Origin: Oscillospiraceae bacterium | GTDB taxonomy: Bacteria > Bacillota > Clostridia > UMGS1883 > UMGS1540 | Length of the DNA: 64,000 bases | Direction of reading: 5' to 3' | Assembly: GCA_015068765.1 (NCBI GenBank) | Contig: SVJY01000005.1 | Coordinates: 1,968 to 65,967 of the forward strand | In this document: positions 1-64,000 of the stretch, piece after piece | Numbering within the stretch: position 1 is the first letter of the stretch | How the letters are laid out: the number at the start of each line of letters is the position of its first letter | Program-made: the position numbers and the translations under genes | Notes under the pieces: generated by a model | Told to the model about the DNA's origin: nothing | Seen by the model: only the letters and a program-made list of their open reading frames with translations | Databases searched by the model: none

Positions 1-349
1 CGTCGCTGGGATAATTCAGCATCAGTACAATCTTCTTAGCCCCCATGGCAATACCCCGGAGACAGATTGCAAACCGGTTTCGGCTGAGAATGGGGAAAAT
101 GACCCCCACCGTTTCTCCGCCCAGCTTCGCCTTCACGTCTGCCGCAATCGCCTCGACGGATGCATAATTCCCCTGCGAACGGGCAACCACGGACTCTGTA
201 ATCGCCACCACGTCTCTGTCACGCAGAGCAAAGCCCTCGCTCTCTGCCGCTTCTATTACACTGTTTACCACGATGCCGGCAATATCATCGCCTTCCCGGA
301 TAATCGGGCACCGTATACCTCTGGAAACCGTACCTGTTCTTCTTTCCAT
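1..349 (-). CDS. CofE-like (F420-0:gamma-glutamyl ligase family) protein, N-terminal 116 aa only; the gene runs off the left edge
   Basis: Not in the ORF track because it runs off the edge. Reverse translation from the ATG ending at 349 gives MERRTGTVSRGIRCPIIREGDDIAGIVVNSVIEAAESEGFALRDRDVVAITESVVARSQGNYASVEAI... A GGAGG RBS lies on the complement of 359-363. The family call is from recalled similarity only. Confidence 0.5.
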   Translation of the reverse strand, partial: MERRTGTVSRGIRCPIIREGDDIAGIVVNSVIEAAESEGFALRDRDVVAITESVVARSQGNYASVEAIAADVKAKLGGETVGVIFPILSRNRFAICLRGIAMGAKKIVLMLNYPSD

Positions 350-451
350 AACAAATTACCTCCAAGCTATTGACTTTTCGCTCTTATTATACTACAATTA
401 TACATATTAGTAAAGCAGATAATACTTACAACTGTAATAAGGAGTGCTTAT

Positions 452-1333
452 ATGAAAACAAAGCTTGATTATTACCGCATTTTTTATGAAACAGCAAAGT
501 TTTCTTCCTTTTCTCTGGCGGCACAGCATCTTTATATTTCCCAGTCTGCCATATCGCAATGCATCCATCAGCTTGAAACGGATTTACAAACCCGGCTTTT
601 CTCCCGTTCTCGGACAGGCATCGCCCTTACCAAAGAGGGTACGCTGTTATTTCAAAAGATTGAAACGGCCATGCAGGCGATTATGCAGGGCGAATCCCTG
701 CTGGAACGGCTTAGGCATCTGGAAAGCGGTGCACTGACCATCGCCGCCGGTGATACCATTACCACTCATTTCCTGCTTCCGTATCTGGAGCAGTTTCATA
801 AGACGTATCCGGGCATTCGCATTGAAATGGCAAATTCGTATTCTTCCCATATGCTCCAGCTTGTCAAGGACGGCAAGGCCGACCTGGCTTTTGTCAATCT
901 GCCTGCCTATGACGAGGAGCTTTGCATTGCCCCCTGTCTCCAGATTCATGATATTTTCGTCTGCGGTGCTGCTTTCCCTATAAAATCCAAGTATTCCTTA
1001 GAAGAAATCGCGGCACTGCCTCTGATTTTGCTTGAAAAAAATTCCTCGTCAAGACGGTTTCTGGATAAGGTTTTCGCAGAAAAGCATATCGCCCTCGTAC
1101 CGCAGATTGAAATTGCCGCTCATGAATTACTTCTTCAATTTGCGTCTATTCATCTGGGCGTTGCCTGCGTGGTGGAAGAATTTTCAAAGGAAGCCCTATC
1201 TACGGGCAAGGTAAAAAAGCTGCCGCTTACGCCCCAGCTACCGCCACGCAGTATTGGCTGTGCCTATCTTCGTGGCGGTACGCTGTCCCAGGCGGCACAG
1301 GCGTTTCTTAAACTGACCGGTCAGAACATATGA
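452..1333 (+). CDS. LysR-family transcriptional regulator
   Basis: 293-aa ORF. N-terminal wHTH (FSLAAQHLYISQSAISQCIHQLE) followed by a LysR substrate-binding-type C-terminus. A GGAG RBS lies just upstream. Confidence 0.9.
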   Translation: MKTKLDYYRIFYETAKFSSFSLAAQHLYISQSAISQCIHQLETDLQTRLFSRSRTGIALTKEGTLLFQKIETAMQAIMQGESLLERLRHLESGALTIAAGDTITTHFLLPYLEQFHKTYPGIRIEMANSYSSHMLQLVKDGKADLAFVNLPAYDEELCIAPCLQIHDIFVCGAAFPIKSKYSLEEIAALPLILLEKNSSSRRFLDKVFAEKHIALVPQIEIAAHELLLQFASIHLGVACVVEEFSKEALSTGKVKKLPLTPQLPPRSIGCAYLRGGTLSQAAQAFLKLTGQNI

Positions 1334-1338
1334 AAAAG

Positions 1339-1364
1339 AGGGCTGTGCGAACGCAACAGCCCCG
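1339..1364. terminator. Hairpin between convergent genes (GGGCTGT...ACAGCCC), candidate bidirectional terminator
   Basis: Inverted repeat GGGCTGT / ACAGCCC seen directly between the LysR stop (1333) and the ASRT-like stop (1381). Confidence 0.45.
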
Positions 1365-1380
1365 AATATCTTAAATCGCA

Positions 1381-1746
1381 TCACACCGCACAAAAGCCGG
1401 TGGAATAGTATCCCAGATTATGCCGTCTGTCCAAGCGACCGTAGCTGGCACATACGGGGATATCGCTTTCCAGCTCCAGAGAAAACTGACCCATAGGAAT
1501 GGAATACTTTTCTTCGCAGAACGGCAAGTCCGTGCGGAGGCAGAGAACACGTTCTGCCCCGACGGTGAGATGCAGTCCCTTCACCGGCGGCTTATCTTCA
1601 AAATACACATTGACCAGAATATGTGCGTCCTGTGTATTTTTATTGGTAATAATCAGTGCTTCGTGTCCGGGCAGGCTCGCATCGTCCCCGGTACCGGGAA
1701 AGTCGCCGTCTACAAACATATAGTTTCTGTAACCCAATTCAGCCAT
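1381..1746 (-). CDS. Sensory-rhodopsin-transducer-like (ASRT family) small beta-sandwich protein
   Basis: 121 aa. The pattern HEALIITNKNTQDAHILVNVYFEDKPPVKGLHLTVGAERV...IPVCASYGRLDRR parallels Anabaena ASRT (HETVCILNAG.EDAHVEITIYYSDKEPVGPYRLTVPARRT...VPIVVQHTRLDSR), recalled from memory. Confidence 0.7.
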   Translation of the reverse strand: MAELGYRNYMFVDGDFPGTGDDASLPGHEALIITNKNTQDAHILVNVYFEDKPPVKGLHLTVGAERVLCLRTDLPFCEEKYSIPMGQFSLELESDIPVCASYGRLDRRHNLGYYSTGFCAV

Positions 1747-1758
1747 GAGAAATCCTCC

Positions 1759-2922
1759 TTATAAATCCTTCATGAAATAATCAAACATCTTCGGTGACAG
1801 CGGCTCGCAACCGGTTTCCGTAATCACAAAGCCGGTTTCAATACGACCGCCGTGCAGCTGGGGATGACCGAAGAAGCTGACGTCGATATTGACAATTACG
1901 CCGGGCTCCAGAACAAAGTCACCGTTAGGCCCGAAGAAGGGAGCTTCCGCTTCCATAAGACCCATAGAATGTACAAAGGGACACACCAGGTAATCCATCA
2001 GACCGTGCTTTTCATAATATTTACGGCCGGGTACGTCAATTTCCTTACCGCTCATACCGGGCTTTAAGAGTTCGTGCGTCAGGCGGAAGGTTTCACGCAT
2101 ATGATTGAGTAAATCCTTCTGCTTCTGTGTGTATACACCATTGACAGGAATCGTATCCCCAAAAGTACCGGCATAGCCGTTGATTCTGGGTGCAATACCG
2201 ATCATAACCAGCTCGCCGTCTTCCATTTTCTTATTTGTAGCAGTGGGTACAACCGCCTTAGCACGGGCACCGGAGCCTACAATTGTTGCATAGGCGAAGC
2301 TGTTTGCACCGTTTGTACGGCAAACGGCTTCACCGGCGGCGGCAACGGCGTATTCATACGCACCAACCCCGATTGCCTCAACCATTTTGTCATAAGCAAC
2401 ATCACAAAGCTGGACGGACTTGGTAATCTGTTCAATCTCCCAGGGGGATTTGTATGCCCGCAGATTTTCATATTCTTCCGTAATGTCCTCCAGTGGGAAG
2501 CATTCGGAGAAGTCAAGGTATACCTGGTGCGGAATCGTGGTAGTACCTACCATACCCACCCGGTGCAATTCTGTTCCTTCCCGCTTCAGTTCTTCCTTCA
2601 GTTGGGCAAAGTTCATTATGGTTGCATTGGGATATTCCTCGTCGGGCACCATAAAGACCGGGAAGCATCTGACCTTGGTGATGGCAGAGTCCATCTTTGC
2701 AAAGGGCTCGGATTCCGGTCCGCCCAGAAGAATCGGCTCCCCGTTTACCGGAACAAGCACTGCCCCCTTCTCGAACTGACCGCACCAGCCTGTCAGATAC
2801 CAGCCATTCGCCACATTGAGCTCGTCAAAGTAAACGAGTGCCGCATCCAGTTTCTTTTCGACCAGAATCTTCCGGACTGCTTCCAACCGTTTTTGTGTTT
2901 CTGCACTGTTATAATACGCCAT
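1759..2922 (-). CDS. M24-family metallopeptidase (Xaa-Pro aminopeptidase/prolidase-like with creatinase-type N-domain)
   Basis: 387 aa. The length and pita-bread-fold C-terminal half fit the M24B architecture. Confidence 0.8.
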   Translation of the reverse strand: MAYYNSAETQKRLEAVRKILVEKKLDAALVYFDELNVANGWYLTGWCGQFEKGAVLVPVNGEPILLGGPESEPFAKMDSAITKVRCFPVFMVPDEEYPNATIMNFAQLKEELKREGTELHRVGMVGTTTIPHQVYLDFSECFPLEDITEEYENLRAYKSPWEIEQITKSVQLCDVAYDKMVEAIGVGAYEYAVAAAGEAVCRTNGANSFAYATIVGSGARAKAVVPTATNKKMEDGELVMIGIAPRINGYAGTFGDTIPVNGVYTQKQKDLLNHMRETFRLTHELLKPGMSGKEIDVPGRKYYEKHGLMDYLVCPFVHSMGLMEAEAPFFGPNGDFVLEPGVIVNIDVSFFGHPQLHGGRIETGFVITETGCEPLSPKMFDYFMKDL

Positions 2923-3067
2923 ACATAACCATTCCTTTCTTTTTTATAACATAGGCACAGCGGTGCCGCTATAATTTTATTATACGGATTTCACGAAAAA
3001 ACACAAGCAACAATCCGCCCTAAATGTTGCACTATCTTCCCAGTTAGAGAGAAGTTCACCAAAAGTA

Positions 3068-3097
3068 TTGACAGGGGTGCCTCAGGCGTGCTATAGT
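3068..3097 (+). promoter_or_regulatory. Candidate sigma-A promoter for the AraC/GHL6 pair
   Basis: TTGACA at 3068-3073, a 17-18 nt spacer, then CTATAGT at 3091-3097, about 30 nt upstream of the GTG start at 3127. Confidence 0.4.
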
Positions 3098-3126
3098 TAA
3101 AGAAAGCTGAAAAAAGGAGCACTGCC

Positions 3127-4002
3127 GTGCAAATCCGATACGATGTTGAAAAAATAAAATCTATCATCTCAGACTTTTCCAATATTACCGGCATCAGTAT
3201 GTCGCTTCTGGACACAGAATTTAATTGGATTGCCACATTCGCCCATAACAGCCCGGCTTTTTGTGAAAAGATACGTTCCCACAAAAAGGGGGACATTCTG
3301 TGCTATCAGTCCGATCTGGACATTCTGAAAAAGTGCCGGAAGGCGAAGGGTTTTGTTTCCCACACCTGCCATGCCGGTATTATCGATTCCGCCATGCCGC
3401 TTATGAAAAACGGTATTATCAGCGGTTACATCATTTTCGGCAGAATCCGTCCCGCGAAGGATGTGGATGAAATCTGCAAAAATATTGCGTGGCTGGGCGA
3501 GGACCCGGATGATCTCCGGGAAAGCTACATGAAAATATCCTATTACAATGCGGAACAGATTCTGAGTATGTCCCGGCTGGTATCGGAAATCCTGTTTGCC
3601 AATGCCATCGTCATTGAGCTGGACGAGCCGCTGAAAACGGCGGTCGCCTATATAGAAAACAATCTGGCAGAGGATTTGTCCCTGGAGCGGCTATGCAGTG
3701 TGTGCCATGCATCAAAAAATATGCTTTATAAATGCTTTCGGGACACCTTCGGCACAACCGTTAACAGGTACGTTACGGAAAAACGGCTGACTGCCGCCAC
3801 ACGCCGGATTGAAAATTCGGATACACCGATTTACAAAATCGCGGAGGATGTAGGGATCAATAATTATACATATTTTTGCAAACTGTTCCGAAAGCACACA
3901 TCGGTTTCCCCTTCGGAATACAGAAAGGATCTTCGCCGGGTTCAATGCGCTGATGCGGTAAGATTAAAACATATAAATACTGAGGAGAGTGGTATTCTAT
4001 GA
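3127..4002 (+). CDS. AraC-family transcriptional regulator with N-terminal PocR-type sensory domain
   Basis: 291 aa with a GTG start. The N-terminal half resembles a PocR ligand-binding domain. The C-terminal part has the AraC double HTH (LERLCSVCHASKNMLYKCFRDTFGTT...IAEDVGINNYTYFCKLFRKHTSVSPSEYR). It overlaps the next gene by 4 nt (ATGA). Confidence 0.85.
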   Translation: MQIRYDVEKIKSIISDFSNITGISMSLLDTEFNWIATFAHNSPAFCEKIRSHKKGDILCYQSDLDILKKCRKAKGFVSHTCHAGIIDSAMPLMKNGIISGYIIFGRIRPAKDVDEICKNIAWLGEDPDDLRESYMKISYYNAEQILSMSRLVSEILFANAIVIELDEPLKTAVAYIENNLAEDLSLERLCSVCHASKNMLYKCFRDTFGTTVNRYVTEKRLTAATRRIENSDTPIYKIAEDVGINNYTYFCKLFRKHTSVSPSEYRKDLRRVQCADAVRLKHINTEESGIL

Positions 4003-6080
4003 AAAACAAAAAATGGTATGAGACAAGCTATCGCCGTAATTTGATTGATATGCATATTCCGGACTGGGACCCTTCCTTTTTTGCCCAGCTTGACCCGGAG
4101 GAATACGTGCGGATGCTGAAAACCGCCAATGTGGACACCGCATATATTTACACAACCTCCTGCGTGGGGCTCTGTAACTTTCCCACCAAAATAGGAAAGA
4201 TGCACGAGGGGCTCCGGGGACGGGATATCATCCGGGAGATTACAGATGGTTGCCGCAGAGAGGGAATCCGCCCCGTTTTATACATAAATATGTGGTCTAA
4301 GTGGGCCTATGATACCTATCCCGACTGGCGTTGTGTTTCTCCGGAGGGAAAGGGTTCTCTTGAATATATGTGGGGCCAACCGGGTCGGTACGGCGTGCTT
4401 TGCCCCAATTCTCCATATAAAGACTATGTGCTGGGTCTTGTGCGTGAGCTGATGGATTCCTATGAAACGGACGGACTTTGGATTGATATGATCCTATGGC
4501 GTACCATGTGCACCTGTAAACACTGCCGCAAGCGGTTTGAAGAAGAAACAGGCTATCCCTTCCCGGATACAATTAACATGGGCGATCCGGCATTCATGTC
4601 CTACCTCCGCAAGCGTGAGGAATGGATTGGTGAGTTTACGGACAGCATCCGCTTTGCCGTATACGCCAAAAACCCCGATGCAGCAGTAATCTGCAATTCC
4701 TGTTATCATCCCAGCGTCGTTATGGGAATGGGCCTGGACTATGCAGATAAAACGGAATTTATCGCCGGCGACGCCAACCTTGGCATCGAACGTTCCTTTG
4801 AGGCAAAGCTTTTCAATAATGTTGCAAAAAATCATCCCTTTGAATTTTTGTGCTCGGTAATGGATCCGGCGCTGCACGAACATTCCATGCTGAAAACCGA
4901 GGAGCACCTTCTTCAGCTCATGACAAGCTGTCTTGCCCACAACGGACGAAACGGTTTTATTGACGCCATTGACCCTTCCGGCAAACTGAATCCCCAGGTC
5001 TACTCCCATATGCGGAAGGTGTATGATGAAACAGATAAATATATCCCCTATCTGGAAACAGAGGTTTCTTTCTGTGCGGATGTTGCCATTTATACGAACT
5101 TCTCCTGCTCCTATTCGCCGGAGGATGACGGCACCCCTCTCCGGGACACACTAAACACCCCGTCCTCCCACATGGTTGCGGCAAAAAGCATGGCCGAAAG
5201 ACTTGTGGAGCATAATATTCCTTATGATGTCATTACGCCTCTTTCCTTAGACAGATTGCATGACTTTTCTGCCATTCTTCTGCCGGAGGTCTGTGTTCTT
5301 TCCGATCAGGAAGTAGAGGCACTGCGTGCCTATGTAAAAGAAGGCGGCAATCTGTACGCCTCCGGCCGCTGTGCGGTATATGACGGCTTAGGCGGCAAAA
5401 CAGAAGCCGGCCGTCTTGCGGACGTGCTGGGTGTCCGGCTTTGCGGTCGTACCGACGAGGAACGCACCTTTATCCGCCCTGTAGAGGGAAGCGACCTTCT
5501 GCCCGGCTACACAGAGGAGCATCCCTTGTCCTGCAACAGCTGGCAGGCGATCGTGGAAGTAGACGAGGATGCAGAGGTTTTAGGACGGATGACCTTGCCC
5601 ATTGTGCATCCCAAGGATGTTACAAAGTTTGCCTCCGCCATTTCTGATCCCCCTGGAAAAATAACATCCCATCCCTCGATTGTTTCACACGGCTATGGAA
5701 AGGGACAGGTTTTCTATGTGGCAACGCTTCTTGAAAACTTTGGCGGACGTGACCACAGTGCCCTTTTTGCACGCATTGTCGGCAATCTGATAGGCGAAAC
5801 ACCGGCCTTCACTTCCGATGCACCCCACCCTGTGGAAATCACCGTGTACCGCCAGAAAGAAAGCGGCAGATACGTGATTAACCTGACAAATTCTTCCCTG
5901 CCGGTGCTTACCCTTGCGGACATCACCGTCCGGGTTCGGATTCCGGAGGAAATCAAGGCCTTCTATTCTGCCCCTGACCGGACAGAGATTCCCTACACAA
6001 GGGAAGGCGAATATGTTTCCTTCTTCCTGCCGCGGCTGAGAGTCTTTGAAATGATTGTTGCGGAACCGGAGCAAAAATAG
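3999..6080 (+). CDS. Putative cytoplasmic glycoside hydrolase, GHL6-like TIM barrel plus beta-galactosidase-trimerisation/GATase-like domain
   Basis: 693 aa with no signal peptide. The N-terminus NLIDMHIPDWDPSFF...DTAYIYTTSCVGLCNFPTK...LWIDM is typical of the hypothetical-glycosyl-hydrolase-6 family as I recall it. Translationally coupled to the AraC gene. Confidence 0.55.
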   Translation: MKNKKWYETSYRRNLIDMHIPDWDPSFFAQLDPEEYVRMLKTANVDTAYIYTTSCVGLCNFPTKIGKMHEGLRGRDIIREITDGCRREGIRPVLYINMWSKWAYDTYPDWRCVSPEGKGSLEYMWGQPGRYGVLCPNSPYKDYVLGLVRELMDSYETDGLWIDMILWRTMCTCKHCRKRFEEETGYPFPDTINMGDPAFMSYLRKREEWIGEFTDSIRFAVYAKNPDAAVICNSCYHPSVVMGMGLDYADKTEFIAGDANLGIERSFEAKLFNNVAKNHPFEFLCSVMDPALHEHSMLKTEEHLLQLMTSCLAHNGRNGFIDAIDPSGKLNPQVYSHMRKVYDETDKYIPYLETEVSFCADVAIYTNFSCSYSPEDDGTPLRDTLNTPSSHMVAAKSMAERLVEHNIPYDVITPLSLDRLHDFSAILLPEVCVLSDQEVEALRAYVKEGGNLYASGRCAVYDGLGGKTEAGRLADVLGVRLCGRTDEERTFIRPVEGSDLLPGYTEEHPLSCNSWQAIVEVDEDAEVLGRMTLPIVHPKDVTKFASAISDPPGKITSHPSIVSHGYGKGQVFYVATLLENFGGRDHSALFARIVGNLIGETPAFTSDAPHPVEITVYRQKESGRYVINLTNSSLPVLTLADITVRVRIPEEIKAFYSAPDRTEIPYTREGEYVSFFLPRLRVFEMIVAEPEQK

Positions 6081-6090
6081 CTACAAAATA

Positions 6091-6122
6091 GCGGGCTGTA
6101 AAAATCAGTTTTTACAGCCCGC
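6091..6122. terminator. Strong bidirectional rho-independent terminator
   Basis: GCGGGCTGTAAAAA-TCAG-TTTTTACAGCCCGC, a perfect 14-bp stem flanked by A/T runs, between convergent genes (stops at 6080 and 6127). Confidence 0.75.
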
Positions 6123-6126
6123 AAAA

Positions 6127-6447
6127 TTATCCCAAAAAGCGAAGGAGCACTTCCACAACAAAAACCGCACCGCAAGCCGAAGCCGCCACAAAGAGAAGGC
6201 TTCGTTCAAAGTAGGCAGCAACCAGTGCCGCAAGCAATCCGGCGGCGGCACTCCAGTGGCTTTCTGTGGCATAGAAAATGGCAGGAACGGTCATAACGCT
6301 TAGGACGGCATAGGGAATGTAGTGGAGAAAGGACAAGAGAAACCGATTCCGTATTTTTCGCTTGACCAGCACCAGTGGCACCATACGGACCAGATAGGTA
6401 ATACCGGCGGTTACGGCGAGATAAAGGAAAAAGTGTGCGTTATGCAT
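6127..6447 (-). CDS. azlD: AzlD-family branched-chain amino acid transport protein
   Basis: 106-aa hydrophobic protein overlapping the upstream AzlC gene by 8 nt, the classic azlCD arrangement. Confidence 0.75.
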   Translation of the reverse strand: MHNAHFFLYLAVTAGITYLVRMVPLVLVKRKIRNRFLLSFLHYIPYAVLSVMTVPAIFYATESHWSAAAGLLAALVAAYFERSLLFVAASACGAVFVVEVLLRFLG

Positions 6448-7159
6448 GGTCTACCTCCTCAATCTCCACAACCGGCCGCACTGCCGCCATAACGGCACTT
6501 GCCGCCACTGCACAGATGATAATGGAAAAACCACCGGGAATGTTCTGCAATACGGGAATATAATAGAAAAGACAGCTTAAAAAAATAGCCAGAAGGACGC
6601 AAAGTGCGGTGGGTTTACTCTTTTTGGCACTGGGGAGTACGATAGCCACAAACATGCCGTAAATGGCAACGCCCAGTGCGGAAACGAGTATGCCGGGCAA
6701 AATATCCCCTGCCGCTGCACCAAGCAGTGTGCCTACGCTCCAGCCCAGAAAGGGCGTGAGAATCAGCCCGTGCATATATCGCCGTTCTACAGCTTTTCCT
6801 TGTCCTGCCGCCACGGCGAACACCTCGTCCGTATTGACAAAGGCGATTAAAAACCGGTCACGCATACGTATGTCCGCCCCCAGCCGCTGGGAAAGGGACA
6901 GGGACATAAGTGCATACCGGGCATTGATAACCAGCTGCATCAGAGCAAGCTCTAAAAGGGAGCCGCCTGCCGCTATAATAGGGACAGCGGCAAACTGTCC
7001 GGCAGAGGTCACGTTTGCCATGGATAGGAAAAGTGCCTCCAGCGTGCCCAGTCCGCTTGCCACCGCAAAAATACCAAAGGCAAAGGATACGGAAATGTAC
7101 CCAAAACAAATGGGTAAGCCGTCCCGTATGCCCCGGATAAATTCTTCTTTTTTCTTCAT
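6440..7159 (-). CDS. azlC: AzlC-family branched-chain amino acid permease component
   Basis: Polytopic membrane protein (GIRDGLPICFGYISVSFAFG...). The track ORF extends to 7201. I place the start at the ATG ending at 7159 (MKKKEEF), which has a GGGAGG RBS 6 nt upstream. Confidence 0.85.
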   Translation of the reverse strand: MKKKEEFIRGIRDGLPICFGYISVSFAFGIFAVASGLGTLEALFLSMANVTSAGQFAAVPIIAAGGSLLELALMQLVINARYALMSLSLSQRLGADIRMRDRFLIAFVNTDEVFAVAAGQGKAVERRYMHGLILTPFLGWSVGTLLGAAAGDILPGILVSALGVAIYGMFVAIVLPSAKKSKPTALCVLLAIFLSCLFYYIPVLQNIPGGFSIIICAVAASAVMAAVRPVVEIEEVDHA

Positions 7160-7222
7160 GACGTTCCTCCCTTCCGTCTGCCCATAGAAAACAGACGGCA
7201 TGTATGCGTACCGTACCGCACT

Positions 7223-7873
7223 TTATTTTGCATCTGCACTGTCTATCCGGATTTTAGGCAAACTCCACCGATATTTCGTTGCCAACATACGTATTGCAAA
7301 TATGAGTAGCATGGATAAAAGGGAGGCTGTCTGTATTTTCTGTATTCTTAAAACGAAGTATACAATGCCTCCAAGAATCGCTGCTATTGCATAAATATGC
7401 TTTTTAAAGATATAGGGTGTTGTGTCGATCAGTACATCCCTGAAAATACCGCCGCCCACTCCGGTAATCATGCCTGAAAAGACAACGACAAACCCATTAC
7501 TTATAAAACCGTTTGAACAGGCGATTTCACAGCCAATGACAACAAAGGCTGCCAATCCGATTGCATCAAAAACGTTGTTGATGGTCTCAATTCTTTTCTT
7601 TAGTTCATTAAATTTCTTCCTGAAAATATACGCAACCACAAAGGTCAAAACCGCAACAACCATCGCCAACAGAAAAATTGTAAGGTTATTGAAAATCGCA
7701 GGTGTAGTTATCCCTAATACGATGTCCCTTACAATTCCGCCCGCAAAGGCTGTGACACATGCCAAAAAAACAACACCAAACACATCCAGGCCTGACTGAA
7801 TGGCCACCAATGCACCTGACAGGGCAAAGGCTATGGTTCCCATGATTTCCATTATCTTGATTATTTCTGCCAT
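7223..7873 (-). CDS. Trimeric intracellular cation channel (TRIC/UPF0126, YadS/YicG-like) membrane protein
   Basis: Two UPF0126 repeats (GGIVRDI..., GGGIFRDVL). The start is chosen at MAEII (7873) because of an AGGAAGAG RBS. The track ORF extends to 7894. Confidence 0.8.
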   Translation of the reverse strand: MAEIIKIMEIMGTIAFALSGALVAIQSGLDVFGVVFLACVTAFAGGIVRDIVLGITTPAIFNNLTIFLLAMVVAVLTFVVAYIFRKKFNELKKRIETINNVFDAIGLAAFVVIGCEIACSNGFISNGFVVVFSGMITGVGGGIFRDVLIDTTPYIFKKHIYAIAAILGGIVYFVLRIQKIQTASLLSMLLIFAIRMLATKYRWSLPKIRIDSADAK

Positions 7874-7999
7874 AAAACATCTCTTCCTAATCATAGATTA
7901 CCGGATGATACATTGTAGCCCAAACATCCGAAAACAATCCTTTTTGGCCCCCTCATACAAAACGAAATTCTTCGATCGTGTACGAGAAGTTTTTTCGCA

Positions 8000-8032
8000 A
8001 AAAAAGTCTGTTTGAAACAAACAGACTTTTTT
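8000..8032. terminator. Bidirectional rho-independent terminator downstream of gdhA
   Basis: AAAAAAGTCTGTTTG-AAA-CAAACAGACTTTTTT seen directly, 18 nt beyond the gdhA stop. Confidence 0.7.
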
Positions 8033-8049
8033 GTGAAAATAGTATTTGC

Positions 8050-9405
8050 TTACACGATACCCTGTGCCATCATCGCATTTGCAACCTTCTTAAAGCCTGC
8101 AATATTTGCACCGGCAACCAAATCATAGCCGAGACCGTATTCTTCTGCAGCTTCTACGGAAACCTTATGGATATTGATCATGATACCCTTCAGCTTCTCG
8201 TCAACCTCTTCTGCACTCCAGCCATACCGCATGGAGTTCTGTGCCATTTCCAGTGCAGAAACGGCTACGCCGCCGGCGTTGACTGCCTTAGACGGGCCAA
8301 CAACCAGACCCTTGCTTCTCAGGAGCACCATAGCCTCATTCGTGGTGGGCATATTGGCAACTTCAATATAGTATTTGGTTCCGTTGGCAATAATCTGTTC
8401 TGCTTCCGGGATACCAATTTCATTCTGTGTTGCACAAGGCATACAAATATCAACCTTAACGCCCCAGGGCTTCTGCTTTGCAAAGAATTCGCAGCCGAAT
8501 TTTTCTGCATAATCCTGTGCACGGTCACGACCGGAGGTACGCATTTCAAGGAGATAATCCCATTTTTCCTTCGTGCCAACACCGTCCGGATCGTAAACAT
8601 AGCCGTCGGGACCGGAAATCGTAACAACCTTACCGCCAAGCTCTGTTACCTTCTGGCAAACACCCCATGCAACATTACCGAAACCGGAAACTGCAACGGT
8701 TTTACCACTGAAGGAATCACCTTCGTGCTTGAGAACTTCGTTTGCATAGTAAGAAGCACCGAAGCCGGTAGCTTCCGGACGAATCAGGGAACCGCCGTAT
8801 TCCAGACCCTTACCGGTCAGAACACCGTTCTCCCAACAGCCTCGAATTCTCTTATATTGACCGTAGAGATACCCAATCTCTCTGCCGCCAACACCGATAT
8901 CGCCGGCAGGAACGTCCACGTCGGGACCGATATGTCTGTAAAGCTCGGTCATAAACGCCTGGCAGAAACGCATGATTTCTGCATCGCTCTTGCCTCTGGG
9001 GTCAAAGTCGGAACCACCCTTACCGCCGCCGATCGGGAGACCGGTTAAGCTGTTTTTAAAGGTTTGTTCAAAGCCCAGAAACTTGATGATACCGGAATAT
9101 ACGGACGGATGGAAACGCAGGCCGCCCTTGTAGGGACCGATTGCACTGTTAAACTGTACACGGAAGCCTCTGTTTGAATGTACCTTCCCATTGTCATCCA
9201 CCCAGGAAACACGGAACGTAATCATTCTTTCCGGTTCAACCAGACGCTCCATCAGACCACTTGCTTCATACTCCGGATGCATTTCTACTACGGGTTCAAT
9301 GGATTCAAAGACCTCCTCTACGGTCTGCAAAAACTCAGGCTCTCCTTTGTCTCTCAACTGAACCTGCTCAAAGACCCGCTTTAAGTACTCGTTCTTAATT
9401 GCCAT
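8050..9405 (-). CDS. gdhA: NADP-specific glutamate dehydrogenase
   Basis: Hexameric GDH hallmarks: GPYKGGLRFHPSV, the catalytic-lysine motif LPIGGGKGGSDFDP, and the GFGNVAWG Rossmann motif. The ATG at 9405 (MAIKNEY) sits 8 nt after GAAGGGG. The track start at 9414 is a GTG abutting the RBS. Confidence 0.95.
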   Translation of the reverse strand: MAIKNEYLKRVFEQVQLRDKGEPEFLQTVEEVFESIEPVVEMHPEYEASGLMERLVEPERMITFRVSWVDDNGKVHSNRGFRVQFNSAIGPYKGGLRFHPSVYSGIIKFLGFEQTFKNSLTGLPIGGGKGGSDFDPRGKSDAEIMRFCQAFMTELYRHIGPDVDVPAGDIGVGGREIGYLYGQYKRIRGCWENGVLTGKGLEYGGSLIRPEATGFGASYYANEVLKHEGDSFSGKTVAVSGFGNVAWGVCQKVTELGGKVVTISGPDGYVYDPDGVGTKEKWDYLLEMRTSGRDRAQDYAEKFGCEFFAKQKPWGVKVDICMPCATQNEIGIPEAEQIIANGTKYYIEVANMPTTNEAMVLLRSKGLVVGPSKAVNAGGVAVSALEMAQNSMRYGWSAEEVDEKLKGIMINIHKVSVEAAEEYGLGYDLVAGANIAGFKKVANAMMAQGIV

Positions 9406-9439
9406 ACCAAACACCCCTTCTATTTTTTTATAATATAGT

Positions 9440-9469
9440 ATTATAACATATTCCTGTACCCCTTGGCAA
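9440..9469 (-). promoter_or_regulatory. Candidate sigma-A promoter of gdhA
   Basis: On the minus strand: TTGCCA (complement of 9464-9469), an 18-nt spacer, then TATAAT (complement of 9440-9445). Confidence 0.4.
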
Positions 9470-9660
9470 TGCGTAAAAGAAAAAAATTTTTGTATTTTTT
9501 TAATTTTGTAAAAAATAAATAGAAAATCGAGTGATTTCGACGAATTTTTTAATTTTTTTCACTACACCCGAAGCGGATTGTATTCGTCGGCACGGTTTTC
9601 GTCCCTTCACCTTTTGACAAGACAGCACCGATTTTTTCCTGCGTCTGCCACAAAAAAATC

Positions 9661-9689
9661 TTGCTTTTTCGTGAAAGAGAGCGTATAAT
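9661..9689 (+). promoter_or_regulatory. Candidate sigma-A promoter of the PHP/ymdB pair
   Basis: TTGCTT (9661-9666), a 17-nt spacer, then TATAAT (9684-9689), about 30 nt upstream of the ATG at 9721. Confidence 0.45.
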
Positions 9690-9720
9690 AAAATAATAGT
9701 AAAGGAAGCAGTAAGAGAGG

Positions 9721-10566
9721 ATGCAGACTATGTTTATTGATTTACACACACATTCGGTAAAAAGTGACGGCGGTATGCAGCCGAGAGAAGTGGTGGACAC
9801 AGCGAAGAATGCCGGTCTTGCCGCCATTTCGCTGACCGACCACGATGTGATTGACGGCGTTCGGGAGGCAATGGCACGAGGGGCAGAGGTCGGTATGGAA
9901 GTAATTCCCGGTATTGAGCTTTCGGCAAAGTTCAAAACCGAAACCCATGTGCTTGGGTATTTTATCGATCTGGATAATCCCGGCTTTCTGGAAAAGCTGG
10001 AGGAAATTAAGCGTGTCCGTATGCAGCGGAACTACGATACGGCGGAAAATCTCCGGAAAATCGGTTTTCCGGTAACGGTGGAGGATGCGATGGAGCTTGC
10101 TCCCAACGGCATTGTCGGTCGTGCCCATTTTGCCAGAGTGATGGCAAACCGGGGCTACGTTTCCTCCGTCAAAGAAGCCTTCGATTTGTATCTTGCCAAC
10201 GGAAAGCCCGGCTATTCCACCCTGCAGCTCCTCACACCGCGGGATGCGGTAGAGCTCATCAAAAGTGCAGGCGGCATGGCATTTTTAGCCCATCTGCATC
10301 TGACCCGTCTGGAGGGGCAGGAGCTTTATGACTTTGTGGCAGAGCTAAAGGATGCCGGCATGGACGGCATTGAAGGCTATTACACCGAATATACCCCGGA
10401 AATGGAAGCGGAATATCAGGCTCTCGCCAAGAGGCTGGATTTACTGATTTCCGGCGGCACGGATTTCCACGGTGCCATGAAGCCGCATATTGCAATCGGT
10501 AAGGGACTCGGCAATCTTGCCATTCCTTACAGCATTCTGGAACAGATGAAGGAATGCAGAAAATAG
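9721..10566 (+). CDS. PHP-domain phosphoesterase (TrpH/YciV-like)
   Basis: 281 aa. The N-terminal DLHTHSVKSDG...ISLTDHD metal-binding motifs are characteristic of the PHP fold. Confidence 0.85.
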   Translation: MQTMFIDLHTHSVKSDGGMQPREVVDTAKNAGLAAISLTDHDVIDGVREAMARGAEVGMEVIPGIELSAKFKTETHVLGYFIDLDNPGFLEKLEEIKRVRMQRNYDTAENLRKIGFPVTVEDAMELAPNGIVGRAHFARVMANRGYVSSVKEAFDLYLANGKPGYSTLQLLTPRDAVELIKSAGGMAFLAHLHLTRLEGQELYDFVAELKDAGMDGIEGYYTEYTPEMEAEYQALAKRLDLLISGGTDFHGAMKPHIAIGKGLGNLAIPYSILEQMKECRK

Positions 10567-10576
10567 GGGAATTATT

Positions 10577-11341
10577 ATGAAAATACTTTTTTTCGGCGAT
10601 ATTGTAGGCCGTCCCGGACGGGAGGCGATACTCGAAAACCTGCATAACCTCCGGCTTCGGTATCAGGCAGACGTCTGCATTGCAAACTGCGAAAATGCCG
10701 CCGGCGGCTTCGGCATTACCCGGGAACATGCCGGGACGCTGCTTCGTGCCGGCGTGGATTTGTTTACCACCGGCAACCATGTCTGGTCTAAAAAGGAAGT
10801 AGTCGCCTTGATGGAGGATATGCCCATTTTGCGGCCCCACAACCTGCCGGGGCGTGACCCGGGCACAGGGGTGGGCTTTTTTACCACCGACAGAGGCGAA
10901 AAGCTTGCTGTTATCAACCTTGTGGGCAGGGTGTATATGGATATGCCTGCCTCCAGCCCCTTTGAAACGCTCGACAATATACTGAAAACGCTGGATACGC
11001 CTCATATCCTGGTGGACTTTCACGCCGAGGCAACCAGCGAAAAGAAAGCCCTTGGTTTTTATGCGGACGGTCGTGTCAGTGCTGTGCTGGGTACGCACAC
11101 CCATGTGCAGACGGCGGATGAGCAGATTCTGCCCGGCGGCACCGCATATATTTCGGATGTGGGCATGTGCGGTGCACTCCACTCCGTTCTGGGTGTGGAT
11201 GTGGAAATTGCGGTACAGCGTTTCACCTCTTCTGTACGGCGGAGCTATGCCGTGGCACACGGTGCCCATGAAGCGTCCGCTGTGTTAATTGAAACCAACG
11301 ACGCCGGAAGAGCCGTTAGAATTGAACGGATACAGGCTTGA
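10577..11341 (+). CDS. ymdB: YmdB-like (TIGR00282) metallophosphoesterase, 2',3'-cyclic-nucleotide phosphodiesterase family
   Basis: 254 aa. MKILFFGDIVGRPGR...ANCENAAGGFGIT...TTGNHVW is the typical YmdB signature. Confidence 0.9.
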   Translation: MKILFFGDIVGRPGREAILENLHNLRLRYQADVCIANCENAAGGFGITREHAGTLLRAGVDLFTTGNHVWSKKEVVALMEDMPILRPHNLPGRDPGTGVGFFTTDRGEKLAVINLVGRVYMDMPASSPFETLDNILKTLDTPHILVDFHAEATSEKKALGFYADGRVSAVLGTHTHVQTADEQILPGGTAYISDVGMCGALHSVLGVDVEIAVQRFTSSVRRSYAVAHGAHEASAVLIETNDAGRAVRIERIQA

Positions 11342-11371
11342 GATTGGGGATGTAAAAAATGTCCAGACCGC

Positions 11372-11442
11372 AAAACGATTTCGTAAAATATACCTTCGTT
11401 TTTCGATATCTGCCAGCGTGTCGTCTTTATCGACACGCTGAG
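11372..11442 (+). repeat. 71-bp direct repeat, copy 1 (contains a 10-bp-stem hairpin at 11414-11440)
   Basis: AAAACGATTTCGTAAAATATACCTTCGTTTTTCGATATCTGCCAGCGTGTCGTCTTTATCGACACGCTGAG is identical by eye to 11632-11702. Confidence 0.85.
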
Positions 11443-11467
11443 AAAACCCCGGGAGGGGTTTTCTCAG
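11438..11467 (+). terminator. Perfect 13-bp-stem hairpin abutting repeat copy 1
   Basis: CTGAGAAAACCCC-GGGA-GGGGTTTTCTCAG. No clean T-run follows the stem, so its terminator function is uncertain. Confidence 0.4.
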
Positions 11468-11550
11468 ACTGTCGAAAAACTTGCTCTACCGCAAGAATAT
11501 TTTTATAAACACTTTTTATTCAATTATAAATCTTAAGTATTTTAAATTTT

Positions 11551-11586
11551 AAAAACGGAGATTCATCGAGAATCCCCGTTTTTTCT
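11551..11586. terminator. Bidirectional terminator-like hairpin flanked by A5/T6 runs
   Basis: AAAAACGGAGATTC-ATCGA-GAATCCCCGTTTTTT, with one mismatch in the stem. Confidence 0.45.
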
Positions 11587-11631
11587 TGCTTTTTACGAAA
11601 TCGTTCTCTGGCGTACCATCGTACGCCGACG

Positions 11632-11702
11632 AAAACGATTTCGTAAAATATACCTTCGTTTTTCGATATCTGCCAGCGTGTCGTCTTTATCGACACGCTG
11701 AG
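11632..11702 (+). repeat. 71-bp direct repeat, copy 2; its 5' end is paired with an upstream inverted copy (nested hairpin 11591-11648)
   Basis: Identical to copy 1. TTTTACGAAATCGTT (11591-11605) is the perfect reverse complement of 11634-11648 and encloses GGCGTAC-CATC-GTACGCC (11610-11627). Confidence 0.85.
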
Positions 11703-11730
11703 GTTGCAAACGATACGTTTGCAACCTTTT
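11701..11730 (+). terminator. Rho-independent terminator abutting repeat copy 2
   Basis: AGGTTGCAAACG-ATA-CGTTTGCAACCT followed by TTTTAAATTT. It lies 10 nt from the stop of the convergent 1013-aa gene and may act in both directions. Confidence 0.6.
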
Positions 11731-11739
11731 AAATTTAAT

Positions 11740-14700
11740 TTACCGAATTTCCACTTTGGGCGCAGACAGTATGCCAAACGGACGAAGCCGATATTCTTCG
11801 CACCATGCCGCATCCTTTGTACGCCATGCCATTGGGTCGCAAAGCAGTTTTTCTTCCGCACGGTGCAGTGGGCCGCATGTATTTTCTCTTGTGCCTAAAA
11901 GCTCCGCTTCGATGCTATGCTTTCCTGCCGCCACTTTTCCGATGGGCACACGGTAAGGCGGATACGCAATGATGCCGCTTTCTTTTCCATCTACATAAAC
12001 GCGGACTGCCGCACCTTCAAAATGGGTACAACTTAGTGTGGCATCGCCTTCCTCCTGCACTGCAAACTCTGCTTTGTAACGGATGTTACCGCCATAATGC
12101 GCAAAGCCTTGATTGGTAAGGGAGGCAAAGCCTATCTTTTTCGCCATGGGCACGAGCGTGCGGTACGTACCGCATACGGTGACACCGAAATTGCCGAGGA
12201 GATACATCCATTCCAAAAGGTCGTGCTTATCCATAATGCGATGCACTTCTATGACTGTTTTTCCCTTTCCGAGAGTCGGCAACTGTACCTTGCGGATTTT
12301 CCTGTCCATATAATAGCCACAGTCTGCATTCTCCATTTTCTTGCCATCCACCCAAATTTCCGATTTTTCAATATGCTCCAGTGCAAGGCATACCCCCGTA
12401 ATTTCCGTTTCGCTCTCTATGGAGAAACGAAGCGTAATTTTGTGTGGCACCCACGTATCCTTTCGTGCATAGGGCTGTACATCTCTGTCGCTGATGACAT
12501 CCTGCCATCCGAAATGCGCACGTACCGCATCCGTGATACGGAGCATTTCCGTTTCTTCGTTCCATGCGCCGTCCTCTATGCGCCACTCCGCTTTGTCCAG
12601 TACCAAAACGTTTGGTTCCTCGGTGGCATAGGATACCTTTGGCGGAAACGAGAAGGTTTCTTTTACCGCTTTTTCTGCCGGACAGGCTGCTATCTCAGGT
12701 TGTTTTGTCCAGCGTATCAAAAGACTGTCCGTGGGATAGACTTCTTTTTCAAAGGTCGTCCACTCCCCTTGCGTGGTATAAGGCAGACTGTGTTTTTCTC
12801 CCGTAAGCGTATCATACAGCGTGGGTACAAAGTCACCACGGAAGCGGACGGTTATTTTTTCCGTCTGCAAACTTTTCTCTGTATCACACCCGTTTGCAAT
12901 AAACATCCACCAGCCATCTTCACATTTCCGAAGTGTCGTAAGATAGTTTTCCGCTTGCATACCTTCCGGGATATAGTGTTTCTTTTTATGTCTTATATCT
13001 ATCATCCGCACGCTTTCACATGCGGATAAAACAGCATCCTTCGTCAGCGGCACATGACAAGAAACCGAAAAATCGGCTTTTTCCGTGTTTCCTCCGGCAT
13101 AACGGGGCATATCGCCTGCCACAACGACGCGACCGCCCGCAGCAGTAAAGGCACGGAGAATTTCCGCTGTGCTTTCTCTGACCGTCTCACATCCGGCGAC
13201 CAATATCGTATCATACTGCATTTCCCCGAAAGCTTTGCCGTCCCATATTTCCGGCATAAGAGATTCCGAAAGATAATCGAAATCCAGTTGTCCGAACAAA
13301 AGCCAGTCGGCAATATTTTCAAAATTTTCGTCTGTGCGTTTCCGTCCTCGTGTGGCTTCATCATCCGGCCCGAAATATTGCCACATGGTTTCCACGGGAT
13401 GGATGACCGCAATCCGCACGTAAGGCTTGCCGGACATAAGCGCCGTATTCAGTCGTGCGAAATGGTCCTCCACAGCGGGAAACGCCGTGTGCCATGGAGA
13501 CTGATAGCCGATGGAAGCCGGGTAATCCCGTTTTCCTTCATCCTGCATGGTGTACATGGTCAGATGGGGTACACGATGCGTCACGCCCAGTGCCGCCTGC
13601 CAGTCCCCGTTTTTCCGATAAGAAAGGAAGTCCCTTCCCCACCATGAGCCGCCGTACAGTTCACTTAAAACGCCCTCTTTTCCATACTGATGAGTCACAG
13701 ACGCCGCCTGCTTTATGCTTGTATACTCCCGGGCATCAAACAGAATGTCTACACCGGGGATTCCCATACTGCGGTATTGCCGCATCAAATCCATACTAGA
13801 CCCACATTGGGACGAAAGCGGATATTCATTATGAAAATGTCCCGTTAAACGGAGATTATTTTCCACACACCATGCACCGAGCTTTCCGCTGAAATTCCGG
13901 GCAAACAGTTCTGCCAAAAGGTCATAAAAACGGTACCGTATCTGTTCGGAACGTGCATCTGTTCCTCTGTAGAACAGTGCGGGAAGTTCGGACAAAATAT
14001 CCTCGCCATACGCTTTTTTATATGCCTGTGGCAATACCGGTGACCAGTGCAGATTGTACGGGCACTCCGGTCCCACATCAAACCATCCCTGATGGGGGAT
14101 TGTGGTTTCATCCGTAAAAACAGTCGGTATAATGCCGCCAAACCAATCGCCCACCGTTTTTTTATATTTTTCATGTGTCAGCGCAATAAAAGTATCTACC
14201 GCTTCGGGGCAAAGGGAATCTACACTTCTTTCGTTATTCACCCACGGAATCTTTGGATTACACAACGTATATAAGTACACTTTTTTATGTTCTGCTTTTT
14301 CCCCATGGGTAATACACCGATACGAAAGTAGTCTGTTTTCCGCATCTAACTGTATATCGTATATACCAAGAAGATACGGTGCGCCTGTCCGGATTGCTTC
14401 CAATTCGGGCTTTGCTTCCTCCATTGCCTCATCCTTCATTGTCATAAAACGCGCGGCAAACTCAGGATTTTTCGTCACAGCGCCACCGGCATAGCCGGAC
14501 GGGCAACGATCCTCGTCATACACGCAGGCATACATGCCCTCTTTTTCTGCTTTCTCCACCGCCGTCTTTATATGACCCAAAAAAGCTTCGCCCATATATT
14601 CTTCCGTAAGTCCCAGTCTTGCGTGCATATAAAACCCGCCAAAGCCCATTTTTTTCAGCTCATCAATCTGTGTGCACAGTTCTGCATCTTTCAGCTCGCC

Positions 14701-14781
14701 GTTCCATGCCCAAAATGGCATGCTGCGGTATTTACCAGGGGGAGATAAAAATTCTTGTTCGTTAAAAATTTTTGCTTCCAT
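11740..14781 (-). CDS. Large cytoplasmic glycoside-hydrolase-like protein, family not assigned
   Basis: 1013 aa with no signal peptide and an AGGAGG RBS. The N-terminal motif YRSMPFWAWNGEL...MGFGGFYMHAR resembles the N-termini of large GH-like jelly-roll/TIM proteins such as GH106-type ones. I cannot confirm the family. Confidence 0.5.
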   Translation of the reverse strand: MEAKIFNEQEFLSPPGKYRSMPFWAWNGELKDAELCTQIDELKKMGFGGFYMHARLGLTEEYMGEAFLGHIKTAVEKAEKEGMYACVYDEDRCPSGYAGGAVTKNPEFAARFMTMKDEAMEEAKPELEAIRTGAPYLLGIYDIQLDAENRLLSYRCITHGEKAEHKKVYLYTLCNPKIPWVNNERSVDSLCPEAVDTFIALTHEKYKKTVGDWFGGIIPTVFTDETTIPHQGWFDVGPECPYNLHWSPVLPQAYKKAYGEDILSELPALFYRGTDARSEQIRYRFYDLLAELFARNFSGKLGAWCVENNLRLTGHFHNEYPLSSQCGSSMDLMRQYRSMGIPGVDILFDAREYTSIKQAASVTHQYGKEGVLSELYGGSWWGRDFLSYRKNGDWQAALGVTHRVPHLTMYTMQDEGKRDYPASIGYQSPWHTAFPAVEDHFARLNTALMSGKPYVRIAVIHPVETMWQYFGPDDEATRGRKRTDENFENIADWLLFGQLDFDYLSESLMPEIWDGKAFGEMQYDTILVAGCETVRESTAEILRAFTAAGGRVVVAGDMPRYAGGNTEKADFSVSCHVPLTKDAVLSACESVRMIDIRHKKKHYIPEGMQAENYLTTLRKCEDGWWMFIANGCDTEKSLQTEKITVRFRGDFVPTLYDTLTGEKHSLPYTTQGEWTTFEKEVYPTDSLLIRWTKQPEIAACPAEKAVKETFSFPPKVSYATEEPNVLVLDKAEWRIEDGAWNEETEMLRITDAVRAHFGWQDVISDRDVQPYARKDTWVPHKITLRFSIESETEITGVCLALEHIEKSEIWVDGKKMENADCGYYMDRKIRKVQLPTLGKGKTVIEVHRIMDKHDLLEWMYLLGNFGVTVCGTYRTLVPMAKKIGFASLTNQGFAHYGGNIRYKAEFAVQEEGDATLSCTHFEGAAVRVYVDGKESGIIAYPPYRVPIGKVAAGKHSIEAELLGTRENTCGPLHRAEEKLLCDPMAWRTKDAAWCEEYRLRPFGILSAPKVEIR

Positions 14782-14807
14782 TTGCGTTGCCTCCTTTAAA
14801 GAACCGC

Positions 14808-15827
14808 TTATAATGCATCTACAAAATAGGCATTGGTGCAGGCGTGTTTTCCTGCCTTATCTACCACCGTCAGACGAAAATAACGAACCCCTTCCGGCAC
14901 CTCAAATTCTGCCTTTCTGACAGGTACGCCGTTTTCGCTGTATGCGCGTCCCCTATGTCGAATGTCAAAGATACAAAATACGCTTTGCGCATCCGAGCAT
15001 TCTATATGCACCTTTCCGTCTTCATACCAAAGTGCTGTGATTTCTGGTCCCATAGACGTATAGAAATCGCCGTTTTCCAGTGCTTTTGTAATCGTTCGGT
15101 ACGAAAGATTTTCTGCTTTTATCATCGTGTAGGCTACACCTTGATCACATTTAGGGTCATCCGTCGGCCAGGCGTTATGATTATCGTCTCCGGCAACGCA
15201 GAAAATCCGTTTTCCGCCCCGAAGCATATCGTCATACACCCGCGGGTTATATTCCTCATACCCCAGTGCCGTGGAAGCGCCGTTGAACATTTCCATAGCG
15301 TGCATCCCCGTATATCCCATATATTGTTCGTAATTTTCCTGCGACCAGGTGGGATGGTTATAGGTTACGAAAAAGCCTCTTCCCCGTGCAATCTCTATCA
15401 TTTTGTTGACATTTTCGCAGGAATATTCTCTCTCAAAAGGACTGGAAGAAGCATCAACCTTGACCTTATCACGATTTTCCTTTGCATTGTCTATATACGC
15501 ATACTTTTCATGCCAGCAGGGTTGCTCATCCATGTCGGGTGACAATGCGATAAAGCATATGTGGCAAGTCTTTTCCCAAGCCGAGGGGTGATGATCGAAT
15601 TCATTGAATTCTGCTTCAAAACCTGTCAATGCCAAAAAATTTTCGTCCGTTAATTCGTGATGGGGAATCATAATATCATGGTCTGTGTAGGCAATAATGC
15701 TGTAGCCGAGCTTTTTATAGATTTCTTTTAGCTCTGCCGGTGTCTTTCTGCCGTCTGTCAGTATGGAATGACAATGGAGGTTTGCTTTATAAAATTGTCC
15801 GCCCGAAGGTAATAAATATTTTTTCAT
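14808..15827 (-). CDS. PHP-domain metallo-phosphoesterase (CehA/McbA-like)
   Basis: 339 aa. Carries ANLHCHSILTDG...IAYTDHD and later NHPTW and GDDNHN motifs. Confidence 0.8.
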   Translation of the reverse strand: MKKYLLPSGGQFYKANLHCHSILTDGRKTPAELKEIYKKLGYSIIAYTDHDIMIPHHELTDENFLALTGFEAEFNEFDHHPSAWEKTCHICFIALSPDMDEQPCWHEKYAYIDNAKENRDKVKVDASSSPFEREYSCENVNKMIEIARGRGFFVTYNHPTWSQENYEQYMGYTGMHAMEMFNGASTALGYEEYNPRVYDDMLRGGKRIFCVAGDDNHNAWPTDDPKCDQGVAYTMIKAENLSYRTITKALENGDFYTSMGPEITALWYEDGKVHIECSDAQSVFCIFDIRHRGRAYSENGVPVRKAEFEVPEGVRYFRLTVVDKAGKHACTNAYFVDAL

Positions 15828-15846
15828 ATAAATTCCTATCCCTGTC

Positions 15847-18036
15847 TTAGAACGCTATCATGACAGCAGACAGCGGTGCAACCGTAATCTGTTCACCCGG
15901 TAATATTTTTCGTGTTTCCTTTCCGTCCGGTGTTACAATCAGGGTGCATGCCTTATCATACGCAATACGGAAGCTCTTTTCTTCTTTCTGGAAGTTTACG
16001 AAAATCTGGGCACGCGTGCCGTCGGATGCTTCCCAGTTTGTATGCAGGATGGCAGGATATTCTATGATTGTATCATCTCTTCTGAGAAGCTCGTATACTT
16101 CCGCATCCAACACTTTGACGGGCTTTTGCATTCTACCCGAATAGAGATATGGCTTTCCAAAACTACGTCGCCAGTCATTCAGGTTTTTAACAAGTGTTAT
16201 AATCTCTTTCTGATCCGGCACGCCTTCTTCATCCATAATATGCCCCCATCCCCAGGAAATTTGTCCGTCATGGGTCAGTACAAGACTAATCATGTTCCCG
16301 CTTATGAAGCAGCTTGCTATGCGGAAAGCAAGATTGGAAGGGTTATCAAGGGTATTCAGTGCCCAATACGTACCGTCCTGATTTCCCGAAAAATTATTCA
16401 GATATTCGTGATATAAATATCCATAGGCAGGCACAACCTTGCCATAATAGAACTGCGAATTTGCACGGCTGTCGCTGAATTTCAAATATTCAATAAAAGG
16501 CTCTGCCGCCCCCTCTTCGCATCCCAGCATCATCTGACTGCCTTTTTCCCGGATTTCGCTTTGTAGACGTTTATAAAGCGCCACCATATCGTCTCGCATC
16601 CACTTACCGGGAACAGGGGCATGTCCGTGGGCATCCGAATAGCAAAGACACCCAAGTCCCCCTAAGTTCTGGTCAAAATACTGGGCATAATCACAGCCGA
16701 TGTCACAGATGTGCCCGATTTCCTCGGAAACAATATCCTTAATTTGCTCGTTATGGGTGCAGACATCTACGCTGTACCGAATCGAAGAGCCTATAATTTG
16801 GGACTGTTCAATCGTACCTGCGGCAGTACGGCAGGCAATATCTTCGATATGTAGTTCCTCATATTCCCTTGTTGCCCGCTCATTATAGGAGGGGTCCAGC
16901 GTAGACTCTTTCGTCCAGCCGATGCCACTTGCATAAACGCCAATCAAATTCCCCTTTGCGTGCAGATGGTCTACGTATTTTTTAAATTCCTCTTCTCCGC
17001 CGTAAGGAGGCCATACCTTCGGCGGTGCCCAGGGCGCCGTCCCCTCCCAGTGCATCAGAAGCGCCATCACCTTGCAGCCGAGCACTTCCGAAAGTGCATC
17101 CACATGTTTTGCACCGTTCATATACGGGAACATGCTGTTCGGCTCCATATCACCCGTATCTTTCGATCCACGCACAGGGTAAATGAGTACAACCGGTGAT
17201 TCTGCATACCACTCCGGTAAATCCTCATTATCCAAAAGCTTCTTTTCGGGAAGTTCTCCGCTTTCATCCAGCCAGCTTCTGTATATATCCGCCGCATCAT
17301 ACCAATCGCCGCAAAAAGCACCGACTACCATTTCATACTGCATAGAATAGACTTCCTCCTCCGTTCCCGGAAAAAGACGATATTCTATCCGAATGCCTTC
17401 CTCTACGCCGTGAGGCTCTATGGCTTTCAAATTTCCATGGGGATCATGCGCCGCTACATATAATCCTTTTTCATCCATTTCACTGTAGTATGCCATAAAC
17501 TGCATACTTACGGTGTTTGGATATACGCCTGTCCACGCATTTTTCGTCTGATATCCCGTTTCCCTGTACATTGTGCCTTTATATTTTTCACGAAGGGAAA
17601 GGTCTTCTATAAGCCCACCTTCTGTTCCGGGCCAGAAAATAACGTTATCCCCACCATTGCCTTTCAGCTGATAGGGAACAATAATGCTCGGGAAATCCAC
17701 CCATTCCACAGAAAGACCTGTTCCGTTTCGCCATTCCAGCGACCAGTAGGTTTTGGCATCCTCTTTCGGGAACCGTGCCGTTACCGTAACATCTAAATCA
17801 TATCCGCCGACTTTTTGAAAAGTCATAACGATACCCACAGCATGACTTACGACAGATAAAACGGAATCCGAAGAAGACAATCTGTGTTGCTTGCCTCCTT
17901 TTTCGATGAGACATATCGTAAAGAGCGGCATCTCCGCCACCCCTTCTGCTATCATTTCTTTTCCTTTATTTTTAAAGGAGAGTAATTGCCCATACTCACC
18001 AAGTTCCACGCTGTAAAATTGATTGCTAAATATCAT
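15847..18036 (-). CDS. Uncharacterised cytoplasmic protein, probable glycoside-hydrolase-like enzyme
   Basis: About 729-735 aa with no signal peptide. The track ORF starts at 18054. The internal ATG at 18036 (MIFSNQFY) follows a GGGAGAA RBS. Co-oriented and tightly spaced with the PHP gene and the 1013-aa gene. No family recognised by eye. Confidence 0.45.
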   Translation of the reverse strand: MIFSNQFYSVELGEYGQLLSFKNKGKEMIAEGVAEMPLFTICLIEKGGKQHRLSSSDSVLSVVSHAVGIVMTFQKVGGYDLDVTVTARFPKEDAKTYWSLEWRNGTGLSVEWVDFPSIIVPYQLKGNGGDNVIFWPGTEGGLIEDLSLREKYKGTMYRETGYQTKNAWTGVYPNTVSMQFMAYYSEMDEKGLYVAAHDPHGNLKAIEPHGVEEGIRIEYRLFPGTEEEVYSMQYEMVVGAFCGDWYDAADIYRSWLDESGELPEKKLLDNEDLPEWYAESPVVLIYPVRGSKDTGDMEPNSMFPYMNGAKHVDALSEVLGCKVMALLMHWEGTAPWAPPKVWPPYGGEEEFKKYVDHLHAKGNLIGVYASGIGWTKESTLDPSYNERATREYEELHIEDIACRTAAGTIEQSQIIGSSIRYSVDVCTHNEQIKDIVSEEIGHICDIGCDYAQYFDQNLGGLGCLCYSDAHGHAPVPGKWMRDDMVALYKRLQSEIREKGSQMMLGCEEGAAEPFIEYLKFSDSRANSQFYYGKVVPAYGYLYHEYLNNFSGNQDGTYWALNTLDNPSNLAFRIASCFISGNMISLVLTHDGQISWGWGHIMDEEGVPDQKEIITLVKNLNDWRRSFGKPYLYSGRMQKPVKVLDAEVYELLRRDDTIIEYPAILHTNWEASDGTRAQIFVNFQKEEKSFRIAYDKACTLIVTPDGKETRKILPGEQITVAPLSAVMIAF

Positions 18037-18120
18037 ATTCTTCTTTTCTCCCATACTATTTTGTTAGTATATCAAATTTAGAAGTTGTCGTTTTAGTTGA
18101 AACCTTTATATGTCGCACTG

Positions 18121-19077
18121 TCATAAATTTTTCCACAAAAGTGCAGCACCGATGATGCCCGCATCATTACCGAGCTTCGCTATTTGCACTTCAGTCTGTT
18201 TTTTTCCAAAACGGGCAAACGAATAATCTTTTATGTGTTTTCTTATCGGTTTGAGTATTTTCTCCCCAGCATTGCTAACTCCACCACCTATACAGATGAT
18301 TTCCGGCTGAAATATATTAATAATATTTACAATACCTTCGGACAGATAGCGGAGATAATTCTTTATTACAGATTTGGCTGCCTTGTCCGTTGCAATAAAT
18401 GCTGTTTTACCATCCACATTAGAAAGCTTCCCTTTTGCAATCTTCCACATTTCACTTTCGGGATTTTCTTTCATCGCCCTCTTCGTTTGCTTTATAAGTG
18501 CTGTTGCTGATGCATAGGCTTCAAAACATCCTTTTCTTCCGCAGGTGCATTTTTCTCCGTCAAGACATATAACCATGCATCCTATCTCCGCACCTTTTCC
18601 GTATGCTCCTGTAATAAGGTGTCCGTTTTCTATAATACCACTGCCTACTCCTGTACCGAGAGTTATCATTATCATACTTTCAGTACCCTTACCGCTTCCT
18701 GCAAGATATTCACCCCACGCAGCTGCATTGGCATCGTTTTCAATATACACCTTTTTCCCAAGCAATTTTTCCATACGGGCAACTATCGGAACATCATAAA
18801 AATCAAGATTGTTTGCAAATTCCAGTCTTCCGCTTTCTTTGTCTACTGCACCGGGACATCCTATTCCCACCGACACAATCTCGTTAAAATCAATTCCGGT
18901 CTCTCTTGCAGCATCAAAGGCACACTCAGCCATATCATTGAAAATTTCTTCATATGGACGAGGGGCATTTGTTTTTCTTGTACTTCTACCGTATATTACA
19001 CCTTCTTCGTCAACAACGGCAGCAGCTATATTTGTGCCCCCCAGATCTATCCCTAAATAATAATGTGATGGCTTCAT
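18121..19077 (-). CDS. ROK-family sugar kinase (glucokinase-like)
   Basis: 318 aa. Has LGIDLGGTNIAAAVVD (ATP-binding motif) and the ROK Zn-Cys motif CTCGRKGCFEAYAS. Confidence 0.85.
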   Translation of the reverse strand: MKPSHYYLGIDLGGTNIAAAVVDEEGVIYGRSTRKTNAPRPYEEIFNDMAECAFDAARETGIDFNEIVSVGIGCPGAVDKESGRLEFANNLDFYDVPIVARMEKLLGKKVYIENDANAAAWGEYLAGSGKGTESMIMITLGTGVGSGIIENGHLITGAYGKGAEIGCMVICLDGEKCTCGRKGCFEAYASATALIKQTKRAMKENPESEMWKIAKGKLSNVDGKTAFIATDKAAKSVIKNYLRYLSEGIVNIINIFQPEIICIGGGVSNAGEKILKPIRKHIKDYSFARFGKKQTEVQIAKLGNDAGIIGAALLWKNL

Positions 19078-19123
19078 AGTCTTTTCCTCTTAACACAATT
19101 TCAAGCTTATTCACATATTTTTC

Positions 19124-20872
19124 TTATAAGGATTTCCTTTTTGAAATAATATCAACAACAAAACAAGAACCCCAAGAAAAGTCACGAACACTATTAACCT
19201 TTATATCCTGCATATATGGTTGCATAGCCGGGCCTTTTCTGGATAAACGATTTGGTGACACCTTATCACGACTATCATAAAACTCATACACAACACCATC
19301 TGAAAGATACCATTTCTTTATCATTTCTACTGTTTTTTCCTTTATCTCAGCAGCTAATTCATTATATCCATACGCTTCAAGTCCCTGCGCTATTAAATAG
19401 TTAAAATTAAGCCACACTGTACCACGGAACATATCCATTGTCTTATAGGTTTTATCATCAGCGGAAACTGTCGGAATCATAAAGGGTGTTCCGAACTCAT
19501 TCGGGTTTTTAAGATGCTCAACCATATATTCCGCTTTTTCTGCATCACAAACACCTGCAAATAAAGTAAGAAATGAAGCTACGGATTTTACTTTTATAAA
19601 TGTTCCGTCTTTAAGTCTTTTGTCATAATAAAATTTATCTTCTTCATCCCACAAAAACGCATTTATCTTTGCTTTTAAATTTTCAAAGATGTCATTCCAT
19701 TCTTTTGCTTTATCTTCATATCCTATAATTTTTGCGAGCTTTGACAAACAACGTGCCTCGTTTGCCATAAATGCAGAAAAATCTATACTGTCTGCTCTTG
19801 ACTCACCATCAAATCTCGGTGTGTTATCCATTCCGGATTCTCCAGCTCTGCAATGAACATTCTCGGGGCCTTCTTCATTAATTATCCATTCGAGCAATCC
19901 ATTTTTGTTAAGGTCACGATTTTGCATATCCCATTTGAGATAGCCCTCTAACTTGTCAAATGCTTCAACAACAAATGAATCGTTTTTAAACTCCTTGTAA
20001 AGTTCGTACACTGCCCATGCCAAAAGAGGAGGCTGGGTTACCCCTTCCTGTATTCCCAATGGTGATATGGAGTGTGAAATATAACCATCTTCGTGTTGTC
20101 CGCAGAATAATGCCCTGATAGTATTCTCGCCCATTTCCTGAGAAATGTACTTCATTCCTACTGAATGATAAGCAGAATCCCACAGCCACATTTTTTTATG
20201 TGGATGTCTGTCAGGAGTTGTCCAATAAGTTTTAATTGGTTCTTCCGGAGAATATATCATAGACTTCATAACAGAGAAACATTTATAATAAAGTCTTTCT
20301 TCGTCTTCATCTTTAAATACAGGTCTTTCCAACTTTTCATAAAAAGCGATTCGTTCTTTAGCAATAGCATCTGTATCAATATTAACAGCTGACAATACAT
20401 TTTTATCTGCATTTTCTCCGTATGAGAATGCCATTTGTACTGTTTCACCATCTATTTTATCGTAATATGCAAACTTAAGTTCATCTCTTGTATAGATTTT
20501 AACTCCGTTTCTTTCTTCTACATTCATTTCTTCGTCAAAATCTATTCTCATACTTACCCTGTTTGTTGCTTTTACCACAACAGTATTTTCGGAAGCATAC
20601 ATCATGTTAAATACATGCTCATTTTCATCCATATCAACTGTATATGCCTTTATTAAATCGCTCGTTACAATATCATATAAGACGTTTTGTGTATCTTTAA
20701 GTTTAAATTTAATATAGGACCTTACAGGTGTTTTAAATTCCACACCAATACAATCACCAAGCAGATATCCTACCAAGCTGTTTGTAAAAGTATTTTCTCC
20801 ATTTAAGCCTGAATACGAAAAGCAGGCCCCTTGTCCCCATATATTTGGTAATTTAATTTCATTGTTTTTCAT
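19124..20872 (-). CDS. (alpha/alpha)6-barrel glycoside hydrolase, GH63/MGH1-like
   Basis: 582 aa, cytoplasmic. WLWDSAYHSVG, GESGMDNTPRFD and FRGTVWLNFNY resemble MGH1/GH63-type six-hairpin enzymes. This is the most AT-rich gene in the window. Confidence 0.55.
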   Translation of the reverse strand: MKNNEIKLPNIWGQGACFSYSGLNGENTFTNSLVGYLLGDCIGVEFKTPVRSYIKFKLKDTQNVLYDIVTSDLIKAYTVDMDENEHVFNMMYASENTVVVKATNRVSMRIDFDEEMNVEERNGVKIYTRDELKFAYYDKIDGETVQMAFSYGENADKNVLSAVNIDTDAIAKERIAFYEKLERPVFKDEDEERLYYKCFSVMKSMIYSPEEPIKTYWTTPDRHPHKKMWLWDSAYHSVGMKYISQEMGENTIRALFCGQHEDGYISHSISPLGIQEGVTQPPLLAWAVYELYKEFKNDSFVVEAFDKLEGYLKWDMQNRDLNKNGLLEWIINEEGPENVHCRAGESGMDNTPRFDGESRADSIDFSAFMANEARCLSKLAKIIGYEDKAKEWNDIFENLKAKINAFLWDEEDKFYYDKRLKDGTFIKVKSVASFLTLFAGVCDAEKAEYMVEHLKNPNEFGTPFMIPTVSADDKTYKTMDMFRGTVWLNFNYLIAQGLEAYGYNELAAEIKEKTVEMIKKWYLSDGVVYEFYDSRDKVSPNRLSRKGPAMQPYMQDIKVNSVRDFSWGSCFVVDIISKRKSL

Positions 20873-21098
20873 AATTACAACCTCTTTCTTATCTTAAAAT
20901 AATTTGGCTAAATCAAAAAATGAAAATTAGACTTTTCAAGTCTATGGTTGTATTATAAAGCATTTTACATACAAATCAAATGATTTTTTTTGATTATTTA
21001 AATGAAGTTTTTGTATGATATCTTGTAATTTTACTGCGATTATACCACGCGTTTATGTATAATTCCTCATTGACTTTTTATGATATATCCGTTATGCC

Positions 21099-21851
21099 GT
21101 GCTTTTAACATGTTATCAACGGAATAATAGCCCTTATGCAGAACTCTTTGCGGAAGTCGATGCATTAAAAGCAGAGCTTGACAAACGCCGACCTCTCACA
21201 CAAGGCGAACTGCAACGACTTCGTGATGAATTTTTAATCGAATATACCTATAACTCAAATGCCATTGAGGGCAACACCTTGACGCTTCAGGAAACAGCTT
21301 TGGTTCTGGAAGGCGTTACAGTTGATAAGAAACCACTGAAGGACCACCTTGAAGCAGTAGGACACCGTGACGCATTTCTGTTTGTAGAAGCTTTGGTAAA
21401 AAACAAGGTGCCTTTTTCCGAAAGCATCATAAAGCAAATTCACACTTTGCTTCTGATGGACCGACCGGAAGATCGCGGGGTGTATCGCCGTATTCCCGTG
21501 CGAATAATGGGCGCTTACCATGAGCCACCCGATCCGATTCTTGTGCCGGAACAAATGGAGAAGCTTGTCGCAGAGTTTTCAAATGATAAAAAACTACACC
21601 CCATAGAGCGTGCAGCACTGTTCCATTTGAAATTTGAAGGTATCCATCCGTTTGTGGATGGCAACGGTCGAACCGGGCGACTGATTCTGAACCTTATGCT
21701 GATGCAGGCAGGCTATCCACCAATCAATGTTAAGTATTCGGATAGAAAACGGTATTATGAAGCGTTTGATGACTATTACCGAAAAAACACCGTTAATAGT
21801 ATGCTAGAAATATTTTCTATTAACATCTTAAAAAGATTTCGTAGCATTTAG
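21099..21851 (+). CDS. Fic-family protein (class II type, with N-terminal inhibitory motif)
   Basis: Fic active-site motif HPFVDGNGRTGRLILN. An upstream SNAIEGN matches the (S/T)xxxE(G/N) auto-inhibition motif. The GTG start is uncertain and no good RBS was seen. Confidence 0.85.
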   Translation: MLLTCYQRNNSPYAELFAEVDALKAELDKRRPLTQGELQRLRDEFLIEYTYNSNAIEGNTLTLQETALVLEGVTVDKKPLKDHLEAVGHRDAFLFVEALVKNKVPFSESIIKQIHTLLLMDRPEDRGVYRRIPVRIMGAYHEPPDPILVPEQMEKLVAEFSNDKKLHPIERAALFHLKFEGIHPFVDGNGRTGRLILNLMLMQAGYPPINVKYSDRKRYYEAFDDYYRKNTVNSMLEIFSINILKRFRSI

Positions 21852-21862
21852 GAGAAATACAA

Positions 21863-22444
21863 ATGAAGAAACTTATATTAATATTAGGAAATGGTCTAAC
21901 AATGGATTTACTTTCTAATTTAGATACTGAAAAACCCAACATTGATTTAATTAATTTGTTTTCTAAAGGAGATACTGTTATATGGCCAGATGGTAACCAA
22001 GAAAGAGGTTTTTTGTCATATAAGCATTGCCCATCGCTGTGGAATTTAGGAGCACGCCCTAATATGGCAGATTTAAAGAAAGTGTATGCAGCAATTGATG
22101 AACAGACAGCACTCTCCGAGCTTGAAAACTTTGATGAAAAATGGGGTAATAAATATCCTAAGATAGCAATATCCTGGCGTGACAACTGGGCAAATTTATC
22201 GACATATTTTAAATATCCCCAAGAGGTTAGAACGCTAATTTACACTACGAATGCCATAGAAGGCTTTAATCGTCAGCTTCGTAAGGTTACCAAAAACAAA
22301 GGTGTATTTCCTACGGATGAGAGCCTTCTCAAGATGCTTTATCTTGCGATGATGGATATTACCAAGAAATGGACAGGCAAACGCTGTGAATGGGGACAAA
22401 TTCATTCACAGCTTGAACTTTTCTTTGCGGACAGATTATGCTGA
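21863..22444 (+). pseudogene. Chimeric ORF: about 68 aa of an unrelated AT-rich gene (GNG-motif N-terminus, DUF4917/SIR2-like?) fused in frame to the C-terminal ~125 aa of an IS256-family transposase
   Basis: From about aa 69 onward, ADLKKVYAAIDEQTALSELENFDEKWGNKYPKIAISWRDNWANLSTYFKYPQEVRTLIYTTNAIEGFNRQLRKVTKNKGVFPTDESLLKMLYLAMMDITKKW matches the conserved IS256/Mutator transposase C-terminus. The base composition changes at the junction. Confidence 0.7.
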
Positions 22445-22630
22445 TAGCATAAAATCCCAGGCAAATCAAGGGTAAAATTAACGCCCTCATAACGAGGGCG
22501 CCCTTGACATGTCTGAGCTTTTATGCTATATTGTGACTAAAGGATGAAATCCTAAAATATGGATTTCATCCCTCAAAAACACTTAGATTATATTATCATT
22601 TTGGAGTTTACACAAAATCGGGGAAATACC
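22067..22630 (+). mobile_element. 3' remnant of an IS256-family insertion sequence (transposase C-terminus plus putative right end)
   Basis: Transposase C-terminal coding sequence, about 180 bp of non-coding tail, and a terminal TTTACACAAAATC-like sequence near 22606-22620 reminiscent of IS256-type ends. No 5' part of the IS is present. An outward-facing promoter-like TTGACA-17-TATATT lies at 22504-22532. Confidence 0.6.
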
Positions 22631-22633
22631 CAA

Positions 22634-22663
22634 AGAAACCCGCCTTTTTCATGGCGGGTTTCT
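22634..22663. terminator. Hairpin AGAAACCCGCC-N8-GGCGGGTTTCT, candidate terminator
   Basis: Perfect 11-bp inverted repeat seen directly, located between the IS remnant and the 3' end of the LacI gene. Confidence 0.4.
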
Positions 22664-22855
22664 TTGCTATCTGAATTGATTTGTTCAACATAAACTACTT
22701 CTTCTCATATACTTTTTCGATAAAATTCGGCTACAATAAAGATAACTAAATTATAATCCTCTACTTTGGATTACAGTACATTCGGTCCATATCGTTCTAT
22801 TTTTCTATATGAAGATTTATCATGCACAGAGGCTTTCCACTGCCGCTTATACGCT

Positions 22856-23836
22856 CTATTTAAATTCAAAAAGCTTCACATCAATAATTTCATGAAATTT
22901 TTCTTTGGAACCATTCATTTTCTGATACAGAATCGAAGATGCCTTATCTGCCCAACCGCCATCTGTCATACCGACACTGATACTTACACCGGGACAGTAT
23001 AAATGTGCATTGATAGCATCAAAACCCACAACAGGTACCGTTGATACAATGGGATGTGATTTAAATCTTGAAATAATCTCAAAAGCAATCAAGTCAGAAA
23101 ATGCAATAATTGAATCGAACGGAATCTTATCCGTCAGAATTTTTTGCAACACCGATTCCACATAATTGGATTTGGGTTCCATTTCAATAAACATAGCTTC
23201 GGAAACATGTATCCCTTTTTCCTCGAATGCTTTTTGTATGCCTTGAAACCTGTTTCCGCTCGACTCAATATATTTGTATGCGCCGATATACAGCGGATTT
23301 TTACAGCCCTGCCCCGCAAGATACTCTCCCAGAATGTAGCCGGACTTAAAATCATCACCGCAAACATAATCCGTATCTATCTCCGAAAAAAATCTACCAA
23401 TCAGAACATACGGAATATGTAACCCATTTAAAAACTCTATATTTTTTGTACTGTGTTGCGATGGGCAAAGTAAAATCCCGTCAACACTCTTACTACATGC
23501 GGTTATAATGGCATCCCGTTCCGTCTCTTCGCTTTCATTTGTATTTAAAATCAGCACCGTATACTGCATAAGACGCATCTTGTCTTCAATCAGTTTAATC
23601 TGATATGCAATATGCGGATTGGAAATATCGGGTACAATTGCCGCAATTGTTTTTGACTTTCCCGAGCGTAGGGATGTTGCAGATGCGTTTGGAATATATC
23701 CTAATTTTTTCGCGGTTTTTAAAACTTTCTCTCTGGTTTCCTCCGATATGTCGTCTCTTCCGTTCATTACGTGAGAAACCGTTCCTATTGTTACGTTCAG
23801 CTCTTGAGCGATATCTTTTAATGTTACTTTTTTCAT
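22856..23836 (-). CDS. LacI/GalR-family transcriptional repressor
   Basis: 326 aa. N-terminal HTH (VTLKDIAQELNVTIGTVSHVMNGRDDISEETREKVLKTAKKLGYIPN) plus a periplasmic-binding-protein-like sugar-binding core. Confidence 0.9.
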   Translation of the reverse strand: MKKVTLKDIAQELNVTIGTVSHVMNGRDDISEETREKVLKTAKKLGYIPNASATSLRSGKSKTIAAIVPDISNPHIAYQIKLIEDKMRLMQYTVLILNTNESEETERDAIITACSKSVDGILLCPSQHSTKNIEFLNGLHIPYVLIGRFFSEIDTDYVCGDDFKSGYILGEYLAGQGCKNPLYIGAYKYIESSGNRFQGIQKAFEEKGIHVSEAMFIEMEPKSNYVESVLQKILTDKIPFDSIIAFSDLIAFEIISRFKSHPIVSTVPVVGFDAINAHLYCPGVSISVGMTDGGWADKASSILYQKMNGSKEKFHEIIDVKLFEFK

Positions 23837-23880
23837 TCCACTTACCTCTCTGTTTATTAAATTATAATGTATTTTTTACC

Positions 23881-23906
23881 AATTTGTCAATAACTATTGA
23901 CAAATT
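23881..23906. promoter_or_regulatory. 26-bp palindrome carrying two back-to-back TTGACA -35 boxes for divergent promoters (LacI gene and the MPE-GH2 operon)
   Basis: AATTTGTCAATA-AC-TATTGACAAATT. On the plus strand TTGACA is followed by 17 nt and then TACTAT. On the minus strand TTGACA is followed by 18 nt and then TATAAT, upstream of the LacI start. Confidence 0.55.
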
Positions 23907-23920
23907 CTTGATTTTATGCT

Positions 23921-23936
23921 ACTATAACGATATAGT
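23921..23936. promoter_or_regulatory. LacI-type operator candidate (16-bp palindrome centred on CG) overlapping the -10/+1 of the plus-strand promoter
   Basis: ACTATAA-CG-ATATAGT. The 18-mer TACTATAACGATATAGTG recurs in the same promoter context at 46483-46501 on the minus strand. A second palindrome, TGACAA-T-TTGTCA, lies at 23936-23948. Confidence 0.55.
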
Positions 23937-23965
23937 GACAATTTGTCAGAAAGGATGCACTTCAT

Positions 23966-24889
23966 ATGGGAAAGGATATTCTGTTCGGAATTTGTGCGGA
24001 TGCACACCAATCCATACAAAACGATATTTCAGGCAGGATTCGTGCTTTTGTAGAAGAAGCTTCAAAGCGAAAGGCAGATTTTATCATTCAGCTTGGTGAT
24101 TTTGTGTTGCCGGATGCCTCCGGTGAAAAAGCCCTCGCGGCGTGGAATAAATTCAGCGGCCCCCGTTATCATGTGCTTGGGAATCACGATACGGAAATGG
24201 GCGGCAAGGAAGCTGTAATGTCCTTTCAGGGACAGAAAGAAAAATATTACAGCTTTGATGCCGGGGATTATCATTTTATTGTTCTCGATACAAATTACTT
24301 TAAATACGGCGACGATTTTATAGATTATAAAGATCTCAATTATCGTGCTTCCGAATCCTTCAACTGTTACATTCCTCCTTTTCAGCTAAAATGGCTTGCC
24401 GAGGATTTGGATAAAACAGATAAACGTTGTTTTATTTTTACCCATGCTGCACTTTGCGTTGGTGACTGGGTGGTTTATAATTTACATGAATTTATGGACG
24501 TTTTATGGCTCGCCAACCAAAAAGCAGGCTTTAATAAGGTAACGATGTGTTTTTCAGGGCATGACCACGCCGATGCCTATCTTTTCAAAGGCGGTATCCA
24601 TTATGTTCTGGTAAACAGCTTAAGTCATAAATATATCGGCCCGAAATACACACAGCATTCTTCTCATGCGACGACGGTGGAAAAGGAATACGGAAAGCTG
24701 GATTATGTTGTACCGTATAAAGATCCTCTGTATGCATTTGTAAGGCTGAAGGAAAACGGACTGATTCAGATTATGGGAAAACAGTCGGAATATGTAGGGA
24801 ACAGTCCTATGGAATTACACTGGGAGCATTATGCTTCTCCCCAAATTTCGTATAGGGAGGTATGGATGAATGGCATTGGCGAATTATGA
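23966..24889 (+). CDS. Calcineurin-like metallophosphoesterase
   Basis: 307 aa. Motifs GICADAH, QLGDFV, GNHD and GHDH. Paralogous to the ORF at 52473-53555 (shared YYSFD.G..HF.VLD.NY). Confidence 0.85.
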   Translation: MGKDILFGICADAHQSIQNDISGRIRAFVEEASKRKADFIIQLGDFVLPDASGEKALAAWNKFSGPRYHVLGNHDTEMGGKEAVMSFQGQKEKYYSFDAGDYHFIVLDTNYFKYGDDFIDYKDLNYRASESFNCYIPPFQLKWLAEDLDKTDKRCFIFTHAALCVGDWVVYNLHEFMDVLWLANQKAGFNKVTMCFSGHDHADAYLFKGGIHYVLVNSLSHKYIGPKYTQHSSHATTVEKEYGKLDYVVPYKDPLYAFVRLKENGLIQIMGKQSEYVGNSPMELHWEHYASPQISYREVWMNGIGEL

Positions 24890-27095
24890 TATGATACTCC
24901 GCGACGGTTGGAAATTTCATCACGGAGAGCTTGACAGAGTCAGCGAAATGCCCATTAACTTATCCCATGCCACCAGTAAAGCCGGCGGTGCCCTGAAAGA
25001 ACTGGATATGTTCAAAGAAGAAACCGTATGGCAGTCTGTGCGCGTACCCCATGACTGGGCAACGGAGCTGCCTCTCGATAAAGAGGCATATGCCGCAGGC
25101 GGTTTTAAAGAAAGAGGAACGGGATGGTACTTTATTTCTTTTCGTTTGCCCGAAGATGAAATCGGCGATGCCAGCCTTATATTTGACGGCGTACTGGGAA
25201 AATGCGAAGTGTTTGTAAACGGTACTGTGGCAGGACGGAATTTCAGCGGCTATAACCGCTTCAGCTTTGATGTGGGCGATTATCTGCTGGAAAACGAGGA
25301 AAATTCCATCGCCGTTTATGTCGATGCAAGAAGATGGGAGGGCTGGTGGTATGAAGGTGCCGGTCTTTACAGAAATGTTTACTTACAATTTCGTGGCAAA
25401 TCCCATTTAGATATGGAAAAATGCTTTGTCAGAAGCGAAAAAAAGGACGGCCGATGGATGGTAGAAGCCGATTTAATCGGCATCGGCACGGATGAGACCA
25501 TGCAGTATCGCCTTTGTCTTACGGACAAAAAAGGAAACTGCATAGGAACGAAAACCGCTTCAGCAAAGGGAGAAACCATTGCCATGCCGGTGGAAAATCC
25601 GACGCTCTGGTCGCCGGAAACGCCGGAATTATATACCCTGACTTGTACCCTTGAAAAGGATGACGAAATCCTGGATACCTTTAAAGCAGGGGTGGGCTTT
25701 CGCCTAATAGAATGGAAAGCGGACGAGGGTATGTTTTTGAACGGAAAGCGGTATCCCGTAAAGGGAATCTGCTGTCATCAGGATCATGCAGGCGTAGGCG
25801 CGGCAGTACCGGATGCACTCATGGAATACCGCATTTCCATATTGAAATCGCTCGGCATCAACGCCTACCGCTGTGCCCATCACGCTCCGACAGAAACACT
25901 TTTAGAAATATGTGACCGTCAGGGAATGCTTGTGATGGTTGAAAACCGAAATTTTGCGGTATCAGAAGATGTGCTGCGCCAGCTTTCTTCTCTTGTTTAT
26001 GTTTCCAGAAACCATCCCAGCGTATTTTTATACAGTTTATTTAATGAAGAGCCATGGCAAAGAGAAGACCGCGGCAGGCGCATTGCCGAAAAAATGCGGG
26101 CGCACATTTTAAAGCTGGATGATACCCGTCCCATCACCGGTGCGCAAAACGGCGGGCTTCTGGAAAAATCCAATGCTTCGGACGCACTGGACGTCATCGG
26201 TGCAAACTATCATCTTGCCGAGTATGATTCTTCCCACGCACGCACGCCGAACAAGGTTATGATCGGAACAGAAAACTGCCCGACCTATGCTACAAGAGGT
26301 GTGCATGCCACCGACAAGGATAAACAAATTTTTGCAAACTACAGCGAGGACTGGGGGGACTTTTCGGAGTCGCTCACCGAAACGATGCACACGGCATTTT
26401 ATAAGCCATACGTGGCAGGCTGTTTTGCATGGAGCGGTTTTGATTACAGAGGGGAGCCGACGCCTTATGGCTGGCCAAGCGTGCTGTCCCATTGGGGCTT
26501 TACCGATTACTGCGGATTTCCAAAGGACCACGCCTATCTTCTTGCCTCATGGTACAGAGAAGAATTGTTTGTGCACCTCTTCCCCCATTGGAATCATACG
26601 CCGGGCGAGGTGGTGCGCGTATGCGCCTATACCAACGCCGAAAAGGCGGAGCTTTTTGTAAACGACTGCTCGCAGGGCGAAATTGCCGTAACCGACTGTC
26701 GTGCCGAATGGCGCGTGCCCTTTACACCGGGTACGATTCGGGTGTGCGCCGCCCGAAACGGACAGACCGCACGTGACGAAGTGAAAACGGCAGGCGCGCC
26801 TGCTTGTATCCGTATTTTGAATACAACACCGGACAAAGCGGATGCAGATGCGCACATTGTGAATGTGTGTATAACGGATGCGGACGGGACGGTAGTACCC
26901 GACTGCAATAAAACGGTATCCTTTGCCGTACCCGCCGGTACCCTTTTAGGGGTTGGCAACGGCGATCCGAACGGACACCTCAATGAAAAAGCAAACAGCA
27001 TCCCGCTTTTCAACGGCTTTGCGCAGCTTATCACCACCGCCGATGCCGTAACGGTAAGCACCGAAGGACTGCCGGACGCACATATCCGATTATAG
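24870..27095 (+). CDS. Glycoside hydrolase family 2 (beta-galactosidase/beta-mannosidase/glucuronidase-type)
   Basis: 741 aa, cytoplasmic. Sugar-binding jelly roll (WYFISF...LIFDGVLGKCEVFVNG), an Ig-like linker (LWSPETPELYTL), and a TIM barrel with RCAHHAP and the acid/base motif NHPSVFLYSLFNEEP. GGGAGG RBS 9 nt upstream. Overlaps the preceding gene by 20 nt. Confidence 0.9.
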   Translation: MALANYDMILRDGWKFHHGELDRVSEMPINLSHATSKAGGALKELDMFKEETVWQSVRVPHDWATELPLDKEAYAAGGFKERGTGWYFISFRLPEDEIGDASLIFDGVLGKCEVFVNGTVAGRNFSGYNRFSFDVGDYLLENEENSIAVYVDARRWEGWWYEGAGLYRNVYLQFRGKSHLDMEKCFVRSEKKDGRWMVEADLIGIGTDETMQYRLCLTDKKGNCIGTKTASAKGETIAMPVENPTLWSPETPELYTLTCTLEKDDEILDTFKAGVGFRLIEWKADEGMFLNGKRYPVKGICCHQDHAGVGAAVPDALMEYRISILKSLGINAYRCAHHAPTETLLEICDRQGMLVMVENRNFAVSEDVLRQLSSLVYVSRNHPSVFLYSLFNEEPWQREDRGRRIAEKMRAHILKLDDTRPITGAQNGGLLEKSNASDALDVIGANYHLAEYDSSHARTPNKVMIGTENCPTYATRGVHATDKDKQIFANYSEDWGDFSESLTETMHTAFYKPYVAGCFAWSGFDYRGEPTPYGWPSVLSHWGFTDYCGFPKDHAYLLASWYREELFVHLFPHWNHTPGEVVRVCAYTNAEKAELFVNDCSQGEIAVTDCRAEWRVPFTPGTIRVCAARNGQTARDEVKTAGAPACIRILNTTPDKADADAHIVNVCITDADGTVVPDCNKTVSFAVPAGTLLGVGNGDPNGHLNEKANSIPLFNGFAQLITTADAVTVSTEGLPDAHIRL

Positions 27096-27115
27096 GAAGG
27101 ACAGGATGTGAGTTT

Positions 27116-27844
27116 ATGAAAATTATTGCCGACACGCATACGCACACAATTATGTCCGGACACGCACATTCCACGCTGCTTGAAAACATTCGTGCGGCAA
27201 AAAGCCGCGACCTTTCGTTTTTATGCGTAACAGACCACACAGGCATCATGCCGTGTGCACCGGACAATACATATTTTTCCTGTATGCGCGCCACACTTCC
27301 CGATATATATGAGGGTGTATATTTGCTTCGCGGCTGTGAAGCAAATATACTGGACGAAACAGGACGGCTGGATGTGCCGGAAGGTGTACTGCAAAAGCTT
27401 GAATGGGTTATTGCTTCCATCCACGGTATTTTAACAAAGCCGATGGATGAGATACGGCACACACAGCTCTGGTGCCGGATTGCGGAAAATCCCCATGTGG
27501 ATGTTATCGGGCATTGCGGGGAGGAGGCTTTCCGCTTTGATTATGAGGAGGGCATCCGTGCTTTTGCGGCACATAAAAAAATTGTGGAAATCAATGCGTA
27601 TTCCTTCCGGAGCCGCCCCACAAGCCGCAAAAACTGTATGGAAATTGCGCGGCTTTGCCAAAAGCACGGCGTTCCGCTCGTTATATCCTCTGATGCACAT
27701 TTTGCAGGTGGTGTCGGCGACGTGCAGACTGCGATTGACCATCTTCAGGAGGCAGGCATTGAGGAGCGCAGCATATTAAATGTAAATACAAACCGTTTTG
27801 CACAATATGTAAGTGCAATGACAGGAAGAACTTTTAATGTATAA
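27116..27844 (+). CDS. PHP-family phosphatase (YcdX-like)
   Basis: 242 aa. MKIIADTHTHTIMSGHAHSTL...CVTDH parallels the N-terminus of E. coli YcdX. Confidence 0.85.
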   Translation: MKIIADTHTHTIMSGHAHSTLLENIRAAKSRDLSFLCVTDHTGIMPCAPDNTYFSCMRATLPDIYEGVYLLRGCEANILDETGRLDVPEGVLQKLEWVIASIHGILTKPMDEIRHTQLWCRIAENPHVDVIGHCGEEAFRFDYEEGIRAFAAHKKIVEINAYSFRSRPTSRKNCMEIARLCQKHGVPLVISSDAHFAGGVGDVQTAIDHLQEAGIEERSILNVNTNRFAQYVSAMTGRTFNV

Positions 27845-27849
27845 GGAGA

Positions 27850-29259
27850 ATGAATATGAAAAAAGAAAAACTGACCTTTGCCTTATTTTTCGGCAACCGC
27901 GGCTTCTTTCCGGGAGAACTGATTGCCGCGGCACGCGAAGATATGCAAAGGGTACTTACGGAAAACGGCTACGACTACATCGTCATGGATGAAGCCGCCA
28001 CACGCTACGGTGCTGTGGAAACCATTGCAGAAGGGAAATTATACCACGATTTTCTGGAAGCACACAAAGGGGAATTTGACGGCGTAATCCTTTCCCTCCC
28101 GAATTTCGGGGACGAAAACGGTGCCACGGTTGCACTTCGGGATGCCGGCGTTCCCATTTTGGTGCAGGCATATCCGGACGAAGCCGGAAAAATGGACTTC
28201 GCCCATCGGCGCGATTCGCTTTGCGGCAAAATTGCCATGTGCAACGTACTTCGCCAATGCGGTATCGCCTATACTTTGACGAAAGATGCTACCACTAACC
28301 CAAACAGCGAAGCCTTTAAAAAAGATCTTGCCTATTTTGCCGCTATATGCCGCGTTGTGCGAAGACTTAAGCATTTCAACATCGGTGCCATAGGCGCAAG
28401 AACAACTGCTTTTAAAACGGTACGTGTGGATGAAATTGCCATGCAGCGTGCCGGCATTAACATTGAAACCATTGATTTAAGTCTTGTTTTTGATTTAATG
28501 GACAATGCAGATGCCGACTTACTGGCAGAAAAGAAAAAATACTATGCATCCATTACAGATTTCGGCACATACCCGCCGGAAAAACTGGACAACATCGCAA
28601 GGCTCGGCGTTGCTTTGGATAAGCTGATTGCGGACTATAATCTACAGGCTGTCGGCGTTCGTTGCTGGGAGGAATTCCAAAAGCGGTATGCCATTGCCCC
28701 ATGCCTTGTACTGAGTGACCTTAACGAACGTGGCATTCCGGCGGCATGTGAACTGGATGTAAACAATGCGGTTATGATGTACGCCCTGCAGGAGGCATCC
28801 GGCGCACCCGTAATGCTTCTGGACGTAAACAATAACTACAAGGATGACCCGAGCAAAACCATTCTCTTCCATTGCGCGGCAATCCCCCGCTCCTTCTATG
28901 CTTCCGAAACAAAAATCGGCGAGCATCTTATGTTTAAAAAATCCTTTGGCGAGGGAAGCGGCGTCGGTATTGTAAACGGCGAAATTTGTACGGGCGAAGT
29001 AACGCTCGGCAGCTTTAAGACAGAGGACGGTGTGCTCCACGCCTTTGCGGCTGATGCAACCCTTACAGAGGATGCAATTGAAGACGCATTTTTCGGATGC
29101 GGTATTGTGGCAGAGGCAGAATGTATGCCGAATCTTCTGACACATATGCTTGAAAACGGCTACCGCCACCATGTGGCAATTGCAAAAGGACAATGGGCGA
29201 AGGCAGTCGGCGAAGCCATGGATAAATATCTCGGCTATGTAATAAAAGTAATTCAATAA
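27850..29259 (+). CDS. L-fucose/L-arabinose isomerase-family sugar isomerase (short ~470-aa form)
   Basis: 469 aa. The N-terminal FGNRGFFPGELI..., the later NFGDENG, and the overall length fit the FucI-like family (COG2407 type). Confidence 0.75.
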   Translation: MNMKKEKLTFALFFGNRGFFPGELIAAAREDMQRVLTENGYDYIVMDEAATRYGAVETIAEGKLYHDFLEAHKGEFDGVILSLPNFGDENGATVALRDAGVPILVQAYPDEAGKMDFAHRRDSLCGKIAMCNVLRQCGIAYTLTKDATTNPNSEAFKKDLAYFAAICRVVRRLKHFNIGAIGARTTAFKTVRVDEIAMQRAGINIETIDLSLVFDLMDNADADLLAEKKKYYASITDFGTYPPEKLDNIARLGVALDKLIADYNLQAVGVRCWEEFQKRYAIAPCLVLSDLNERGIPAACELDVNNAVMMYALQEASGAPVMLLDVNNNYKDDPSKTILFHCAAIPRSFYASETKIGEHLMFKKSFGEGSGVGIVNGEICTGEVTLGSFKTEDGVLHAFAADATLTEDAIEDAFFGCGIVAEAECMPNLLTHMLENGYRHHVAIAKGQWAKAVGEAMDKYLGYVIKVIQ

Positions 29260-29274
29260 TAGGAGGAAAAAGAA

Positions 29275-30159
29275 ATGAACAAGCTTGGCATTTTTATGAA
29301 CTTCTGGGAGAAAAACTGGGACGCAGACCACGCAAAATACATTAAAAAGGCGGCAGAAATCGGGTACGACATTCTTGAATTTCAGGCACAGCCCCTGCTT
29401 GAAATGTCGGACGAAAAGCTGAAATTCTTAAAAGCACTTGCGGATGAAGTCGGCATTGAGCTTACGTATAGCCTCGGTCTTGACCCGAATTACGATGTGT
29501 CTTCTCCGGACGAAGCCGTGCGCCTTGGTGGCGTGGATTACCTCCAGAGAATTATTCGCCAGATTCAAAAAATGGACGGCACACTTCTGTCCGGCGTAAG
29601 CTACGCAGGTTGGGGGACTCCAAACTATGTTTTAAATGATAAAAGACCGCTTCTTGAAAATAGCCTCAAAAGCATGCGCGAAATTATCAAAGTCGCCGAG
29701 GAATGCGGCGTTACATACTGCGTGGAGGCCGTAAACCGTTTTGAAGGTTGCCTCATCAACACAGCGCAGGAAGCCCTAGACTATGCGGCAGAAATCGACA
29801 GCCCGAATATCGGCGTACTGCTCGATACATACCATATGAACATCGAAGAAAATTCTATCGGCGATGCCATTCGCCTGGTCGGCAATAAGCTCACAAGCTT
29901 CCATACCGGCGAAAATAACCGTACCGCCCCCGGCAAAGGGCATCTTAACTGGGATGAAATTTTCGGGGCACTTTCCGATATCGGCTATAAAAACAGAATT
30001 GTTTGTGAGCCGTTTGTTATGCAGGGTGGTGAGGTTGGCAGAGATATCCATGTTTTCCGTGACCTTATCGACAATCCTTCGGAAGCCAGAATTGACGAAG
30101 AAGCCAAATATATTTTAAACTTCGAAAAGGAAATGCTGAAAAAGTGGAATTTGGCATAA
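29275..30159 (+). CDS. Ketose 3-epimerase-like protein (D-psicose/D-tagatose 3-epimerase family, xylose-isomerase-like TIM barrel)
   Basis: 294 aa. LGIFMNFWEKNWDADHAKYIKKAAEIGYDILEF closely parallels the DPEase/DTEase N-terminus (GIYYAYWEQEWEADYKYYIEKVAKLGFDILEI, recalled). Also has CVEAVNRFE and LLDTYHMNIEE metal ligands. Confidence 0.8.
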   Translation: MNKLGIFMNFWEKNWDADHAKYIKKAAEIGYDILEFQAQPLLEMSDEKLKFLKALADEVGIELTYSLGLDPNYDVSSPDEAVRLGGVDYLQRIIRQIQKMDGTLLSGVSYAGWGTPNYVLNDKRPLLENSLKSMREIIKVAEECGVTYCVEAVNRFEGCLINTAQEALDYAAEIDSPNIGVLLDTYHMNIEENSIGDAIRLVGNKLTSFHTGENNRTAPGKGHLNWDEIFGALSDIGYKNRIVCEPFVMQGGEVGRDIHVFRDLIDNPSEARIDEEAKYILNFEKEMLKKWNLA

Positions 30160-30194
30160 CCCTTTTCTACCCTCGTTAAAAAGGAGAGGTTTTT

Positions 30195-31679
30195 ATGCAA
30201 GCTGAATTATATATAAATAAAAATTTTGTTATCGGCGATATTGACAACCGCATTTACGGTTCTTTTATCGAGCAATTCGGCAGAGCCGTATACGGCGGCA
30301 TCTACGAGCCAGACCATGAAACAGCGGACGAAATGGGCTTTCGGCAGGATGTTCTGGAAAAGGTGCGCAAGCTGCACGTACCCATTGTGCGGTATCCGGG
30401 TGGGAATATTCTGTCCGCCTATAACTGGGAGGACGGAACAGGCGACAAGGCCAAAAGACCGCAAAAGCTGGACCTTGCATGGAACACCATTGAACCGAAC
30501 ACGGTGGGAATTGATGAATTTCAGGCATGGGCAAAAAAGGCAGGCACAACCGTTATGATGTCTGTAAATCTCGGCACACGTGGTGTGGAAGAAGCAAGAA
30601 ATTGTCTTGAATACTGCAACGGGGATACGCCCACGTATTATGCCGATATGCGCCGTAAAAACGGTTTTGAAGCACCCTTTGATTTTAAATTATGGTGTCT
30701 CGGAAACGAGATGGGCGGCACGGCGCAAATGTGCCGGAAAACGCCGGAGGAATACGGCCGCCTTGCGGCAGAAACAGGAAAGGTTATGAAGCGGCTTGAT
30801 CCTTCCATCGAGCTTATCGCCTGCGGCAGTTCTCATCGCAACATGCCAAGATTCGGCGAATGGGAGCTTGTGGTTTTGTCGCACACCTACAGCATTGTTG
30901 ATTATCTTTCCATTCATCAGTATTATGACGCAGGCGCCAATGCATTACCTGACCTTTTGGCAAAAACGGTGGATATGGATGATTATATCAAATCGGTTTC
31001 TGCCATGTGTGATACAATTAAGGCGATAAAAAAATCAGATAAAACCATGTACCTTTCCTTTGACGAATGGAATGTATTTCCGAAGGACTTAAGCCAAAAC
31101 GGTGACGGAAAACGGGAATGCGGTTCCCCCCGTTTTGAAGGTACATATACTTTCGGAGATGCGCTGATGGTGGGCTGTATGATGATAACATTGCAGAAAA
31201 ACAGCGACAGGGTAAAAATAGCCTGTCTTGCACAGCTTGTTAATGCCATTGCACCCATTATGACAAATCCGGGCGGTAAGGCGTGGCTGCAGACCATTTA
31301 TTACCCGTTTCTCTATGCATCCTTGTATGGCAGAGGTACTGCCTTGCGGACAGAAATCAAGTGTGATGCATATTCTACGGAAAAGCATCAAAATGTGCCT
31401 TATTTGGAAAGTGCTGTCATTCATAATGCGGAAAATCATGAGCTTATTTTGTTTGCAGTCAACCGCTGTATGACCGATGGGATGGAGCTTATACCCCTTT
31501 TTGAAAATTTCGGAGACTCTACGCTGATAGAACATATTGAATTATATGCAGAAAATCCGGAAGAAAAAAACACCGCCGAAAAGGAATCTGTCAGGGCGCA
31601 AAATGTTCCCATCGGTGAAAAAATCATTCTGAAAAAACATTCGTGGAACATGCTGCGTTTTTCGTATACAGAATGTTGA
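30195..31679 (+). CDS. abfA: GH51 alpha-L-arabinofuranosidase
   Basis: 494 aa, cytoplasmic. IYGSFIEQFGRAVYGGIYEP, VRYPGGNILSAYNWEDG, the acid/base motif WCLGNEMGG and the nucleophile motif LSFDEWNV. Confidence 0.9.
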   Translation: MQAELYINKNFVIGDIDNRIYGSFIEQFGRAVYGGIYEPDHETADEMGFRQDVLEKVRKLHVPIVRYPGGNILSAYNWEDGTGDKAKRPQKLDLAWNTIEPNTVGIDEFQAWAKKAGTTVMMSVNLGTRGVEEARNCLEYCNGDTPTYYADMRRKNGFEAPFDFKLWCLGNEMGGTAQMCRKTPEEYGRLAAETGKVMKRLDPSIELIACGSSHRNMPRFGEWELVVLSHTYSIVDYLSIHQYYDAGANALPDLLAKTVDMDDYIKSVSAMCDTIKAIKKSDKTMYLSFDEWNVFPKDLSQNGDGKRECGSPRFEGTYTFGDALMVGCMMITLQKNSDRVKIACLAQLVNAIAPIMTNPGGKAWLQTIYYPFLYASLYGRGTALRTEIKCDAYSTEKHQNVPYLESAVIHNAENHELILFAVNRCMTDGMELIPLFENFGDSTLIEHIELYAENPEEKNTAEKESVRAQNVPIGEKIILKKHSWNMLRFSYTEC

Positions 31680-31698
31680 CTTTAGAAAGGAAGACAAA

Positions 31699-32331
31699 AT
31701 GAAATCAAGACGAATCAATCATCTCTTGTTTGACTATGCCCGAACCATTGTGGAGCATCCCTTGGACGGCGCAGGTAAGCAAATTTTACGGAACACCGGT
31801 CTTACAGATGAAACAGATATTGAATTTTTTCAAAAGGCTGCCTTTTCCGTTGACAAGTACCTGAATCATCTGGATGAAGGCATTATGGAAAGAGATACTT
31901 ATAAACGCCTTCTGAAGGAAGAACTGCCGCTACACTTACACGGGTATGTCGAAGAAGCAGTCGATTATCATATGTGTGTCCTTCCGGCACTTCCCGGCAT
32001 GCTTGAACTTTTGAAAACGCTGAAAGAGGACGGCTTTAAGCTGTACCTTGTTTCCAACTTAGACCTTTATCATGCAAGACAAATGCACGAAATCGAAGCG
32101 GCTCCCTTTATGGACGATATGATTTTTTCTGCAGATATTGGTATACGGAAGCCTTATCCCGGCTTTTTTGATGCTGCCTGCAGGCAGTTTGGCGTTTCGC
32201 CTTCGGAGTGCCTTTTTATAGACGATCTGGAGGAAAACGTACAGGGTGCACGGGATTTTGGTATAAAAAGCTATGTTTTCCACGGCGATCCACAGGAACT
32301 CGAACGCTTCATTTATTCGGAAGCGATATAA
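31699..32331 (+). CDS. HAD-superfamily hydrolase with atypical motif I
   Basis: 210 aa. Motif I reads LLFDYARTIV (D-x-A instead of D-x-D). Motif IV is FIDDLEENV. Confidence 0.75.
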   Translation: MKSRRINHLLFDYARTIVEHPLDGAGKQILRNTGLTDETDIEFFQKAAFSVDKYLNHLDEGIMERDTYKRLLKEELPLHLHGYVEEAVDYHMCVLPALPGMLELLKTLKEDGFKLYLVSNLDLYHARQMHEIEAAPFMDDMIFSADIGIRKPYPGFFDAACRQFGVSPSECLFIDDLEENVQGARDFGIKSYVFHGDPQELERFIYSEAI

Positions 32332-32373
32332 ACTGCGATACGCATTTCAGTACAAATAAAGGAGAAGATTTTT

Positions 32374-35307
32374 ATGAAAAAAGGACTCACCCTGCTGCTC
32401 ACAATTGTATTGCTCTTTACAATGTCAGCGGTAAACACCACCGCCGTATCGTTCACCGATACGGAAGGAACAAAATGCGAAACCGCCGTCGGTGTTTTGG
32501 CGGCACTCGGCATTGTAGAAGGTAAATCGGAAGGCGTCTACGAGCCGAACAGCTTGCTCACAAGAGCAGAAATGGCTACAATTATTCTCCGTGCCATGGA
32601 TATGGACGGCGTTACTTTTGGCTGGAACATCTTTACGGACGTTCCCGCAAGTCACTGGGCGTATGCCAATATTGCAGCGGCGTATCAGCTGGGCATTATA
32701 AACGGCACAAGTGCCACTACCTTCGAACCGGATAAAAGCGTTACATACGAGCAGGCTGTAAAAATGGTTGTGGCTGCACTCGGTTACACTGTACAGGCAG
32801 ACGTTTTGGGTGGCTACCCCTCCGGATATCTTTCCAAGGCGGCACAGCTTGACCTTTTAAGAGGTGTAACACAAGGCGGCGAAATGACACGTGGCAATAT
32901 GGCAATTCTGCTCTATAACGCACTGGATACAGAACTATTTTTGCAGTACACCTTCGGCGAAGGTGCCTATGATTTTGAAAGCACCGAAACGAAAACCCTG
33001 CTTTCCTACTACCTGAAGGTAGAAAAGTGGATCGGCGAAATCACCGCCACCCCCATGGCACAGTTTGGGACCGCTTTGGAAGGCCGCAAGCTTTTGGGCG
33101 ATGAGGTTAAAGTGGGTGCCCAGATTATGAAAAAGGGCGAGACAAATGCACAGGATATGCTCGGCATCCGCAGTGACATCTATGCAAAGCGTGAGGATGG
33201 AAGCGAAATTCCTGTCATCTTGGCAATCGTACCCCGTGCAAGTGTAGAAATCATGGATGTCAGAGCACAGGATATTCAGTCCAAAACCGACACAGCAGAA
33301 TTTGTATATCTGGATGCGGCAGGTAAAGAGCAAGAGGTCAGTATTGCCGGTGCGACCTTTATCTACAACGGCCGCCAAGAAACCATGACAAACAACCTGA
33401 TCGTGCCTGAAATCGGAACGGTACGTCTTGTGGCTGAAGGGGGAAACGTGGACCTTGTTATGGTTTGGGAATATGAAAACCATATTGTGGAAAATGTTCT
33501 CTCCACAGAGAATAAGGTTTATTTTGCGGGAAGCGGTACGCCGTCTACGATCATTGATCTTAGTGACAACACCCTTCCCACTGTGATGACCGATGCGAAC
33601 GGAAATGGCGTTACCCTCGACAGCCTTATGCAATGGGATGTGCTTTCGATTGCCGAGAGCCTGCCGTCTAACACAAGCCGCGTTCGCCGCATTTATCGTT
33701 CCAATTCGCAGATTACCGGTGAAATCACCGAAATTATCAGCGGCACAGACGAGGTTGTCATCGGCGAAGATGTCTATTCCGTTGCGGCACCCCTAACGAT
33801 CAGTGACGTAAAGCTTGGGCAGAATGCAGCATATTACCTTGACTTTACAGGTGCTATCGCGGCAATGGATACAAGCTATGATACAAGCCGCATTTACGGA
33901 TGGCTCCAGAATGCAGAAAAGACAAAGGGCTTAAATGGTAAGCCGCAGCTGAAAATCTATACCCAAACCGGCGAATGGAAGGTATTCGATCTTGAGGAAA
34001 CCGTTCGCTTTAACGGACAGGGACGCGACAGTGCTTCCCTTCTGGATGCGACACGTGCAGAGGCGAATATCTGGGGGGATGACGTTGCACCTTCTTTTGT
34101 CGCAATAAACGGGACGGTTGTGCCACAGCTTATTTCCTATAAGACAAACGAGGCAGGTCTGATTACGGAAATTGAAACGGCAGTGAATAAGACCTCTCTT
34201 CTTAAAAAAGATGAAGAAAAATTCGGAGACGAATTCAGCATGGACATCTACCAAAATGATGTAAAACAGGTCCGTGCCTTCAACGGTGAAAAAGAAGGCT
34301 ATATGGATGATGCTTCCTATGTAGACGGTGGTCTGCAGTACCTGGACGGCGTGCTATTTAGTCGTGTGTATGCGAACAAAAACACCATTCTCTTTAAAAT
34401 CCCCAAAGACCCTGCCGTTGAAAGAGGATATAGTGTAGGAGCCGCGAACGTGCAGGGGCTGGCGATGATGGAATATCGCTCTTGGGGCTGTCTCTCCTAC
34501 TATGATATTGATGACAGCAATTTCTGCAAGGTTATGGTTATGCGTAATGACCTTATGTATGGAGATTCCGAAGAGGATACAACGGTGATAACCGCCTATC
34601 CTACCGCCTCTGTACCGGCTGCCATCATTACGAAAATCAGCACCGTTTTAAGCGAGGATGGCGAACCCATGCAAGTACTTAAGCTGGTGAACTGGAGTGG
34701 ACAGGAAATCAACGCTATCCTTACAGATTCTTTAGAGTATTGCTTGTATAAGGCTGCAAATGCAAATTTAACGGAAGACCTTGCTTGGTATACGGAAAAA
34801 GACGAAGACGGAACGAAAATACGCGGTGACTATAAGTATATTACAAATAAACATCAATACCGTAAAGAACTCTTCATGGATCCGGCGGATCTGACTGTCG
34901 GTGATGTCATCCAGTATTCGGTTGACAGTGAAAACAAGCTGACCATGGTATCGGTTGCGCACCGTGCAAACTATTCCGGCAATGTGGAATTTTCCGTAAG
35001 CTCGGGTGAAATTCTGTTACAGGGCACACGTGATAATTTCTATCGTGGCGGCAATTTCTCACTTTGCGGTACCGTAATCAAGGTTCTGAAATCGGGTATT
35101 TTGGTATCGACAAACATTGGCGATATCTTTGGTGACGATTCCCAGTTGGATGCCACCCGTATGCTGCCCACAATCGGTAATTTCTTTATCTGGAACAGTG
35201 AAAAACAGGCCCTGACCCAGTGTACAGCTACAGACTTCCTTCCGGAAGACTATATCTGGGCTTTCTGGGACACATCCGACCAGGAAATGGTTATTGCTTA
35301 CCGCTAA
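32374..35307 (+). CDS. Secreted cell-wall-anchored protein: signal peptide, N-terminal triple SLH domain and ~750-aa body of unknown function (paralog S1)
   Basis: 977 aa. Signal peptide MKKGLTLLLTIVLLFTMSAVNTTA. SLH repeats (FTDTEG...TRAEMATIILRAM; FTDVPASHWAYANIAAAYQLGIINGTS...TYEQAVKMVVAAL; ...TRGNMAILLYNAL). Paralog of 54798-57554. Confidence 0.85.
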   Translation: MKKGLTLLLTIVLLFTMSAVNTTAVSFTDTEGTKCETAVGVLAALGIVEGKSEGVYEPNSLLTRAEMATIILRAMDMDGVTFGWNIFTDVPASHWAYANIAAAYQLGIINGTSATTFEPDKSVTYEQAVKMVVAALGYTVQADVLGGYPSGYLSKAAQLDLLRGVTQGGEMTRGNMAILLYNALDTELFLQYTFGEGAYDFESTETKTLLSYYLKVEKWIGEITATPMAQFGTALEGRKLLGDEVKVGAQIMKKGETNAQDMLGIRSDIYAKREDGSEIPVILAIVPRASVEIMDVRAQDIQSKTDTAEFVYLDAAGKEQEVSIAGATFIYNGRQETMTNNLIVPEIGTVRLVAEGGNVDLVMVWEYENHIVENVLSTENKVYFAGSGTPSTIIDLSDNTLPTVMTDANGNGVTLDSLMQWDVLSIAESLPSNTSRVRRIYRSNSQITGEITEIISGTDEVVIGEDVYSVAAPLTISDVKLGQNAAYYLDFTGAIAAMDTSYDTSRIYGWLQNAEKTKGLNGKPQLKIYTQTGEWKVFDLEETVRFNGQGRDSASLLDATRAEANIWGDDVAPSFVAINGTVVPQLISYKTNEAGLITEIETAVNKTSLLKKDEEKFGDEFSMDIYQNDVKQVRAFNGEKEGYMDDASYVDGGLQYLDGVLFSRVYANKNTILFKIPKDPAVERGYSVGAANVQGLAMMEYRSWGCLSYYDIDDSNFCKVMVMRNDLMYGDSEEDTTVITAYPTASVPAAIITKISTVLSEDGEPMQVLKLVNWSGQEINAILTDSLEYCLYKAANANLTEDLAWYTEKDEDGTKIRGDYKYITNKHQYRKELFMDPADLTVGDVIQYSVDSENKLTMVSVAHRANYSGNVEFSVSSGEILLQGTRDNFYRGGNFSLCGTVIKVLKSGILVSTNIGDIFGDDSQLDATRMLPTIGNFFIWNSEKQALTQCTATDFLPEDYIWAFWDTSDQEMVIAYR

Positions 35308-35359
35308 TTCCATTGTAAAGAAGCAGACACAACATTCGGTGAATATTTGAGCGTACACG

Positions 35360-35396
35360 CTCGCCAGCTTGCTGACAAAGCCGGCAAGCTGGCGAG
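35360..35396 (+). terminator. Terminator hairpin after the S1 gene
   Basis: CTCGCCAGCTTGC-N11-GCAAGCTGGCGAG, a 13-bp perfect stem, 53 nt after the stop at 35307. Confidence 0.55.
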
Positions 35397-35421
35397 ATAC
35401 TGAGAAACGACATAAAAAGCA

Positions 35422-35460
35422 GATGCTGTAGCATAATGAGATTCATTTTGCTACAGCATC
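35422..35460 (-). terminator. Terminator hairpin after the GH20 gene
   Basis: GATGCTGTAGC-N17-GCTACAGCATC. On the minus strand it is followed by a T-rich run (complement of the AAAAAGC run at 35414-35420). Confidence 0.5.
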
Positions 35461-35480
35461 TTGACGTTAATACTTCATAA

Positions 35481-37280
35481 TTATAGGATTTCGCTGGGCG
35501 TTATGCAGTTCTCATAAAAACGAATCAGTGCCGCTTCTTTGAAAGGAAGAACATCTTCCTCCAGCATTTCGATTTTTGCACGTTTGCCCGAAAGATAGTC
35601 CCGGATGACTTCTATTGCATATTCCATTCGATAAACGGTACTTCCGAATCGCGCTACCATAACTTCATACCCAAAGGGTTTATACACCGCTTTCCACTGC
35701 TTTTCAAAAAGACGGTGTAGCTTCCCCACATTTTCAATCACACGAGGCAACAATGTCCCGGCAGCATCCTCAAGATATTTCCTATTATTTTGTAAATACT
35801 TTTCACGCAGAGAAAATCGTAATTCTGCTTTATCTTTCAGAATTTCCAATACGGTAATATAGTACAAATACATTTCTTTATTTTCGTCGTTTTTCTCATG
35901 GGCGGCATATGCCATAGAAAGCGCCGTTTCGATGTCCGGCAGATAATGTGCATCCTCTTCGCCAAGTTCCGGCAACGCATAAAATGCATCGCCGTACAAA
36001 AGCGCATTCAGAAATGTGCGGTGCGGCCTGTCGGTAGGCATACCGTGAGCTTTGGAGAGCTTCAGCAGAAAATCTAAATCCACGCCTGTAAGAGACATTG
36101 CCGTATCATAAATTTCCGCCATGGAACAATCTATACCGCGATAGTTAAGTTCCGAATACAGCGCCAAAAGCGGCACCGCCAGAAAATGATTGGTTTCACA
36201 GCCGTTATCTGCCCACATGGTGGCAAACACTGTCGAAATGTTATTTTTAATTGCCGCGCGAAGGGAAGGAATGGCATTTGCAAATGCCATTTCCGTACGG
36301 GGTACGAAGCCAAACCAAGTCCACAGTCCACCTGCAAAAACTGTTTTTTCCGTAACCCGTTTATGATTTGCCAGCATCCGGTCAAAAAAGTCCTCATCTG
36401 TGCTGTAATAATCCCAGTACACAATTTCCAGTTCCTCCGGCACCAGTTCCTTCGGTACACATGTTTCTGTATCACGATAGGAGTGGGTTTTGGAGGCAAA
36501 ATTATAGAACATATCACTCCAGACCATGGGTTTGTAGGCATACTTTTTGCAGATAGAAACTGTTTTTGCAAGATGCTCTGCAAAAATCGCAAAACGGTCA
36601 TGAAACCCGTTTTCACGCAGGTATTTACCAAGCCCCATATCATGTGCCTCATCCATGCCGATGTGAATACGGTTAGAACGGAAACATCGGCGCATTACCT
36701 TGATACATGCTTCAATAAAGGTATATGTTGCATCACTTCCGATTTTCAAAACACTTGCCGTATCCCGTATGTCACCCGTAATACCGTCATACTTCAGATA
36801 CTGCGCCATGTGACCGAGCGTCTGAATACAAGGAATCACCTCTATGCCGAGTGCATATGCATAATCGTCAATTTCACGAAGTTCCGCTTCGGAATATCTG
36901 CCCCGGAGATACCCGAAGTAGGGATATTCTTTTAGTTCATATGTATCCTCCGTATACAGCATCAGCATATTCATACCGAGTGCCGCCATATACGTCAGAT
37001 ACTTCTTCACCGCTTCCACCTGCATAACGCCATTTCTTGAAACGTCTAACATAACGCCACAGGTTTCAAAAGACGGTTTTTGGCGGATTTCAAAGGCTGT
37101 TTTCCCCTTTCGGATTTCGGAAGCCAGCAAAAAGCATCCCCGGGCAAATGTACTTTCATCCTTTGCACCAATCACGGCATTTTTTCCGTCATAGGATACA
37201 TATACGCCGTCAAATTCTGTTCTTTCAATTTTTCCGTCAAAGGAAAAGTGCAATAATGAAAAAATATTTTTCTGTGTCAT
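35481..37280 (-). CDS. GH20 beta-N-acetylhexosaminidase (GcnA-like, cytoplasmic)
   Basis: 599 aa with no signal peptide. CGVMLDVSRNG..., LMLYTEDTYE, IPCIQTLGHM and the catalytic D-E pair in RIHIGMDEAHDMG. Confidence 0.85.
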   Translation of the reverse strand: MTQKNIFSLLHFSFDGKIERTEFDGVYVSYDGKNAVIGAKDESTFARGCFLLASEIRKGKTAFEIRQKPSFETCGVMLDVSRNGVMQVEAVKKYLTYMAALGMNMLMLYTEDTYELKEYPYFGYLRGRYSEAELREIDDYAYALGIEVIPCIQTLGHMAQYLKYDGITGDIRDTASVLKIGSDATYTFIEACIKVMRRCFRSNRIHIGMDEAHDMGLGKYLRENGFHDRFAIFAEHLAKTVSICKKYAYKPMVWSDMFYNFASKTHSYRDTETCVPKELVPEELEIVYWDYYSTDEDFFDRMLANHKRVTEKTVFAGGLWTWFGFVPRTEMAFANAIPSLRAAIKNNISTVFATMWADNGCETNHFLAVPLLALYSELNYRGIDCSMAEIYDTAMSLTGVDLDFLLKLSKAHGMPTDRPHRTFLNALLYGDAFYALPELGEEDAHYLPDIETALSMAYAAHEKNDENKEMYLYYITVLEILKDKAELRFSLREKYLQNNRKYLEDAAGTLLPRVIENVGKLHRLFEKQWKAVYKPFGYEVMVARFGSTVYRMEYAIEVIRDYLSGKRAKIEMLEEDVLPFKEAALIRFYENCITPSEIL

Positions 37281-37339
37281 ACTAAATTCTCCTGCTTTTA
37301 TTTGATTCTGTTTACATCTGTTTTCTTTTCTATTGTATT

Positions 37340-37395
37340 ACAAAAACAAGGCTGTCACGAAATGCGGCTTTTACTGCATTGTTTTGTGACAACCT
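37340..37395 (-). terminator. Rho-independent terminator after surface protein P1
   Basis: Minus strand reads AGGTTGTCACAAAA-N19-TTTCGTGACAGCCT followed by TGTTTTTGT. It starts 20 nt after the P1 stop. Confidence 0.55.
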
Positions 37396-37414
37396 GTAAA
37401 CATCATATTAAGGT

Positions 37415-40400
37415 CTATTCTCTGCGAAGCACATAAGCTACAGAGCATGGTTCCATAGCATTCCATTCCATTCCCACCATGTAAACATTCCCTTCTACCG
37501 GTCTTTCTTCATTCTCCATAATAATTGAAAGCAACTCTTTCACGCCGTTTTGTTCCGTATATACTGCTATAAATGCACGACCGTTATTTGATGCACTATA
37601 TAACGTATACGCCGTAGTCGGTATCGTGTGCCAGCGGACGTTATCGGAATAAAGTCCGGTCGTTTTCTCTGTCGAAATCTTGCAATATACCACTTCGCCC
37701 GGTAGCACGGTTACGGTTATTACATTATTTGAAAAACTTACACGAGTAGGATTCGTGCCTGCCAACGCCGTAACTGCATCACCGTTGACGGAAGCCGTAA
37801 ATGTTTCCGCCTCCGCGGCTCCGTTTGCAAAAAGATAATGTGTACAATCTGTTTCTTTCTGCGTTGCGTACCAGAATGTGTCAGATTGCCACACTCCATC
37901 CGAAAAAGCAAGATTAAAAACAGCTCCCTGTTCCTCTTTAGTCAGATGGGCGACATCAAACGATACATCTGGTTTTCCTGTATTCCAAGCGAGAATACGG
38001 TCCATCAAAACCGCCGCTTCCGCACGCGTTGTATTGGCAAGTGGTTCGATGGTTCCGTCCGCATTTCCGCGTACGATGTTACTGCGTACCAACGCTGCAA
38101 CATTCGCCACAACGTAATCTGCCACTAACTCGTCATCGGAGAAATTACGCAGATATGTTTCTGGCTCACCTTCTTCCAGTGCACGAACAAGACGCATACC
38201 GCGTGCACAAATCACCATTAAGTCCCGCCGGGAAATTTCCTCGGCAGGGAAGAAGTTCGTACCGTCTGTTCCTTTCAGAATACCAAGTGCCTTACCGATT
38301 GCGATTTCTTTTGCATAATACGCATTCGGGTCTACATCGGCAAACAGCTCCGTAGCATTGCTTGTAAGCCCCAGCGTGCGAATAAGGAACATGGCAAAAT
38401 CGCCTCTTGTTATTTTTTCATTAGGTGCATAGGATGCCGCCGTTTTACCAACTACAATCCCTTTGTTTTCCAAACGTCGAATCTGTTCTGCCGCCCAAGG
38501 GTAACTTTGCAGGTCTCTGAATTTTGTTGTATACAAATCCGAAAAATCAAGTGCTGTGCTCGATGTAATTTCATACACAAGTGCCGCATTGGGGGCAAGC
38601 GTTACGTCCAGTATTTCCCCATTGCCGCTTACCGAACCGCTTCCGCCGTATTTCAGAACGCCTGTATAACCGTTTATACGAACAGTACCGCCGTCGCTGA
38701 CAAGGGGAATGGAAACCGCCTGTTGCGTGTTCTTGCGATTTACAACAATCACGTTAATTTTGTTATTCTTAATATAGGACGTCCATAGGACATCACTGCC
38801 CCAAAAGCTGTTAAATATAGGATATTTCCGGCGTAGGAAGACGTCATAGGACTCCTCCATCTCTGCCTTTGCAAATTCCACAAGTCCCGGCCATAGCGGA
38901 GATGCATTTAAATCAAGTACATTGCCTTCTGCATCGGTATAGGCATCATAGAAGCAATAAAAACCGTTTCCGGTACTGCCTGCCATCAGGGATTCATACC
39001 ACATATTTCTTTCATCCATAATACTGGGGAAATACGTGCCTTCTAAATATGCCTGATTCAGGCACAGTGCCGGTTTATGATAATGAGAGCCCTGTGCCGC
39101 ACGCATGGAATACGTACCGACTTTCTGCAAATTATCCGGTGTGCCCGGATAGGGATCAATCAGAATCATATCCGTATATTTACCGTACCGCTCGTAATCG
39201 CTTACTGAATTTTGCGTCATCGTGACGGGGTGCTTTTTATCAATATCACGAATCAGCTTATAGGTGTCATAGAATAAATCCCAAGCATTCGGAAAATGCA
39301 GGGAAGGCTCATCCATAACAATCCAGCCTAAAAGGGCAGGATGGTCACACAGCTCCGAAACAACACGCTTTGTATTTTCATAATTGTCCGGATGTCCTGC
39401 AGGCTTCATGTCACCATACATACGGGCAAGCACCATAATCCCCTGTGCCTGTGCCGCATCCAGAAACGCTTCCAGCGGTGCCGTACTCTGCACAGTGTTT
39501 ACGCCGATTTCTTTCATGTACACAAGCTCACTTGCACGCACATGGTATGCAAATGTCGGATAAAATGGCTCGCCGTCCTTGCGTAAGGTTCCGTCCTCTG
39601 CCAGCATTGTAGGTCTTGCATACCGGGAAATCTTATCGGTTTCACTCCCGACCTTATTGCCGTCAGCATCGTAAATGGTGGCTGTCAGCTTATAGTCCTT
39701 GCCCTCTGTCGCCATCAGTCCCGGATCAAAATTCCATGTGGTTACGCCCTCCGAAATCTGACCGGAGCCGGATGCCAGAAGAGTCTCCGCCTCATCCCGA
39801 AGCGCAAAATCGACATAACCGCATGCAAGCTCCGGATGCTTTACTAAATCCGCTTCCGCAGTCGCAATACCCGTTTCCATATCCGAATAGTAAAATACTT
39901 CATCGGTACGAAGTGCAACCGGCCGATCCGGTGCCAGTTCTATCTGATAGAAGGAAACATCATCAAAATATGCCGTTCCGGGCGCAAAAATACGAACATA
40001 AAACATTACGAACGCCACACCTTTACAGGGCGGCTCGTAGTTTGCACAAAACTGCACCCATTCGCCGCTTGTGTATCCCGACTTATGTACCGAATAGCCG
40101 CCTAAGGGGTTCCCTTCTGCATCATAGCTTTCAAACTTACAGCCAACCGTATCAACCTCACCCTTATACCAAAAGTTTGCCTGAAATACGGCACCCTCTT
40201 CAAAAGTCGAACTGATGATTTGCTGTTTGCACCAAGGCAAATTGGTCTCTGTTGTCGTAATTTTCAGAGACCGACTTTCTGTATGGGCAACATCCGTTGT
40301 CACAGAAATATTTGTATTACCATTCCAGCTTTTACCATAAGGCGACCAATCGGAAGCAACGGGCAAAATACCTTCTTCAAAGCTATTGTTATCCAGCAAT

Positions 40401-41047
40401 TCCTCGGCAAAATCCGGCATTTCGACAAACGAAGACGTCTCATCATCTTCCTCCGGAAGCTCACCTTCCCCCATAACCGAAACCATATCCCAGAGGATTG
40501 CGCCGGAAGTGCCGGCGATACGTACCATCAGGGTTGTTTTCGCTGTCCCCGTCGGCGCCGTGAACACCTTGGATACAACTGTCCATGTATTCACCGTCAC
40601 ATCAGAAAATGGTGCACTGATTGCTTTTATCTGGGTACCGTTTACATCGTAGAAGGTTAATTTAATAGACCCTGCGGAATCCTTTTTCAGAATTTTCAGG
40701 GCGCCGCTGAAAGTATACTCGTTTCCGGGTGTTAAGGGGTGTAAGGTCTGCGAAAGCCATGCCGCTGCCGTCTCTGTTTTGTAGCGTGCGGCTTTCGTTC
40801 CGTCATATACGTCCGTATCTTCCCGGAAAAACTCTACGCCCATGGTGCCGCCCTTCGCATCCCAACTGTTCGGAAAACCGATACTGCCCCATTCTTCAAA
40901 GCTTCCGTTTTTCACGAAATTATGTACGTCGGACTGCAACACAGTCGTTTCTGCGCTGACCACAGGGCATGAAAGGGACGTTACGAAAAGCAGTACGCAC
41001 AGTATCCGTACATATACGCAATTTATTTTTTTAACTGTAGTACACAT
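37415..41047 (-). CDS. Giant modular surface protein P1: signal peptide, 2 CBM4_9-like modules, Ig-like linker, unassigned TIM-barrel-like (clan GH-A-like) domain, beta-sandwich, triple SLH, ~190-aa C-terminal tail
   Basis: 1210 aa. Signal peptide ends ...CPVVSA. CBM-like modules at aa ~40-195 and ~215-370 (NGSFEEW..., NNSFEEG...). Central domain at aa ~478-745 (nt ~38813-39616) with HPALLGWIVMDEPS, ILIDPYPGTPD and LNQAYLEGTYFP. SLH triplet at aa ~843-1021 (nt ~37985-38521). Confidence 0.8.
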   Translation of the reverse strand: MCTTVKKINCVYVRILCVLLFVTSLSCPVVSAETTVLQSDVHNFVKNGSFEEWGSIGFPNSWDAKGGTMGVEFFREDTDVYDGTKAARYKTETAAAWLSQTLHPLTPGNEYTFSGALKILKKDSAGSIKLTFYDVNGTQIKAISAPFSDVTVNTWTVVSKVFTAPTGTAKTTLMVRIAGTSGAILWDMVSVMGEGELPEEDDETSSFVEMPDFAEELLDNNSFEEGILPVASDWSPYGKSWNGNTNISVTTDVAHTESRSLKITTTETNLPWCKQQIISSTFEEGAVFQANFWYKGEVDTVGCKFESYDAEGNPLGGYSVHKSGYTSGEWVQFCANYEPPCKGVAFVMFYVRIFAPGTAYFDDVSFYQIELAPDRPVALRTDEVFYYSDMETGIATAEADLVKHPELACGYVDFALRDEAETLLASGSGQISEGVTTWNFDPGLMATEGKDYKLTATIYDADGNKVGSETDKISRYARPTMLAEDGTLRKDGEPFYPTFAYHVRASELVYMKEIGVNTVQSTAPLEAFLDAAQAQGIMVLARMYGDMKPAGHPDNYENTKRVVSELCDHPALLGWIVMDEPSLHFPNAWDLFYDTYKLIRDIDKKHPVTMTQNSVSDYERYGKYTDMILIDPYPGTPDNLQKVGTYSMRAAQGSHYHKPALCLNQAYLEGTYFPSIMDERNMWYESLMAGSTGNGFYCFYDAYTDAEGNVLDLNASPLWPGLVEFAKAEMEESYDVFLRRKYPIFNSFWGSDVLWTSYIKNNKINVIVVNRKNTQQAVSIPLVSDGGTVRINGYTGVLKYGGSGSVSGNGEILDVTLAPNAALVYEITSSTALDFSDLYTTKFRDLQSYPWAAEQIRRLENKGIVVGKTAASYAPNEKITRGDFAMFLIRTLGLTSNATELFADVDPNAYYAKEIAIGKALGILKGTDGTNFFPAEEISRRDLMVICARGMRLVRALEEGEPETYLRNFSDDELVADYVVANVAALVRSNIVRGNADGTIEPLANTTRAEAAVLMDRILAWNTGKPDVSFDVAHLTKEEQGAVFNLAFSDGVWQSDTFWYATQKETDCTHYLFANGAAEAETFTASVNGDAVTALAGTNPTRVSFSNNVITVTVLPGEVVYCKISTEKTTGLYSDNVRWHTIPTTAYTLYSASNNGRAFIAVYTEQNGVKELLSIIMENEERPVEGNVYMVGMEWNAMEPCSVAYVLRRE

Positions 41048-41067
41048 CTACGCTTCCTTTCTCAACC

Positions 41068-41111
41068 CTAAAAACCAGGGACTGTTTAAATTTGACTTTT
41101 TAAACAGTCCC
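41068..41111 (-). terminator. Rho-independent terminator between P2 and P1
   Basis: Minus strand reads GGGACTGTTTAAA-N8-TTTAAACAGTCCC followed by TGGTTTTTAG. It lies only ~20 nt upstream of the P1 start (RBS AAAGGAAG). Confidence 0.6.
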
Positions 41112-41119
41112 ACGCTTTC

Positions 41120-44100
41120 TTACTTACTCCAATTGAGAATACGATCCATAACAACTGCCGCTTCGGCACGGGTCGTATTTCCACGAGGGTTGACAGTGCC
41201 ATCTGCATTGCCTTTTACAATGTTGCCGCGTACCATCGCCGCAACATCTGCCGTGGCATAATCGGCAATCAGCTGATTATCCGAAAAGCTTTGCAGATAT
41301 GTGGCAGCATCGCCTTCCTCCAGTGCACGAACAAGACGCATGCCGCGTGCACAAATTACCATCAGATCCTGACGGGAAATTTCCGCTTCGGGATTGTAGT
41401 TTACACCGTCTGTTCCTTTCAGAATGCCGAGTGCTTTACCGATTGCAATTTCCTTCGCATAATACGCATTCGGGTCAACGTCGGCAAACAGCTCTGTCGC
41501 ATCGCTTGTAAGACCCAGCGTGCGAATTAAGAACATGGCGAAATCACCTCTTGTAATCTTCTTCTCCGGTGCATAGGACGCCGCCGTCATATCGTTGACA
41601 ATGCCTTTATTCTCAAGACGTCTGATTTGTTCTGCCGCCCATGGATAATCCTGTAAATCTCTGTATTTCGTTGCGTAGAGACCGGAGAAATCCGTTGCCG
41701 TATTGGGCGTGATTTCATATACAAGTGCCGCATTGGGGGCAAGGGTCAGGTCTAAGGTGCTTCCGGCAGAGGCAACTGTGCCGCTCCCGCCGTATTTCAC
41801 ATTTGCAGTAAAGCCGGTAATGCTGACTGTGCCGCCGTCACTCACAAGGGGAATGGACACGCTATCCTCCACATTATTGGGATTTATAACAATAATGCTG
41901 ACCTTGCCGTCTTTTACATATGCCGTCCAGATTGGTACATCTGTTTTCCAGAAGCTGCTGAAAATCGGATACTTTTGTTTTAAGAACAGGTCATACGATT
42001 CCTGCATTTCTGCATTCTTAAATTCCACCATACCCGGCCAGATGTCCGATTCGTTCAAATCGATTACATTGCCGTTTTCATCCTTTGTAGCATCATAGAA
42101 TGCATAAAAGCCGTTTGAAGTGGAACCGGCCATCAGAGCCTGATACCAGAGGTTTCGTACATCCATAAGTGTCGGGAAATACGTGCCTTCCAGATATGTC
42201 TGATTCAGAACCATGTTTCCCTTATGATAATGGGAAGCCTGTGCGGCTCTTCTTGCATAATTCCCGACCTTCTGCAGTTTGTCAGGTGACCCCGGATACG
42301 GGTCCAGTGCAACAATGTCCACATATTTGCCGAATTCCTCATAATAATCGGGTGCACACTGAATCATAAAGACCGGGTGCAGCGGATCAATATCACGCAC
42401 CAGCTTGTAGGTATCATAGAAAAGATCCCAGTGGTTCGGGAATTTCAAGGACGGTTCATCCATAACTGCCCATGCAAGCAGTGCCGGATGATTCCAAAGC
42501 TCTGAAATAACACGTTTAGAGTTTTCGTAGTTATCCGGGTGCCCCGCAGGCTTCATGTCCGGATATATGCGGGCAACAACCTTAATGCCGTGTTTTTCCG
42601 CTTCGTCCAGGTATTCCTTGAGCGGTGCTACGCTCTGGGTGGTATTCACGCCGATTTCCGCCATAAAGCCGAGCTCTGTGGCACGTACATGCCATGCGAA
42701 TACGGGATAAAACGGCTCGCCGTCTATCACAAACTGCCCGTCCGGCGTCATCATTTCCGGCCGTTTGTATCGGCAAATTCGTTGTGTTTCCGTACCGACC
42801 ATATTTCCCGCCGCATCATAGATCGTGGCGGTAATAGTGTAATCCTGTCCCTCTTCCGTCATCTGCCTCGGATCAAACTTCCATGTAGCCGCCCCGTCTG
42901 CCAGAGGTGCAGAACCGGAAGACAGTACGACACCGCTCGGGTCCTGCATCTGAAAGTCCACACGGCCACCTTCTTTGAGTGCAGGGAATTTCTTCGTGTC
43001 TGCCGCACCCGTTGCAATGCCTTCCGTCATATCCGTATAGAAGAATACCTCGTTTGTGGAAAGATGAACCGGGCGTACCGGTGCTTCTTCAATCATATAG
43101 AAAGAAACATCGTCAAAGTACGCTTCGCCGGGTGCAAAAATACGAACGTAGAACATGACCTTTGCACATTCCGAAGGCGGGGAGAAGGTTTTAACAAACC
43201 GTTTCCATTCGCCGCCTGTGTATCCGTCCATGTGTCCCGATGCACCGCCCATATAGTTGCCGTCTGCATCGTACCATTCAAATTTACAGCCAACCGTTGC
43301 CACTTCGCCCTTAAACCAGTAGCTTGCCTGGTATACGGCATTCGGATCGAAATTTTCTCCTGCCACAAGCTGTTTTGTCCAGGGCAGGTTTTCAAGCGTT
43401 GTAGTAATACGCAGGGCACGGCTTCCGTCTCTTCCCGCCCCCTCAACTACAGATGCAAATCGATTATCCACCCAGGTTTTCGGGTCTCTGTCATCAAACG
43501 GCGACCAGTTTGTCACCGCGGGTAAATTTCCTTCTTCAAATCCACCGTTTGTGAGAAGCTCCCGTGAAAATGCAGGCATTTCCACAAATGCAGCCTCCGC
43601 TTCCGGCTCCGGCAGTTCCCCTTCGCCCATAACGGAAATTTTATCCCATAAAACGGTCGCAATCTCCGTATCTGTTTCGCCCGGCGTAACCGAAGGTAAA
43701 CGCACCTGAACGACTGTCTGCGTCGTATTCTCCGGTACTGTGAAGGTCGTGTAGACCTCTGTCCACTTATTAACCTCCGCATCCGGGAAGGCCTTGTTGA
43801 TTTTCTTTAGCTCTATTTTATCTACATCGTAGTGAATGATTACAATAGAACCGCCGGCATTCTTCGTCAAAGGCTTCAGCATACCGCTGAAGGCATATGT
43901 ATTGCCCACCGTCAGCGGATACACGGTTTGCGAAAGCCACACGCTCCCTTCGGCCTTTTTAAACTTCAGTGCCCTGGTACCGTCAGCTGTGTCGCTTTCC
44001 TCCATGAAGATTTCCTTGTTCATCTCGCCGCCTTTTGCGGCCCATTCGCTGGGCAGACCAATGCCGCCCCATGCTTCAAAGCTACCGTTTTTGACAAATT

Positions 44101-44734
44101 CGAGACCGGTGGCCTGCAGCTGTGCCACTTGTTCCTTTTCTTCCGCTTCCGGATCATAATCGGAAACCTCGCCCGTGAGCGAAACGTCATCCCAGTAGAT
44201 TTCTTCGTCCGTACCGCCGGAAACACGCAGAAGGAAGGATGCCCACACTGTATCCTCCGGCACCGTGAAGCTGTATTTTACCTCGCTCCATTTCCCCAGC
44301 GGTGTGTCGGCAAAGTTTGCAGCAGCACGGGAGAGTGCCTGGCCGTTTTCGTCCATAAAGTCAACAGTAATTCTGCCACCCTGTCCGCTTCTTTTTACCG
44401 GCAGAAGGAAGGCACGGAACGTATACATTTTTCCGCCAACCAATCTGTCCAGACGTTGGGAAAGATAGGCACTGCTTTCGTTCGTCTTAAGCCCTGCCGC
44501 CTTCTCTCCGCCGTGGGCATTTTCCGTTTCCATAATTAAGTTTTTGCCGAAGGTGCCGCCCTTAAAGCCCCAATGGGCGGGTGGCGCGCCAAGAGACCAG
44601 TTTTCAAAATCGCCGTTTTTCAGATGTTCCCCAGCTTCAGCACTTACCGACATTCCTATCAGTATACTGCTCATCATAAGTGTGCACAAAAGGAACGCCA
44701 GGATGCGGGTGAGTCTTTTTGTCATAGCTACCAT
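41120..44734 (-). CDS. Giant modular surface protein P2: signal peptide, 3 CBM4_9-like modules, unassigned TIM-barrel-like domain, C-terminal triple SLH
   Basis: 1204 aa, paralog of P1 with an extra N-terminal CBM-like module (NGDFENW..., NGSFEAW..., NGGFEEG...). Central motifs HPALLAWAVMDEPS, VALDPYPGSPD and LNQTYLEGTYFP. The SLH triplet is the last 181 aa (nt 41123-41665). GGGGGA RBS. 13-nt gap to the upstream gene. Confidence 0.8.
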   Translation of the reverse strand: MVAMTKRLTRILAFLLCTLMMSSILIGMSVSAEAGEHLKNGDFENWSLGAPPAHWGFKGGTFGKNLIMETENAHGGEKAAGLKTNESSAYLSQRLDRLVGGKMYTFRAFLLPVKRSGQGGRITVDFMDENGQALSRAAANFADTPLGKWSEVKYSFTVPEDTVWASFLLRVSGGTDEEIYWDDVSLTGEVSDYDPEAEEKEQVAQLQATGLEFVKNGSFEAWGGIGLPSEWAAKGGEMNKEIFMEESDTADGTRALKFKKAEGSVWLSQTVYPLTVGNTYAFSGMLKPLTKNAGGSIVIIHYDVDKIELKKINKAFPDAEVNKWTEVYTTFTVPENTTQTVVQVRLPSVTPGETDTEIATVLWDKISVMGEGELPEPEAEAAFVEMPAFSRELLTNGGFEEGNLPAVTNWSPFDDRDPKTWVDNRFASVVEGAGRDGSRALRITTTLENLPWTKQLVAGENFDPNAVYQASYWFKGEVATVGCKFEWYDADGNYMGGASGHMDGYTGGEWKRFVKTFSPPSECAKVMFYVRIFAPGEAYFDDVSFYMIEEAPVRPVHLSTNEVFFYTDMTEGIATGAADTKKFPALKEGGRVDFQMQDPSGVVLSSGSAPLADGAATWKFDPRQMTEEGQDYTITATIYDAAGNMVGTETQRICRYKRPEMMTPDGQFVIDGEPFYPVFAWHVRATELGFMAEIGVNTTQSVAPLKEYLDEAEKHGIKVVARIYPDMKPAGHPDNYENSKRVISELWNHPALLAWAVMDEPSLKFPNHWDLFYDTYKLVRDIDPLHPVFMIQCAPDYYEEFGKYVDIVALDPYPGSPDKLQKVGNYARRAAQASHYHKGNMVLNQTYLEGTYFPTLMDVRNLWYQALMAGSTSNGFYAFYDATKDENGNVIDLNESDIWPGMVEFKNAEMQESYDLFLKQKYPIFSSFWKTDVPIWTAYVKDGKVSIIVINPNNVEDSVSIPLVSDGGTVSITGFTANVKYGGSGTVASAGSTLDLTLAPNAALVYEITPNTATDFSGLYATKYRDLQDYPWAAEQIRRLENKGIVNDMTAASYAPEKKITRGDFAMFLIRTLGLTSDATELFADVDPNAYYAKEIAIGKALGILKGTDGVNYNPEAEISRQDLMVICARGMRLVRALEEGDAATYLQSFSDNQLIADYATADVAAMVRGNIVKGNADGTVNPRGNTTRAEAAVVMDRILNWSK

Positions 44735-44747
44735 ACGGTTTCCCCCT

Positions 44748-46337
44748 TTACTTTACGGGAATAATGAATTTTTCTGTCACGTTCATGTCCGCAATGTTGT
44801 CAAACAGGAGTGCAGTGACCGTAATATCGCCTTCTGATTTGGAAGGTACATTTACCGTAAGTTCATACTCCTGCGGCAGAATGCAAAGCGGAGAAGGTGT
44901 AAAACTTGCACTTTCTGCAAAGGTAACTGCTCCGGCAGGTGCTGCGGAAATAATGTCAACATCCTTCAAGCTCTTTACCGTGCCTTTCTTTGCATAGACC
45001 GCCAGAAAAACATCCATCGTTTCCGTGCATAGTGTCTTCGGTACGTAGTGTACAACCACTTTACCTTCTTCACCGGCCGTAAGTGCTTCTACCTGTGTGC
45101 CGGCAGCATTATAAAGCTTCACTTCCGTATAATCTTCTTCTAAAATAACATTGTCATAGCAGAATTCTGCAAATGTTGTCCCGTCTGCAAGCTTACCGTT
45201 GCCGTCACCCTGCAGGTATAATACGACATTTAATGTGTCGTCATCCGCCGTTGCAGGTGTTGTGAAGTATACTGTGTAGTCCGTCCATGTACCTGGAGTT
45301 GCATCCGCAAGCTTCATTTCTGTCTTATTATAGTAAGATTTTGTACCATCCTTTGTACTTGTTACACTTCTGTCGCCAAAGTCGCTGAAGGTAGGCGCAT
45401 ATCTGAAACCGCTCTGGCTGTACTCAACCGATGTTTTTCTTTCCGCAGTTTCTCCTAACGGCGTGTAATATTCTATGAAAGTCACACAAGGTCTTGCATA
45501 TCCTGCGGTTACGGAAGTCGTCCGAAATTTAAAAGAAAGTCTATACTGCGTGGAAGGCTTCAGTCCCACAAGGGTCTGCTGTGCGGCCGGCATACGTTTT
45601 ACGGATACATCATTGGGAACAAGACGAACAAATGCATTCCCGTTTTCAACGGCAACTTCCTCAAGTGCGCCGTTGTCGTTGGTTCCCCAAGTCCAGCCTG
45701 CCGGTGCCGTCGCAAGAGACTCGGCATCATAGCCTTCAAAATCATAGTTTGCCACCTTGTTAGTATTGAAGCTCATATTTGCAATTTCCATTGCAGAACC
45801 GGCGCGAACGTTCAGCTTTATGGCTACGTGGCTTGCAGTTTTATAAATACCCTTTTCCTCTAACTCTGCCACATCCTTCGTAAAGTAATCCGGTATGGCA
45901 ATCGTCGTTGCATAAGTTTGCCAGTTCCCTGTTCCCTCTGCGCAGGAAATGGTTACGTATCCTTTAGAATTAACATATGAGCTGATATCCACTGCTTTTC
46001 CACCATTTTCCTCACTGTTTACATGATACACATACAAACGAATAGAACGAACTGCACCCGTTGCTTTATACCGGAAAGAGAGTGAATACGTTTCTCCTGC
46101 TTCCAAGTTGCCTGCAATCGGCGTATTAAAAGCGGTATCTTGCACTATTTTCATATAGCTGCCATCAAATCCCTGGGGCGGTGCATAGCCTTCGCTGTCA
46201 GGCGTCACTTCTATAATCGCTGTGCCGTCTGCCAAATCCGAAGGACTGATGACCTCTTCCGCCGCGGCACCCATACCAAGACTTGCAAACATGCAGATGC
46301 AAAGCAATAAGCCTACTGTTTTCCTAAATCCTTTCAT
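44748..46337 (-). CDS. Secreted protein made only of CBM-like jelly-roll modules plus a C-terminal Ig-like domain, with no anchor; first gene of the P2/P1 operon
   Basis: 529 aa. Signal peptide MKGFRKTVGLLLCICMFASLGMGAAA. Two modules have the N.DFEG...W pattern. AGGAGG RBS. Confidence 0.7.
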   Translation of the reverse strand: MKGFRKTVGLLLCICMFASLGMGAAAEEVISPSDLADGTAIIEVTPDSEGYAPPQGFDGSYMKIVQDTAFNTPIAGNLEAGETYSLSFRYKATGAVRSIRLYVYHVNSEENGGKAVDISSYVNSKGYVTISCAEGTGNWQTYATTIAIPDYFTKDVAELEEKGIYKTASHVAIKLNVRAGSAMEIANMSFNTNKVANYDFEGYDAESLATAPAGWTWGTNDNGALEEVAVENGNAFVRLVPNDVSVKRMPAAQQTLVGLKPSTQYRLSFKFRTTSVTAGYARPCVTFIEYYTPLGETAERKTSVEYSQSGFRYAPTFSDFGDRSVTSTKDGTKSYYNKTEMKLADATPGTWTDYTVYFTTPATADDDTLNVVLYLQGDGNGKLADGTTFAEFCYDNVILEEDYTEVKLYNAAGTQVEALTAGEEGKVVVHYVPKTLCTETMDVFLAVYAKKGTVKSLKDVDIISAAPAGAVTFAESASFTPSPLCILPQEYELTVNVPSKSEGDITVTALLFDNIADMNVTEKFIIPVK

Positions 46338-46484
46338 ACTAAAAACCTCCTAAAAAATTTTATTCACCAAATTTATTTCCGTTCATTTTCCGTTCCTTTG
46401 CCGCATTAATTCTTTCGACTCCTTCCGTAACAACCGAACGTATCATTCCCTTATACCATCACACACAACTCCCAACCATTATTC

Positions 46485-46524
46485 ACTATATCGTTATAGT
46501 AACACAAAATATCCCGTTTGTCAA
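46485..46524 (-). promoter_or_regulatory. Sigma-A promoter with LacI-type operator for the 529-aa/P2/P1 operon
   Basis: Minus strand reads TTGACA (complement of 46519-46524), a 17-nt spacer, then TACTAT (complement of 46496-46501). The operator ACTATAACGATATAGT is the complement of 46485-46500. The 18-mer TACTATAACGATATAGTG is identical to the promoter at 23920-23937. Confidence 0.6.
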
Positions 46525-46648
46525 GAGGAAATAGAAAATTTATAACATTTACCTATAATACCACGTTTTATCTGTTGAAAACAAACAAACGCCGGACATC
46601 TTCTTAAAAACGGAAATACCTATACAATAAAGAAACCTCGAATCCGCC

Positions 46649-46921
46649 TCACCGCATAAACAGGAAAAATAGACTTCTTGAAATACGGTCAAGCCTGTAA
46701 ACAAGAACTTTAGAAATCTTGCCTTGTTCAATTTTCCGCATCATATTTTGAAAACCATCACGATTTACAATACCACCTGAAAAACCGTCGTCAACGAAAG
46801 TAAGTATTTTTTCGCCTCGTTCAGCAGGCTTTATCATTGCCCTGCAATATTCGAGCTGTGTTTCGCAGGAAATGCTGTTTTCACGCTCTATGGATTTTCT
46901 TGCATAAAGTGCTATAGCCAT
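46649..46921 (-). pseudogene. Truncated serine recombinase (resolvase-domain N-terminus only)
   Basis: 90 aa. MAIALYARKSIERENSISCETQLEYC...FVDDGFSGG...RDGFQNMM...VLVYRLDRISRS is the catalytic resolvase domain. The ORF then ends after 7 unrelated residues. Large serine recombinases are 450-700 aa. Confidence 0.75.
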
Positions 46922-46973
46922 ACCATACCTCCTTTTGCAGCGGAGAAGGTTTCCCCTCTCTGCTGTGGCTACG

Positions 46974-47210
46974 TTATTTTACTTTATGCGTAAATATCCT
47001 GTAGAGCTCCTCCACAATTTTTTCCTCCAATTCTCTCCTTTCTTCCGCATTAAACATAGGAACACTGTGCTTAATGACCTTTTTATTCAAATCTTCATAT
47101 TTCGAGACTCCTGCTATGTGTGTGTCAGCAATATTGTGTGCCATGGCAATGTACCCCCTTGCTTCTATATCTGTAAAAACATATTTTTTGTTTCGCCCCC
47201 CTTTATTCAA
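46974..47210 (-). CDS. Small hypothetical protein upstream of the recombinase remnant (mobile-element associated?)
   Basis: 78-aa ORF immediately upstream of and co-oriented with the recombinase fragment. No motif recognised. Confidence 0.35.
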   Translation of the reverse strand: MNKGGRNKKYVFTDIEARGYIAMAHNIADTHIAGVSKYEDLNKKVIKHSVPMFNAEERRELEEKIVEELYRIFTHKVK

Positions 47211-47254
47211 TATTTCATATCGAATGTCAAATATTTCCGCAAATGCACTGCCAC

Positions 47255-47297
47255 ATAAAAAAAACTGAAGGCGTAAGTCAACCTTCTGACTTACGCC
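47255..47297 (-). terminator. Strong rho-independent terminator (minus strand)
   Basis: Minus strand reads GGCGTAAGTCA-GAAGGT-TGACTTACGCC followed by TTCAGTTTTTTTT. It probably ends the long minus-strand sugar operon. Confidence 0.65.
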
Positions 47298-47527
47298 TTA
47301 ACCCGATTCATTCGGCATATACCTGTGGTATATCATGGATATAATATATAATTGAAATTGTTAACTTTTCCAAAAGCCATCGTATTCGCCAGAGAGCAAA
47401 GCTTATTGCAAAGGAAGAATTTAAAGTGTTCGGTAAAACCGCCCGTGCAGAACGAAAGAAATGCTATAACGGCGAAATCACCCTCGAACAGTTCCAAACC
47501 CAGCTGCTTTGATTTTTTCAGTTCCTC

Positions 47528-48361
47528 TTAGTCTTCCAGGAACTTGCTGAGATAATCATAGTTTTGTTTTGCGCTTACAGCATTGGAAACAGGCGGACGA
47601 TCAAATTCTATACAAAGCGGTCCGCTATAGTTTACAGATTCCAAGATTCTGAATATTTCAGGGAAATCAATTGTCCCGTCTCCAAGTGCATGGAAGCAGG
47701 TCATAACCGGGACGTTAGAATCAACCCAACCGGAATCAGTGACATCGTCACCCATTTTAAAATCTTTAAGATGCGTGAAATTTATTCTATCTGCGTACTG
47801 TCTTATCATTTCCACCGGGTTTCCGCCTGCCGCACAGATGTGTGCAGTATCGGGCGCAAAGTAGATAAGATCTCTGTCCGAATTCTGCATAACATAATGA
47901 ATATCTTCTTCAAACATAAAATACGTATATACATGAGGATGTGCATCTGTGGCAAGACCAAATGTTTTCGCAATTTTAGCAAATCTTACCATATTCTTAA
48001 GGTTATATTCGTGTTCCTTCTCCCCCATTACTTGGGGACGGTCATATGTTCCTTGCAAGGTAACTCTGTCCACGCCCATCTCCGCTGCAAACTGCAGCTC
48101 CCTTTCAAGGTTATTGAACAATTCTTCATCCTCACGTCCCGGTGCCGGAATATGGAAATAAAAGCTTTCTGCTTTCAGTCCGTATTTATCAAGCATAGCT
48201 TTATATTCTTTCGCATTAAGGTCATATGCATACATTGCACCTTTTACGCTCTCAAAGCTTTTGTATCCAATTTCCGTAATTTCCTTAGCCGCAAGTTCTG
48301 CTTGTTCCTTTGTCTCGGTCCCCCAGGGCCATATTGCATATGCCATTTGTGTTTTTTTCAT
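47528..48361 (-). CDS. Sugar phosphate isomerase/epimerase (xylose-isomerase-like TIM barrel)
   Basis: 277 aa. The pattern of conserved E/D/H metal ligands (ESF..., DAHPH, FAPDTAHI, THLKDF, IEFD) fits the AP_endonuc_2/XI-like TIM fold. Confidence 0.8.
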   Translation of the reverse strand: MKKTQMAYAIWPWGTETKEQAELAAKEITEIGYKSFESVKGAMYAYDLNAKEYKAMLDKYGLKAESFYFHIPAPGREDEELFNNLERELQFAAEMGVDRVTLQGTYDRPQVMGEKEHEYNLKNMVRFAKIAKTFGLATDAHPHVYTYFMFEEDIHYVMQNSDRDLIYFAPDTAHICAAGGNPVEMIRQYADRINFTHLKDFKMGDDVTDSGWVDSNVPVMTCFHALGDGTIDFPEIFRILESVNYSGPLCIEFDRPPVSNAVSAKQNYDYLSKFLED

Positions 48362-48485
48362 GTTATTACACCTCTCTATATTTTTTGTAATCTTATTATA
48401 TTGATTTTCTATTAGAAATTCAAGGCCATATCTTCTTTAAAAAACCGCAAAAATTCACATTAATCGTTTGGTTTCAGTTTTATAT

Positions 48486-49430
48486 TTATGCTTCCACTTC
48501 CGAAATCGTCGGCATAGCATTGATAGCACCGCGTCTTCCGATGCAGACGCCTGCTACCTTTGCTGCAAAATGAGCGAAACTTTTTACTTCTTCCAAAGAA
48601 AGTGCCGCCGGCTTTTTGCCGCTTTGAGAAAGGCAATATAAAAATCCGCCCATAAAGGCATCCCCGGCACCCGTTGTATCTACGGGTTTACCGCCTTCTG
48701 CCGACACATGCACATGTCCTTCTTTTGTGAAGACATAGCCGCCTTCGCCGCCGCAGGTTACAAGGGCAACTTTTATGCCCTGTTCCACCAGTGCTTTTCC
48801 GGCTTCTTTCACGCCTGCAAAATCTGTCAGGAGCGCCGTTTCCTCATCGGAAATCTTGACGACATCCGCATAAGGAAGCAGGCTACGCATTTCCTGTTTT
48901 GCCGTTTCTTCGTCCTTCCAGAGAGAAGCACGGTAATTCGGGTCATAGGAAACGATTACGTCTTCTTTTTTGGCAAATTCCAGTGCCGCAAGGCTTGCGC
49001 TTTTCACAGGCTCATCCGTAAGAGAAAGAGAACCGATATGGAAAATACGGCTTTCACGGATTCTTTCATAATCCACTTCTTCTTTTGTAAGAAGGGTATC
49101 TGCCCCCGGCTTCCTTGCAAAGGAAAAGCTTCGTTCGCCGTCTTTTAGTGCCACGAAGGCAAGGGTGGTAAACCCCTCTTCCGTTTCGATAAGCCCACGG
49201 GTATCAATGCCGCAGTTTTCTACTGTTTCCCGAAGGAATGTGCCATGCATATCCTTTCCCACTTTGCCGATAAACGCGGCACTTCCACCGAGATGTGCCA
49301 CGGCAGAAAGTACGTTTGCCGGCGCACCGCCGGGATTTTGTTCAAATAGACGTGCGCCGTTTTCGCTTGTGCCACTTTCGGTAAAATCAATTAAAATTTC
49401 ACCGAGGGCCGTCACATCAAACTTTTTCAT
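48486..49430 (-). CDS. PfkB-family carbohydrate kinase (fructokinase-like)
   Basis: 314 aa. ALGEILIDFT...GGAPANV at the N-terminus and the C-terminal DTTGAGDAF anion-hole motif. Confidence 0.85.
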   Translation of the reverse strand: MKKFDVTALGEILIDFTESGTSENGARLFEQNPGGAPANVLSAVAHLGGSAAFIGKVGKDMHGTFLRETVENCGIDTRGLIETEEGFTTLAFVALKDGERSFSFARKPGADTLLTKEEVDYERIRESRIFHIGSLSLTDEPVKSASLAALEFAKKEDVIVSYDPNYRASLWKDEETAKQEMRSLLPYADVVKISDEETALLTDFAGVKEAGKALVEQGIKVALVTCGGEGGYVFTKEGHVHVSAEGGKPVDTTGAGDAFMGGFLYCLSQSGKKPAALSLEEVKSFAHFAAKVAGVCIGRRGAINAMPTISEVEA

Positions 49431-49439
49431 GTTGCCACC

Positions 49440-50018
<579 letters not shown>

Positions 50019-52457
50019 CTATACTTCCAGTATTTTCAATTCATGTTTTACAAATGCAAGCTTTATTTTCTGATTTTGTTTTACAAATGATATGACTGCT
50101 TCGGTATCCGTATCCCGGCTATTATATACTGTCAGTTCAAACTTATCTCCTTTTTTCCGTACAGACGACAGAAGAATATCCTGATTGTCTATGAAAATGC
50201 CACTTTCCTGTTTTTCGCCGTCACCGGACGGGAAGAACGACAGCGCACGCGGTTTTTCATTAAATACCTGTGCAGCACAGGAAGGATTTTCTTCCGCTGT
50301 GAGGCGGAACGAAAATTCTCTTTTTCCTGTGTCGATGCGATCTATAAACCTGTCACGAGGGGCATATTCCCTTTTCCATCTTACCTCGCCATCTGCATCC
50401 AATGTGCCGATGGGATGTGCAGAATATACGGGTGTTCTTAAGAGAGAAAGCTTCATGCAGTTTTCCGTAAAGCTTCCTCCATAAGTGCCTTCGTTCAGGA
50501 CATATACATTTCCTCCCTCACCTTTTATGCCGCACCATTTATGAAACACAGATTCGCGTTCTTCTTTATCGAGAATCTCCGCACCAAACGCCGTTTCGCC
50601 CCAGGGTACACCTTTCACAGAGGTGTCAAGACGGTATTTTATCATTTTATTCGGCGCAGTTGAAAATATTTTTATGTTTATGTCGATTGTCTTGCCGTTT
50701 TTAGGTAATGTATATTGTACCATTGCCACAGATTTCCCAAAGACGAAAAACGCCTGCACTATCGTTCGGACAGCACCATCTTCCACAATACGAACATTCG
50801 GCATCGTCTCATCCGGATAACCTAAAAATGCGTTTACTTCGGCATCTGTCATTAACGCAAATCGACCTTCAAGGTCAGTAAACCCGTCTACATTCATTGC
50901 CCACGGATCCTCGTCGTCCCGATAAACCTCAAGTACGCCGCTTTCTTTTATATACGTCTTTCCACTTACCTCGAAAAGATCGATAAGACCGGTTTTTTTA
51001 CTGATACGCGCCGTCATTTTTTCATTTTTGATTTCAATGCAGTCTCCTGCACCTTGTTCGCAATGGATTACCGTACTCGAAAAACGATTTATCTCGTTTT
51101 CGTCTGCCTTTATCGTTTCAAGCTTACAGTTAAATCGCGTAACCTTGGACGGTTCGAGCTTGCCGCGGAAACACACTTTCTTTGTCCAGTCCATATTAAA
51201 CGAGCTTTCCGGCTTTTCATTTTGCGTAGGAAGCCTGTTCCCATTTGCATCATATACCGTACCAACTGTAATTTCATCATCCTTACGGTTTTGGCTTTGC
51301 AAAATAAAATCGACCTCGAATTCTCCCTCAATGGCAAAGGGATGCGGATTAAACACCATAATCGGAATTGTACCATCTTCCGCTTTCACCTCACCGTCGC
51401 AGAGTCGCATAAAGGCTTTATTATAAAGTTTGTCCGTAATTTCTTCCGCATAACTGAGAGTATGGAGCGCATCTTCTTCTGCGGACTTGATTGCCGTTCC
51501 AGGGAGAATATCATGAAACTGACAAAACGCAAGCGCCTTTTTCGCTTTTTGTAATTCCTGTACGTCAAAGTCAAAATCCTGATTCATCTGTACATAGCTT
51601 ATAATCTTTTCCGTTTCAGCAATTTTATTTTCCACGCGTCTGTTTGCCTGTTTAATACGCACCATAGTCGTATAACATCCAACAGCAAACGGAATCAGCG
51701 GTTTATTGCAGACCGCAAGATTAGCCTTGTCCGTTTCCTCTATATATGCATCACCTGACGAATGTATAATCTGTACATCTGACTCTTTTATAAATGCATC
51801 GATATTTTCCAGATCAATTTTAGAAGGGCCACCGCCGTGATTGCCAATTCCCCAAAGACAGAGTCCTGTATCTGTGTCTACCGAAAGAGCACCCTGTACC
51901 TTTTCCAATGCTTTTCCTCTTGGCGATGCATACGCTCTGTATGCACCATGTGTCAATATTTTGCTTCCATCGTATCCTTCCCAAAGGAAATCAATCCCAG
52001 GGTTAAGCCATGCAGGTCTGCCGATTATGTATCCTTCATATCCGGTTTTCTTAAGAATCTGCACAAGCCCTCTCGAGTGTCCGAAAGAGTCAACATTAAA
52101 TGCTGTTTTTGTCTCCACTCCGAATTTTTCCTTAAAATAAGTCTGTCCTATCCGTATTTGCGAAAGAAGACTTTCTCCGGAAGGCATTATACAGTCAGAC
52201 TGCAAATACCAACCACCTACAATGACCCATTTTTTCTTTTGGATAAGCTTCTTAATCCGTTCAAACAGTTTCGGCTCGTACTCTTCAATCCATTCATACA
52301 AAAGTGCTTCGTTGTGATTAAATACAAATCCATCATATTTTTCACAAAAATCTGCCGCCACCCGAAAAGTAGAAATTGCTTCTGCGGCACCTGCATTCCA
52401 TCGCCAGAGCCATGCAGGGTCAAGATGTGCATTACATAGTAAATGAAGTTTTTTCAT
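50019..52457 (-). CDS. GH38 alpha-mannosidase (short cytoplasmic form)
   Basis: 812 aa. CNAHLDPAWLWRW, VGGWYLQSDCIMPSGESLLSQIRIG and FNVDSFGHSRGLVQILKKTGY (nucleophile Asp region) are typical of the GH38 N-domain. Confidence 0.85.
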   Translation of the reverse strand: MKKLHLLCNAHLDPAWLWRWNAGAAEAISTFRVAADFCEKYDGFVFNHNEALLYEWIEEYEPKLFERIKKLIQKKKWVIVGGWYLQSDCIMPSGESLLSQIRIGQTYFKEKFGVETKTAFNVDSFGHSRGLVQILKKTGYEGYIIGRPAWLNPGIDFLWEGYDGSKILTHGAYRAYASPRGKALEKVQGALSVDTDTGLCLWGIGNHGGGPSKIDLENIDAFIKESDVQIIHSSGDAYIEETDKANLAVCNKPLIPFAVGCYTTMVRIKQANRRVENKIAETEKIISYVQMNQDFDFDVQELQKAKKALAFCQFHDILPGTAIKSAEEDALHTLSYAEEITDKLYNKAFMRLCDGEVKAEDGTIPIMVFNPHPFAIEGEFEVDFILQSQNRKDDEITVGTVYDANGNRLPTQNEKPESSFNMDWTKKVCFRGKLEPSKVTRFNCKLETIKADENEINRFSSTVIHCEQGAGDCIEIKNEKMTARISKKTGLIDLFEVSGKTYIKESGVLEVYRDDEDPWAMNVDGFTDLEGRFALMTDAEVNAFLGYPDETMPNVRIVEDGAVRTIVQAFFVFGKSVAMVQYTLPKNGKTIDINIKIFSTAPNKMIKYRLDTSVKGVPWGETAFGAEILDKEERESVFHKWCGIKGEGGNVYVLNEGTYGGSFTENCMKLSLLRTPVYSAHPIGTLDADGEVRWKREYAPRDRFIDRIDTGKREFSFRLTAEENPSCAAQVFNEKPRALSFFPSGDGEKQESGIFIDNQDILLSSVRKKGDKFELTVYNSRDTDTEAVISFVKQNQKIKLAFVKHELKILEV

Positions 52458-52472
52458 AACCTGTCTCTCCTA

Positions 52473-53555
52473 TTATTTAAATGAAAGAAAACGACTCTGA
52501 ATCTCTGAAGTTACCACAATTCCTTTTTGGAAAAACCCACTGTCGGGATCATTGAGTCCAAGTGCGTCCGGCGTCTTTCCGACAAAGTCAGCACTGCAGC
52601 CCTTTATGTCGGCACCTGCATCCGTTATCGTTACAATTGCATAAAGCGGGTTGTCATACGGAATAACGTGACGGATATCCGGGAATTTCTCATCAATTTC
52701 CGCACTGTATTTCCCTAATTCTGCATAACCGGTTCCTACCCACATACAGGAAATACTGTTCAGATTCAGAAAATATGTGCCGTCTACATAGTCTAGTGTA
52801 TCACGATGCTCATGCCCATTAATAGCAAGCGGCACACCATTCGGAGCTTTTTTGAGAATTTCACGTAATTCGTCAGCATTTTTAATGGAAGCGTATCCTT
52901 CCGTTAAACGCTGATGAGAAAATAACACGGCAGGAAACTTTGTTTCTGCCAAATCTTTTTCAAGCCAGGCAAGCTGTGCATCGGGCAGATACGGAATACA
53001 TTTAGGGAAATCAAAATAGTTTCCGTTTTCATAAGAAACATACTTCCCGTCCACTTTTCCGTAGTTTGCATCCAAAACCACAAAATGTACACCGCCATGG
53101 TCAAAAGAATAATAGGCGCTTTCTCTATTCCAGTAAGATAAAATTTGTTTTTTGGAACAAACATCACATTCGTGGTTGCCGATTGTATGATAAGTGGGCT
53201 TTTCAAAATCCTCATACATTTTCAAAATTTTTTCTTTATCTACCTGTGCAATACCGTTTAGCGCACTTTGCACATTTGCCGGAATGTTTTCCGGTTTACA
53301 AATACATTTTCTGTCTGCATCGGGGTATACATAATCCCCAAGGTGTACGGCAAAGTCAACATTTTCCTTTTTGCAGACTTCTATAAATTCAGCCATGCGC
53401 GCTTCGCCGTCATGCATGATATCAATATGTAAATCTGCAAATATACCAAATTTTACGTTCAAACTCTTTTCCTCCAATCGTTCATTTATAAGTTTTGCCA
53501 CATCCTTTTGACCAGAAACTGAAAACCCGGATATCTTTTCCGTAAGCAGAATCAT
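52473..53555 (-). CDS. Calcineurin-like metallophosphoesterase (paralog of 23966-24889)
   Basis: 360 aa. GIFADLH, HLGDYV, GNHE and NGHEH motifs. 15-nt gap to the GH38 gene. Confidence 0.8.
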   Translation of the reverse strand: MILLTEKISGFSVSGQKDVAKLINERLEEKSLNVKFGIFADLHIDIMHDGEARMAEFIEVCKKENVDFAVHLGDYVYPDADRKCICKPENIPANVQSALNGIAQVDKEKILKMYEDFEKPTYHTIGNHECDVCSKKQILSYWNRESAYYSFDHGGVHFVVLDANYGKVDGKYVSYENGNYFDFPKCIPYLPDAQLAWLEKDLAETKFPAVLFSHQRLTEGYASIKNADELREILKKAPNGVPLAINGHEHRDTLDYVDGTYFLNLNSISCMWVGTGYAELGKYSAEIDEKFPDIRHVIPYDNPLYAIVTITDAGADIKGCSADFVGKTPDALGLNDPDSGFFQKGIVVTSEIQSRFLSFK

Positions 53556-53560
53556 TTTTA

Positions 53561-53610
53561 CCGCAACAAAAGTCCGGCAGACAACACTTCATCCCGTTAT
53601 CAGCCGGACT
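53561..53610 (-). terminator. Weak terminator-like hairpin after the DegT gene
   Basis: AGTCCGGC-N24-GCCGGACT followed on the minus strand by TTTGTTG. The long loop lowers confidence. Confidence 0.3.
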
Positions 53611-53625
53611 TTAAAAATCAATTAC

Positions 53626-54783
53626 TTAACCTCTGATTTCACGGATAAGGTTCTCCACTTCTACATCACTCATGTCGGGATGCAACCCGGTATATACGGT
53701 TCTTTCGAGGAGATCAAGCGTTTTCGGACACATATCCGGTTTATAATCGGGTATGATGTCACGGTTTGCTTCCATCTTAAACGGATCCATTAAAGGATGA
53801 ATTGAACCGCGTTTTTCCATAATGGCCGTCCAGTTTGTATAAATATGTTTACCCGTATCAATCGGAATCGTGTTTCCAAAGGAAACTCTATCCGAAAAGG
53901 CTTTAGCTTCCTCTTTCGTATCAAAACGCATCGCTAATGTTATGCCTAAATCACCGTCCGGATCATTGGACGGAATGAAGGTACGCACATCTTTACATGC
54001 ATCAATGACTCTCTTCTTAATACGACGTAAATCCGTAAGAATACCGTCTAATCTTGAAATCTGCACGCGGAGCACCGCAGAATTCAGTTCATTTGTTCTG
54101 TACTCAACACCGGCAAACATGGGTTCAGAGAAAGATTCCATCTGGTTGCCGAAAAATGCCACCGCACTTGCATCATGATAAATCAAAGCACGCTGGAAGA
54201 GAACATCTTCGTTTGTTAGAAATGCACCACCCTCACCGCAGCTGATTACCTTCATCTGATTAAAGCTGTATGCACCTGCATCGCCGATGGTCCCCAGTCT
54301 GCGACCTTTATAAGAACCACCGTCTGCCTGACAGGCATCCTCCACGATTTTCAGGTTATATTTCTTTGCCAGGGCACAAAGCGCATCCATATTGCAAGGA
54401 AAGCCCTGAATATGTACCGGCATAATTGCCTTTGTGTACGGCGTAATCTTCTTTTCCGTATCTACAGGGTCGAGCGTAAGTGTTTCATCACATTCCGCAA
54501 TTACAGGGATTGCCCCTACTGCCACTACTGCCAACGCCGTGGCAATATACGTATATGCCGGAACGATAACTTGGTCGCCAGGGCCAATCCCCAGTGCCGC
54601 AAGTGCTGAAATCAGCGCTGCCTTACCGCTTGTCATTAAAATTGCATGCTTTGCACCAACTTTTTCTTTGAGTTCTGTTTCAGCTTTTTCTGTTTCCTTT
54701 AAGCCATTATTTACCTTAAAAAAAGTTTTTGCATCAATTACGCGTGCTACCGCATCTTTTTCTTCCTGTCCGAGTCTATACAT
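53626..54783 (-). CDS. DegT/DnrJ/EryC1/StrS-family PLP-dependent sugar aminotransferase
   Basis: 385 aa. TSGKAALISAL, DQVIVPAYTYIAT and the PLP-lysine context YSFNQMKVISCGEGGA. Confidence 0.85.
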   Translation of the reverse strand: MYRLGQEEKDAVARVIDAKTFFKVNNGLKETEKAETELKEKVGAKHAILMTSGKAALISALAALGIGPGDQVIVPAYTYIATALAVVAVGAIPVIAECDETLTLDPVDTEKKITPYTKAIMPVHIQGFPCNMDALCALAKKYNLKIVEDACQADGGSYKGRRLGTIGDAGAYSFNQMKVISCGEGGAFLTNEDVLFQRALIYHDASAVAFFGNQMESFSEPMFAGVEYRTNELNSAVLRVQISRLDGILTDLRRIKKRVIDACKDVRTFIPSNDPDGDLGITLAMRFDTKEEAKAFSDRVSFGNTIPIDTGKHIYTNWTAIMEKRGSIHPLMDPFKMEANRDIIPDYKPDMCPKTLDLLERTVYTGLHPDMSDVEVENLIREIRG

Positions 54784-54797
54784 TTTTTGTCCTCCTT

Positions 54798-57554
54798 TTA
54801 TCTATAAACAATTGTCATGAGCGGCGTATAGGTTCTTGCCATAAATAATATTTTATCCCCAATCTCCACGTCTTCCTTGGAGATGGCCTCCACGCTGTTC
54901 TTTTGTTTATCAAACAAATATATCAGATTTGTATAATACATAGTGGATTTTACGCTTATATCCGATGCCTTATCCAGCTGTGCATCATACAGATTTACAT
55001 TTGCCATGAATCCGTATTTTGTGAAATCACAGACTTCGCCGTAGGACATAAGTCTATCACTGTAATTTTTAAGAACTGTGGTGGGCTTTATGGTCCCAAG
55101 CAGGGAGTCTTTTTCGTAATTTGCCGGATAATGACCCCGGAACAGAACACAGAGCTGCACTGCCCAATTATTGGAATCCACGACATAGTATATCACGTCG
55201 CCCGGTTCTATATCCTGTATGCCTATCCTTGCCGGTCTTACGCCGCCTACACAAACCGGATCCTTACTACGATCTGTAGCTGCTTCACCGAACAGAACCT
55301 CAAAATCGTTGTCAGCCGTTACTGTCAGGCTACCGCCGCCCTCCGGCCGGAGAACAAGTTTCGATATGCTCCCCCCTGTGCTTTCATCCAGAGCGGTGGA
55401 TACACTTTCCACAAGAGCCAGTTTTGTCCCCGATATCATATACTCGGTGACGTCTCTTTCGTCCCTTCTGTCCCAGACTAGTACGGAAACCACCTCATCC
55501 TCTCCAATATCATAAAGTGCGATATCGTCATAGATTTCGGTGCCGTCCGTTCCGTGTTTCATCGAATCCCAGCTTTTTGTGTAGTAATCCTTTTCTTCAC
55601 CGGAACCCGGCAGAACAAAGATAACCGTTTCACTCCGGACGAGCCAGTTTCTTCCGAAGGCTTTCATATTGCCACCGATGAAGATTGTGTACTCATCCGT
55701 TCCGTTGTCCAGCTTGTAGCCCGGCTTAATGTATGCATCAAGGCTGAAATCCTCTACTCTGTTTGGACTATTAAAATTATGTCTATAGTCTGTTGCTGTT
55801 TCAACAGAAGAAATCTTTTCGCCGTTTTTCTCATATTTGATGAGCTGCTCGAGGATTACGCCACCGCTTTTCAGCGGACTTGTATCTGCCAGAATTTCTG
55901 CCGCATCCCCATCATGTCCGTTTAGCGTCACCTTATCCATACAGTCCAGTACTTCAACCTTACCCTCATGGGTGAAAAGCCGAAGTTGCGGACGGGAATC
56001 AAGTCCCTTTGTCATGGCGGCATTCAAAAGCCAAGCATAATATGCCGTCGCGGCAGTATCGGTATTCACCGCCGCAACATGACCGAACATGTCAAGGGAA
56101 AATGCCGCCTCTGTTCCAAGTCGAGGCATCTCAAAATCGGGTATCTCTATCAGGCTTTTTGCCACAGGATACTCTGTTTCTCCTATCGTGACAGAATCCA
56201 CAGAAATTTCCGAAAGCGTTCCCGTTACAATGTTGCTTGTTAAAACTACTTTTCTATATTTTCCGTTTGCACTTTCTGCCAAGGAAAGTACATCCCATTC
56301 CTTGCATGCGCTTATATCTGCCGCCGTTCCGTCAGAAAGTGTAAACACAGTGGGAATCGTATTATTGAATGAAATACTTCTCTCCGGCGTGCGGTTTTCA
56401 AGCACGGCAACCGTCATCCTAGAACTTGCAACCCGTTCAACAACGTAGTTTTCATAGCTTTCCACGATAACATATTCTACGCTTCCGCCTTTAGAAATCA
56501 GCTTCACGCTTCCCGTTTCCGGCTGAAGCGCCGCCGCAGAGGGCGTCCGGGGCTCGCCGTTTACAATCACCTGTGCGCCTTGGATGGAGATTCTCTCTGT
56601 TTTCGCATCGCGCTCAAAGCAGAACGTGTTGCCGGTTGTCTCCGCTAAAATTTCGTGGCTATGCACCGTTTCGACCGTGGACTTAGAAGTTAAAGCCAGC
56701 ATGGAAAGGCTACCGTCCGCCTCTTCCTTTACGTAAGCCACAATATGTTCACCGAGTCTTTTGTCTGCATCTGTCGCACCGATGGCTATCGTTTGCCCGC
56801 TTAGCACAACCTCATCCGTGCGAAGGCTTCTTCCCGGTGCGGCAATTTCCTGTGCATAGGTTGCCGTAACCACGCCTTCCATAAGCTTTATGTGCAGATA
56901 ATATGAAAGCGGCGTACGAAGTGCGTCCTCTTCAAATGTATAAGAATCATCACCGTAGCTTGTAGGCTTCAGCATTTCCGTATCCAGTGCATTGTAGAGA
57001 AGCATCGACATATCACCGCGGCATAATTCTCCGCCGCCGATTTCGTCCACGCCATTTAAAATTCCCAGCTGCACGGCACAGCTTACGTAGCCTGCCGGAT
57101 AACCGCCTGCAGCTTCCGCCTTTACGGTATATCCAAGAAGATTTATGACCATTTTGATGGCTTGCTCTCCCGTCACCGGTGCATCCGGCATAAACTCCGT
57201 TTCACTTACGCCATGTATAATGCCGAGACTATACGCTGTCGTAACATAGTAGTACGCCCAATGCTCGTACGGGACATCCGCAAAGCAGTCCCGTTCCTCC
57301 GCCCAGTCCTCGATTCCCATCATGCGGACGATCATTGCAACCATCTCCGCACGGGTAACATTTCCGGGTGCGTCAAATTCTCCGTTTTCCCGTCCTTCTA
57401 CGATACCAAGATTATAAAGCACCGAAACGGCCTTTTCATATTTTGTGCCTGCAACATCCTCAACGGTTGCTGCAAAGGGAGAAATACTGCTGACGGTGGT
57501 GCAGAAAAGCACCACTGCCAAAAGTATGCTCCAAAAAATCTTGTTTATTCTCAT
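54798..57554 (-). CDS. Secreted cell-wall-anchored protein S2: signal peptide, N-terminal triple SLH and ~750-aa unknown body (paralog of S1)
   Basis: The track ORF runs to 57713, overlapping P3. I start it at MRINKIFWSILLAVVLFCTTV (ATG ending at 57554), which gives a proper signal peptide with a GGGGA RBS. SLH repeats follow. The body aligns with S1 (LLYNALDTE..., LSYYL..., C-terminal ...VYR). Confidence 0.8.
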   Translation of the reverse strand: MRINKIFWSILLAVVLFCTTVSSISPFAATVEDVAGTKYEKAVSVLYNLGIVEGRENGEFDAPGNVTRAEMVAMIVRMMGIEDWAEERDCFADVPYEHWAYYYVTTAYSLGIIHGVSETEFMPDAPVTGEQAIKMVINLLGYTVKAEAAGGYPAGYVSCAVQLGILNGVDEIGGGELCRGDMSMLLYNALDTEMLKPTSYGDDSYTFEEDALRTPLSYYLHIKLMEGVVTATYAQEIAAPGRSLRTDEVVLSGQTIAIGATDADKRLGEHIVAYVKEEADGSLSMLALTSKSTVETVHSHEILAETTGNTFCFERDAKTERISIQGAQVIVNGEPRTPSAAALQPETGSVKLISKGGSVEYVIVESYENYVVERVASSRMTVAVLENRTPERSISFNNTIPTVFTLSDGTAADISACKEWDVLSLAESANGKYRKVVLTSNIVTGTLSEISVDSVTIGETEYPVAKSLIEIPDFEMPRLGTEAAFSLDMFGHVAAVNTDTAATAYYAWLLNAAMTKGLDSRPQLRLFTHEGKVEVLDCMDKVTLNGHDGDAAEILADTSPLKSGGVILEQLIKYEKNGEKISSVETATDYRHNFNSPNRVEDFSLDAYIKPGYKLDNGTDEYTIFIGGNMKAFGRNWLVRSETVIFVLPGSGEEKDYYTKSWDSMKHGTDGTEIYDDIALYDIGEDEVVSVLVWDRRDERDVTEYMISGTKLALVESVSTALDESTGGSISKLVLRPEGGGSLTVTADNDFEVLFGEAATDRSKDPVCVGGVRPARIGIQDIEPGDVIYYVVDSNNWAVQLCVLFRGHYPANYEKDSLLGTIKPTTVLKNYSDRLMSYGEVCDFTKYGFMANVNLYDAQLDKASDISVKSTMYYTNLIYLFDKQKNSVEAISKEDVEIGDKILFMARTYTPLMTIVYR

Positions 57555-57660
57555 TGCTTCAGTCCCCATTTTAAAGATAATATAGTACGTACTTTTTCCG
57601 TGTTTACCTTTTTTCTTTTCCCTTCGCTTTTTATACCGGCCTGCCGTCCTATGAAAAGGC

Positions 57661-60336
57661 TCATTCCGCCTTCCACGCAAGGATTCTGTCCATAATGACA
57701 GCCGCTTCCGCACGTGTCGTATTCCCGAGCGGCCCGATTGTGCCGTCGGTATACCCGGTTACAATTTCGGCCTTCACCATTGCCGCAACGTCCTCCCGGG
57801 CATACTCTGCAATTTTATCTTTATCTGAAAATGTCGGTTCTTCTCCTTCGGCAAGCTCTTTTACAAGACGCATACCGCGGGCACAGATAACCATCAAATC
57901 CTGCCGGGAAATTTCTGCCTCGGGATTATAATTTACGCCGTCCGTTCCCTTTAAAATGCCAAGGGCTTTTCCGATGGCAATTTCCTTTGCAAATTCGTGA
58001 TTTTCCGCTACATCCCCGAAAAGCTCGGTGCTGTCCGAAGTCAGTCCCAACGTGCGGACCAAGAAACCTGCAAATTCGGCACGGGTGATTTTATCAGCAG
58101 GTGCAAAAATGCCCTCTTCCTTTTCGTTCACAATTCCCTCTTTATAGAGGCTTTCTATTGCTTCCTGTGCCCAATCATATTCGTCAATGTCTGTAAAATG
58201 GGCGTTCATACCTTCGGAATGGTCAGGATTTTCATTCACGGCTTTAAAGTATTCCCAGAATGCATCCTTGGAAAGCGAGGCAAAATCCGCTTTTTGTGTC
58301 GGCACCACTTCTACAACGGATACGCCGTGCTTCGGCACCGTAACCTCCAGCATATTGGAGCTCTTCCGGAAGTCTTCCCCGTCATAGCCGTTTATATATG
58401 ACGCCTGGTAGCGGTCAATCGTTATGCTATCGTCAAAGCTTGTCAGCGGAATCTGGAAGGTTTTCTCTTCCTCTGTGCTCTGATTCATCACAATCATATA
58501 AAGCTTATTATCCTTTATGTAGCCGTGATACATCACGTCCTCGCCTACATAATGGGAAAAGCCGGGGTATTCCTTTATGGCAAAATGGCGGAACACATCG
58601 TCCCGTTCTTTTGCCGCAAAGCTTGTAATACCTTCATAGATATCGGTTTCTGTAACATCGGCAAGTCGTACTGCTTTTCCGTCTATCCGCATAGCATCAT
58701 CCCAGGCATAATATCCATGAGACGTAGCACCTGCCATATAGGCCTGATATATCATATGACGCTCTGCATCCGCATCCGGAAAATAATCAATGTGATGAAA
58801 GGCATGCAAAAGCTCAAATGTAGGTTTTATACCATTTGCTGCATCTACTGCAATTCGTGTTGTATCATATACGTGCGTCGTATCCATCTTTACGCCTGTC
58901 AGTCCCTTTGTTGCAGGAAGGTATGGGTCGTTTGCCACATAGTCACAAACCTTTTGGGTATCTTTTAAGAACTTATCTGTGAGTTCTACAATATACACAG
59001 GATGATTATCATCAATATCACGGATAAGCTTATACGCTTCTTTCAATTCAGGAAGGGGATCCGGCAGATTGAAATACGGTTCATCCGAAACCGCCCAACC
59101 AAATACGCGCGGATCGTCCTTATACTTTGTAACCATTTCAATGGTTTTTTCACGCATTTCGGGATGTGCTGCTGATTTTGGATGTTCGTACAAAACCATC
59201 AAAACCTTCATGCCGTTGTTGCCTGCCTTCTCAAGCTGTGACTCACCGCCCTGAATAACAGAAATCCCTGCCTTTTTGAGTTCCGTATAATCCTTTTCAC
59301 TGTATGGATGATAGACACCTACAACCTGAAAAGGTTCTTCTCCGGGCACTTGATACACGCCGTCTTCTCTGACATACTTTGGTCTTGGATACTTATAGAT
59401 CGTATCCTCTTTTGTATATATTTCTTTTCCTTCCTTATCCTTAAGTACCACCCTGAGTATGTACTCTTTTTTGAGTTCTGTAAGAAGTGTTGTATCATAC
59501 TCAAATACAGCTTCTCCGTTAGAATTCAAAACAGCTTCGTTTTGTTGCAATACATTATTCCCGTCCAAAAGCGAAAACGCCACGCTGCCACCTATAGCTT
59601 CCGGATAATACTCTGTCAGCGCCTTTACATCTACTGTCCCCTTTTCCGCATCCGGATAATAGAAATATTGGTCAGGACTGATTGAAAGCGCTTCCGGCAT
59701 CTGCACCATACGTATAGAGGCATCATCATAATAGCACACAGCACCGTTCTCATGCATAAGCCTTAAATAAATGGAAAGACTTTTCGCATTGATAGGAGCC
59801 TTGAAATTATAAAGTGCCTCCTGCCACTTTCCGTTTGTAGTGTTAATGACAAAGGTATTGACCTGCCATGCTATAGAAAGTCCCGGTGTAGCCTCTGGAT
59901 AGAATTCCAGCTTCACCGTCATAAAACCGCCTTCCACATCCTTACGAACCATGGTTCGGAGCTGATAAATCGCACCGGGTTTTGTTTCAAAGCTCTGTGA
60001 TATAAATGGATTTGCAGCAGGAGCCGCACCTGCCACGAGCTTTAGGGAATGTCCGTCATAGGCTTCCCTACCGGTAACGATGGATGCACCTACGCCGTTT
60101 TCGCCGTCATAAGCACGAGAGCTCCAGCCTACAGGCTTTCCGGATGCATCTATTTCTTCGAGGTTGCCGTTTTTCAGCAAATCTTCCGTTCCTTCTACAG
60201 CCGGAAGCCGCACATCCGTACTGCCCATTGGAATTTCGGCAGTTACCTCTTGTGCTTTATTTTCTGCTATACCCGGGACGCTGAAAACAGTAATCATCAT
60301 GCATGTGCAAATTAAAATTGAGAGTATTTTTTTCAT
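57661..60336 (-). CDS. Modular surface protein P3: signal peptide, 1 CBM4_9-like module, Ig-like linker, unassigned TIM-barrel-like domain (subtype 2), C-terminal triple SLH
   Basis: About 891 aa from MKKILSILICTCMM (the track start is 9 codons upstream at 60363). Central motifs DDPRVFGWAVSDEPYF, YVANDPYLPAT, KPTFELLHAF and AGATSHGYYAW. The SLH triplet is the last 178 aa (nt 57664-58197). Confidence 0.8.
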   Translation of the reverse strand: MKKILSILICTCMMITVFSVPGIAENKAQEVTAEIPMGSTDVRLPAVEGTEDLLKNGNLEEIDASGKPVGWSSRAYDGENGVGASIVTGREAYDGHSLKLVAGAAPAANPFISQSFETKPGAIYQLRTMVRKDVEGGFMTVKLEFYPEATPGLSIAWQVNTFVINTTNGKWQEALYNFKAPINAKSLSIYLRLMHENGAVCYYDDASIRMVQMPEALSISPDQYFYYPDAEKGTVDVKALTEYYPEAIGGSVAFSLLDGNNVLQQNEAVLNSNGEAVFEYDTTLLTELKKEYILRVVLKDKEGKEIYTKEDTIYKYPRPKYVREDGVYQVPGEEPFQVVGVYHPYSEKDYTELKKAGISVIQGGESQLEKAGNNGMKVLMVLYEHPKSAAHPEMREKTIEMVTKYKDDPRVFGWAVSDEPYFNLPDPLPELKEAYKLIRDIDDNHPVYIVELTDKFLKDTQKVCDYVANDPYLPATKGLTGVKMDTTHVYDTTRIAVDAANGIKPTFELLHAFHHIDYFPDADAERHMIYQAYMAGATSHGYYAWDDAMRIDGKAVRLADVTETDIYEGITSFAAKERDDVFRHFAIKEYPGFSHYVGEDVMYHGYIKDNKLYMIVMNQSTEEEKTFQIPLTSFDDSITIDRYQASYINGYDGEDFRKSSNMLEVTVPKHGVSVVEVVPTQKADFASLSKDAFWEYFKAVNENPDHSEGMNAHFTDIDEYDWAQEAIESLYKEGIVNEKEEGIFAPADKITRAEFAGFLVRTLGLTSDSTELFGDVAENHEFAKEIAIGKALGILKGTDGVNYNPEAEISRQDLMVICARGMRLVKELAEGEEPTFSDKDKIAEYAREDVAAMVKAEIVTGYTDGTIGPLGNTTRAEAAVIMDRILAWKAE

Positions 60337-60378
60337 ATATGCATTCCTTTCAAAGTGTTCCATATATTTATCGTTAAT

Positions 60379-63300
60379 TTAGGGGAAAGATATCGCTTTC
60401 GTCTGCGGGCATATACTGCTGATATCGTCCCATACAAACGCTTTATAAACGTATTCTCCTCCATCTGCGGGCTTGGCAAGTGCCGCTGATGCACGAAGCG
60501 GTGTTTCGCCCACTTCAGTTGGATTATCCTTCTTTTCTTCCAATGAATTTATGATGGCAACCATTTCAGCTGTATCCGTACCCGTTTCTATTTCATCGAG
60601 ATAAAAATTATTTTCTCCATATACTCTGTACCGCGCCAGAATAACAGTTAGTGTACGGTATTTATTTTCTGCACTGTAATCCGTCCCAAACGCTACGAGG
60701 TCAGCCTTCACTTCGTCGTCTGTTTCAGAAACCGTAAGCTTATCTTCTGCAATCCCGAAAGATATATTATCGATTTTCACGATATCGTCACCACTGGCAC
60801 AGCCAAAGAAAAACGAGTTATTGCTTGCATCAAGAGGATTTGTATAATACATGGAATAGTCTCTGCGCCATACGCTACCCGTAGACCCGATGGTTTTGCC
60901 CGGTGCCCATACAATCGGGGGTGCACTTGCACCAATGTATGCATATGTACTATACCTGTTTCCTACATAATCAAACTGTAAAACACCGCGACGGCCGCGA
61001 AGCTCAGGAGCGTTATTTATAGACAGATTATAGTAGATTTCTCTCGGTGTATCCTGAAATTTTTTTGCATGAATGCTTAAGTAATGATTCCCATCCGGCT
61101 CCATCATAACAGAGGCAATCTCTTCTTCGCCCCAGTTAAACGAGTTACCTTTGTAATACCATGCGCCTGCCGGCTTATAATCTCCTGCAAAGCCTTCAAG
61201 GTCACCATTTCTAACATAATCTGTTGTTACATATGCCGCAAAGTCATCTATCGCCACTTCCCCTACACCGGAAAAGGTGACACGGACGATAAAGTTCGCT
61301 TCCGCTGCATTCGTATAGCACAGCATCATTTTTCGCCATCCCATGGGCGTTCCATCACCATATGCCGTTTTTACGAACCAATCTGTGGACGCAAGAACGG
61401 TACTGCCGTTGGCAGATACCAGCTCCAGCTTAACGCCCGATCCGGTCGTGAGGCCGGTCAGGTTCATAAATGCGGTAATATCCAGCTTTCCTGCCGGGAG
61501 GGTTACGGGTTTTGATATCGTCACTGTGTCAGTAGAACGGCTACCGGAAAGCACCAGTGCCCCCGCACTACCGCCATGGGTTTTTGCCGGATCGGTTTCC
61601 TTTGAAAAAGAAGCCGTACCGCTTTTGGAAACCGCATAGCCATCCGGCTTGCCACCGGCAAAGATTTCCATTCCCGAATTCTCAACAAAATTCTCTTCGT
61701 CCTCCCCGGAGCATTTCATCTCGTTCACGGCTTTAAAATAGTTCCAGAATTTTTCTTTTGAAAGTATACTGAAATCTACCGTCTCCGCAGGGGTAATCTC
61801 CAAAAGGGCAACGCCGTGCTTCGGCACCGTGACCGTCACAGAACTCGTTGTTCCTGTAAAGTTTTCACCCTCTTTTCCGGAAACGTATGCCGCCTTGTAA
61901 CCTTTGAGAGATATACTGCCATCAAAGCTTGTAAGCGGAACGGTAATTTCTTTCTCCTCTGCCGTACTCTGATTCATAACAATCAAATACAGTTTACCGT
62001 CCTTTATATAACTGTGATACATTACATCCGCACCTACATAATGGGAAAAGCCGGGATATTCCTTCGTGACAAAATGGCGGAATACATCTTCCTGCTCTTT
62101 TTCCGCAAAAGCTCTGATACCTTCATAGATATTTGTTTCTGTAACATCGGGAAGCCTGATACTTATTCCGTCTACCTTCATGGCATCATCCCATGCATAA
62201 TATCCATGAGACGTAGCCCCTGCCATATAAGCCTGGTAAATCATGTGTCTTTCCGCATCCGCATCGGGCAGATAATCAATATGTTTGAAGGCGTGCAAAA
62301 GCTCGAGTGTTGGTTTTATTTCTTCTGCCGCCGCCATTGTAATACGCGTTGTGTCATACACATGGGATGTATTCATCTTAACGCCTTTCATCCCTTCCGT
62401 TGCAGGCAAGTAAGGGTCATTGGCAACATAATCACAAACCTTTTTTGTATCCTTCAAAAACTTGGATGTGCATTCCACAATATACACAGGATGATTATCA
62501 TCAATATCACGAATCAGTTTATAAGCCTCTTTTAGCTCCGGAAGCGGATCCGGCAAACTGAAATACGGCTCATCTGCAACCGCCCATCCGAAAACGCGTG
62601 GGTCATCCTTATATTTTGTAACCAATTCAATGGTTTTTGCACGCAAATCCGGATGTACGGCGGACTTAGATGGTTCATACAGCACCATAAGCACCTTCAT
62701 GCCCTTCTCGGCGGCACGGCTCAGCATCCCTTCGTTTCCTTGCAGTACGGTAATGCCGGCATTCTTAAGTTCTGCATAATCCTTTTCGTCATAAGGATGA
62801 TAGGCGGCTACTGCATGAAAGGGAGCTTCTTTGGGAGCTTGAAATACACCATCTTCTCTGATATACTTCGGGCGGGCATACTTATAGATCGTGTCTTCTT
62901 TTGTGTATAGTGCCTTTCCGTCTTTGTCTTTAAGCACCGCCCGAAGTATATACTCTTTTTTCAGTTCTGTAAGAAGTGTTGTGTCATATTCAAATGTAGC
63001 TTCACCGTTTTGATCCAATATACTTTCTCTTTGTTCCAGCACTTTATCTTCGGCCATCAGCGAAAACACTACACTTCCGCCTATAGCCTCCGGATAATAC
63101 TCCGTCAACGCTTTAACAGAAGCAGTTCCCTTCTCCGCCTCCGGATAATAGAAATATTGGTCGGGGCTGATTGAAAGCTCTTCAGCCGGCTGTACCATAC
63201 AGATGGAAGCGTTATCATAATAGCAAACTTCGCCATCCTCATTTAGGAGCCGAAAATAAACAGAAACACTTTTGGCATTTGTGGGTGCCTTGAAATTATA

Positions 63301-63810
63301 GAGCATTTCCTGCCACTTTCCGCTTGTAGTGGTAACGTTAAACGTATAGACCTGCCATGCCATGGATAAGCCCGGTAAAGCCTCGGGATAAAACTCCAGT
63401 TTCACCGTCATGCCGCTTCGTCCCGAATCCTTTCGAATCATGGTACGAAGCTGATAAACAGCGCCGGGGTTTGTCTCAAAGGTCTGTGAGATATACGGAT
63501 TTGCCGCAGGAGAGGCACCGCCCACAAGTTTTAGGGAATTTCCTTCGTAGGCTTTCTCGTCACTAATGATAAATGCACCTGATCCGTCCGTTCTTCCAAA
63601 AGCACTGCATCCCCATTTTTCAGGTCTTCCTGCTGCATCCAAATCTTCAAGATCTCCGTTTTTCAGGAGTTCTTCCGTTCCTTCCACCGCAGGAAGCTTA
63701 ATACTAGTGATGCCTAATGGAATCTCTTCCTTGCTTTCTGCCCTGCCGGGCATGATGAAAACAGGAACCAACATACATATGCAAATTAAAATTGAGAGCG
63801 TTCTTTTCAT
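60379..63810 (-). CDS. Modular secreted protein P4: same CBM plus subtype-2 TIM-barrel-like core as P3, but the SLH triplet is replaced by ~480 aa of additional CBM-like/beta-sandwich modules
   Basis: About 1143 aa from MKRTLSILICICML (the track start is at 63837). The core is highly similar to P3 at both aa and nt level. The C-terminal half has NG.LE.F-type jelly-roll patterns and ends ...YVYKAFVWDDISSICPQTKAISFP. Confidence 0.8.
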   Translation of the reverse strand: MKRTLSILICICMLVPVFIMPGRAESKEEIPLGITSIKLPAVEGTEELLKNGDLEDLDAAGRPEKWGCSAFGRTDGSGAFIISDEKAYEGNSLKLVGGASPAANPYISQTFETNPGAVYQLRTMIRKDSGRSGMTVKLEFYPEALPGLSMAWQVYTFNVTTTSGKWQEMLYNFKAPTNAKSVSVYFRLLNEDGEVCYYDNASICMVQPAEELSISPDQYFYYPEAEKGTASVKALTEYYPEAIGGSVVFSLMAEDKVLEQRESILDQNGEATFEYDTTLLTELKKEYILRAVLKDKDGKALYTKEDTIYKYARPKYIREDGVFQAPKEAPFHAVAAYHPYDEKDYAELKNAGITVLQGNEGMLSRAAEKGMKVLMVLYEPSKSAVHPDLRAKTIELVTKYKDDPRVFGWAVADEPYFSLPDPLPELKEAYKLIRDIDDNHPVYIVECTSKFLKDTKKVCDYVANDPYLPATEGMKGVKMNTSHVYDTTRITMAAAEEIKPTLELLHAFKHIDYLPDADAERHMIYQAYMAGATSHGYYAWDDAMKVDGISIRLPDVTETNIYEGIRAFAEKEQEDVFRHFVTKEYPGFSHYVGADVMYHSYIKDGKLYLIVMNQSTAEEKEITVPLTSFDGSISLKGYKAAYVSGKEGENFTGTTSSVTVTVPKHGVALLEITPAETVDFSILSKEKFWNYFKAVNEMKCSGEDEENFVENSGMEIFAGGKPDGYAVSKSGTASFSKETDPAKTHGGSAGALVLSGSRSTDTVTISKPVTLPAGKLDITAFMNLTGLTTGSGVKLELVSANGSTVLASTDWFVKTAYGDGTPMGWRKMMLCYTNAAEANFIVRVTFSGVGEVAIDDFAAYVTTDYVRNGDLEGFAGDYKPAGAWYYKGNSFNWGEEEIASVMMEPDGNHYLSIHAKKFQDTPREIYYNLSINNAPELRGRRGVLQFDYVGNRYSTYAYIGASAPPIVWAPGKTIGSTGSVWRRDYSMYYTNPLDASNNSFFFGCASGDDIVKIDNISFGIAEDKLTVSETDDEVKADLVAFGTDYSAENKYRTLTVILARYRVYGENNFYLDEIETGTDTAEMVAIINSLEEKKDNPTEVGETPLRASAALAKPADGGEYVYKAFVWDDISSICPQTKAISFP

Positions 63811-63870
63811 ATAAGCATTCCTTTTAAAGTATTTCATATAAAGTGCGCTTTGAAAATTATGCCCTCACTT

Positions 63871-64000
63871 TTAAGAAAGTGTTTCAGATGTAATCTGCGG
63901 GCTTAAGCTATTAATATAATCCCATGCAAATGCCTTGTATACATATTTCCCGTCATCTGCAGGCTTATCCAGGCTGGCAGTGGCACGAAGGGGTGTTTCA
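63871..64000 (-). CDS. C-terminal end of a further paralog (P5, P4-type tail); the gene runs off the right edge
   Basis: Reverse translation gives ...ETPLRATASLDKPADDGKYVYKAFAWDYINSLSPQITSETLS*, which aligns with the P4 C-terminus (ETPLRASAALAKPADGGEYVYKAFVWDDISSICPQ). Confidence 0.6.
   Translation of the reverse strand, partial: ETPLRATASLDKPADDGKYVYKAFAWDYINSLSPQITSETLS

Follow-up and report, generated by a model that had tools for sequence, protein, structure and literature searches.

A recurring cassette of surface proteins within two probable PUL-like modules of an uncultured gut bacterium

What are very large, wall-anchored surface proteins doing beside cytoplasmic glycosidases, phosphoesterases and sugar isomerases, and do two such sets of genes amount to one system that was duplicated whole? 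The question is raised by 41 kb within a 64,000-nucleotide stretch of DNA (the window) from an uncultured gut Oscillospiraceae/Ruminococcaceae bacterium. The region is probably a carbohydrate-utilisation stretch made up of two adjacent Gram-positive PUL-like modules, A and B (Table 1), and duplication and conservation apply to the surface cassette rather than to the 41-kb system as a whole. The gene map drawn in the original prediction proved right almost gene for gene: when the open reading frames were run against Pfam and NCBIfam, the families it had named were present, in its order and on its strands.

Table 1. Features of the region, with positions in the window
Feature	Position	Strand	Description
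LacI-family repressor	22856-23836	-	Pfam LacI HTH and Peripla_BP_1; divergent from the MPE1 operon
LacI gene promoter	23890-23861	-	sigma-70-like, 12/12 match
Plus-strand operon promoter	23897-23936	+	TTGACA-17-TACTAT, TG extension; overlapped by operator
Predicted operator ACTATAACGATATAGT, 16 bp	copy 1, 23921-23936; copy 2, 46485-46500		
MPE1, calcineurin-type metallophosphoesterase	23966-24889	+	Pfam Metallophos; no signal-peptide-like N-terminus; cytoplasmic
GH2, β-galactosidase-like (GalA-like)	24870-27095	+	five Pfam GH2 domains; NCBIfam GalA 756 bits, under the 900-bit cut-off; cytoplasmic
PHP phosphatase	27116-27844	+	Pfam; cytoplasmic
FucI-family isomerase	27850-29259	+	Pfam; cytoplasmic
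D-psicose/ketose 3-epimerase	29275-30159	+	NCBIfam PsicseEpim 385 bits, cut-off 300; cytoplasmic
GH51 α-L-arabinofuranosidase	30195-31679	+	NCBIfam ArfA 648.6 bits, cut-off 625; cytoplasmic
HAD phosphatase	31699-32331	+	Pfam; cytoplasmic
S1	32374-35307	+	signal peptide, ~170-aa SLH region, ~790-aa all-β body; last gene of LacI-controlled operon
Two hairpins	35359-35396; 35421-35461		lie between the stop codons of S1 and GH20, which are convergent
GH20 exo-β-N-acetylhexosaminidase, GcnA/GH20C type	35481-37280	-	Pfam Glyco_hydro_20 and Glyco_H_20C_C; cytoplasmic
P1	37415-41047	-	signal peptide, 2 CBM4_9, Ig-like, (β/α)8 barrel, β-sandwich, 3 SLH, ~190-aa C-terminal domain
P1 putative catalytic core	38558-39937	-	residues 371-830; AF2 model, pLDDT 96.3
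P1 Gln665	39053-39055	-	canonical nucleophile position
P1 Asp579-Glu580	39308-39313	-	dyad
Hairpin, 13-bp stem	41078-41111		between P2 and P1; T-rich tail on either strand, 5 T in 8-nt window
P2	41120-44734	-	signal peptide, 3 CBM4_9, P1-type core, 3 C-terminal SLH; P0066, named 'hypothetical protein E7408_01740 [Ruminococcaceae bacterium]'
Secreted CBM-only protein, 529 aa	44748-46337	-	Pfam CBM_4_9 only; first gene of minus-strand operon
Second promoter and operator copy	46483-46552	-	upstream of CBM-only/P2/P1/GH20 operon; inverted repeat I1
Truncated serine-recombinase (resolvase) gene	46649-46921	-	N-terminal 90 aa only; between modules A and B
XI-like TIM protein (IolE-like), PfkB kinase (fructokinase-like), Lyx_isomer cupin, GH38 α-mannosidase	47528-52457	-	Pfam, NCBIfam
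MPE2, metallophosphoesterase	52473-53555	-	ends 15 nt upstream of GH38; no match to solved structures at E ≤ 0.01
DegT/DnrJ/EryC1-type sugar aminotransferase	53626-54783	-	Pfam E 1e-71; NCBIfam matches all under their cut-offs; directly downstream of S2
S2, 918 aa	54798-57554	-	signal peptide, SLH region, all-β body
P3	57661-60363	-	signal peptide, CBM-like domain, P core, 3 SLH
P4	60379-63837	-	P core, ~450-aa C-terminal part with no Pfam match; no SLH
P5, C-terminus only	above 63850 to 64000	-	tail like that of P4 by eye

The proposed recombinase scar splitting two modules was upheld, as the 90-aa open reading frame matches positions 1-83 of the 145 in the Pfam Resolvase N-terminal domain (E 2.5e-16); the interval that holds this remnant has a GC content of 0.40. 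The label of an island finds no backing in composition, since GC is 0.44-0.51 across the 41 kb, as in the flanks, and is lower solely at 18-24 kb and 46-48 kb; carbohydrate genes extend further upstream, at roughly 3-21 kb of the window. The genes of module B all lie on the minus strand in a single run, 9-124 nt apart, in the order P5, P4, P3, S2, DegT, MPE2, GH38, Lyx_isomer cupin, PfkB and XI-like TIM protein. When N-termini were read by eye, signal-peptide-like ones were seen only on S1, S2, P1-P4 and the CBM-only protein; none was seen on the glycosidases or phosphoesterases, nor on the products of the four genes at the far end of module B, which are read as cytoplasmic. Among Pfam families, no transporter gene was found in the 41 kb or elsewhere in the 64-kb window.

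Module A had been described as two convergent operons with one operator-bearing promoter in common, and this is what was found. The segments 23869-23938 and 46483-46552 are inverted copies of 70 nt that are 71% complementary, both carry TTGACA-17-TGnTACTAT and one identical 18-nt stretch, and the palindrome occurs in the window at these two promoter sites only (0 of 100 shuffles gave as many matches). Read by eye, it is palindromic at 14 of 16 positions with a central CG, and its sequence marks it as a LacI-type operator common to both operons. The adjacent LacI repressor would switch module A through this identical operator at the two promoters. A pattern search found no copy in the portion of module B inside the window; the promoter of module B lies outside. 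The two hairpins between S1 and GH20 are probably the terminators of both operons, the second being inverted repeat I16, with 19-nt arms that are 95% complementary. The first was picked out by eye in the sequence.

The S proteins had been counted in a surface-exposed catalytic core, and here the original prediction did not hold: apart from SLH they consist of some 800 aa of all-β domains, in which AF2 and Foldseek gave no enzyme-like fold. The S1 model (pLDDT 84) is all-β past residue 185, Foldseek returned SLH and otherwise only weak OB/CSD/EF-P-like barrels, and SLH was the sole match in Pfam and NCBIfam. The start of S2 is probably the ATG at 57554, not the GTG at 57713. The family comprises 56 homolog clusters, all of about 970 aa, and its conservation falls from 0.7-0.8 at the SLH anchor to 0.41-0.55 at the distal end.

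The predicted paralogy was borne out by BLASTP for S1/S2 (32% identical over the full length, E 3e-124), for MPE1/MPE2 (31%, E 1e-51) and for P1-P4, with identities of 62% for P1/P2, 71% for P3/P4 and 34% for P1/P3; P4 and P5 carry no SLH domain. The P family is large and at 50% identity falls into no fewer than 150 clusters. The P proteins of the window matched nothing in Pfam or NCBIfam beyond SLH and CBM4_9, with no Pfam GH model reaching threshold and no Pfam family for the ~190-aa C-terminal domain of P1. The claim that the catalytic core belongs to no nameable family stands in so far as P and S both lie outside the characterised families, but the P core can be placed. Its model in P1 consists of an Ig-like domain, a (β/α)8 barrel and a β-sandwich, Foldseek matched it to GH5, GH2, GH13 and GH66 barrels, and PDB profile searches brought up GH158 (E 1e-12 to 2.6e-14) and GH2 β-glucuronidases (E 2e-9 to 1.5e-11). 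As judged from profiles and model, the P core is a distant GH158/GH2 relative of the clan GH-A type, outside any characterised family.

The active site can be described from 171 P cores drawn from clusters less than 50% identical to one another. E210 and Y263 of the core are present in 171/171, D209 in 169/171 and D261 in 167/171, so that the family has Asp-Glu where GH-A has Asn-Glu. Instead of the β7 nucleophile Glu, P has a residue that is not acidic, most often Gln: of the 171 cores, 129 have Gln and only 7 have Glu at position 295, at the β7 end, and position 294 is Leu or Asn. The alignment with human β-glucuronidase (1bhg) reaches the KP motif and ends there, a few residues short of the nucleophile E540. 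Consecutive Asp-Glu is the signature of the substrate-assisted family GH123, in which the 2-acetamido group is stabilised by Asp, with Glu as the acid/base, and families with substrate-assisted catalysis likewise have no enzyme nucleophile (PMC11087588). By analogy, the most economical mechanism for P would be substrate-assisted (2-acetamido) catalysis with cleavage of β-HexNAc linkages, a reading that is put forward tentatively, as possible rather than probable. The window's own GH20, with best PDB matches to 2epk (E 1e-96) and 5a69 (E 6e-89), also carries a consecutive Asp-Glu pair, the canonical D210-E211, which is invariant in its alignment (A6). A profile comparison of P with GH20 detected no relationship (hhalign probability 0.3), and since no Pfam family matched the P core, Glyco_hydro_20, DUF4091 (GH123) and DUF4838 (GH185) are absent from it. 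Two observations on gene content speak against the HexNAc reading: the GH51 and GH2 of module A point toward arabinogalactan-type sugars, and no GH20 is found in the flanking sequence available for some 9 of 15 P loci, module B among them.

The co-occurrence that had been sought in other genomes was found in part, as the surface cassette, in the order CBM-only, P, P and optionally S, recurs, and so does the link between P and GH20. Neither MPE nor the isomerases nor the remaining glycosidases recur with them. S adjoins P in 9 of 21 S loci, where the order CBM-only, P, P, S is repeated, with S-P gaps of ≤35 nt in three ordered loci (L004, L005 and L023). The P genes of L004, L082, L083 and L086 likewise come after a gene for a CBM-only protein (360-520 aa), and the one in L086 is 25% identical to an unannotated 477-aa protein of L085. 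Of about 15 P loci, 6 have GH20 close to P (the window, L016, L082, L083/84, L085 and L086), two of these, L085 and L086, have GH35 as well, and AraC or LacI regulators flank the P cassettes in L016 and L081-L086.

The same cassette might serve envelope biology and not feeding, though this is unlikely: S would be a variable, multi-copy S-layer or S-layer-like coat, P would remodel the cell's own HexNAc-rich wall polymer or S-layer glycan, and the nearby nucleotide-sugar genes would serve glycan synthesis. Such a role is suggested by the SLH regions of S1, S2 and P1-P3, with that of S1 superposing on the triple-SLH domains of Sap and SpaA, binders of a pyruvylated ManNAc-containing polymer, by one goat MAG with six S-pattern loci (full-length S in L002, L004, L005 and L006, shorter in L016, partial in L042), and by the distal part of S being the least conserved. 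DegT abuts S2, the nearest homolog of S1 among the collected genomes (L001, 58% identical) stands downstream of genes for a UDP-GlcNAc 2-epimerase and an FnlA-like dehydratase, Gfo/Idh/MocA oxidoreductases repeatedly adjoin S, and a HexNAc polymer would fit the Asp-Glu dyad. However, S1 ends a LacI-controlled operon rich in cytoplasmic catabolic enzymes, whose operator is common to the P1/P2 operon, and other P cassettes are flanked by AraC regulators, cytoplasmic-type GH20/GH35, a solute-binding protein and sugar catabolic genes. The P proteins also bear up to three CBM4_9 modules, which are typical of enzymes that attack external polysaccharides, and comparison of the S body with the Sap assembly domain (9g93) gave nothing beyond SLH by sequence and only SLH-domain hits by structure.

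It is very unlikely that the full system of S, P, MPE, exo-glycosidase and isomerase was duplicated whole for two substrates, with S and P as a new catalytic core, as the original prediction had it. The repeated logic of the modules is real inside the window, where S, P and MPE are true paralog pairs across both, MPE is twice directly upstream of an exo-glycosidase (the 3' end of MPE1 overlaps the GH2 start by 20 nt, and a 15-nt gap separates MPE2 from GH38), and a sugar isomerase is present in each, as is a TIM protein of the AP_endonuc_2 family. Outside the window the whole system does not reappear: MPE is absent from 21 of 21 S loci and from 5 of 5 P loci, and S or P occurs in 0 of 80 MPE-homolog loci and GH38 in only 1, the neighbours of the sampled MPE homologs being mostly other phosphoesterases. 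Moreover, the two isomerases, and likewise the two glycosidases flanking MPE, come from unrelated families, and S, with no catalytic fold, has homologs in very varied and unrelated contexts (e.g., nucleotide-sugar genes, RecG and cardiolipin synthase). Since MPE does not accompany S or P elsewhere and the contexts of S vary, it is the surface cassette, and not the whole system, that is conserved. That the P proteins are dead GH-A-derived pseudo-enzymes, lectin-like binders after loss of the nucleophile in a cassette that only captures glycans, would suit the Gln, Leu or Asn at the β7 position in nearly all members and the wealth of CBMs, but is highly improbable, as the near-invariant E210, Y263, D209 and D261 across such divergent clusters are the pattern expected of a working active site and substrate-assisted families are also without an enzyme nucleophile (PMC11087588).

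On the preferred reading, that of two PUL-like modules, the surface cassette would consist of a CBM-only protein, tandem P enzymes (SLH-anchored in P1-P3) and one S protein. At the cell surface, the P enzymes would cleave a glycan polymer and, by analogy with GH123, may do so as HexNAc-cleaving enzymes through substrate-assisted catalysis, while S and the CBM-only protein may retain or display the substrate, or else arrange the enzymes on the wall. Fragments would enter by a transporter encoded outside the window, an import step that is assumed here, and would be dismantled in the cytoplasm by the GH20, the GH2 β-galactosidase-like enzyme and the GH51 arabinofuranosidase of module A and by the GH38 α-mannosidase of module B. 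The isomerases, epimerase and PfkB kinase would then feed the sugars into glycolysis, the families of module B suggesting a route from mannoside to mannose, fructose and fructose phosphate. Three kinds of phosphoesterase (MPE, PHP and HAD) and the DegT aminotransferase are without a role in this model.

Among known enzymes, GH158 (endo-β-1,3-glucanases; 9oro, 6pal) and the GH2 β-glucuronidases share with P the (β/α)8 barrel, the acid/base Glu at the β4 end in an x-E-P/S motif, a conserved Tyr after β6, the KP motif before β7 and a flanking β-sandwich. By fold, too, the GH2 β-glucuronidases rank among the best matches, but the 50 listed do not include GH158. The sequence match to GH158 ends at β6 and that to human β-glucuronidase just short of β7, so that neither covers the nucleophile, and P differs in having Asp-Glu for Asn-Glu in 169/171 cores, Gln, Leu or Asn for the nucleophile Glu, and an architecture of CBM4_9 and SLH. 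Hexosaminidases of the GH20/GH123/GH84 type resemble P in the TIM barrel, the Asp-Glu pair at its rim and the lack of an enzyme nucleophile (PMC11087588), and a GH20 gene is the commonest recurring neighbour of P cassettes; with no homology detectable by hhalign against GH20, the likeness would lie in the logic of the mechanism alone.

The S-layer proteins Sap of Bacillus anthracis and SpaA of Paenibacillus alvei are like S in their signal peptide, N-terminal SLH region and large all-β body, and the SLH region of S1 falls on their SLH domains with a target-normalised TM of 0.66-0.80. In contrast, for the 790-aa body of S1 no match was found to Sap/EA1 assembly domains or to solved structures, its gene is the distal one of a repressor-controlled catabolic operon, and the S family is multi-copy within a genome. 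At the level of the locus, gpPULs with SLH-anchored multimodular glycanases occur in Clostridia and Paenibacillus, and like them the present genes combine a regulator, secreted wall-anchored CBM glycanases and cytoplasmic exo-glycosidases with catabolic genes in one co-oriented, co-regulated block. The locus differs from gpPULs in having no transporter, in drawing its surface enzymes from an uncharacterised family, and in that the non-catalytic S and the CBM-only protein form with these enzymes a reiterated cassette, present several times per genome.

The gene content predicted from the sequence for modules A (about 23.9-46.3 kb) and B (about 47.5 kb to the end of the window) was borne out by an ORF map together with Pfam and NCBIfam scans, and the gene orders are collected in the table. 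Paralogy between the modules is likewise real, as S1 and S2, the SLH-anchored all-β surface proteins of which each module has one, share 32% identity over their full length, and the metallophosphoesterases MPE1 and MPE2 share 31%. Among the large secreted P proteins, identities are 62% for P1/P2, 71% for P3/P4 and 34% for P1/P3. The module A enzymes were typed against family models, with the ketose 3-epimerase at 385 bits for NCBIfam PsicseEpim (over the 300-bit cut-off), GH51 at 648.6 bits for ArfA (over the 625-bit cut-off), a GH2 that is GalA-like at 756 bits (NCBIfam, under the 900-bit cut-off) and a GH20 of the GcnA/GH20C type that matches 2epk at E 1e-96. No solved relative of the FucI-like isomerase or of MPE2 was found at E <= 0.01. 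Signal-peptide-like N-termini, read by eye, are present only in S1, S2, P1-P4 and the CBM-only protein.

Features of the window and of loci with S or P homologs in other genomes (L numbers)
Feature	Position	Strand	Description
ASRT-family gene	1381-1746		
Region partly syntenic with L016	1381-6080		
Regulator and putative glycosidase	3127-6080		
Upstream catabolic run	11740-20872	minus	GH63/MGH1-like, ROK kinase, DUF6259, PHP-like phosphoesterase (weak, E 0.005, below Pfam cut-off), GH106-like rhamnosidase-type protein
GH106-like protein	11740-14781		
Low-GC patch	18000-24000		GC 0.36-0.375 vs 0.45-0.51 around
Fic-domain gene	21099-21851		
Mutator-transposase C-terminal fragment	21863-22444		
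LacI-family repressor	22856-23836	minus	Divergent from the first operon
Module A promoter copies	23869-23938, 46483-46552		Inverted copies
Module A, first operon		plus	MPE1 (calcineurin-like phosphoesterase), GH2, PHP phosphatase, FucI-family isomerase, ketose 3-epimerase, GH51, HAD phosphatase, S1
Module A, convergent operon		minus	CBM4_9-only protein, P2, P1, GH20
P1 extra domain	37415-37984		P1 residues 1022-1210
Hairpin	41078-41111	either	
78-aa ORF	46974-47210	minus	
59-aa ORF	47352-47531	plus	
Module B, single run		minus	P5 (C-terminus only), P4, P3, S2, DegT, MPE2, GH38, Lyx_isomer cupin, PfkB kinase, XI-like TIM protein
DegT sugar aminotransferase	53626-54783		
S2 start	57554		Most likely start, giving 918 aa
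P4 C-terminal region	60379-61719		P4 residues 707-1152
P5 tail	63850-64000		
Dehydratase and 2-epimerase genes	L001:1569-3859		
GH106-like fragment	L005:181-987		
ASRT-family gene	L016:20481-20852		
ASRT-family gene	L081:1-321		
L081 (Paenibacillus hodogayensis)			AraC, Gfo/Idh/MocA, solute-binding protein, P
L082			AraC, GH20, CBM-only, P
L083/84			AraC, GH20, CBM-only, P, P
L085			AraC, unannotated 477-aa protein, P, P-like, GH35, GH20
L086			CBM-only, P, P, GH35, GH20, AraC

The promoter said to be common to both operons of module A was found as two copies, each with TTGACA-17-TGnTACTAT and an identical 18-nt stretch. Inside this stretch lies the 16-bp CG-centred palindrome ACTATAACGATATAGT, which has only these two sites, and as many matches arose in 0 of 100 shuffles. 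The stop codons of S1 and GH20 are separated by two hairpins that look like terminators for both operons. A further hairpin, with a 13-bp stem and a T-rich tail (5 T in an 8-nt window), sits within the 72-nt gap between P2 and P1 and could attenuate or terminate intra-operon transcription. The recombinase scar expected between the modules is a 90-aa ORF equivalent to positions 1-83 of the 145-position Resolvase domain; it does not hold a complete resolvase catalytic domain plus DNA-binding domain and, judged from its sequence, is the remnant of a decayed serine-recombinase gene. Beside it are two small ORFs of 78 and 59 aa that have no Pfam match and are perhaps left over from the same mobile element. 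Base composition does not set the region apart as an island, the GC content being like that of the flanks save for two short low-GC patches, and Rfam and tRNA scans of the window detected no RNA element.

Carbohydrate genes are also found upstream of module A. The minus-strand run there is a third catabolic run that again places a phosphoesterase beside a glycosidase, and it has no S or P genes. The low-GC patch spans its ROK and GH63 genes, the Fic-domain gene, the transposase fragment and the LacI gene, which points to a scar, from an insertion or a rearrangement, directly upstream of module A. Further upstream is another carbohydrate unit, made up of an AraC/PocR-type regulator and, after it, a putative glycosidase (693 aa) of the GHL6/GH42M type.

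Single-sequence searches of the P proteins gave mere hints of GH5 and GH158, the latter at E 0.2. Against PDB sequences, a first P profile reached E 1e-12 for GH158 and 2e-9 for GH2 β-glucuronidases, and a barrel-only profile 2.6e-14 and 1.5e-11 for the same two. The AF2 model of the P1 core (residues 371-830; pLDDT 96.3, pTM 0.92) consists of an Ig-like β-sandwich, a (β/α)8 barrel and a C-terminal β-sandwich, with the eight β/α units that characterize clan GH-A at core residues 128-327. Foldseek searches with this model returned GH5, GH2, GH13 and GH66, the first two at E 1e-17. GH158 membership was rejected, as the profile matches span only β2-β6 (query 21-147 of 259). The match to human β-glucuronidase ends just short of β7, and neither match reaches the nucleophile. 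The P core is a barrel of the glycosidase type with GH-A as its nearest clan; no Pfam or NCBIfam model covers it, and it falls outside every characterised family. The original prediction of a core that belongs to no nameable family was right in this last respect, but the core can be placed near clan GH-A.

The extent of the P family was taken from an exhaustive profile search, with reliance on only the best 150 cluster representatives at 50% identity, all of which score above 648 bits. The raw profile counts (80,066 at E <= 1e-3 and 3,732 at E <= 1e-30) are inflated by SLH and CBM columns in the profile, and the 9 matches of a word-indexed search, which missed the window's own paralogs, are a sensitivity artefact. 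A core-only HMM located the core in 170 of 172 P-family sequences, these 150 included, for 171 core domains. At the 50% identity level the family has at least 150 clusters. Most come from uncultured gut Clostridia, and at least one carrier, Paenibacillus hodogayensis, is cultured; the members are currently annotated as "hypothetical" or "carbohydrate-binding/SLH domain protein". Outside the core, SLH domains are absent from both P4 and P5, and where other P proteins have the SLH anchor there is a C-terminal region of about 450 aa, shared between P4 and the P5 tail, with no Pfam match. Look-ups of the exact P2 and P4 proteins, aimed at the sequence that precedes P5 beyond position 64,000, retrieved no record. 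Behind its SLH repeats, P1 bears a further domain of about 190 aa, absent in P2, for which Pfam gives only adhesin and pilin-like hints below threshold (E 0.06-0.09).

Across the 171 P cores, conservation is strong where the barrel strands end on their C-terminal side. Glu at position 210 of the core alignment is present in all of them and lines up with the acid/base Glu, that of the Asn-Glu motif, in both GH158 and β-glucuronidase; D209, where GH-A has Asn, is found in 169, Y263 in 171 and D261 in 167. The nucleophile Glu of GH-A at the end of β7 is missing, with Leu or Asn at position 294 and, at 295, Gln in 129 of the 171 cores against 7 with Glu. The register of β7 was anchored by a HMMER alignment to human β-glucuronidase (1bhg) that reaches the KP motif, and we take the nucleophile of that enzyme to be E540, a few residues past the motif where the alignment ends.

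An Asp-Glu dyad in the absence of an enzyme nucleophile is the hallmark of the substrate-assisted β-N-acetylhexosaminidases. The consecutive pair D209-E210 is like that of GH20, and the same pair occurs in the window's own GH20, though this is a likeness of motif and not evidence of membership; GH20 homology was rejected, with no PF00728 match and an hhalign probability of 0.3 against a GH20 alignment. In GH123, the Asp stabilises the 2-acetamido group and the Glu is the acid/base, and GH123 and its DUF4091 relatives are defined by the DUF4091 domain plus the DE motif (PMC11087588). The P proteins have the DE motif, but P1-P4 have no DUF4091 match in Pfam, and the listed PDB matches, by sequence profile or by fold, include no GH123 structure. 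GH185 and GH163, defined by the DUF4838 domain (PMC10570127), were set aside as P has no Pfam match to it. As there is neither GH20 homology nor a DUF4091 or DUF4838 domain, we infer that P would resemble the substrate-assisted HexNAcases in mechanism and not by homology. A possible match for P is GH111, a keratanase II-type endo-β-N-acetylglucosaminidase family that we take to be SLH-bearing and oxazoline-using.

The S proteins had also been put forward as part of the catalytic core, and this was not confirmed. The S family forms 56 clusters at 90% identity, most of 960-1014 aa with a few shorter, and its named members are from Ruminococcaceae or Clostridia MAGs. SLH is the only Pfam domain in all 56, leaving about 800 residues without a domain model. 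In the AF2 model (pLDDT 84), the SLH region gives way to some 790 residues arranged in small β-barrel and β-sandwich domains, and Foldseek searches of PDB and BFVD returned SLH domains (SpaA, Sap) and weak OB/CSD/EF-P-type matches only, which with the all-β model led to the rejection of S as an enzyme. No internal sequence repeats were found in S; conservation declines from 0.7-0.8 at the anchor to 0.41-0.55 at the distal end, and Gly or aromatic residues make up most of the invariant positions in the body. The description that suits S best is that of a surface protein without catalytic function, anchored to the wall and regulated by substrate.

Species-representative genomes were scanned and yielded 80 loci, several of which share a genome, with one goat-rectum MAG contributing six. 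Among 21 of these S loci, 19 have S homologs that span most of the length and two have truncated S genes; P adjoins S in nine of the 21. Three loci (L004, L005 and L023) have the order CBM-only (or an unannotated protein of about 490 aa), P, P, S with gaps of at most 35 nt, and L007 has a convergent arrangement resembling module A. Of about 15 P loci, 6 have a GH20 gene near P. No such recurrence with S or P was seen in the compared loci for MPE, the isomerases, GH2, GH51 or GH38; of 80 metagenomic MPE-homolog loci, none has S or P and only one has GH38, and the sampled neighbours of MPE are mostly other phosphoesterases. S also occurs beside UDP-GlcNAc 2-epimerase plus FnlA-like dehydratase, RecG, cardiolipin synthase and Gfo/Idh/MocA oxidoreductases. 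The idea of one functional system duplicated and diversified for two related substrates was partly supported, in that the paralogous surface cassette recurs but the MPE, isomerase and GH2/GH51/GH38 genes, and with them the entire system, do not. The conserved, duplicated unit is the surface cassette of CBM-only, P and P, with or without S, and this genome has two copies of it beside differing sets of cytoplasmic finishing enzymes.

The same loci offered several side observations. In L001, an FnlA-like dehydratase and a UDP-GlcNAc 2-epimerase directly precede the S1 homolog that is closest within the genome collection (58% identity), and in the window the DegT gene abuts S2 inside the catabolic run. 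L005, from the goat-rectum MAG, carries a gene fragment whose product shares 96% identity with the GH106-like protein of the window; after it come an unannotated 486-aa protein and a P-P-S cassette, the S of which is only 45% identical to S1, and L016 has its partial synteny with the window beside another P/S cassette; P/S cassettes seem to turn over or move among close relatives. A gene of the ASRT family (Anabaena sensory rhodopsin transducer, PF07100) is near the P locus of P. hodogayensis and beside an M24 peptidase gene in the window and in L016, in the latter within about 5 kb of P/S genes, a recurrence that may be coincidental.

The logic of the locus is that of a Gram-positive PUL, a known locus type. 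The finishing set of module A, under LacI control, would consist of the GH20, the GH2 β-galactosidase-like enzyme, the GH51, the FucI-family isomerase and the ketose 3-epimerase, and that of module B (GH38, a mannose/lyxose-isomerase-type cupin and a fructokinase-like PfkB) would provide a route from mannoside to fructose phosphate. Three phosphoesterase types and the DegT aminotransferase have no place in this model. The main rival, a role in the cell envelope or S-layer, finds its grounds in the SLH anchors, in an S family that is variable and present in multiple copies, and in the nucleotide-sugar genes beside some S genes, but it fits poorly with repressor-controlled co-transcription with catabolic enzymes.

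The remainder of the PUL-like locus, with its cytoplasmic exo-glycosidases, isomerases, kinase and LacI control, is ordinary, and the broader interest comes from two uncharacterised families: P, whose barrel resembles those of clan GH-A but has an Asp-Glu dyad and lacks the nucleophile, and S. If P is active, it would be a large unclassified CAZyme family, and its active site a clean natural case of a clan GH-A barrel turned to nucleophile-free catalysis. Assigning an activity to P would re-annotate its many metagenomic homologs, and S stands for an unstudied class of substrate-regulated wall-anchored proteins.

A Gram-positive PUL brings together enzyme, regulator and transporter in one locus. 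Polysaccharide-degrading enzymes (GH2, GH51, GH20 and GH38 with the P proteins) and a regulator (the LacI gene, with an operator common to two promoters) are both present, and no ABC, PTS or MFS sugar transporter was found among window ORFs of at least 100 aa. In a comparison with S-layer proteins of the Sap/EA1/SpaA type, the body of S matched the Sap assembly domain neither in sequence nor in fold, whereas the Pfam SLH anchor next to a signal peptide is shared, with S SLH matching PDB Sap at E 7e-12 and superposing on SpaA/Sap SLH at a target-normalised TM of 0.66-0.80 (Foldseek). Our most far-reaching reading, offered tentatively and regarded as doubtful, is that the P proteins may be a new GH family from within clan GH-A, namely substrate-assisted (Asn-Glu to Asp-Glu, β7 Glu to Gln), wall-anchored endo-β-N-acetylhexosaminidases. 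With CBM-only and the non-catalytic S, they would make up a reiterated capture-and-cut surface cassette, present in many copies with different downstream enzymes in uncultured gut Clostridia and, in its logic, a Gram-positive counterpart of the repeated surface modules of Bacteroidota PULs.

Follow-up and report, generated by a model that had tools for sequence, protein, structure and literature searches.

The window (the whole stretch of DNA that was analysed, 64,000 nucleotides in length) contains a single LacI-family gene, located at 22856..23836 on the minus strand and encoding a LacI/GalR-family protein of 326 amino acids with a helix-turn-helix (HTH), a hinge and a periplasmic-binding-protein-like effector domain. 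The HTH_LacI domain (PF00356) was matched at residues 5-50 with a score of 57.2 bits against a cut-off of 27, and the C-terminal effector domain was matched by both PF00532 (51 bits) and PF13407 (40.5 bits), each above its cut-off. The initial annotation had described this gene as a LacI-family member divergent from the first of two putative operator sites, and these domain matches bore this out.

On the other side of the divergent intergenic region, nine tightly packed genes occupy 23966..35307 of the plus strand, with intergenic gaps of no more than 42 bp and no convincing intergenic terminator, and presumably form one operon. Among their products are a metallophosphoesterase (23966-24889), a GH2 enzyme closest to GalA (24870-27095), a PHP protein (27116-27844), a FucI_C-type isomerase of 469 amino acids (27850-29259), a ketose 3-epimerase of 294 amino acids with a xylose-isomerase-like TIM barrel (29275-30159), the GH51 enzyme ArfA, which scored above the ArfA cut-off (30195-31679), a HAD phosphatase (31699-32331) and an SLH protein of 977 amino acids (32374-35307), all on the plus strand. 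The TIM-barrel epimerase reached a score of 385 against a cut-off of 300 in the NCBIfam D-psicose 3-epimerase model and matched solved D-psicose/D-tagatose 3-epimerases with E about 1e-77. The isomerase gave a Fucose_iso_C match only, and had no PDB relative by sequence.

A second group of genes lies on the minus strand, downstream of the second site. It comprises genes for a CBM4_9 protein of 529 amino acids with a signal-peptide-like N-terminus (44748-46337), a CBM4_9/SLH surface protein of 1204 amino acids (41120-44734), a CBM4_9/SLH protein of 1210 amino acids (37415-41047) and a GH20 hexosaminidase-like protein (35481-37280). Upstream, a minus-strand terminator with a 14-bp stem (47268-47299) insulates the promoter of this group from a sugar cluster. 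Between the two large SLH genes, we found a minus-strand hairpin at 41078..41111 with a 13-bp stem and a T-rich tail, which is a possible terminator or attenuator that limits read-through. It is therefore uncertain whether the 1210-amino-acid protein and the GH20 gene belong to the second unit, as they would do so only if the hairpin were read through. The surface-protein operon proposed in the initial annotation thus has its genes in place downstream of the second site, but may be interrupted at this hairpin.

An identical 18-mer forms the -10 region of two promoters

Both gene groups are preceded by the same 18-mer, TACTATAACGATATAGTG. The first copy, which we call operator O1, is located at 23920..23937 on the plus strand and is a CG-centred palindrome whose left half-site is also the -10 hexamer of the promoter; the second, O2, is the reverse complement at 46484..46501, where it provides the -10 of a promoter on the minus strand. 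These copies, 22.5 kb apart, were the only two matches in the 64-kb window when as many as three mismatches were allowed, in agreement with the original report of an exact 18-mer at two places. Shuffled 64-kb sequence yielded a mean of 0.02 matches, and none of 100 shuffles reached two; an exact duplicate of TACTATAACGATATAGTG is improbable by chance. The identity of the two copies runs one base further, to the 19-mer TACTATAACGATATAGTGA at 23920-23938 and 46483-46501, which accounts for the coordinate 46483 that had been assigned to the second copy.

A looser search of the window, with CTATANCGNTATAG at two or fewer mismatches, gave only three additional matches, at 36131, 38929 and 55520. 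All were within open reading frames (ORFs) and are compatible with chance, so that the claim that no further intergenic copy exists in the window also held. The description of the site as a 16-bp CG-centred palindrome was correct in its geometry but not in its pairing, which is imperfect here: in ACTATA-A-CG-A-TATAGT, 14 of the 16 positions are complementary and the bases on either side of the CG are unpaired.

As first annotated, a TTGACA hexamer was present exactly 17 nt upstream of each copy. The catabolic-operon promoter (23897..23925, plus strand) consists of the -35 element TTGACA at 23897-23902, a 17-nt spacer ending in TGc, and the -10 element TACTAT at 23920-23925, while promoter 2 (46496..46524, minus strand) consists of TTGACA at 46524-46519, 17 nt ending in TGt, and TACTAT at 46501-46496. 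Each matches the hexamers at 10 of 12 positions and has in addition the TG of an extended -10, and both sites have the arrangement of a sigma-A (sigma-70-type) promoter, with hexamers 16-18 nt apart and an optional TG. The centre of O1 is 37 bp from the ATG. The distance from O2 to the start codon is 155 bp, just beyond the typical 30-140 bp. Promoter 2 has a 5'UTR of ~150 nt. An RNA-level element was considered and rejected, as neither promoter region had an Rfam match at E up to 1, and the site-2 5'UTR had no stable fold, folding no better than shuffles (z +1.3). Furthermore, the palindrome would not be transcribed whole, because the predicted transcription start falls inside the right half-site.

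The lacI gene has a promoter of its own on the minus strand (23861..23890), with TTGACA at 23890-23885, an 18-nt spacer and TATAAT, matching at 12 of 12 positions. Its -35 box and that of the operon are positioned back-to-back, 6 bp apart, and this generates an apparent palindrome, AATTTGTCAA-N6-TTGACAAATT, at 23881-23906. Because in orthologues the divergent -35 boxes are separated by anything from 2 to 19 nt, this cannot be a binding site of fixed geometry, and we rejected it as a second operator in favour of two divergent -35 boxes. With its centre ~75 bp ahead of the predicted start of lacI, the operator would not be expected to bring about simple autorepression by occlusion. Four CAATTTGTCA-like copies occur within 70 bp of the site-1 promoter region, two of which are the -35 boxes.

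The 5'UTR of the catabolic operon also contains an extra palindrome, TGACAATTTGTCA (TGACAA-T-TTGTCA), at 23936..23948. It is present and unique in the window, as had been reported, but is not conserved: neither L001 nor L002, whose LacI proteins are 75% identical to that of the window, has it in the orthologous promoter, and it was rejected on this basis as a conserved element. It appears to be lineage-specific and of doubtful function, and is probably incidental. On the minus strand, it provides a 10/12 promoter-like match directed toward lacI (CTGACA, 17 nt, TATAGT) that uses the operator as its -10, and this match is likewise not conserved.

The LacI protein belongs to an unnamed orthologue group

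The LacI protein was 100% identical to a protein from a 'Ruminococcaceae bacterium' MAG, and had more than 100 orthologues at 50-87% identity. None of the named NCBIfam equivalogs (RbsR, PurR, CcpA, GalR/GalS, CytR, FruR, TreR and others) reached its cut-off with this protein; the best was RbsR, with 165 bits against a cut-off of 382, and CcpA scored 118 against 442. These scores place it outside the orthologue groups of all curated, named regulators.

The HTH and hinge (residues 1-60) were nearly invariant across 114 orthologues, which share the HTH/hinge motif VT(V/I)GTVSH(V/A)(L/M)NG...A(S/A)LRSGK, with A-x-S/A-L-R present in the 114 orthologues; this near-invariance matches the invariance of the operator described below. 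The best PDB sequence matches were the CcpA structures 1rzr and 3oqm (E 6e-30), and the hinge leucine aligned with that of CcpA in 1rzr ('pnasatsLrsgks' and 'pnavargLaskkt', respectively). In solved complexes of LacI-family proteins (PurR, LacI and CcpA), the hinge leucine intercalates at the CpG in the operator centre. Sequence alignment established that this leucine is conserved here, and its intercalation is assumed from the known structures.

An outgroup paralogue with 42% identity (L036) has a different recognition helix (SVNTVSH) and adjoins a raffinose-synthase-like gene. The palindrome at that locus differs in its placement and has another half-site, ACATTAACGATAATGT. That both helix and half-site differ is expected if the specificity of the site tracks the protein.

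Both half-sites are conserved at orthologous loci

We compared seven independent loci (L001-L005, L034 and L035) that had been picked by LacI protein similarity alone, at 54-75% identity. All seven had lacI divergent from a TTGACA followed, after 17-18 nt, by T[AG]CTATAAC[GC][AT]TATAG. When eight intergenic regions were aligned with MAFFT, invariance on the operon side was confined to two islands, TTGAC, corresponding to the -35, and CTATAAC..TATAG, while the spacers and 5'UTRs had diverged; the aligned intergenic regions of the independent loci contained no other conserved palindrome. The -35, TG and -10 of the catabolic promoter were conserved among the orthologues, and the right half-site TTATAG(T) showed the same degree of invariance as the -10. 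Nothing about the operator could be learnt from P0002, the closest LacI relative (87% identity), because an rve-type IS element directly after the lacI -35 replaces both operator and operon.

Most orthologues had a perfect palindrome (ACTATAACGTTATAGT / TACTATAACGTTATAGTA), which in some was extended to 20-24 bp, as in L016 (TGTTACTATAACGTTATAGTAACA). The promoter regions thus contain an even, CG-centred palindrome of 16-22 nt, with the qualification that L035 has CC/GG at the centre. This locus contains two adjacent inverted copies with CC and GG centres, ACTATAACCTTATAGT-c-ACTATAAGGTTATAGT, and the central CG is therefore not absolutely required in this group. Complete second operators that lacked a -35 were present in L012, L017, L018, L023 and L035; in the first four of these, the second operator was 3-30 bp downstream of the first, and L026 had a partial one. 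As these tandem downstream copies have no -35, the palindrome is more than a -10 box.

These observations bear on whether the 18-mer could be a promoter element only, that is, an extended -10 or discriminator recognized by RNA polymerase or an alternative sigma factor, with no repressor involved and with palindromy that is incidental. The left half is indeed a usable -10 preceded by TG, and -10-like sequences are partly self-complementary. Moreover, some orthologues have CG-less palindromes such as CTATAATTATAG at the lacI -10, and thus -10 regions here tend toward this sequence. However, a promoter element would not account for the right half being equally invariant, for the complete downstream copies without a -35, or for the tight linkage that we observed between the site and one LacI orthologue group, and we consider this explanation very unlikely indeed. 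The interpretation made in the initial annotation, in which a LacI/GalR-type operator overlies the -10 and the divergently encoded LacI is its binder, is instead the one supported by comparison of the sequences, through the seven of seven orthologous loci, the tandem copies and the differing site of the L036 paralogue.

Distribution of the promoter-operator module

When 185,579 species genomes were searched for exact occurrences of TTGACAN{16,18}TACTATAACGWTATAG, 19 stretches in 18 genomes were recovered; 16 of these 18 genomes were Clostridia, Oscillospiraceae or Acutalibacteraceae MAGs from gut or rumen, with one or two copies in each. Metagenome contigs provided six more promoter-operator stretches. 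Conservation of the motif itself within L006-L030 is circular, as these loci were retrieved with the motif. The query did not, however, include the adjacent LacI orthologue that most of them have, the genes downstream or the second operators without a -35, and these features are therefore informative. The gene content around the sites showed that a LacI orthologue adjoined the site in 14 fetched loci and in the window, as well as in two metagenome loci, and that a FucI_C-type isomerase followed by a ketose 3-epimerase was located downstream in 12 of the motif-retrieved loci. In L009 and L017, the isomerase was present without the epimerase next to it. These gene neighbourhoods indicate that the conserved core of the predicted regulon is the uncharacterised FucI_C-type isomerase plus the ketose (D-psicose/D-tagatose) 3-epimerase, and its members beyond this core vary by lineage.

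The low copy number among scanned relatives (one or two per genome) led us to reject the idea that the sequence is a generic repeat. Within ~330 kb of related DNA, all matches to CTATAWCGWTATAG at two or fewer mismatches were perfect, except for that at 55520 of the window, which has two mismatches and is in an ORF. At the Paenibacillus locus L020 and the Chloroflexota locus L022, the 8 kb that were fetched lacked a LacI orthologue, and none of the core-regulon genes lay downstream, demonstrating that the composite pattern can arise outside this system. An ORF next to an apparently orphan site in L006 was considered as an IS element and rejected, being unlike the L031 transposase and AraC-like in sequence.

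Several loci from other genomes (L006, L008, L010, L012, L013, L018 and L023) had no LacI gene within the 8 kb that were fetched, as might be expected if the palindrome were the operator of another factor encoded elsewhere, such as CcpA or another LacI paralogue, with the adjacent LacI binding something else. However, such unlinked sites can be explained as second members of the regulon: in the MAG SIG652, the LacI-linked copy L024 is on one contig and the copy L023 is on another. A LacI orthologue was adjacent and divergent at all seven independent loci, whose intergenic regions, as noted above, offer that protein no alternative conserved palindrome. The site is also unlike the cre consensus, and neither promoter had a cre-like site; we rejected a cre/CcpA site because no match to TGWAANCGNTWNCA at one or fewer mismatches was found at 23920-23937 or 46484-46501. 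Control by a factor encoded elsewhere therefore seems very unlikely.

The second site in the window

The 529-amino-acid CBM4_9 protein encoded by the first gene downstream of O2 had no homologue besides itself in a set of 5.8 billion proteins, and there were consequently no orthologous upstream regions to align with that of site 2. Just upstream of site 2, the G+C content dips and a serine-recombinase ORF is truncated (46649-46921), both of which hint that this region was acquired or rearranged.

It is conceivable that site 1 is a genuine operator but that site 2 arose as a by-product with little or no function, for example as a promoter fragment copied along with a mobile-element-associated insertion. 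The recombinase remnant and G+C drop, the orphan first gene with its long 5'UTR, and the genome-specific last bases TAGTGA that are shared by both copies, which fit a recent copy, would all be in keeping with this. Nevertheless, the O1 and O2 spacers differ at 8 of the 15 compared positions while the 19-mer is intact, suggesting selection on the site, and no competing strong promoter was predicted ahead of the 529-amino-acid CBM4_9 gene. The repressor would bind even a copied promoter and operator, making function independent of origin. Elsewhere, second copies of the site also precede lineage-specific, glycan-related genes: a GH36 gene in L019, a gene for a heparinase-like protein in L010, and, in L023, a gene for a 1505-amino-acid BNR/Big_2 protein that is preceded by a double operator. 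On balance, we regard a by-product at site 2 as unlikely.

The surface-protein operon is instead probably under the same LacI control as the catabolic operon, by analogy with these relatives. The small two-operon regulon of the initial annotation is thus supported by analogy, from relatives with one or two copies per genome and from the arrangement in SIG652, but not by orthology, as the site-2 operon has no orthologues.

Discussion

We consider it likely, from the arrangement of the sequences and their conservation, that the adjacent LacI protein uses the 18-mer as its operator, which is fused to a core promoter in such a way that the bound dimer would occlude RNA polymerase. Binding, repression, the positions of the transcription starts and the response to an effector are all features that we infer in the following model. 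A LacI dimer would bind the CG-centred palindrome (T)TACTATAACG(A/T)TATAGTA(A), whose left half-site would double as the -10, TACTAT, in a strong promoter of the sigma-A type (TTGACA, 17 nt, TGn, TACTAT). The weakness of this -10, dictated by the half-site, would be offset by the consensus -35 and the extended -10 TG. With both the -10 and the start site covered by the repressor, either RNA polymerase binding or open-complex formation would be blocked until a sugar or sugar-phosphate effector at the C-terminal periplasmic-binding-protein-like domain released the repressor. With the same promoter-operator module at the head of the catabolic operon and of the CBM4_9/SLH surface operon, one repressor would co-induce the capture or degradation of an extracellular glycan and the intracellular processing of its sugars.

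Repression by a dimer that lies over the core promoter and start site, blocks RNA polymerase and is controlled by a ligand would resemble the action of PurR and LacI in E. coli. The O1 operator of E. coli LacI has its centre at +11 and depends on looping to auxiliary operators, whereas the present site is single and falls on the -10, with tandem sites in some relatives only. CcpA and its cre sites in Firmicutes share with the present system the conserved hinge leucine and a CG-centred pseudo-palindrome, but the half-site here is CTATAA rather than the cre TGWAAN, with five of the nine specified positions differing, and the present LacI is local and operon-linked whereas CcpA is global.

The closest parallels are the local LacI sugar regulons that Ravcheev et al. 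2014 (PMC4052901) and RegPrecise describe from comparative genomics, which have the same domains, an even CG-centred operator, a divergent regulator, target operons that number from one to a few, and in some cases tandem sites. In the LacI/GalR family, 1173 of 1303 transcription factors were reported to have even palindromes of 16-22 nt with a central CG, and about 20% of operons to have multiple sites (PMC4052901). The present group differs from these regulons in matching no named NCBIfam equivalog, in its occurrence in Oscillospiraceae/Clostridia MAGs, and in the unusually fixed position of its operator, whose left half-site is always the -10 hexamer. Nothing relevant to the motif string, or to a regulon that combines LacI with a psicose epimerase, was found in the literature searched. 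By sequence comparison, these regulators form a new orthologue group, as yet without a name, within a well-known kind, with a predicted local LacI-family regulon; the regulation itself follows the textbook LacI pattern and would not surprise a specialist.

The predicted link is that one sugar-sensing repressor ties a cytoplasmic sugar operon to orphan cell-surface carbohydrate-binding proteins. This link to the catabolic operon would give the orphan surface proteins a likely substrate context, and provides a testable regulatory connection in an uncultured lineage of gut or rumen Clostridia. The module TTGACA, 17 nt, TGnTACTATAACGWTATAGTA could in addition serve as a compact repressible promoter part. 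More tentatively, and as a possibility that we would hold only loosely, gut and rumen Oscillospirales may possess a rare-sugar route that has yet to be described, with the LacI group and the operator within its promoter as markers and with the aldose-ketose isomerase and 3-epimerase as its invariant core, in which a ~45-bp cassette recruits lineage-specific surface glycan-binding or glycan-degrading proteins (CBM4_9/SLH proteins here, and BNR/Big_2, GH36 and heparinase-like proteins elsewhere). The pairing of isomerase and ketose 3-epimerase in the core could indicate the natural role of D-psicose/D-tagatose 3-epimerases, and such a route, if true, would provide a native physiological context for an enzyme family that is known mainly from biotechnology.

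Operator variants and promoter sequences in the LacI group

The LacI orthologue of the L035 locus is 54% identical, and its operators (L035 3880-3912) lie as a tandem pair in inverted orientation, ACTATAACCTTATAGT-c-ACTATAAGGTTATAGT, with CC/GG replacing the central CG, indicating that the central CpG is not absolutely conserved in this LacI group. Operator-like palindromes that lack the CG altogether, CTATAA(T)TTATAG, overlapped the -10 region of lacI's own promoter in three orthologues (L003 9974-9986; L004 9965-9976, which is the same as L024 4001-4012; and L035 3969-3981), and were absent from this position in the window. These palindromes could be weak autoregulatory sites; alternatively, they could merely reflect the closeness of the operator half-site to a -10 box.

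At the site-1 promoter, four CAATTTGTCA-like copies, two of them exact and direct and two inverted with one mismatch, were found within 70 bp (window 23880-23948). The -35 boxes account for two of the four, and the downstream pair makes a palindrome that is not conserved and also gives a promoter-like CTGACA, 17 nt, TATAGT arrangement on the minus strand.

In the DNA around the closest LacI relative (87% identity; L031 and L032), an rve-family transposase of an IS element lies directly after the lacI -35 box (L031 1009-1097, L032 1-258). This element stands in place of the divergent operon together with its promoter and operator, and the lacI promoter itself has been kept.

The 39-40-nt promoter-plus-operator pattern was also matched exactly in unrelated phyla, at 5643-5681 of a Paenibacillus melissococcoides locus (L020) and at 5454-5493 of a locus from a Chloroflexota MAG (L022). 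No LacI orthologue was present in the fetched 8 kb of either locus and no core-regulon gene lay downstream of either match, the L020 site being followed by a small HTH-like gene. Both promoter sequences probably arose by chance or by convergence.

Surroundings of the second operator site

Just upstream of the site-2 promoter, in a stretch of low G+C content (0.40; window 46000-48000), is a truncated-looking 90-aa ORF resembling the N-terminus of a serine recombinase/resolvase (46649-46921, minus strand), which may be a mobile-element remnant beside the orphan CBM/SLH operon. Within this supposed operon, a perfect hairpin with a 13-bp stem (GGGACTGTTTAAA...TTTAAACAGTCCC, 41078-41111) and T-rich tails on both strands separates the genes for the two SLH proteins that are each about 1200 aa long, and may act as a terminator or attenuator.

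The neighbouring sugar cluster (47528-52457, minus strand) encodes a GH38 alpha-mannosidase, a D-lyxose/mannose-isomerase-like cupin, a PfkB kinase and a second xylose-isomerase-like TIM-barrel protein. It contains no operator copy, is closed by a strong terminator at 47268-47299, and looks like a separate mannoside-utilisation unit.

Gene content of the LacI-linked operon

The glycoside-hydrolase operon of the window holds three phosphoesterases: a metallophosphoesterase, whose gene overlaps that of GH2 by 20 nt (23966-27095), a PHP protein (27116-27844) and a HAD protein (31699-32331). The metallophosphoesterase/GH2 adjacency was seen again in L002 and L035. This gene content suggests that the operon substrate is a phosphorylated glycan.

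Under the LacI operator, the gene for an uncharacterised isomerase (466-472 aa across loci) has in nearly all cases a ketose 3-epimerase gene (about 293 aa) next downstream, as in the window (27850-30159) and in L003, L005, L007, L011, L014, L016, L018, L019, L021, L028, L034 and L035. Fucose_iso_C was the sole Pfam match of the isomerase, which had no PDB relative by sequence and was weakly similar to the sulfoquinovose isomerase SftI. The epimerase exceeded the NCBIfam cut-off for D-psicose 3-epimerase. Neither a kinase nor a transporter was consistently linked to the pair across the loci compared. This isomerase/epimerase arrangement may represent the natural setting in which D-psicose/D-tagatose 3-epimerases of gut Clostridia work.

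What the first reader, a model, noticed from the sequence alone, without database searches (positions are those of the whole stretch)
23966..27844. Exo-glycosidase sandwiched between two different phosphoesterases (MPE, GH2, PHP), a pairing repeated three times in the window
A calcineurin-type metallophosphoesterase overlaps the GH2 gene by 20 nt. A YcdX-like PHP phosphatase follows 20 nt after the GH2 gene. The paralogous MPE at 52473-53555 sits 15 nt from the GH38 alpha-mannosidase. Another PHP protein (14808-15827) lies between the two large GH-like genes at 11740-18054.

This systematic coupling of a phosphoesterase to a glycosidase suggests that the substrates are phosphorylated or phosphodiester-linked glycans. 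Candidates include phosphomannan, mannose-6-phosphate N-glycans, and teichoic-acid or capsule-type polymers. These would need dephosphorylation before or after glycoside cleavage. Bacteroides uses a phosphatase in its yeast-mannan locus in an analogous way.
Basis: inference. Interest (0 to 1): 0.65.

Follow-up and report, generated by a model that had tools for sequence, protein, structure and literature searches.

The report
Phosphoesterase gene locked to a galactosidase gene
A rumen Clostridia genome has a sugar-degradation operon in which an uncharacterised metal phosphoesterase gene overlaps a beta-galactosidase gene by exactly 20 bases, a pairing kept in about 20 related species, so the phosphoesterase probably helps the glycosidase, but its substrate is unknown.

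Summary
The MPE (23966-24889), GH2 (24870-27095) and YcdX-like PHP (27116-27844) genes lie exactly as described. So do the second MPE next to GH38 and a PHP-superfamily gene at 14808-15827.

The three pairings are not equally meaningful.
- **MPE-GH2:** this is a conserved cassette. In 20 of 24 species-level Clostridia genomes with an MPE ortholog, a GH2 ortholog follows directly. In 17 of these the stop/start overlap is the same 20 nt with an ATG start.
- **YcdX-like PHP:** it joins the cluster in 12 of the 24 genomes. At 51-56% identity it sits in housekeeping contexts instead.
- **MPE2-GH38:** this adjacency is not conserved.
- **14808-15827:** this is a CehA/McbA-type metallohydrolase and may not be a phosphoesterase.

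The MPE family has 126 representatives at E<=1e-30 and no characterised member. It has all the binuclear-site motifs and most resembles phosphodiesterases (ADPRibase-Mn, GpdQ). In Bacteroidota it is secreted and sits in PUL-like loci beside esterases, sulfatases and other phosphoesterases.

Best reading, by inference only: an accessory enzyme that removes a phosphate decoration so that exo-glycosidases can proceed. A sugar-phosphate phosphatase role is not excluded. This is a new variant of a known theme, of moderate interest.

The parts
22856..23836 (-). LacI-family regulator, divergent from the operon
   Evidence: It matches PF00356 and Peripla_BP_1. LacI orthologs occupy the same position in L013, L018 and L022.
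23861..23952 (.). Divergent promoter/operator region. It holds a perfect 12-nt inverted repeat (23881-23892 / 23895-23906) over both -35 boxes, and a second TGACAAtTTGTCA palindrome near 23937-23949.
   Evidence: There is a 12/12 sigma-70 match on the - strand, and TTGACA-17-TACTAT with an extended TG on the + strand. The repeats come and the sequence. Their role as operators is inferred.
23966..24889 (+). MPE1: cytoplasmic binuclear metallophosphoesterase of an uncharacterised clade
   Evidence: It matches PF00149. D12, H14, D45, N73, H74, H160, H199 and H201 are invariant in 56 sequences. The AF2 model has pLDDT 93.5. The nearest folds are ADPRibase-Mn 2nxf and GpdQ, at TM about 0.6. It has no PDB sequence hit and no N-terminal signal sequence.
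24870..27095 (+). GH2 exo-glycosidase, beta-galactosidase-like, translationally coupled to MPE1 by a 20-nt overlap
   Evidence: It has five GH2 Pfam domains. It scores 756 bits on the GalA model NF041462, below the 900 cut-off. Its best PDB hits are GH2 beta-galactosidases, down to 1e-100. NEE and TEN motifs are present. The overlap is conserved.
27116..27844 (+). YcdX-like PHP protein with a predicted trinuclear metal site
   Evidence: It matches PDB 1m65 at 5e-32, with all ligand positions aligned. It scores 243 bits on NF006702.
27850..29259 (+). L-fucose/L-arabinose-isomerase-superfamily aldose-ketose isomerase
   Evidence: It matches PF02952. Its hit to sulfoquinovose isomerase SftI is far below the cut-off. 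It recurs in 10 of the 24 ortholog loci.
29275..30159 (+). Ketose 3-epimerase-like TIM barrel (AP_endonuc_2)
   Evidence: It scores 385 bits on the D-psicose 3-epimerase model NF051856, above the 300 cut-off. It recurs in 7 of the 24 loci. An AP_endonuc_2+MPE fusion exists (P0401).
30195..31679 (+). GH51 alpha-L-arabinofuranosidase (ArfA-like)
   Evidence: It scores 648.6 bits on NF051901, above the 625 cut-off. A GH51-family gene is present in 14 of the 24 loci.
31699..32331 (+). HAD-IA phosphatase, the third phosphohydrolase superfamily in the operon
   Evidence: It matches PF00702 and PF13419. It was not found in the orthologous clusters.
32374..35307 (+). SLH-anchored 977-aa surface protein, the last gene of the operon
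   Evidence: It matches only PF00395. The same gene order is seen on JGI contig L001.
52473..53555 (-). MPE2: deep paralog of MPE1 with a 25-residue insertion after the GD motif
   Evidence: It matches PF00149. It is 31% identical to MPE1. The insertion is visible in the alignment. The true start is probably near codon 31.
50019..52457 (-). GH38 alpha-mannosidase, 15 nt downstream of MPE2. It is followed by lyxose/mannose-isomerase-like, PfkB kinase and AP_endonuc_2 genes.
   Evidence: The adjacency to MPE2 is not conserved in homologs.
14808..15827 (-). CehA/McbA-type PHP-superfamily metallohydrolase, between a GH106-like gene and a DUF6259 gene
   Evidence: It scores 80.2 bits on NF038032, cut-off 80, over its full length. 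Its PDB hits to 3e0f and 3e38 are weak. An HxH...TDHD motif is present.

Best explanation
The region 23966-35307 is a single LacI-controlled operon of a rumen Oscillospiraceae bacterium. It encodes cytoplasmic breakdown of imported oligosaccharides containing galactose and arabinofuranose.

Its conserved core is a two-gene cassette. A distinct clade of binuclear metallophosphoesterase (MPE1) is translationally coupled to a GH2 beta-galactosidase-like enzyme through a fixed 20-nt overlap, so the two proteins are made together.

The most likely mechanism is as follows.
1. MPE1 hydrolyses a phosphate ester or phosphodiester substituent on the oligosaccharide or glycoside. Examples would be a glycerol-phosphate, sugar-1-phosphate or phospho-alcohol decoration. 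Such a group would otherwise block the exo-acting GH2 and GH51.
2. The YcdX-like PHP enzyme, and in this genome the HAD enzyme, remove any remaining phosphomonoester.
3. The isomerase and the ketose epimerase channel the released sugars onward.

**Shown:** gene order, the overlap and its conservation, intact catalytic motifs, predicted cytoplasmic location in Clostridia and secretion in Bacteroidota, and association of the family with glycan-locus genes.

**Inferred:** that the substrate is a phosphorylated glycan, the order of the steps, and any physical MPE-GH2 complex.
For: **Operon structure**
- Intergenic distances run from -20 to 42 nt, with a single promoter/operator region upstream.

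**Conservation of the cassette**
- MPE is followed directly by GH2 in 20 of 24 species-level Clostridia genomes. MPE identity is 59-75% and GH2 identity 48-61%.
- The overlap is the same 20 nt with an ATG start in 17 loci. It is 26 nt in two more.
- The flanking genes differ between loci: AraC or LacI regulators, GH3, ThuA, GDSL esterase, aldolase-like.
- The YcdX-like PHP is in the cluster in 12 loci. A different PHP-domain protein follows GH2 in L022 and L023. The PHP is convergent to GH51-GH2-MPE in L094.

**Active sites**
- All MPE metal-ligand motifs are invariant in 56 sequences.
- All nine YcdX ligand positions are aligned in the PHP.

**Fold**
- The nearest folds are phosphodiesterases and phosphatases: ADPRibase-Mn 2nxf, GpdQ, purple acid phosphatases, Rv0805 and SMPDL3A/B.

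**Family-wide context**
- Bacteroidota homologs carry Tat or lipoprotein signals or T9SS tails. That rules out a purely cytoplasmic sugar-phosphate role for those members.
- One homolog sits in a PUL ordered PL8, GH3, MPE, SASA, esterase, GH20, EEP.
- Fusions exist with EEP, GDSL, AP_endonuc_2 and chitobiase-C domains.

**Precedents for sugar-directed phosphoesterases in gut bacteria**
- BT3783 and BT2630 (PMC4978465) and GlcNAc-PDase (PMC10704324).
Against: - No substrate was identified. There is no characterised homolog and no sequence hit in the PDB.
- No transporter for phosphorylated sugars lies in the window.
- In three or four ortholog loci MPE stands without GH2 (L014, L015, L017, and L013 through a deletion). 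In L011/L012 and L015/L017 it lies beside class-II FBP/tagatose-bisphosphate aldolase-like genes. This fits a role with monomeric sugar phosphates.
- Distant homologs are rarely next to a glycosidase.
- YcdX-like PHP proteins at 51-56% identity lie in housekeeping contexts.
- The HAD gene is not conserved in the cluster.
- All 24 ortholog genomes are related Clostridia, so some of the synteny is simply inherited.
Confidence: 0.4

Rival explanations
1. MPE1, like PHP and HAD, is a phosphatase for free sugar phosphates. It would act on monomeric intermediates such as tagatose or ketose phosphates made from the released galactose or arabinose. Its job would be to relieve sugar-phosphate stress or to complete a phosphorylate-epimerise-dephosphorylate route. 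The B. subtilis HAD phosphatase AraL in the arabinose operon is an analogue (from my own knowledge, not checked here).
For: - The operon carries an aldose-ketose isomerase and a ketose 3-epimerase.
- MPE1 orthologs sit next to class-II FBP/tagatose-bisphosphate aldolase-like genes in L011/L012. In L015/L017 they sit next to such a gene plus a Zn-dependent alcohol dehydrogenase (ADH).
- An AP_endonuc_2+MPE fusion exists (P0401).
- Both MPE operons in the window contain an AP_endonuc_2 gene.
- A PHP homolog lies between hprK and a ROK kinase.
Against: - The conserved cluster contains no kinase.
- The invariant 20-nt coupling is to the glycosidase, not to the isomerase or epimerase.
- Many family members are secreted or T9SS-exported, and free sugar phosphates are cytoplasmic metabolites.
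Confidence: 0.25
2. The 'pairing repeated three times' is largely a by-product of a locus dense in glycosidase genes. On this view only MPE1-GH2 is a functional unit. MPE2, the CehA-like protein and the YcdX-like PHP have functions unrelated to their GH neighbours, such as nucleotide, protein-phosphate or xenobiotic-ester hydrolysis.
For: - Eight of about 41 genes are GH or GH-like, so 2.5 of 7 phosphoesterase genes would have a GH neighbour by chance.
- YmdB is adjacent to the GH106-like gene only by convergence.
- MPE2 homologs at 61-66% identity have no GH38 neighbour. Those at 47-51% have other partners.
- PHP homologs lie in housekeeping contexts.
- The CehA/McbA family is named for carbamate hydrolases.
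Against: - Observed adjacency still exceeds random placement (P about 0.006).
- MPE2 homologs remain in carbohydrate loci with GH4, esterase, GH78-like, GH43-like, or CBM/SLH/SBP genes.
- CehA-like homologs lie beside a GH2 mannosidase-like gene, GHL6, GH77 or an AraA-like isomerase.
- The PHP co-occurs with MPE-GH2 in at least 12 species.
Confidence: 0.2
3. MPE1 does not hydrolyse a phosphate ester. It uses the binuclear metal site on another glycan decoration, such as a sulfate or another ester, or on a glycosidic or lyase-type bond. That would make it a new carbohydrate-active enzyme family.
For: - Neighbours of distant homologs are dominated by sulfatases (8 of 102), GDSL and S9 esterases, and SASA.
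- A fusion to a GDSL esterase exists.
- No phosphate-containing substrate is implied by any other gene of the conserved core.
Against: - All canonical phosphoesterase motifs, including GNHD, are invariant.
- Every close structural relative is a phosphoesterase.
- There is a fusion with an EEP phosphoesterase, and neighbours include Phosphodiest, EEP and PI-PLC proteins.
- To my knowledge no MPE-fold enzyme has a non-phosphoryl or non-sulfuryl substrate.
Confidence: 0.08

Closest known systems
BT3783 / BT2630 phosphatases of the Bacteroides thetaiotaomicron yeast-mannan PULs (Cuskin et al. 2015, PMC4978465)
   Same: They are accessory phosphatases encoded inside a glycan-degradation locus next to GH38 and GH92 mannosidases. 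They were assayed on phosphorylated sugars and N-glycans.
   Different: BT3783 has the tyrosyl-DNA-phosphodiesterase-like (EEP) fold, not the MPE or PHP fold. It belongs to a PUL and is not part of a cytoplasmic operon. There is no translational coupling to a GH. Its activity has been demonstrated, unlike here.
GlcNAc-PDase, a sugar-specific phosphodiesterase from gut Clostridia (Fossa et al. 2023, PMC10704324)
   Same: It is a phosphodiesterase from human fecal metagenomic DNA whose family is mostly from Clostridium species. It removes a phospho-alcohol decoration (PC or PE) from a specific sugar. This is the kind of chemistry proposed here.
   Different: It belongs to the EEP superfamily. 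It was found by a functional screen and not through gene context. Its substrate is GlcNAc-6-PC or GlcNAc-6-PE.
GpdQ glycerophosphodiesterase (Enterobacter aerogenes) and ADPRibase-Mn (zebrafish 2nxf)
   Same: They are the best structural matches to the MPE1 model (E 1e-13 to 4e-14, TM about 0.6). They share the binuclear DxH/GD/GNHD/H/GHxH site.
   Different: Identity is only 15-16%, and there is no sequence-level hit. MPE1 has about 44 extra invariant or near-invariant positions and a C-terminal extension of its own. Neither enzyme is linked to glycosidases.
E. coli YcdX (PDB 1m65)
   Same: The PHP gene is a clear homolog (5e-32), with all trinuclear-site ligand positions aligned.
   Different: The physiological substrate of YcdX is itself unknown (my knowledge; nothing was found). 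E. coli ycdX is not in a glycosidase operon. Homology therefore gives a fold and a chemistry but not a function.
PGAP5/Cdc1/Ted1 (eukaryotic MPEs that remove ethanolamine-phosphate from GPI mannose)
   Same: This is an MPE-fold enzyme acting on a phosphodiester decoration of a glycan (from my own knowledge, not tested here).
   Different: It is a eukaryotic membrane protein. No sequence relationship was examined.

Membership tests
Calcineurin-like metallophosphoesterase superfamily (PF00149) | The five motifs DxH, GD, GNH[D/E], H and GHxH that bind two metal ions | tested here: met
   D12/H14, G44-D45, G72-N73-H74(-D75), H160 and G198-H199..H201 are invariant in alignments of 15 and 56 sequences. 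The Pfam score is above the gathering threshold.
Calcineurin-like metallophosphoesterase superfamily (PF00149) | The beta-alpha-beta-alpha-beta MPE sandwich fold | tested here: met
   The AF2 model has pLDDT 93.5. Foldseek gives 158 PDB matches at E<=1e-3. All 50 matches listed are MPE-fold proteins.
Purple acid phosphatases | A GDxxY motif supplying the tyrosine ligand of Fe(III) | tested here: not met
   The motif reads G44-D45-F-V-L, with no tyrosine at +3.
GpdQ / class III cyclic-nucleotide phosphodiesterase (CpdA, Rv0805) | Sequence-level membership in the subfamily | tested here: not met
   There is no PDB sequence hit at E<=1. NCBIfam gives only YfcE at 20.7 bits against a cut-off of 56. 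The similarity is structural only, TM 0.5-0.6 at 15-18% identity.
YcdX-type PHP phosphatase | Nine His/Asp/Glu ligands of the trinuclear metal site | tested here: met
   H8, H10, H16, H41, E75, H103, H133, D193 and H195 align with the corresponding YcdX residues. The YcdX ligand list itself is from my own knowledge.
YcdX-type PHP phosphatase | Score above the NCBIfam PRK09248 cut-off | tested here: not met
   It scores 243.1 bits against a cut-off of 264. It is a close relative just below the curated threshold.
PHP superfamily / CehA-McbA metallohydrolase (gene 14808-15827) | A full-length match to NF038032 at its cut-off, with an N-terminal HxH...DH motif | tested here: met
   It scores 80.2 bits against a cut-off of 80, over residues 12-336. 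The H18-x-H20 ... T-D-H-D motif is present. Pfam PHP does not reach 1e-3. Phosphoesterase activity does not follow from this membership.
GH2 beta-galactosidase (GalA equivalog NF041462) | Score above the equivalog cut-off | tested here: not met
   It scores 756.5 bits against a cut-off of 900. It is GH2 with a beta-galactosidase-like architecture, but its specificity is not established.
Accessory phosphoesterase of a glycan-utilisation locus (functional class, as for BT3783) | Conserved genomic linkage to glycoside hydrolases across genomes | tested here: met
   This is met for MPE1-GH2 in 20 of 24 species. It is not met for MPE2-GH38. It is partly met for the PHP.
Accessory phosphoesterase of a glycan-utilisation locus (functional class, as for BT3783) | Demonstrated hydrolysis of a phosphate group on a glycan | not testable with these tools
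   This needs enzyme assays.

The most novel reading that the evidence does not exclude
MPE1 and GH2 form a stoichiometric two-enzyme machine. It would depolymerise phosphodiester-bridged galactosides step by step. Candidate substrates are poly(galactosyl-glycerol-phosphate)-type teichoic acids, lipoglycan GroP side chains, or protozoal and fungal phosphoglycans. MPE1 would then be the founding member of a widespread family of glycan-specific phosphodiesterases, so far unrecognised, found in gut Clostridia and in Bacteroidota PULs.
Probability: 0.15. Interest if true: 0.75.

Novelty: new variant of a known kind. Interest (0 to 1): 0.45.

Why it matters
Phosphate, phospho-alcohol and phosphodiester decorations block exo-glycosidases. 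They occur on yeast mannans, N-glycans, teichoic acids, capsules and protozoal glycans. Very few enzymes that remove them are known, and the known ones belong to other folds (EEP, GDPD).

This MPE clade is locked to a GH2 gene by an invariant 20-nt overlap in about 20 rumen and gut Clostridia lineages. It also recurs, in secreted form, in Bacteroidota PUL-like loci. That makes it a concrete and cheap candidate for a new class of accessory enzyme, useful both for understanding gut glycan turnover and as a glycoanalytical tool. It also offers a first testable context for the orphan YcdX-type PHP phosphatases.

If the sugar-phosphate rival is right instead, the finding is an ordinary metabolic safety valve.

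Tried and rejected
1. **PDB sequence search for MPE1 and MPE2.** There were no useful hits, so function cannot be transferred by homology.
2. **Literature searches** for metallophosphoesterases in PULs or phosphorylated-glycan loci found nothing relevant. A search on YcdX substrates returned only PolX and DNA-polymerase PHP papers.
3. **Natural MPE-GH2 fusions** were looked for as evidence of a physical partnership. None appear among the 150 best representatives. Fusions exist with other domains only.
4. **Purple acid phosphatase** was rejected because the GDxxY tyrosine is missing.
5. **MPE2-GH38 as a conserved pair** was rejected after four homolog contexts.
6. **The metagenome scan for CehA-like relatives** gave only six loci, too few for statistics.
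7. **The neighbour-family census** lists only the 25 commonest families. The total share of glycosidases among neighbours of distant homologs could therefore not be counted exactly.
8. **One context look-up failed.** P0100 was not on record.
9. **My crude ORF caller** missed MPE genes in several loci. I replaced it with tblastn mapping.
10. **The GalA/GalB literature** did not clarify the specificity of the GH2.
11. **A structure prediction for the CehA-like protein** was not attempted. No admissible alignment was available, and a single-sequence model would have been unreliable.

Full report
**Observation**

- MPE1 23966-24889 overlaps GH2 24870-27095 by 20 nt. The overlap region reads GGGAGG-N9-ATG for GH2 inside the MPE1 tail ...WMNGIGEL*.
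- The PHP gene 27116-27844 starts 20 nt after the GH2 stop.
- MPE2 52473-53555(-) lies 15 nt upstream of GH38 50019-52457(-).
- 14808-15827(-) sits between two large genes.

Pfam confirms Metallophos for both MPEs. It confirms five GH2 domains, PHP and PHP_C, and three GH38 domains. The PHP protein is a clear YcdX homolog (PDB 1m65, 5e-32), and all nine metal-ligand positions align. MPE1 and MPE2 are 31% identical over their whole length (E 3e-53).

The gene at 14808-15827 gets no Pfam hit. It just reaches the NCBIfam CehA/McbA metallohydrolase domain model (80.2 bits, cut-off 80) and has the N-terminal HxH...TDHD motif. It is PHP-superfamily, but the family is named after carbamate hydrolases. 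Its neighbours are only GH-like: a sub-threshold GH106 hit, and DUF6259.

**Setting**

- The window comes from a Ruminococcaceae/Oscillospiraceae MAG. The identical protein is annotated E7408_01690, and the same gene order appears on JGI metagenome contigs.
- The MPE1 operon runs from 23966 to 35307, with gaps of -20 to 42 nt. Its genes are MPE1, GH2, PHP, a fucose/arabinose-isomerase-superfamily protein, a ketose 3-epimerase (385 bits against 300 for D-psicose 3-epimerase), GH51 ArfA (648.6 against 625), a HAD phosphatase and an SLH surface protein.
- A divergent LacI gene and a promoter region with a perfect 12-nt inverted repeat lie upstream.
- The window holds eight GH or GH-like genes among about 41 genes. 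It holds seven genes of phosphoesterase-type superfamilies. Two of these, a pAp-phosphatase/RNase-RNM-like PHP and YmdB at 9721-11341, are a housekeeping pair.
- Random placement would give 2.5 of 7 with a GH neighbour. Six are seen (P about 0.006). One of the six, YmdB, is adjacent only by convergence, so chance adjacency does occur here.

**Cross-genome test: MPE1**

A profile scan of one genome per species found 451 relatives. The 80 best loci were fetched.

Twenty-four of these are Clostridia orthologs at 59-75% identity.
- In 20 of them a GH2 ortholog (48-61% identity) follows directly.
- In 17 the inferred GH2 ATG overlaps the MPE stop by exactly 20 nt.
- In two the overlap is 26 nt. In three the aligned start is not an ATG.
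- The surrounding genes differ between loci: AraC or LacI regulators, GH3, ThuA, a GDSL esterase, a class-II aldolase-like gene. The pair has therefore survived rearrangement.
- The YcdX-like PHP is in the cluster in 12 loci and absent in four. Its presence cannot be judged in two loci where the contig ends. In L022 and L023 it is replaced by a 462-aa protein with a PHP domain.
- In one further locus, L094, the PHP is convergent to GH51-GH2-MPE.
- The isomerase recurs in 10 loci, the epimerase in 7 and a GH51-family gene in 14. The HAD gene does not recur.
- The exceptions are L013, an apparent deletion, and three Flemingiibacterium genomes. In two of those (L015, L017) MPE is convergent with a Zn-dependent alcohol dehydrogenase (ADH) and a class-II FBP/tagatose-bisphosphate aldolase. 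In L014 it is followed by an HTH-domain gene.

**Cross-genome test: the other pairs**

- MPE2 homologs do not keep GH38.
  - At 66% identity the neighbours are AP_endonuc_2, YgjV and RF-1.
  - At 61% they are SLH, CBM and SBP genes plus an unknown gene.
  - At 47% the order is GH4, esterase, MPE, GH78-like, PGA_cap, MFS.
  - At 51% the neighbours are an unknown gene and a GH43-like gene.
  - The carbohydrate context persists, but the specific pairing does not.
- YcdX-like PHP homologs at 51-56% identity lie between hprK and a ROK kinase, or beside a DAG-kinase-like gene.
- CehA-like relatives (six loci only) lie beside a GH2 mannosidase-like gene and GHL6, beside GH77, or beside an AraA-like isomerase.

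**The MPE family**

- It has 1643 representatives at E<=1e-3 and 126 at E<=1e-30 among 1.84 billion cluster representatives. The whole Clostridia ortholog group collapses to one representative.
- No member has a solved structure detectable by sequence. No paper was found on it.
- All binuclear-site motifs are invariant. About 20 further positions are also invariant.
- The AF2 model is confident (pLDDT 93.5).
- The nearest PDB folds are ADPRibase-Mn, GpdQ, purple acid phosphatases, Rv0805 and SMPDL3A/B, at TM about 0.5-0.6 and 15-18% identity. It is a separate branch whose relatives are phosphodiesterases and phosphatases. The PAP tyrosine motif is absent.
- Clostridia and Paenibacillus members have no signal peptide. 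Bacteroidota members carry Tat or lipoprotein signals, or PKD domains plus T9SS tails.
- Among 102 immediate neighbours of the 36-44% homologs, the commonest families are: sulfatase 8, Peptidase_S9 7, type I phosphodiesterase 7, GDSL 6, other Metallophos 6, ABC permease 6, PQQ propeller 5, NPCBM 4 and EEP 4.
- Worked examples include:
  - a PUL ordered PL8, GH3, MPE, SASA, esterase, GH20, EEP;
  - a Paenibacillus locus with DeoR, MPE and SBP near GH95;
  - large secreted MPE-propeller proteins and a GH116;
  - one locus with no carbohydrate genes at all.
- Fusions occur with AP_endonuc_2, EEP, GDSL and chitobiase-C domains.

**Interpretation**

It is not a general phosphoesterase-glycosidase rule repeated three times. 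It is one tightly conserved, translationally coupled MPE-GH2 cassette, often accompanied by a PHP protein.

Four features favour an accessory enzyme that removes a phosphate-ester decoration from glycan-derived substrates. This is analogous to BT3783 and BT2630 (PMC4978465) and to GlcNAc-PDase (PMC10704324), but uses a different fold.
- The catalytic site is intact.
- The closest folds are phosphodiesterases.
- Many homologs are secreted.
- The family keeps company with enzymes that strip decorations from glycans.

I give this about 0.4.

The main rival is a phosphatase for free sugar phosphates. It is supported by the isomerase and epimerase genes, the aldolase-like neighbours and the AP_endonuc_2 fusion (about 0.25).

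A further reading is that the two additional pairings, and the PHP gene, are functionally unrelated to their GH neighbours and that the three-fold pattern is largely chance. I give this about 0.2. It is not exclusive of the first two readings.

A non-phosphate chemistry is unlikely (about 0.08).

**Verdict**

- The finding is a new variant of a known theme.
- Interest is moderate, because the family is uncharacterised, widespread and easy to test.

Noticed in passing
window 23861-23952: Divergent promoters lie here. There is a 12/12 sigma-70 match for the LacI gene, and TTGACA-17-TACTAT with an extended TG for the operon. A perfect 12-nt inverted repeat (AATTTGTCAATA / TATTGACAAATT) covers both, and a second TGACAAtTTGTCA palindrome follows. 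These are probably LacI operators.
   Followed up: partly
window 31699-32331: A HAD-IA phosphatase lies directly after GH51. It is not conserved in the orthologous clusters.
   Followed up: partly
window 9721-11341: A PHP protein similar to 3',5'-bisphosphate nucleotidase / RNase RNM is followed, after a 10-nt gap, by YmdB. This is a housekeeping nucleotide/RNA pair. YmdB is convergent with the GH106-like gene, which shows that phosphoesterase/GH adjacency can arise by chance here.
   Followed up: partly
window 53465-53555: The MPE2 ORF is probably called about 30 codons too long. All 120 listed homologs align from about residue 31 and are about 330 aa long.
   Followed up: partly
window 29275-30159 and 47528-48361; P0401: Both MPE-containing operons also carry an AP_endonuc_2 (xylose-isomerase-like TIM barrel) gene. 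A natural AP_endonuc_2+MPE fusion protein exists. This recurring link is unexplained.
   Followed up: partly
L011/L012 (about 9022-9987 in L012) and L015/L017 (12221-13090 in L017): Class-II FBP/tagatose-bisphosphate aldolase-like genes sit next to MPE1 orthologs. In L012 one takes the place of the ketose epimerase. In Flemingiibacterium one sits with a Zn-ADH where GH2 is absent.
   Followed up: partly
window 18000-24000: This stretch has low GC (0.36-0.375 against about 0.47 elsewhere). It contains a Fic-domain gene (21099-21851) and a truncated Mutator-family transposase (21863-22444) just upstream of the LacI/MPE operon. It may be an insertion scar.
   Followed up: no
window 32374-35307, 37415-46337, 54798-63837: Seven large proteins of 529-1210 aa carry SLH and/or CBM_4_9 domains but no recognised catalytic domain. 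They may be surface glycan-binding proteins or novel enzymes.
   Followed up: no
window 48486-52457: GH38 is followed by a cupin lyxose/mannose-isomerase-like gene and a PfkB kinase. This looks like a mannoside to mannose to fructose to fructose-phosphate route. A DegT-type aminotransferase lies upstream of MPE2.
   Followed up: no
L065 10916-13390; L078 7352-9868; L041 7044-9818: Bacteroidota loci with MPE homologs also encode large secreted proteins. These combine MetallophosN and Metallophos with a PQQ-like beta-propeller, or a PAP-like MPE with Laminin_G_3 and a T9SS tail. Several distinct phosphoesterases therefore cluster together.
   Followed up: no
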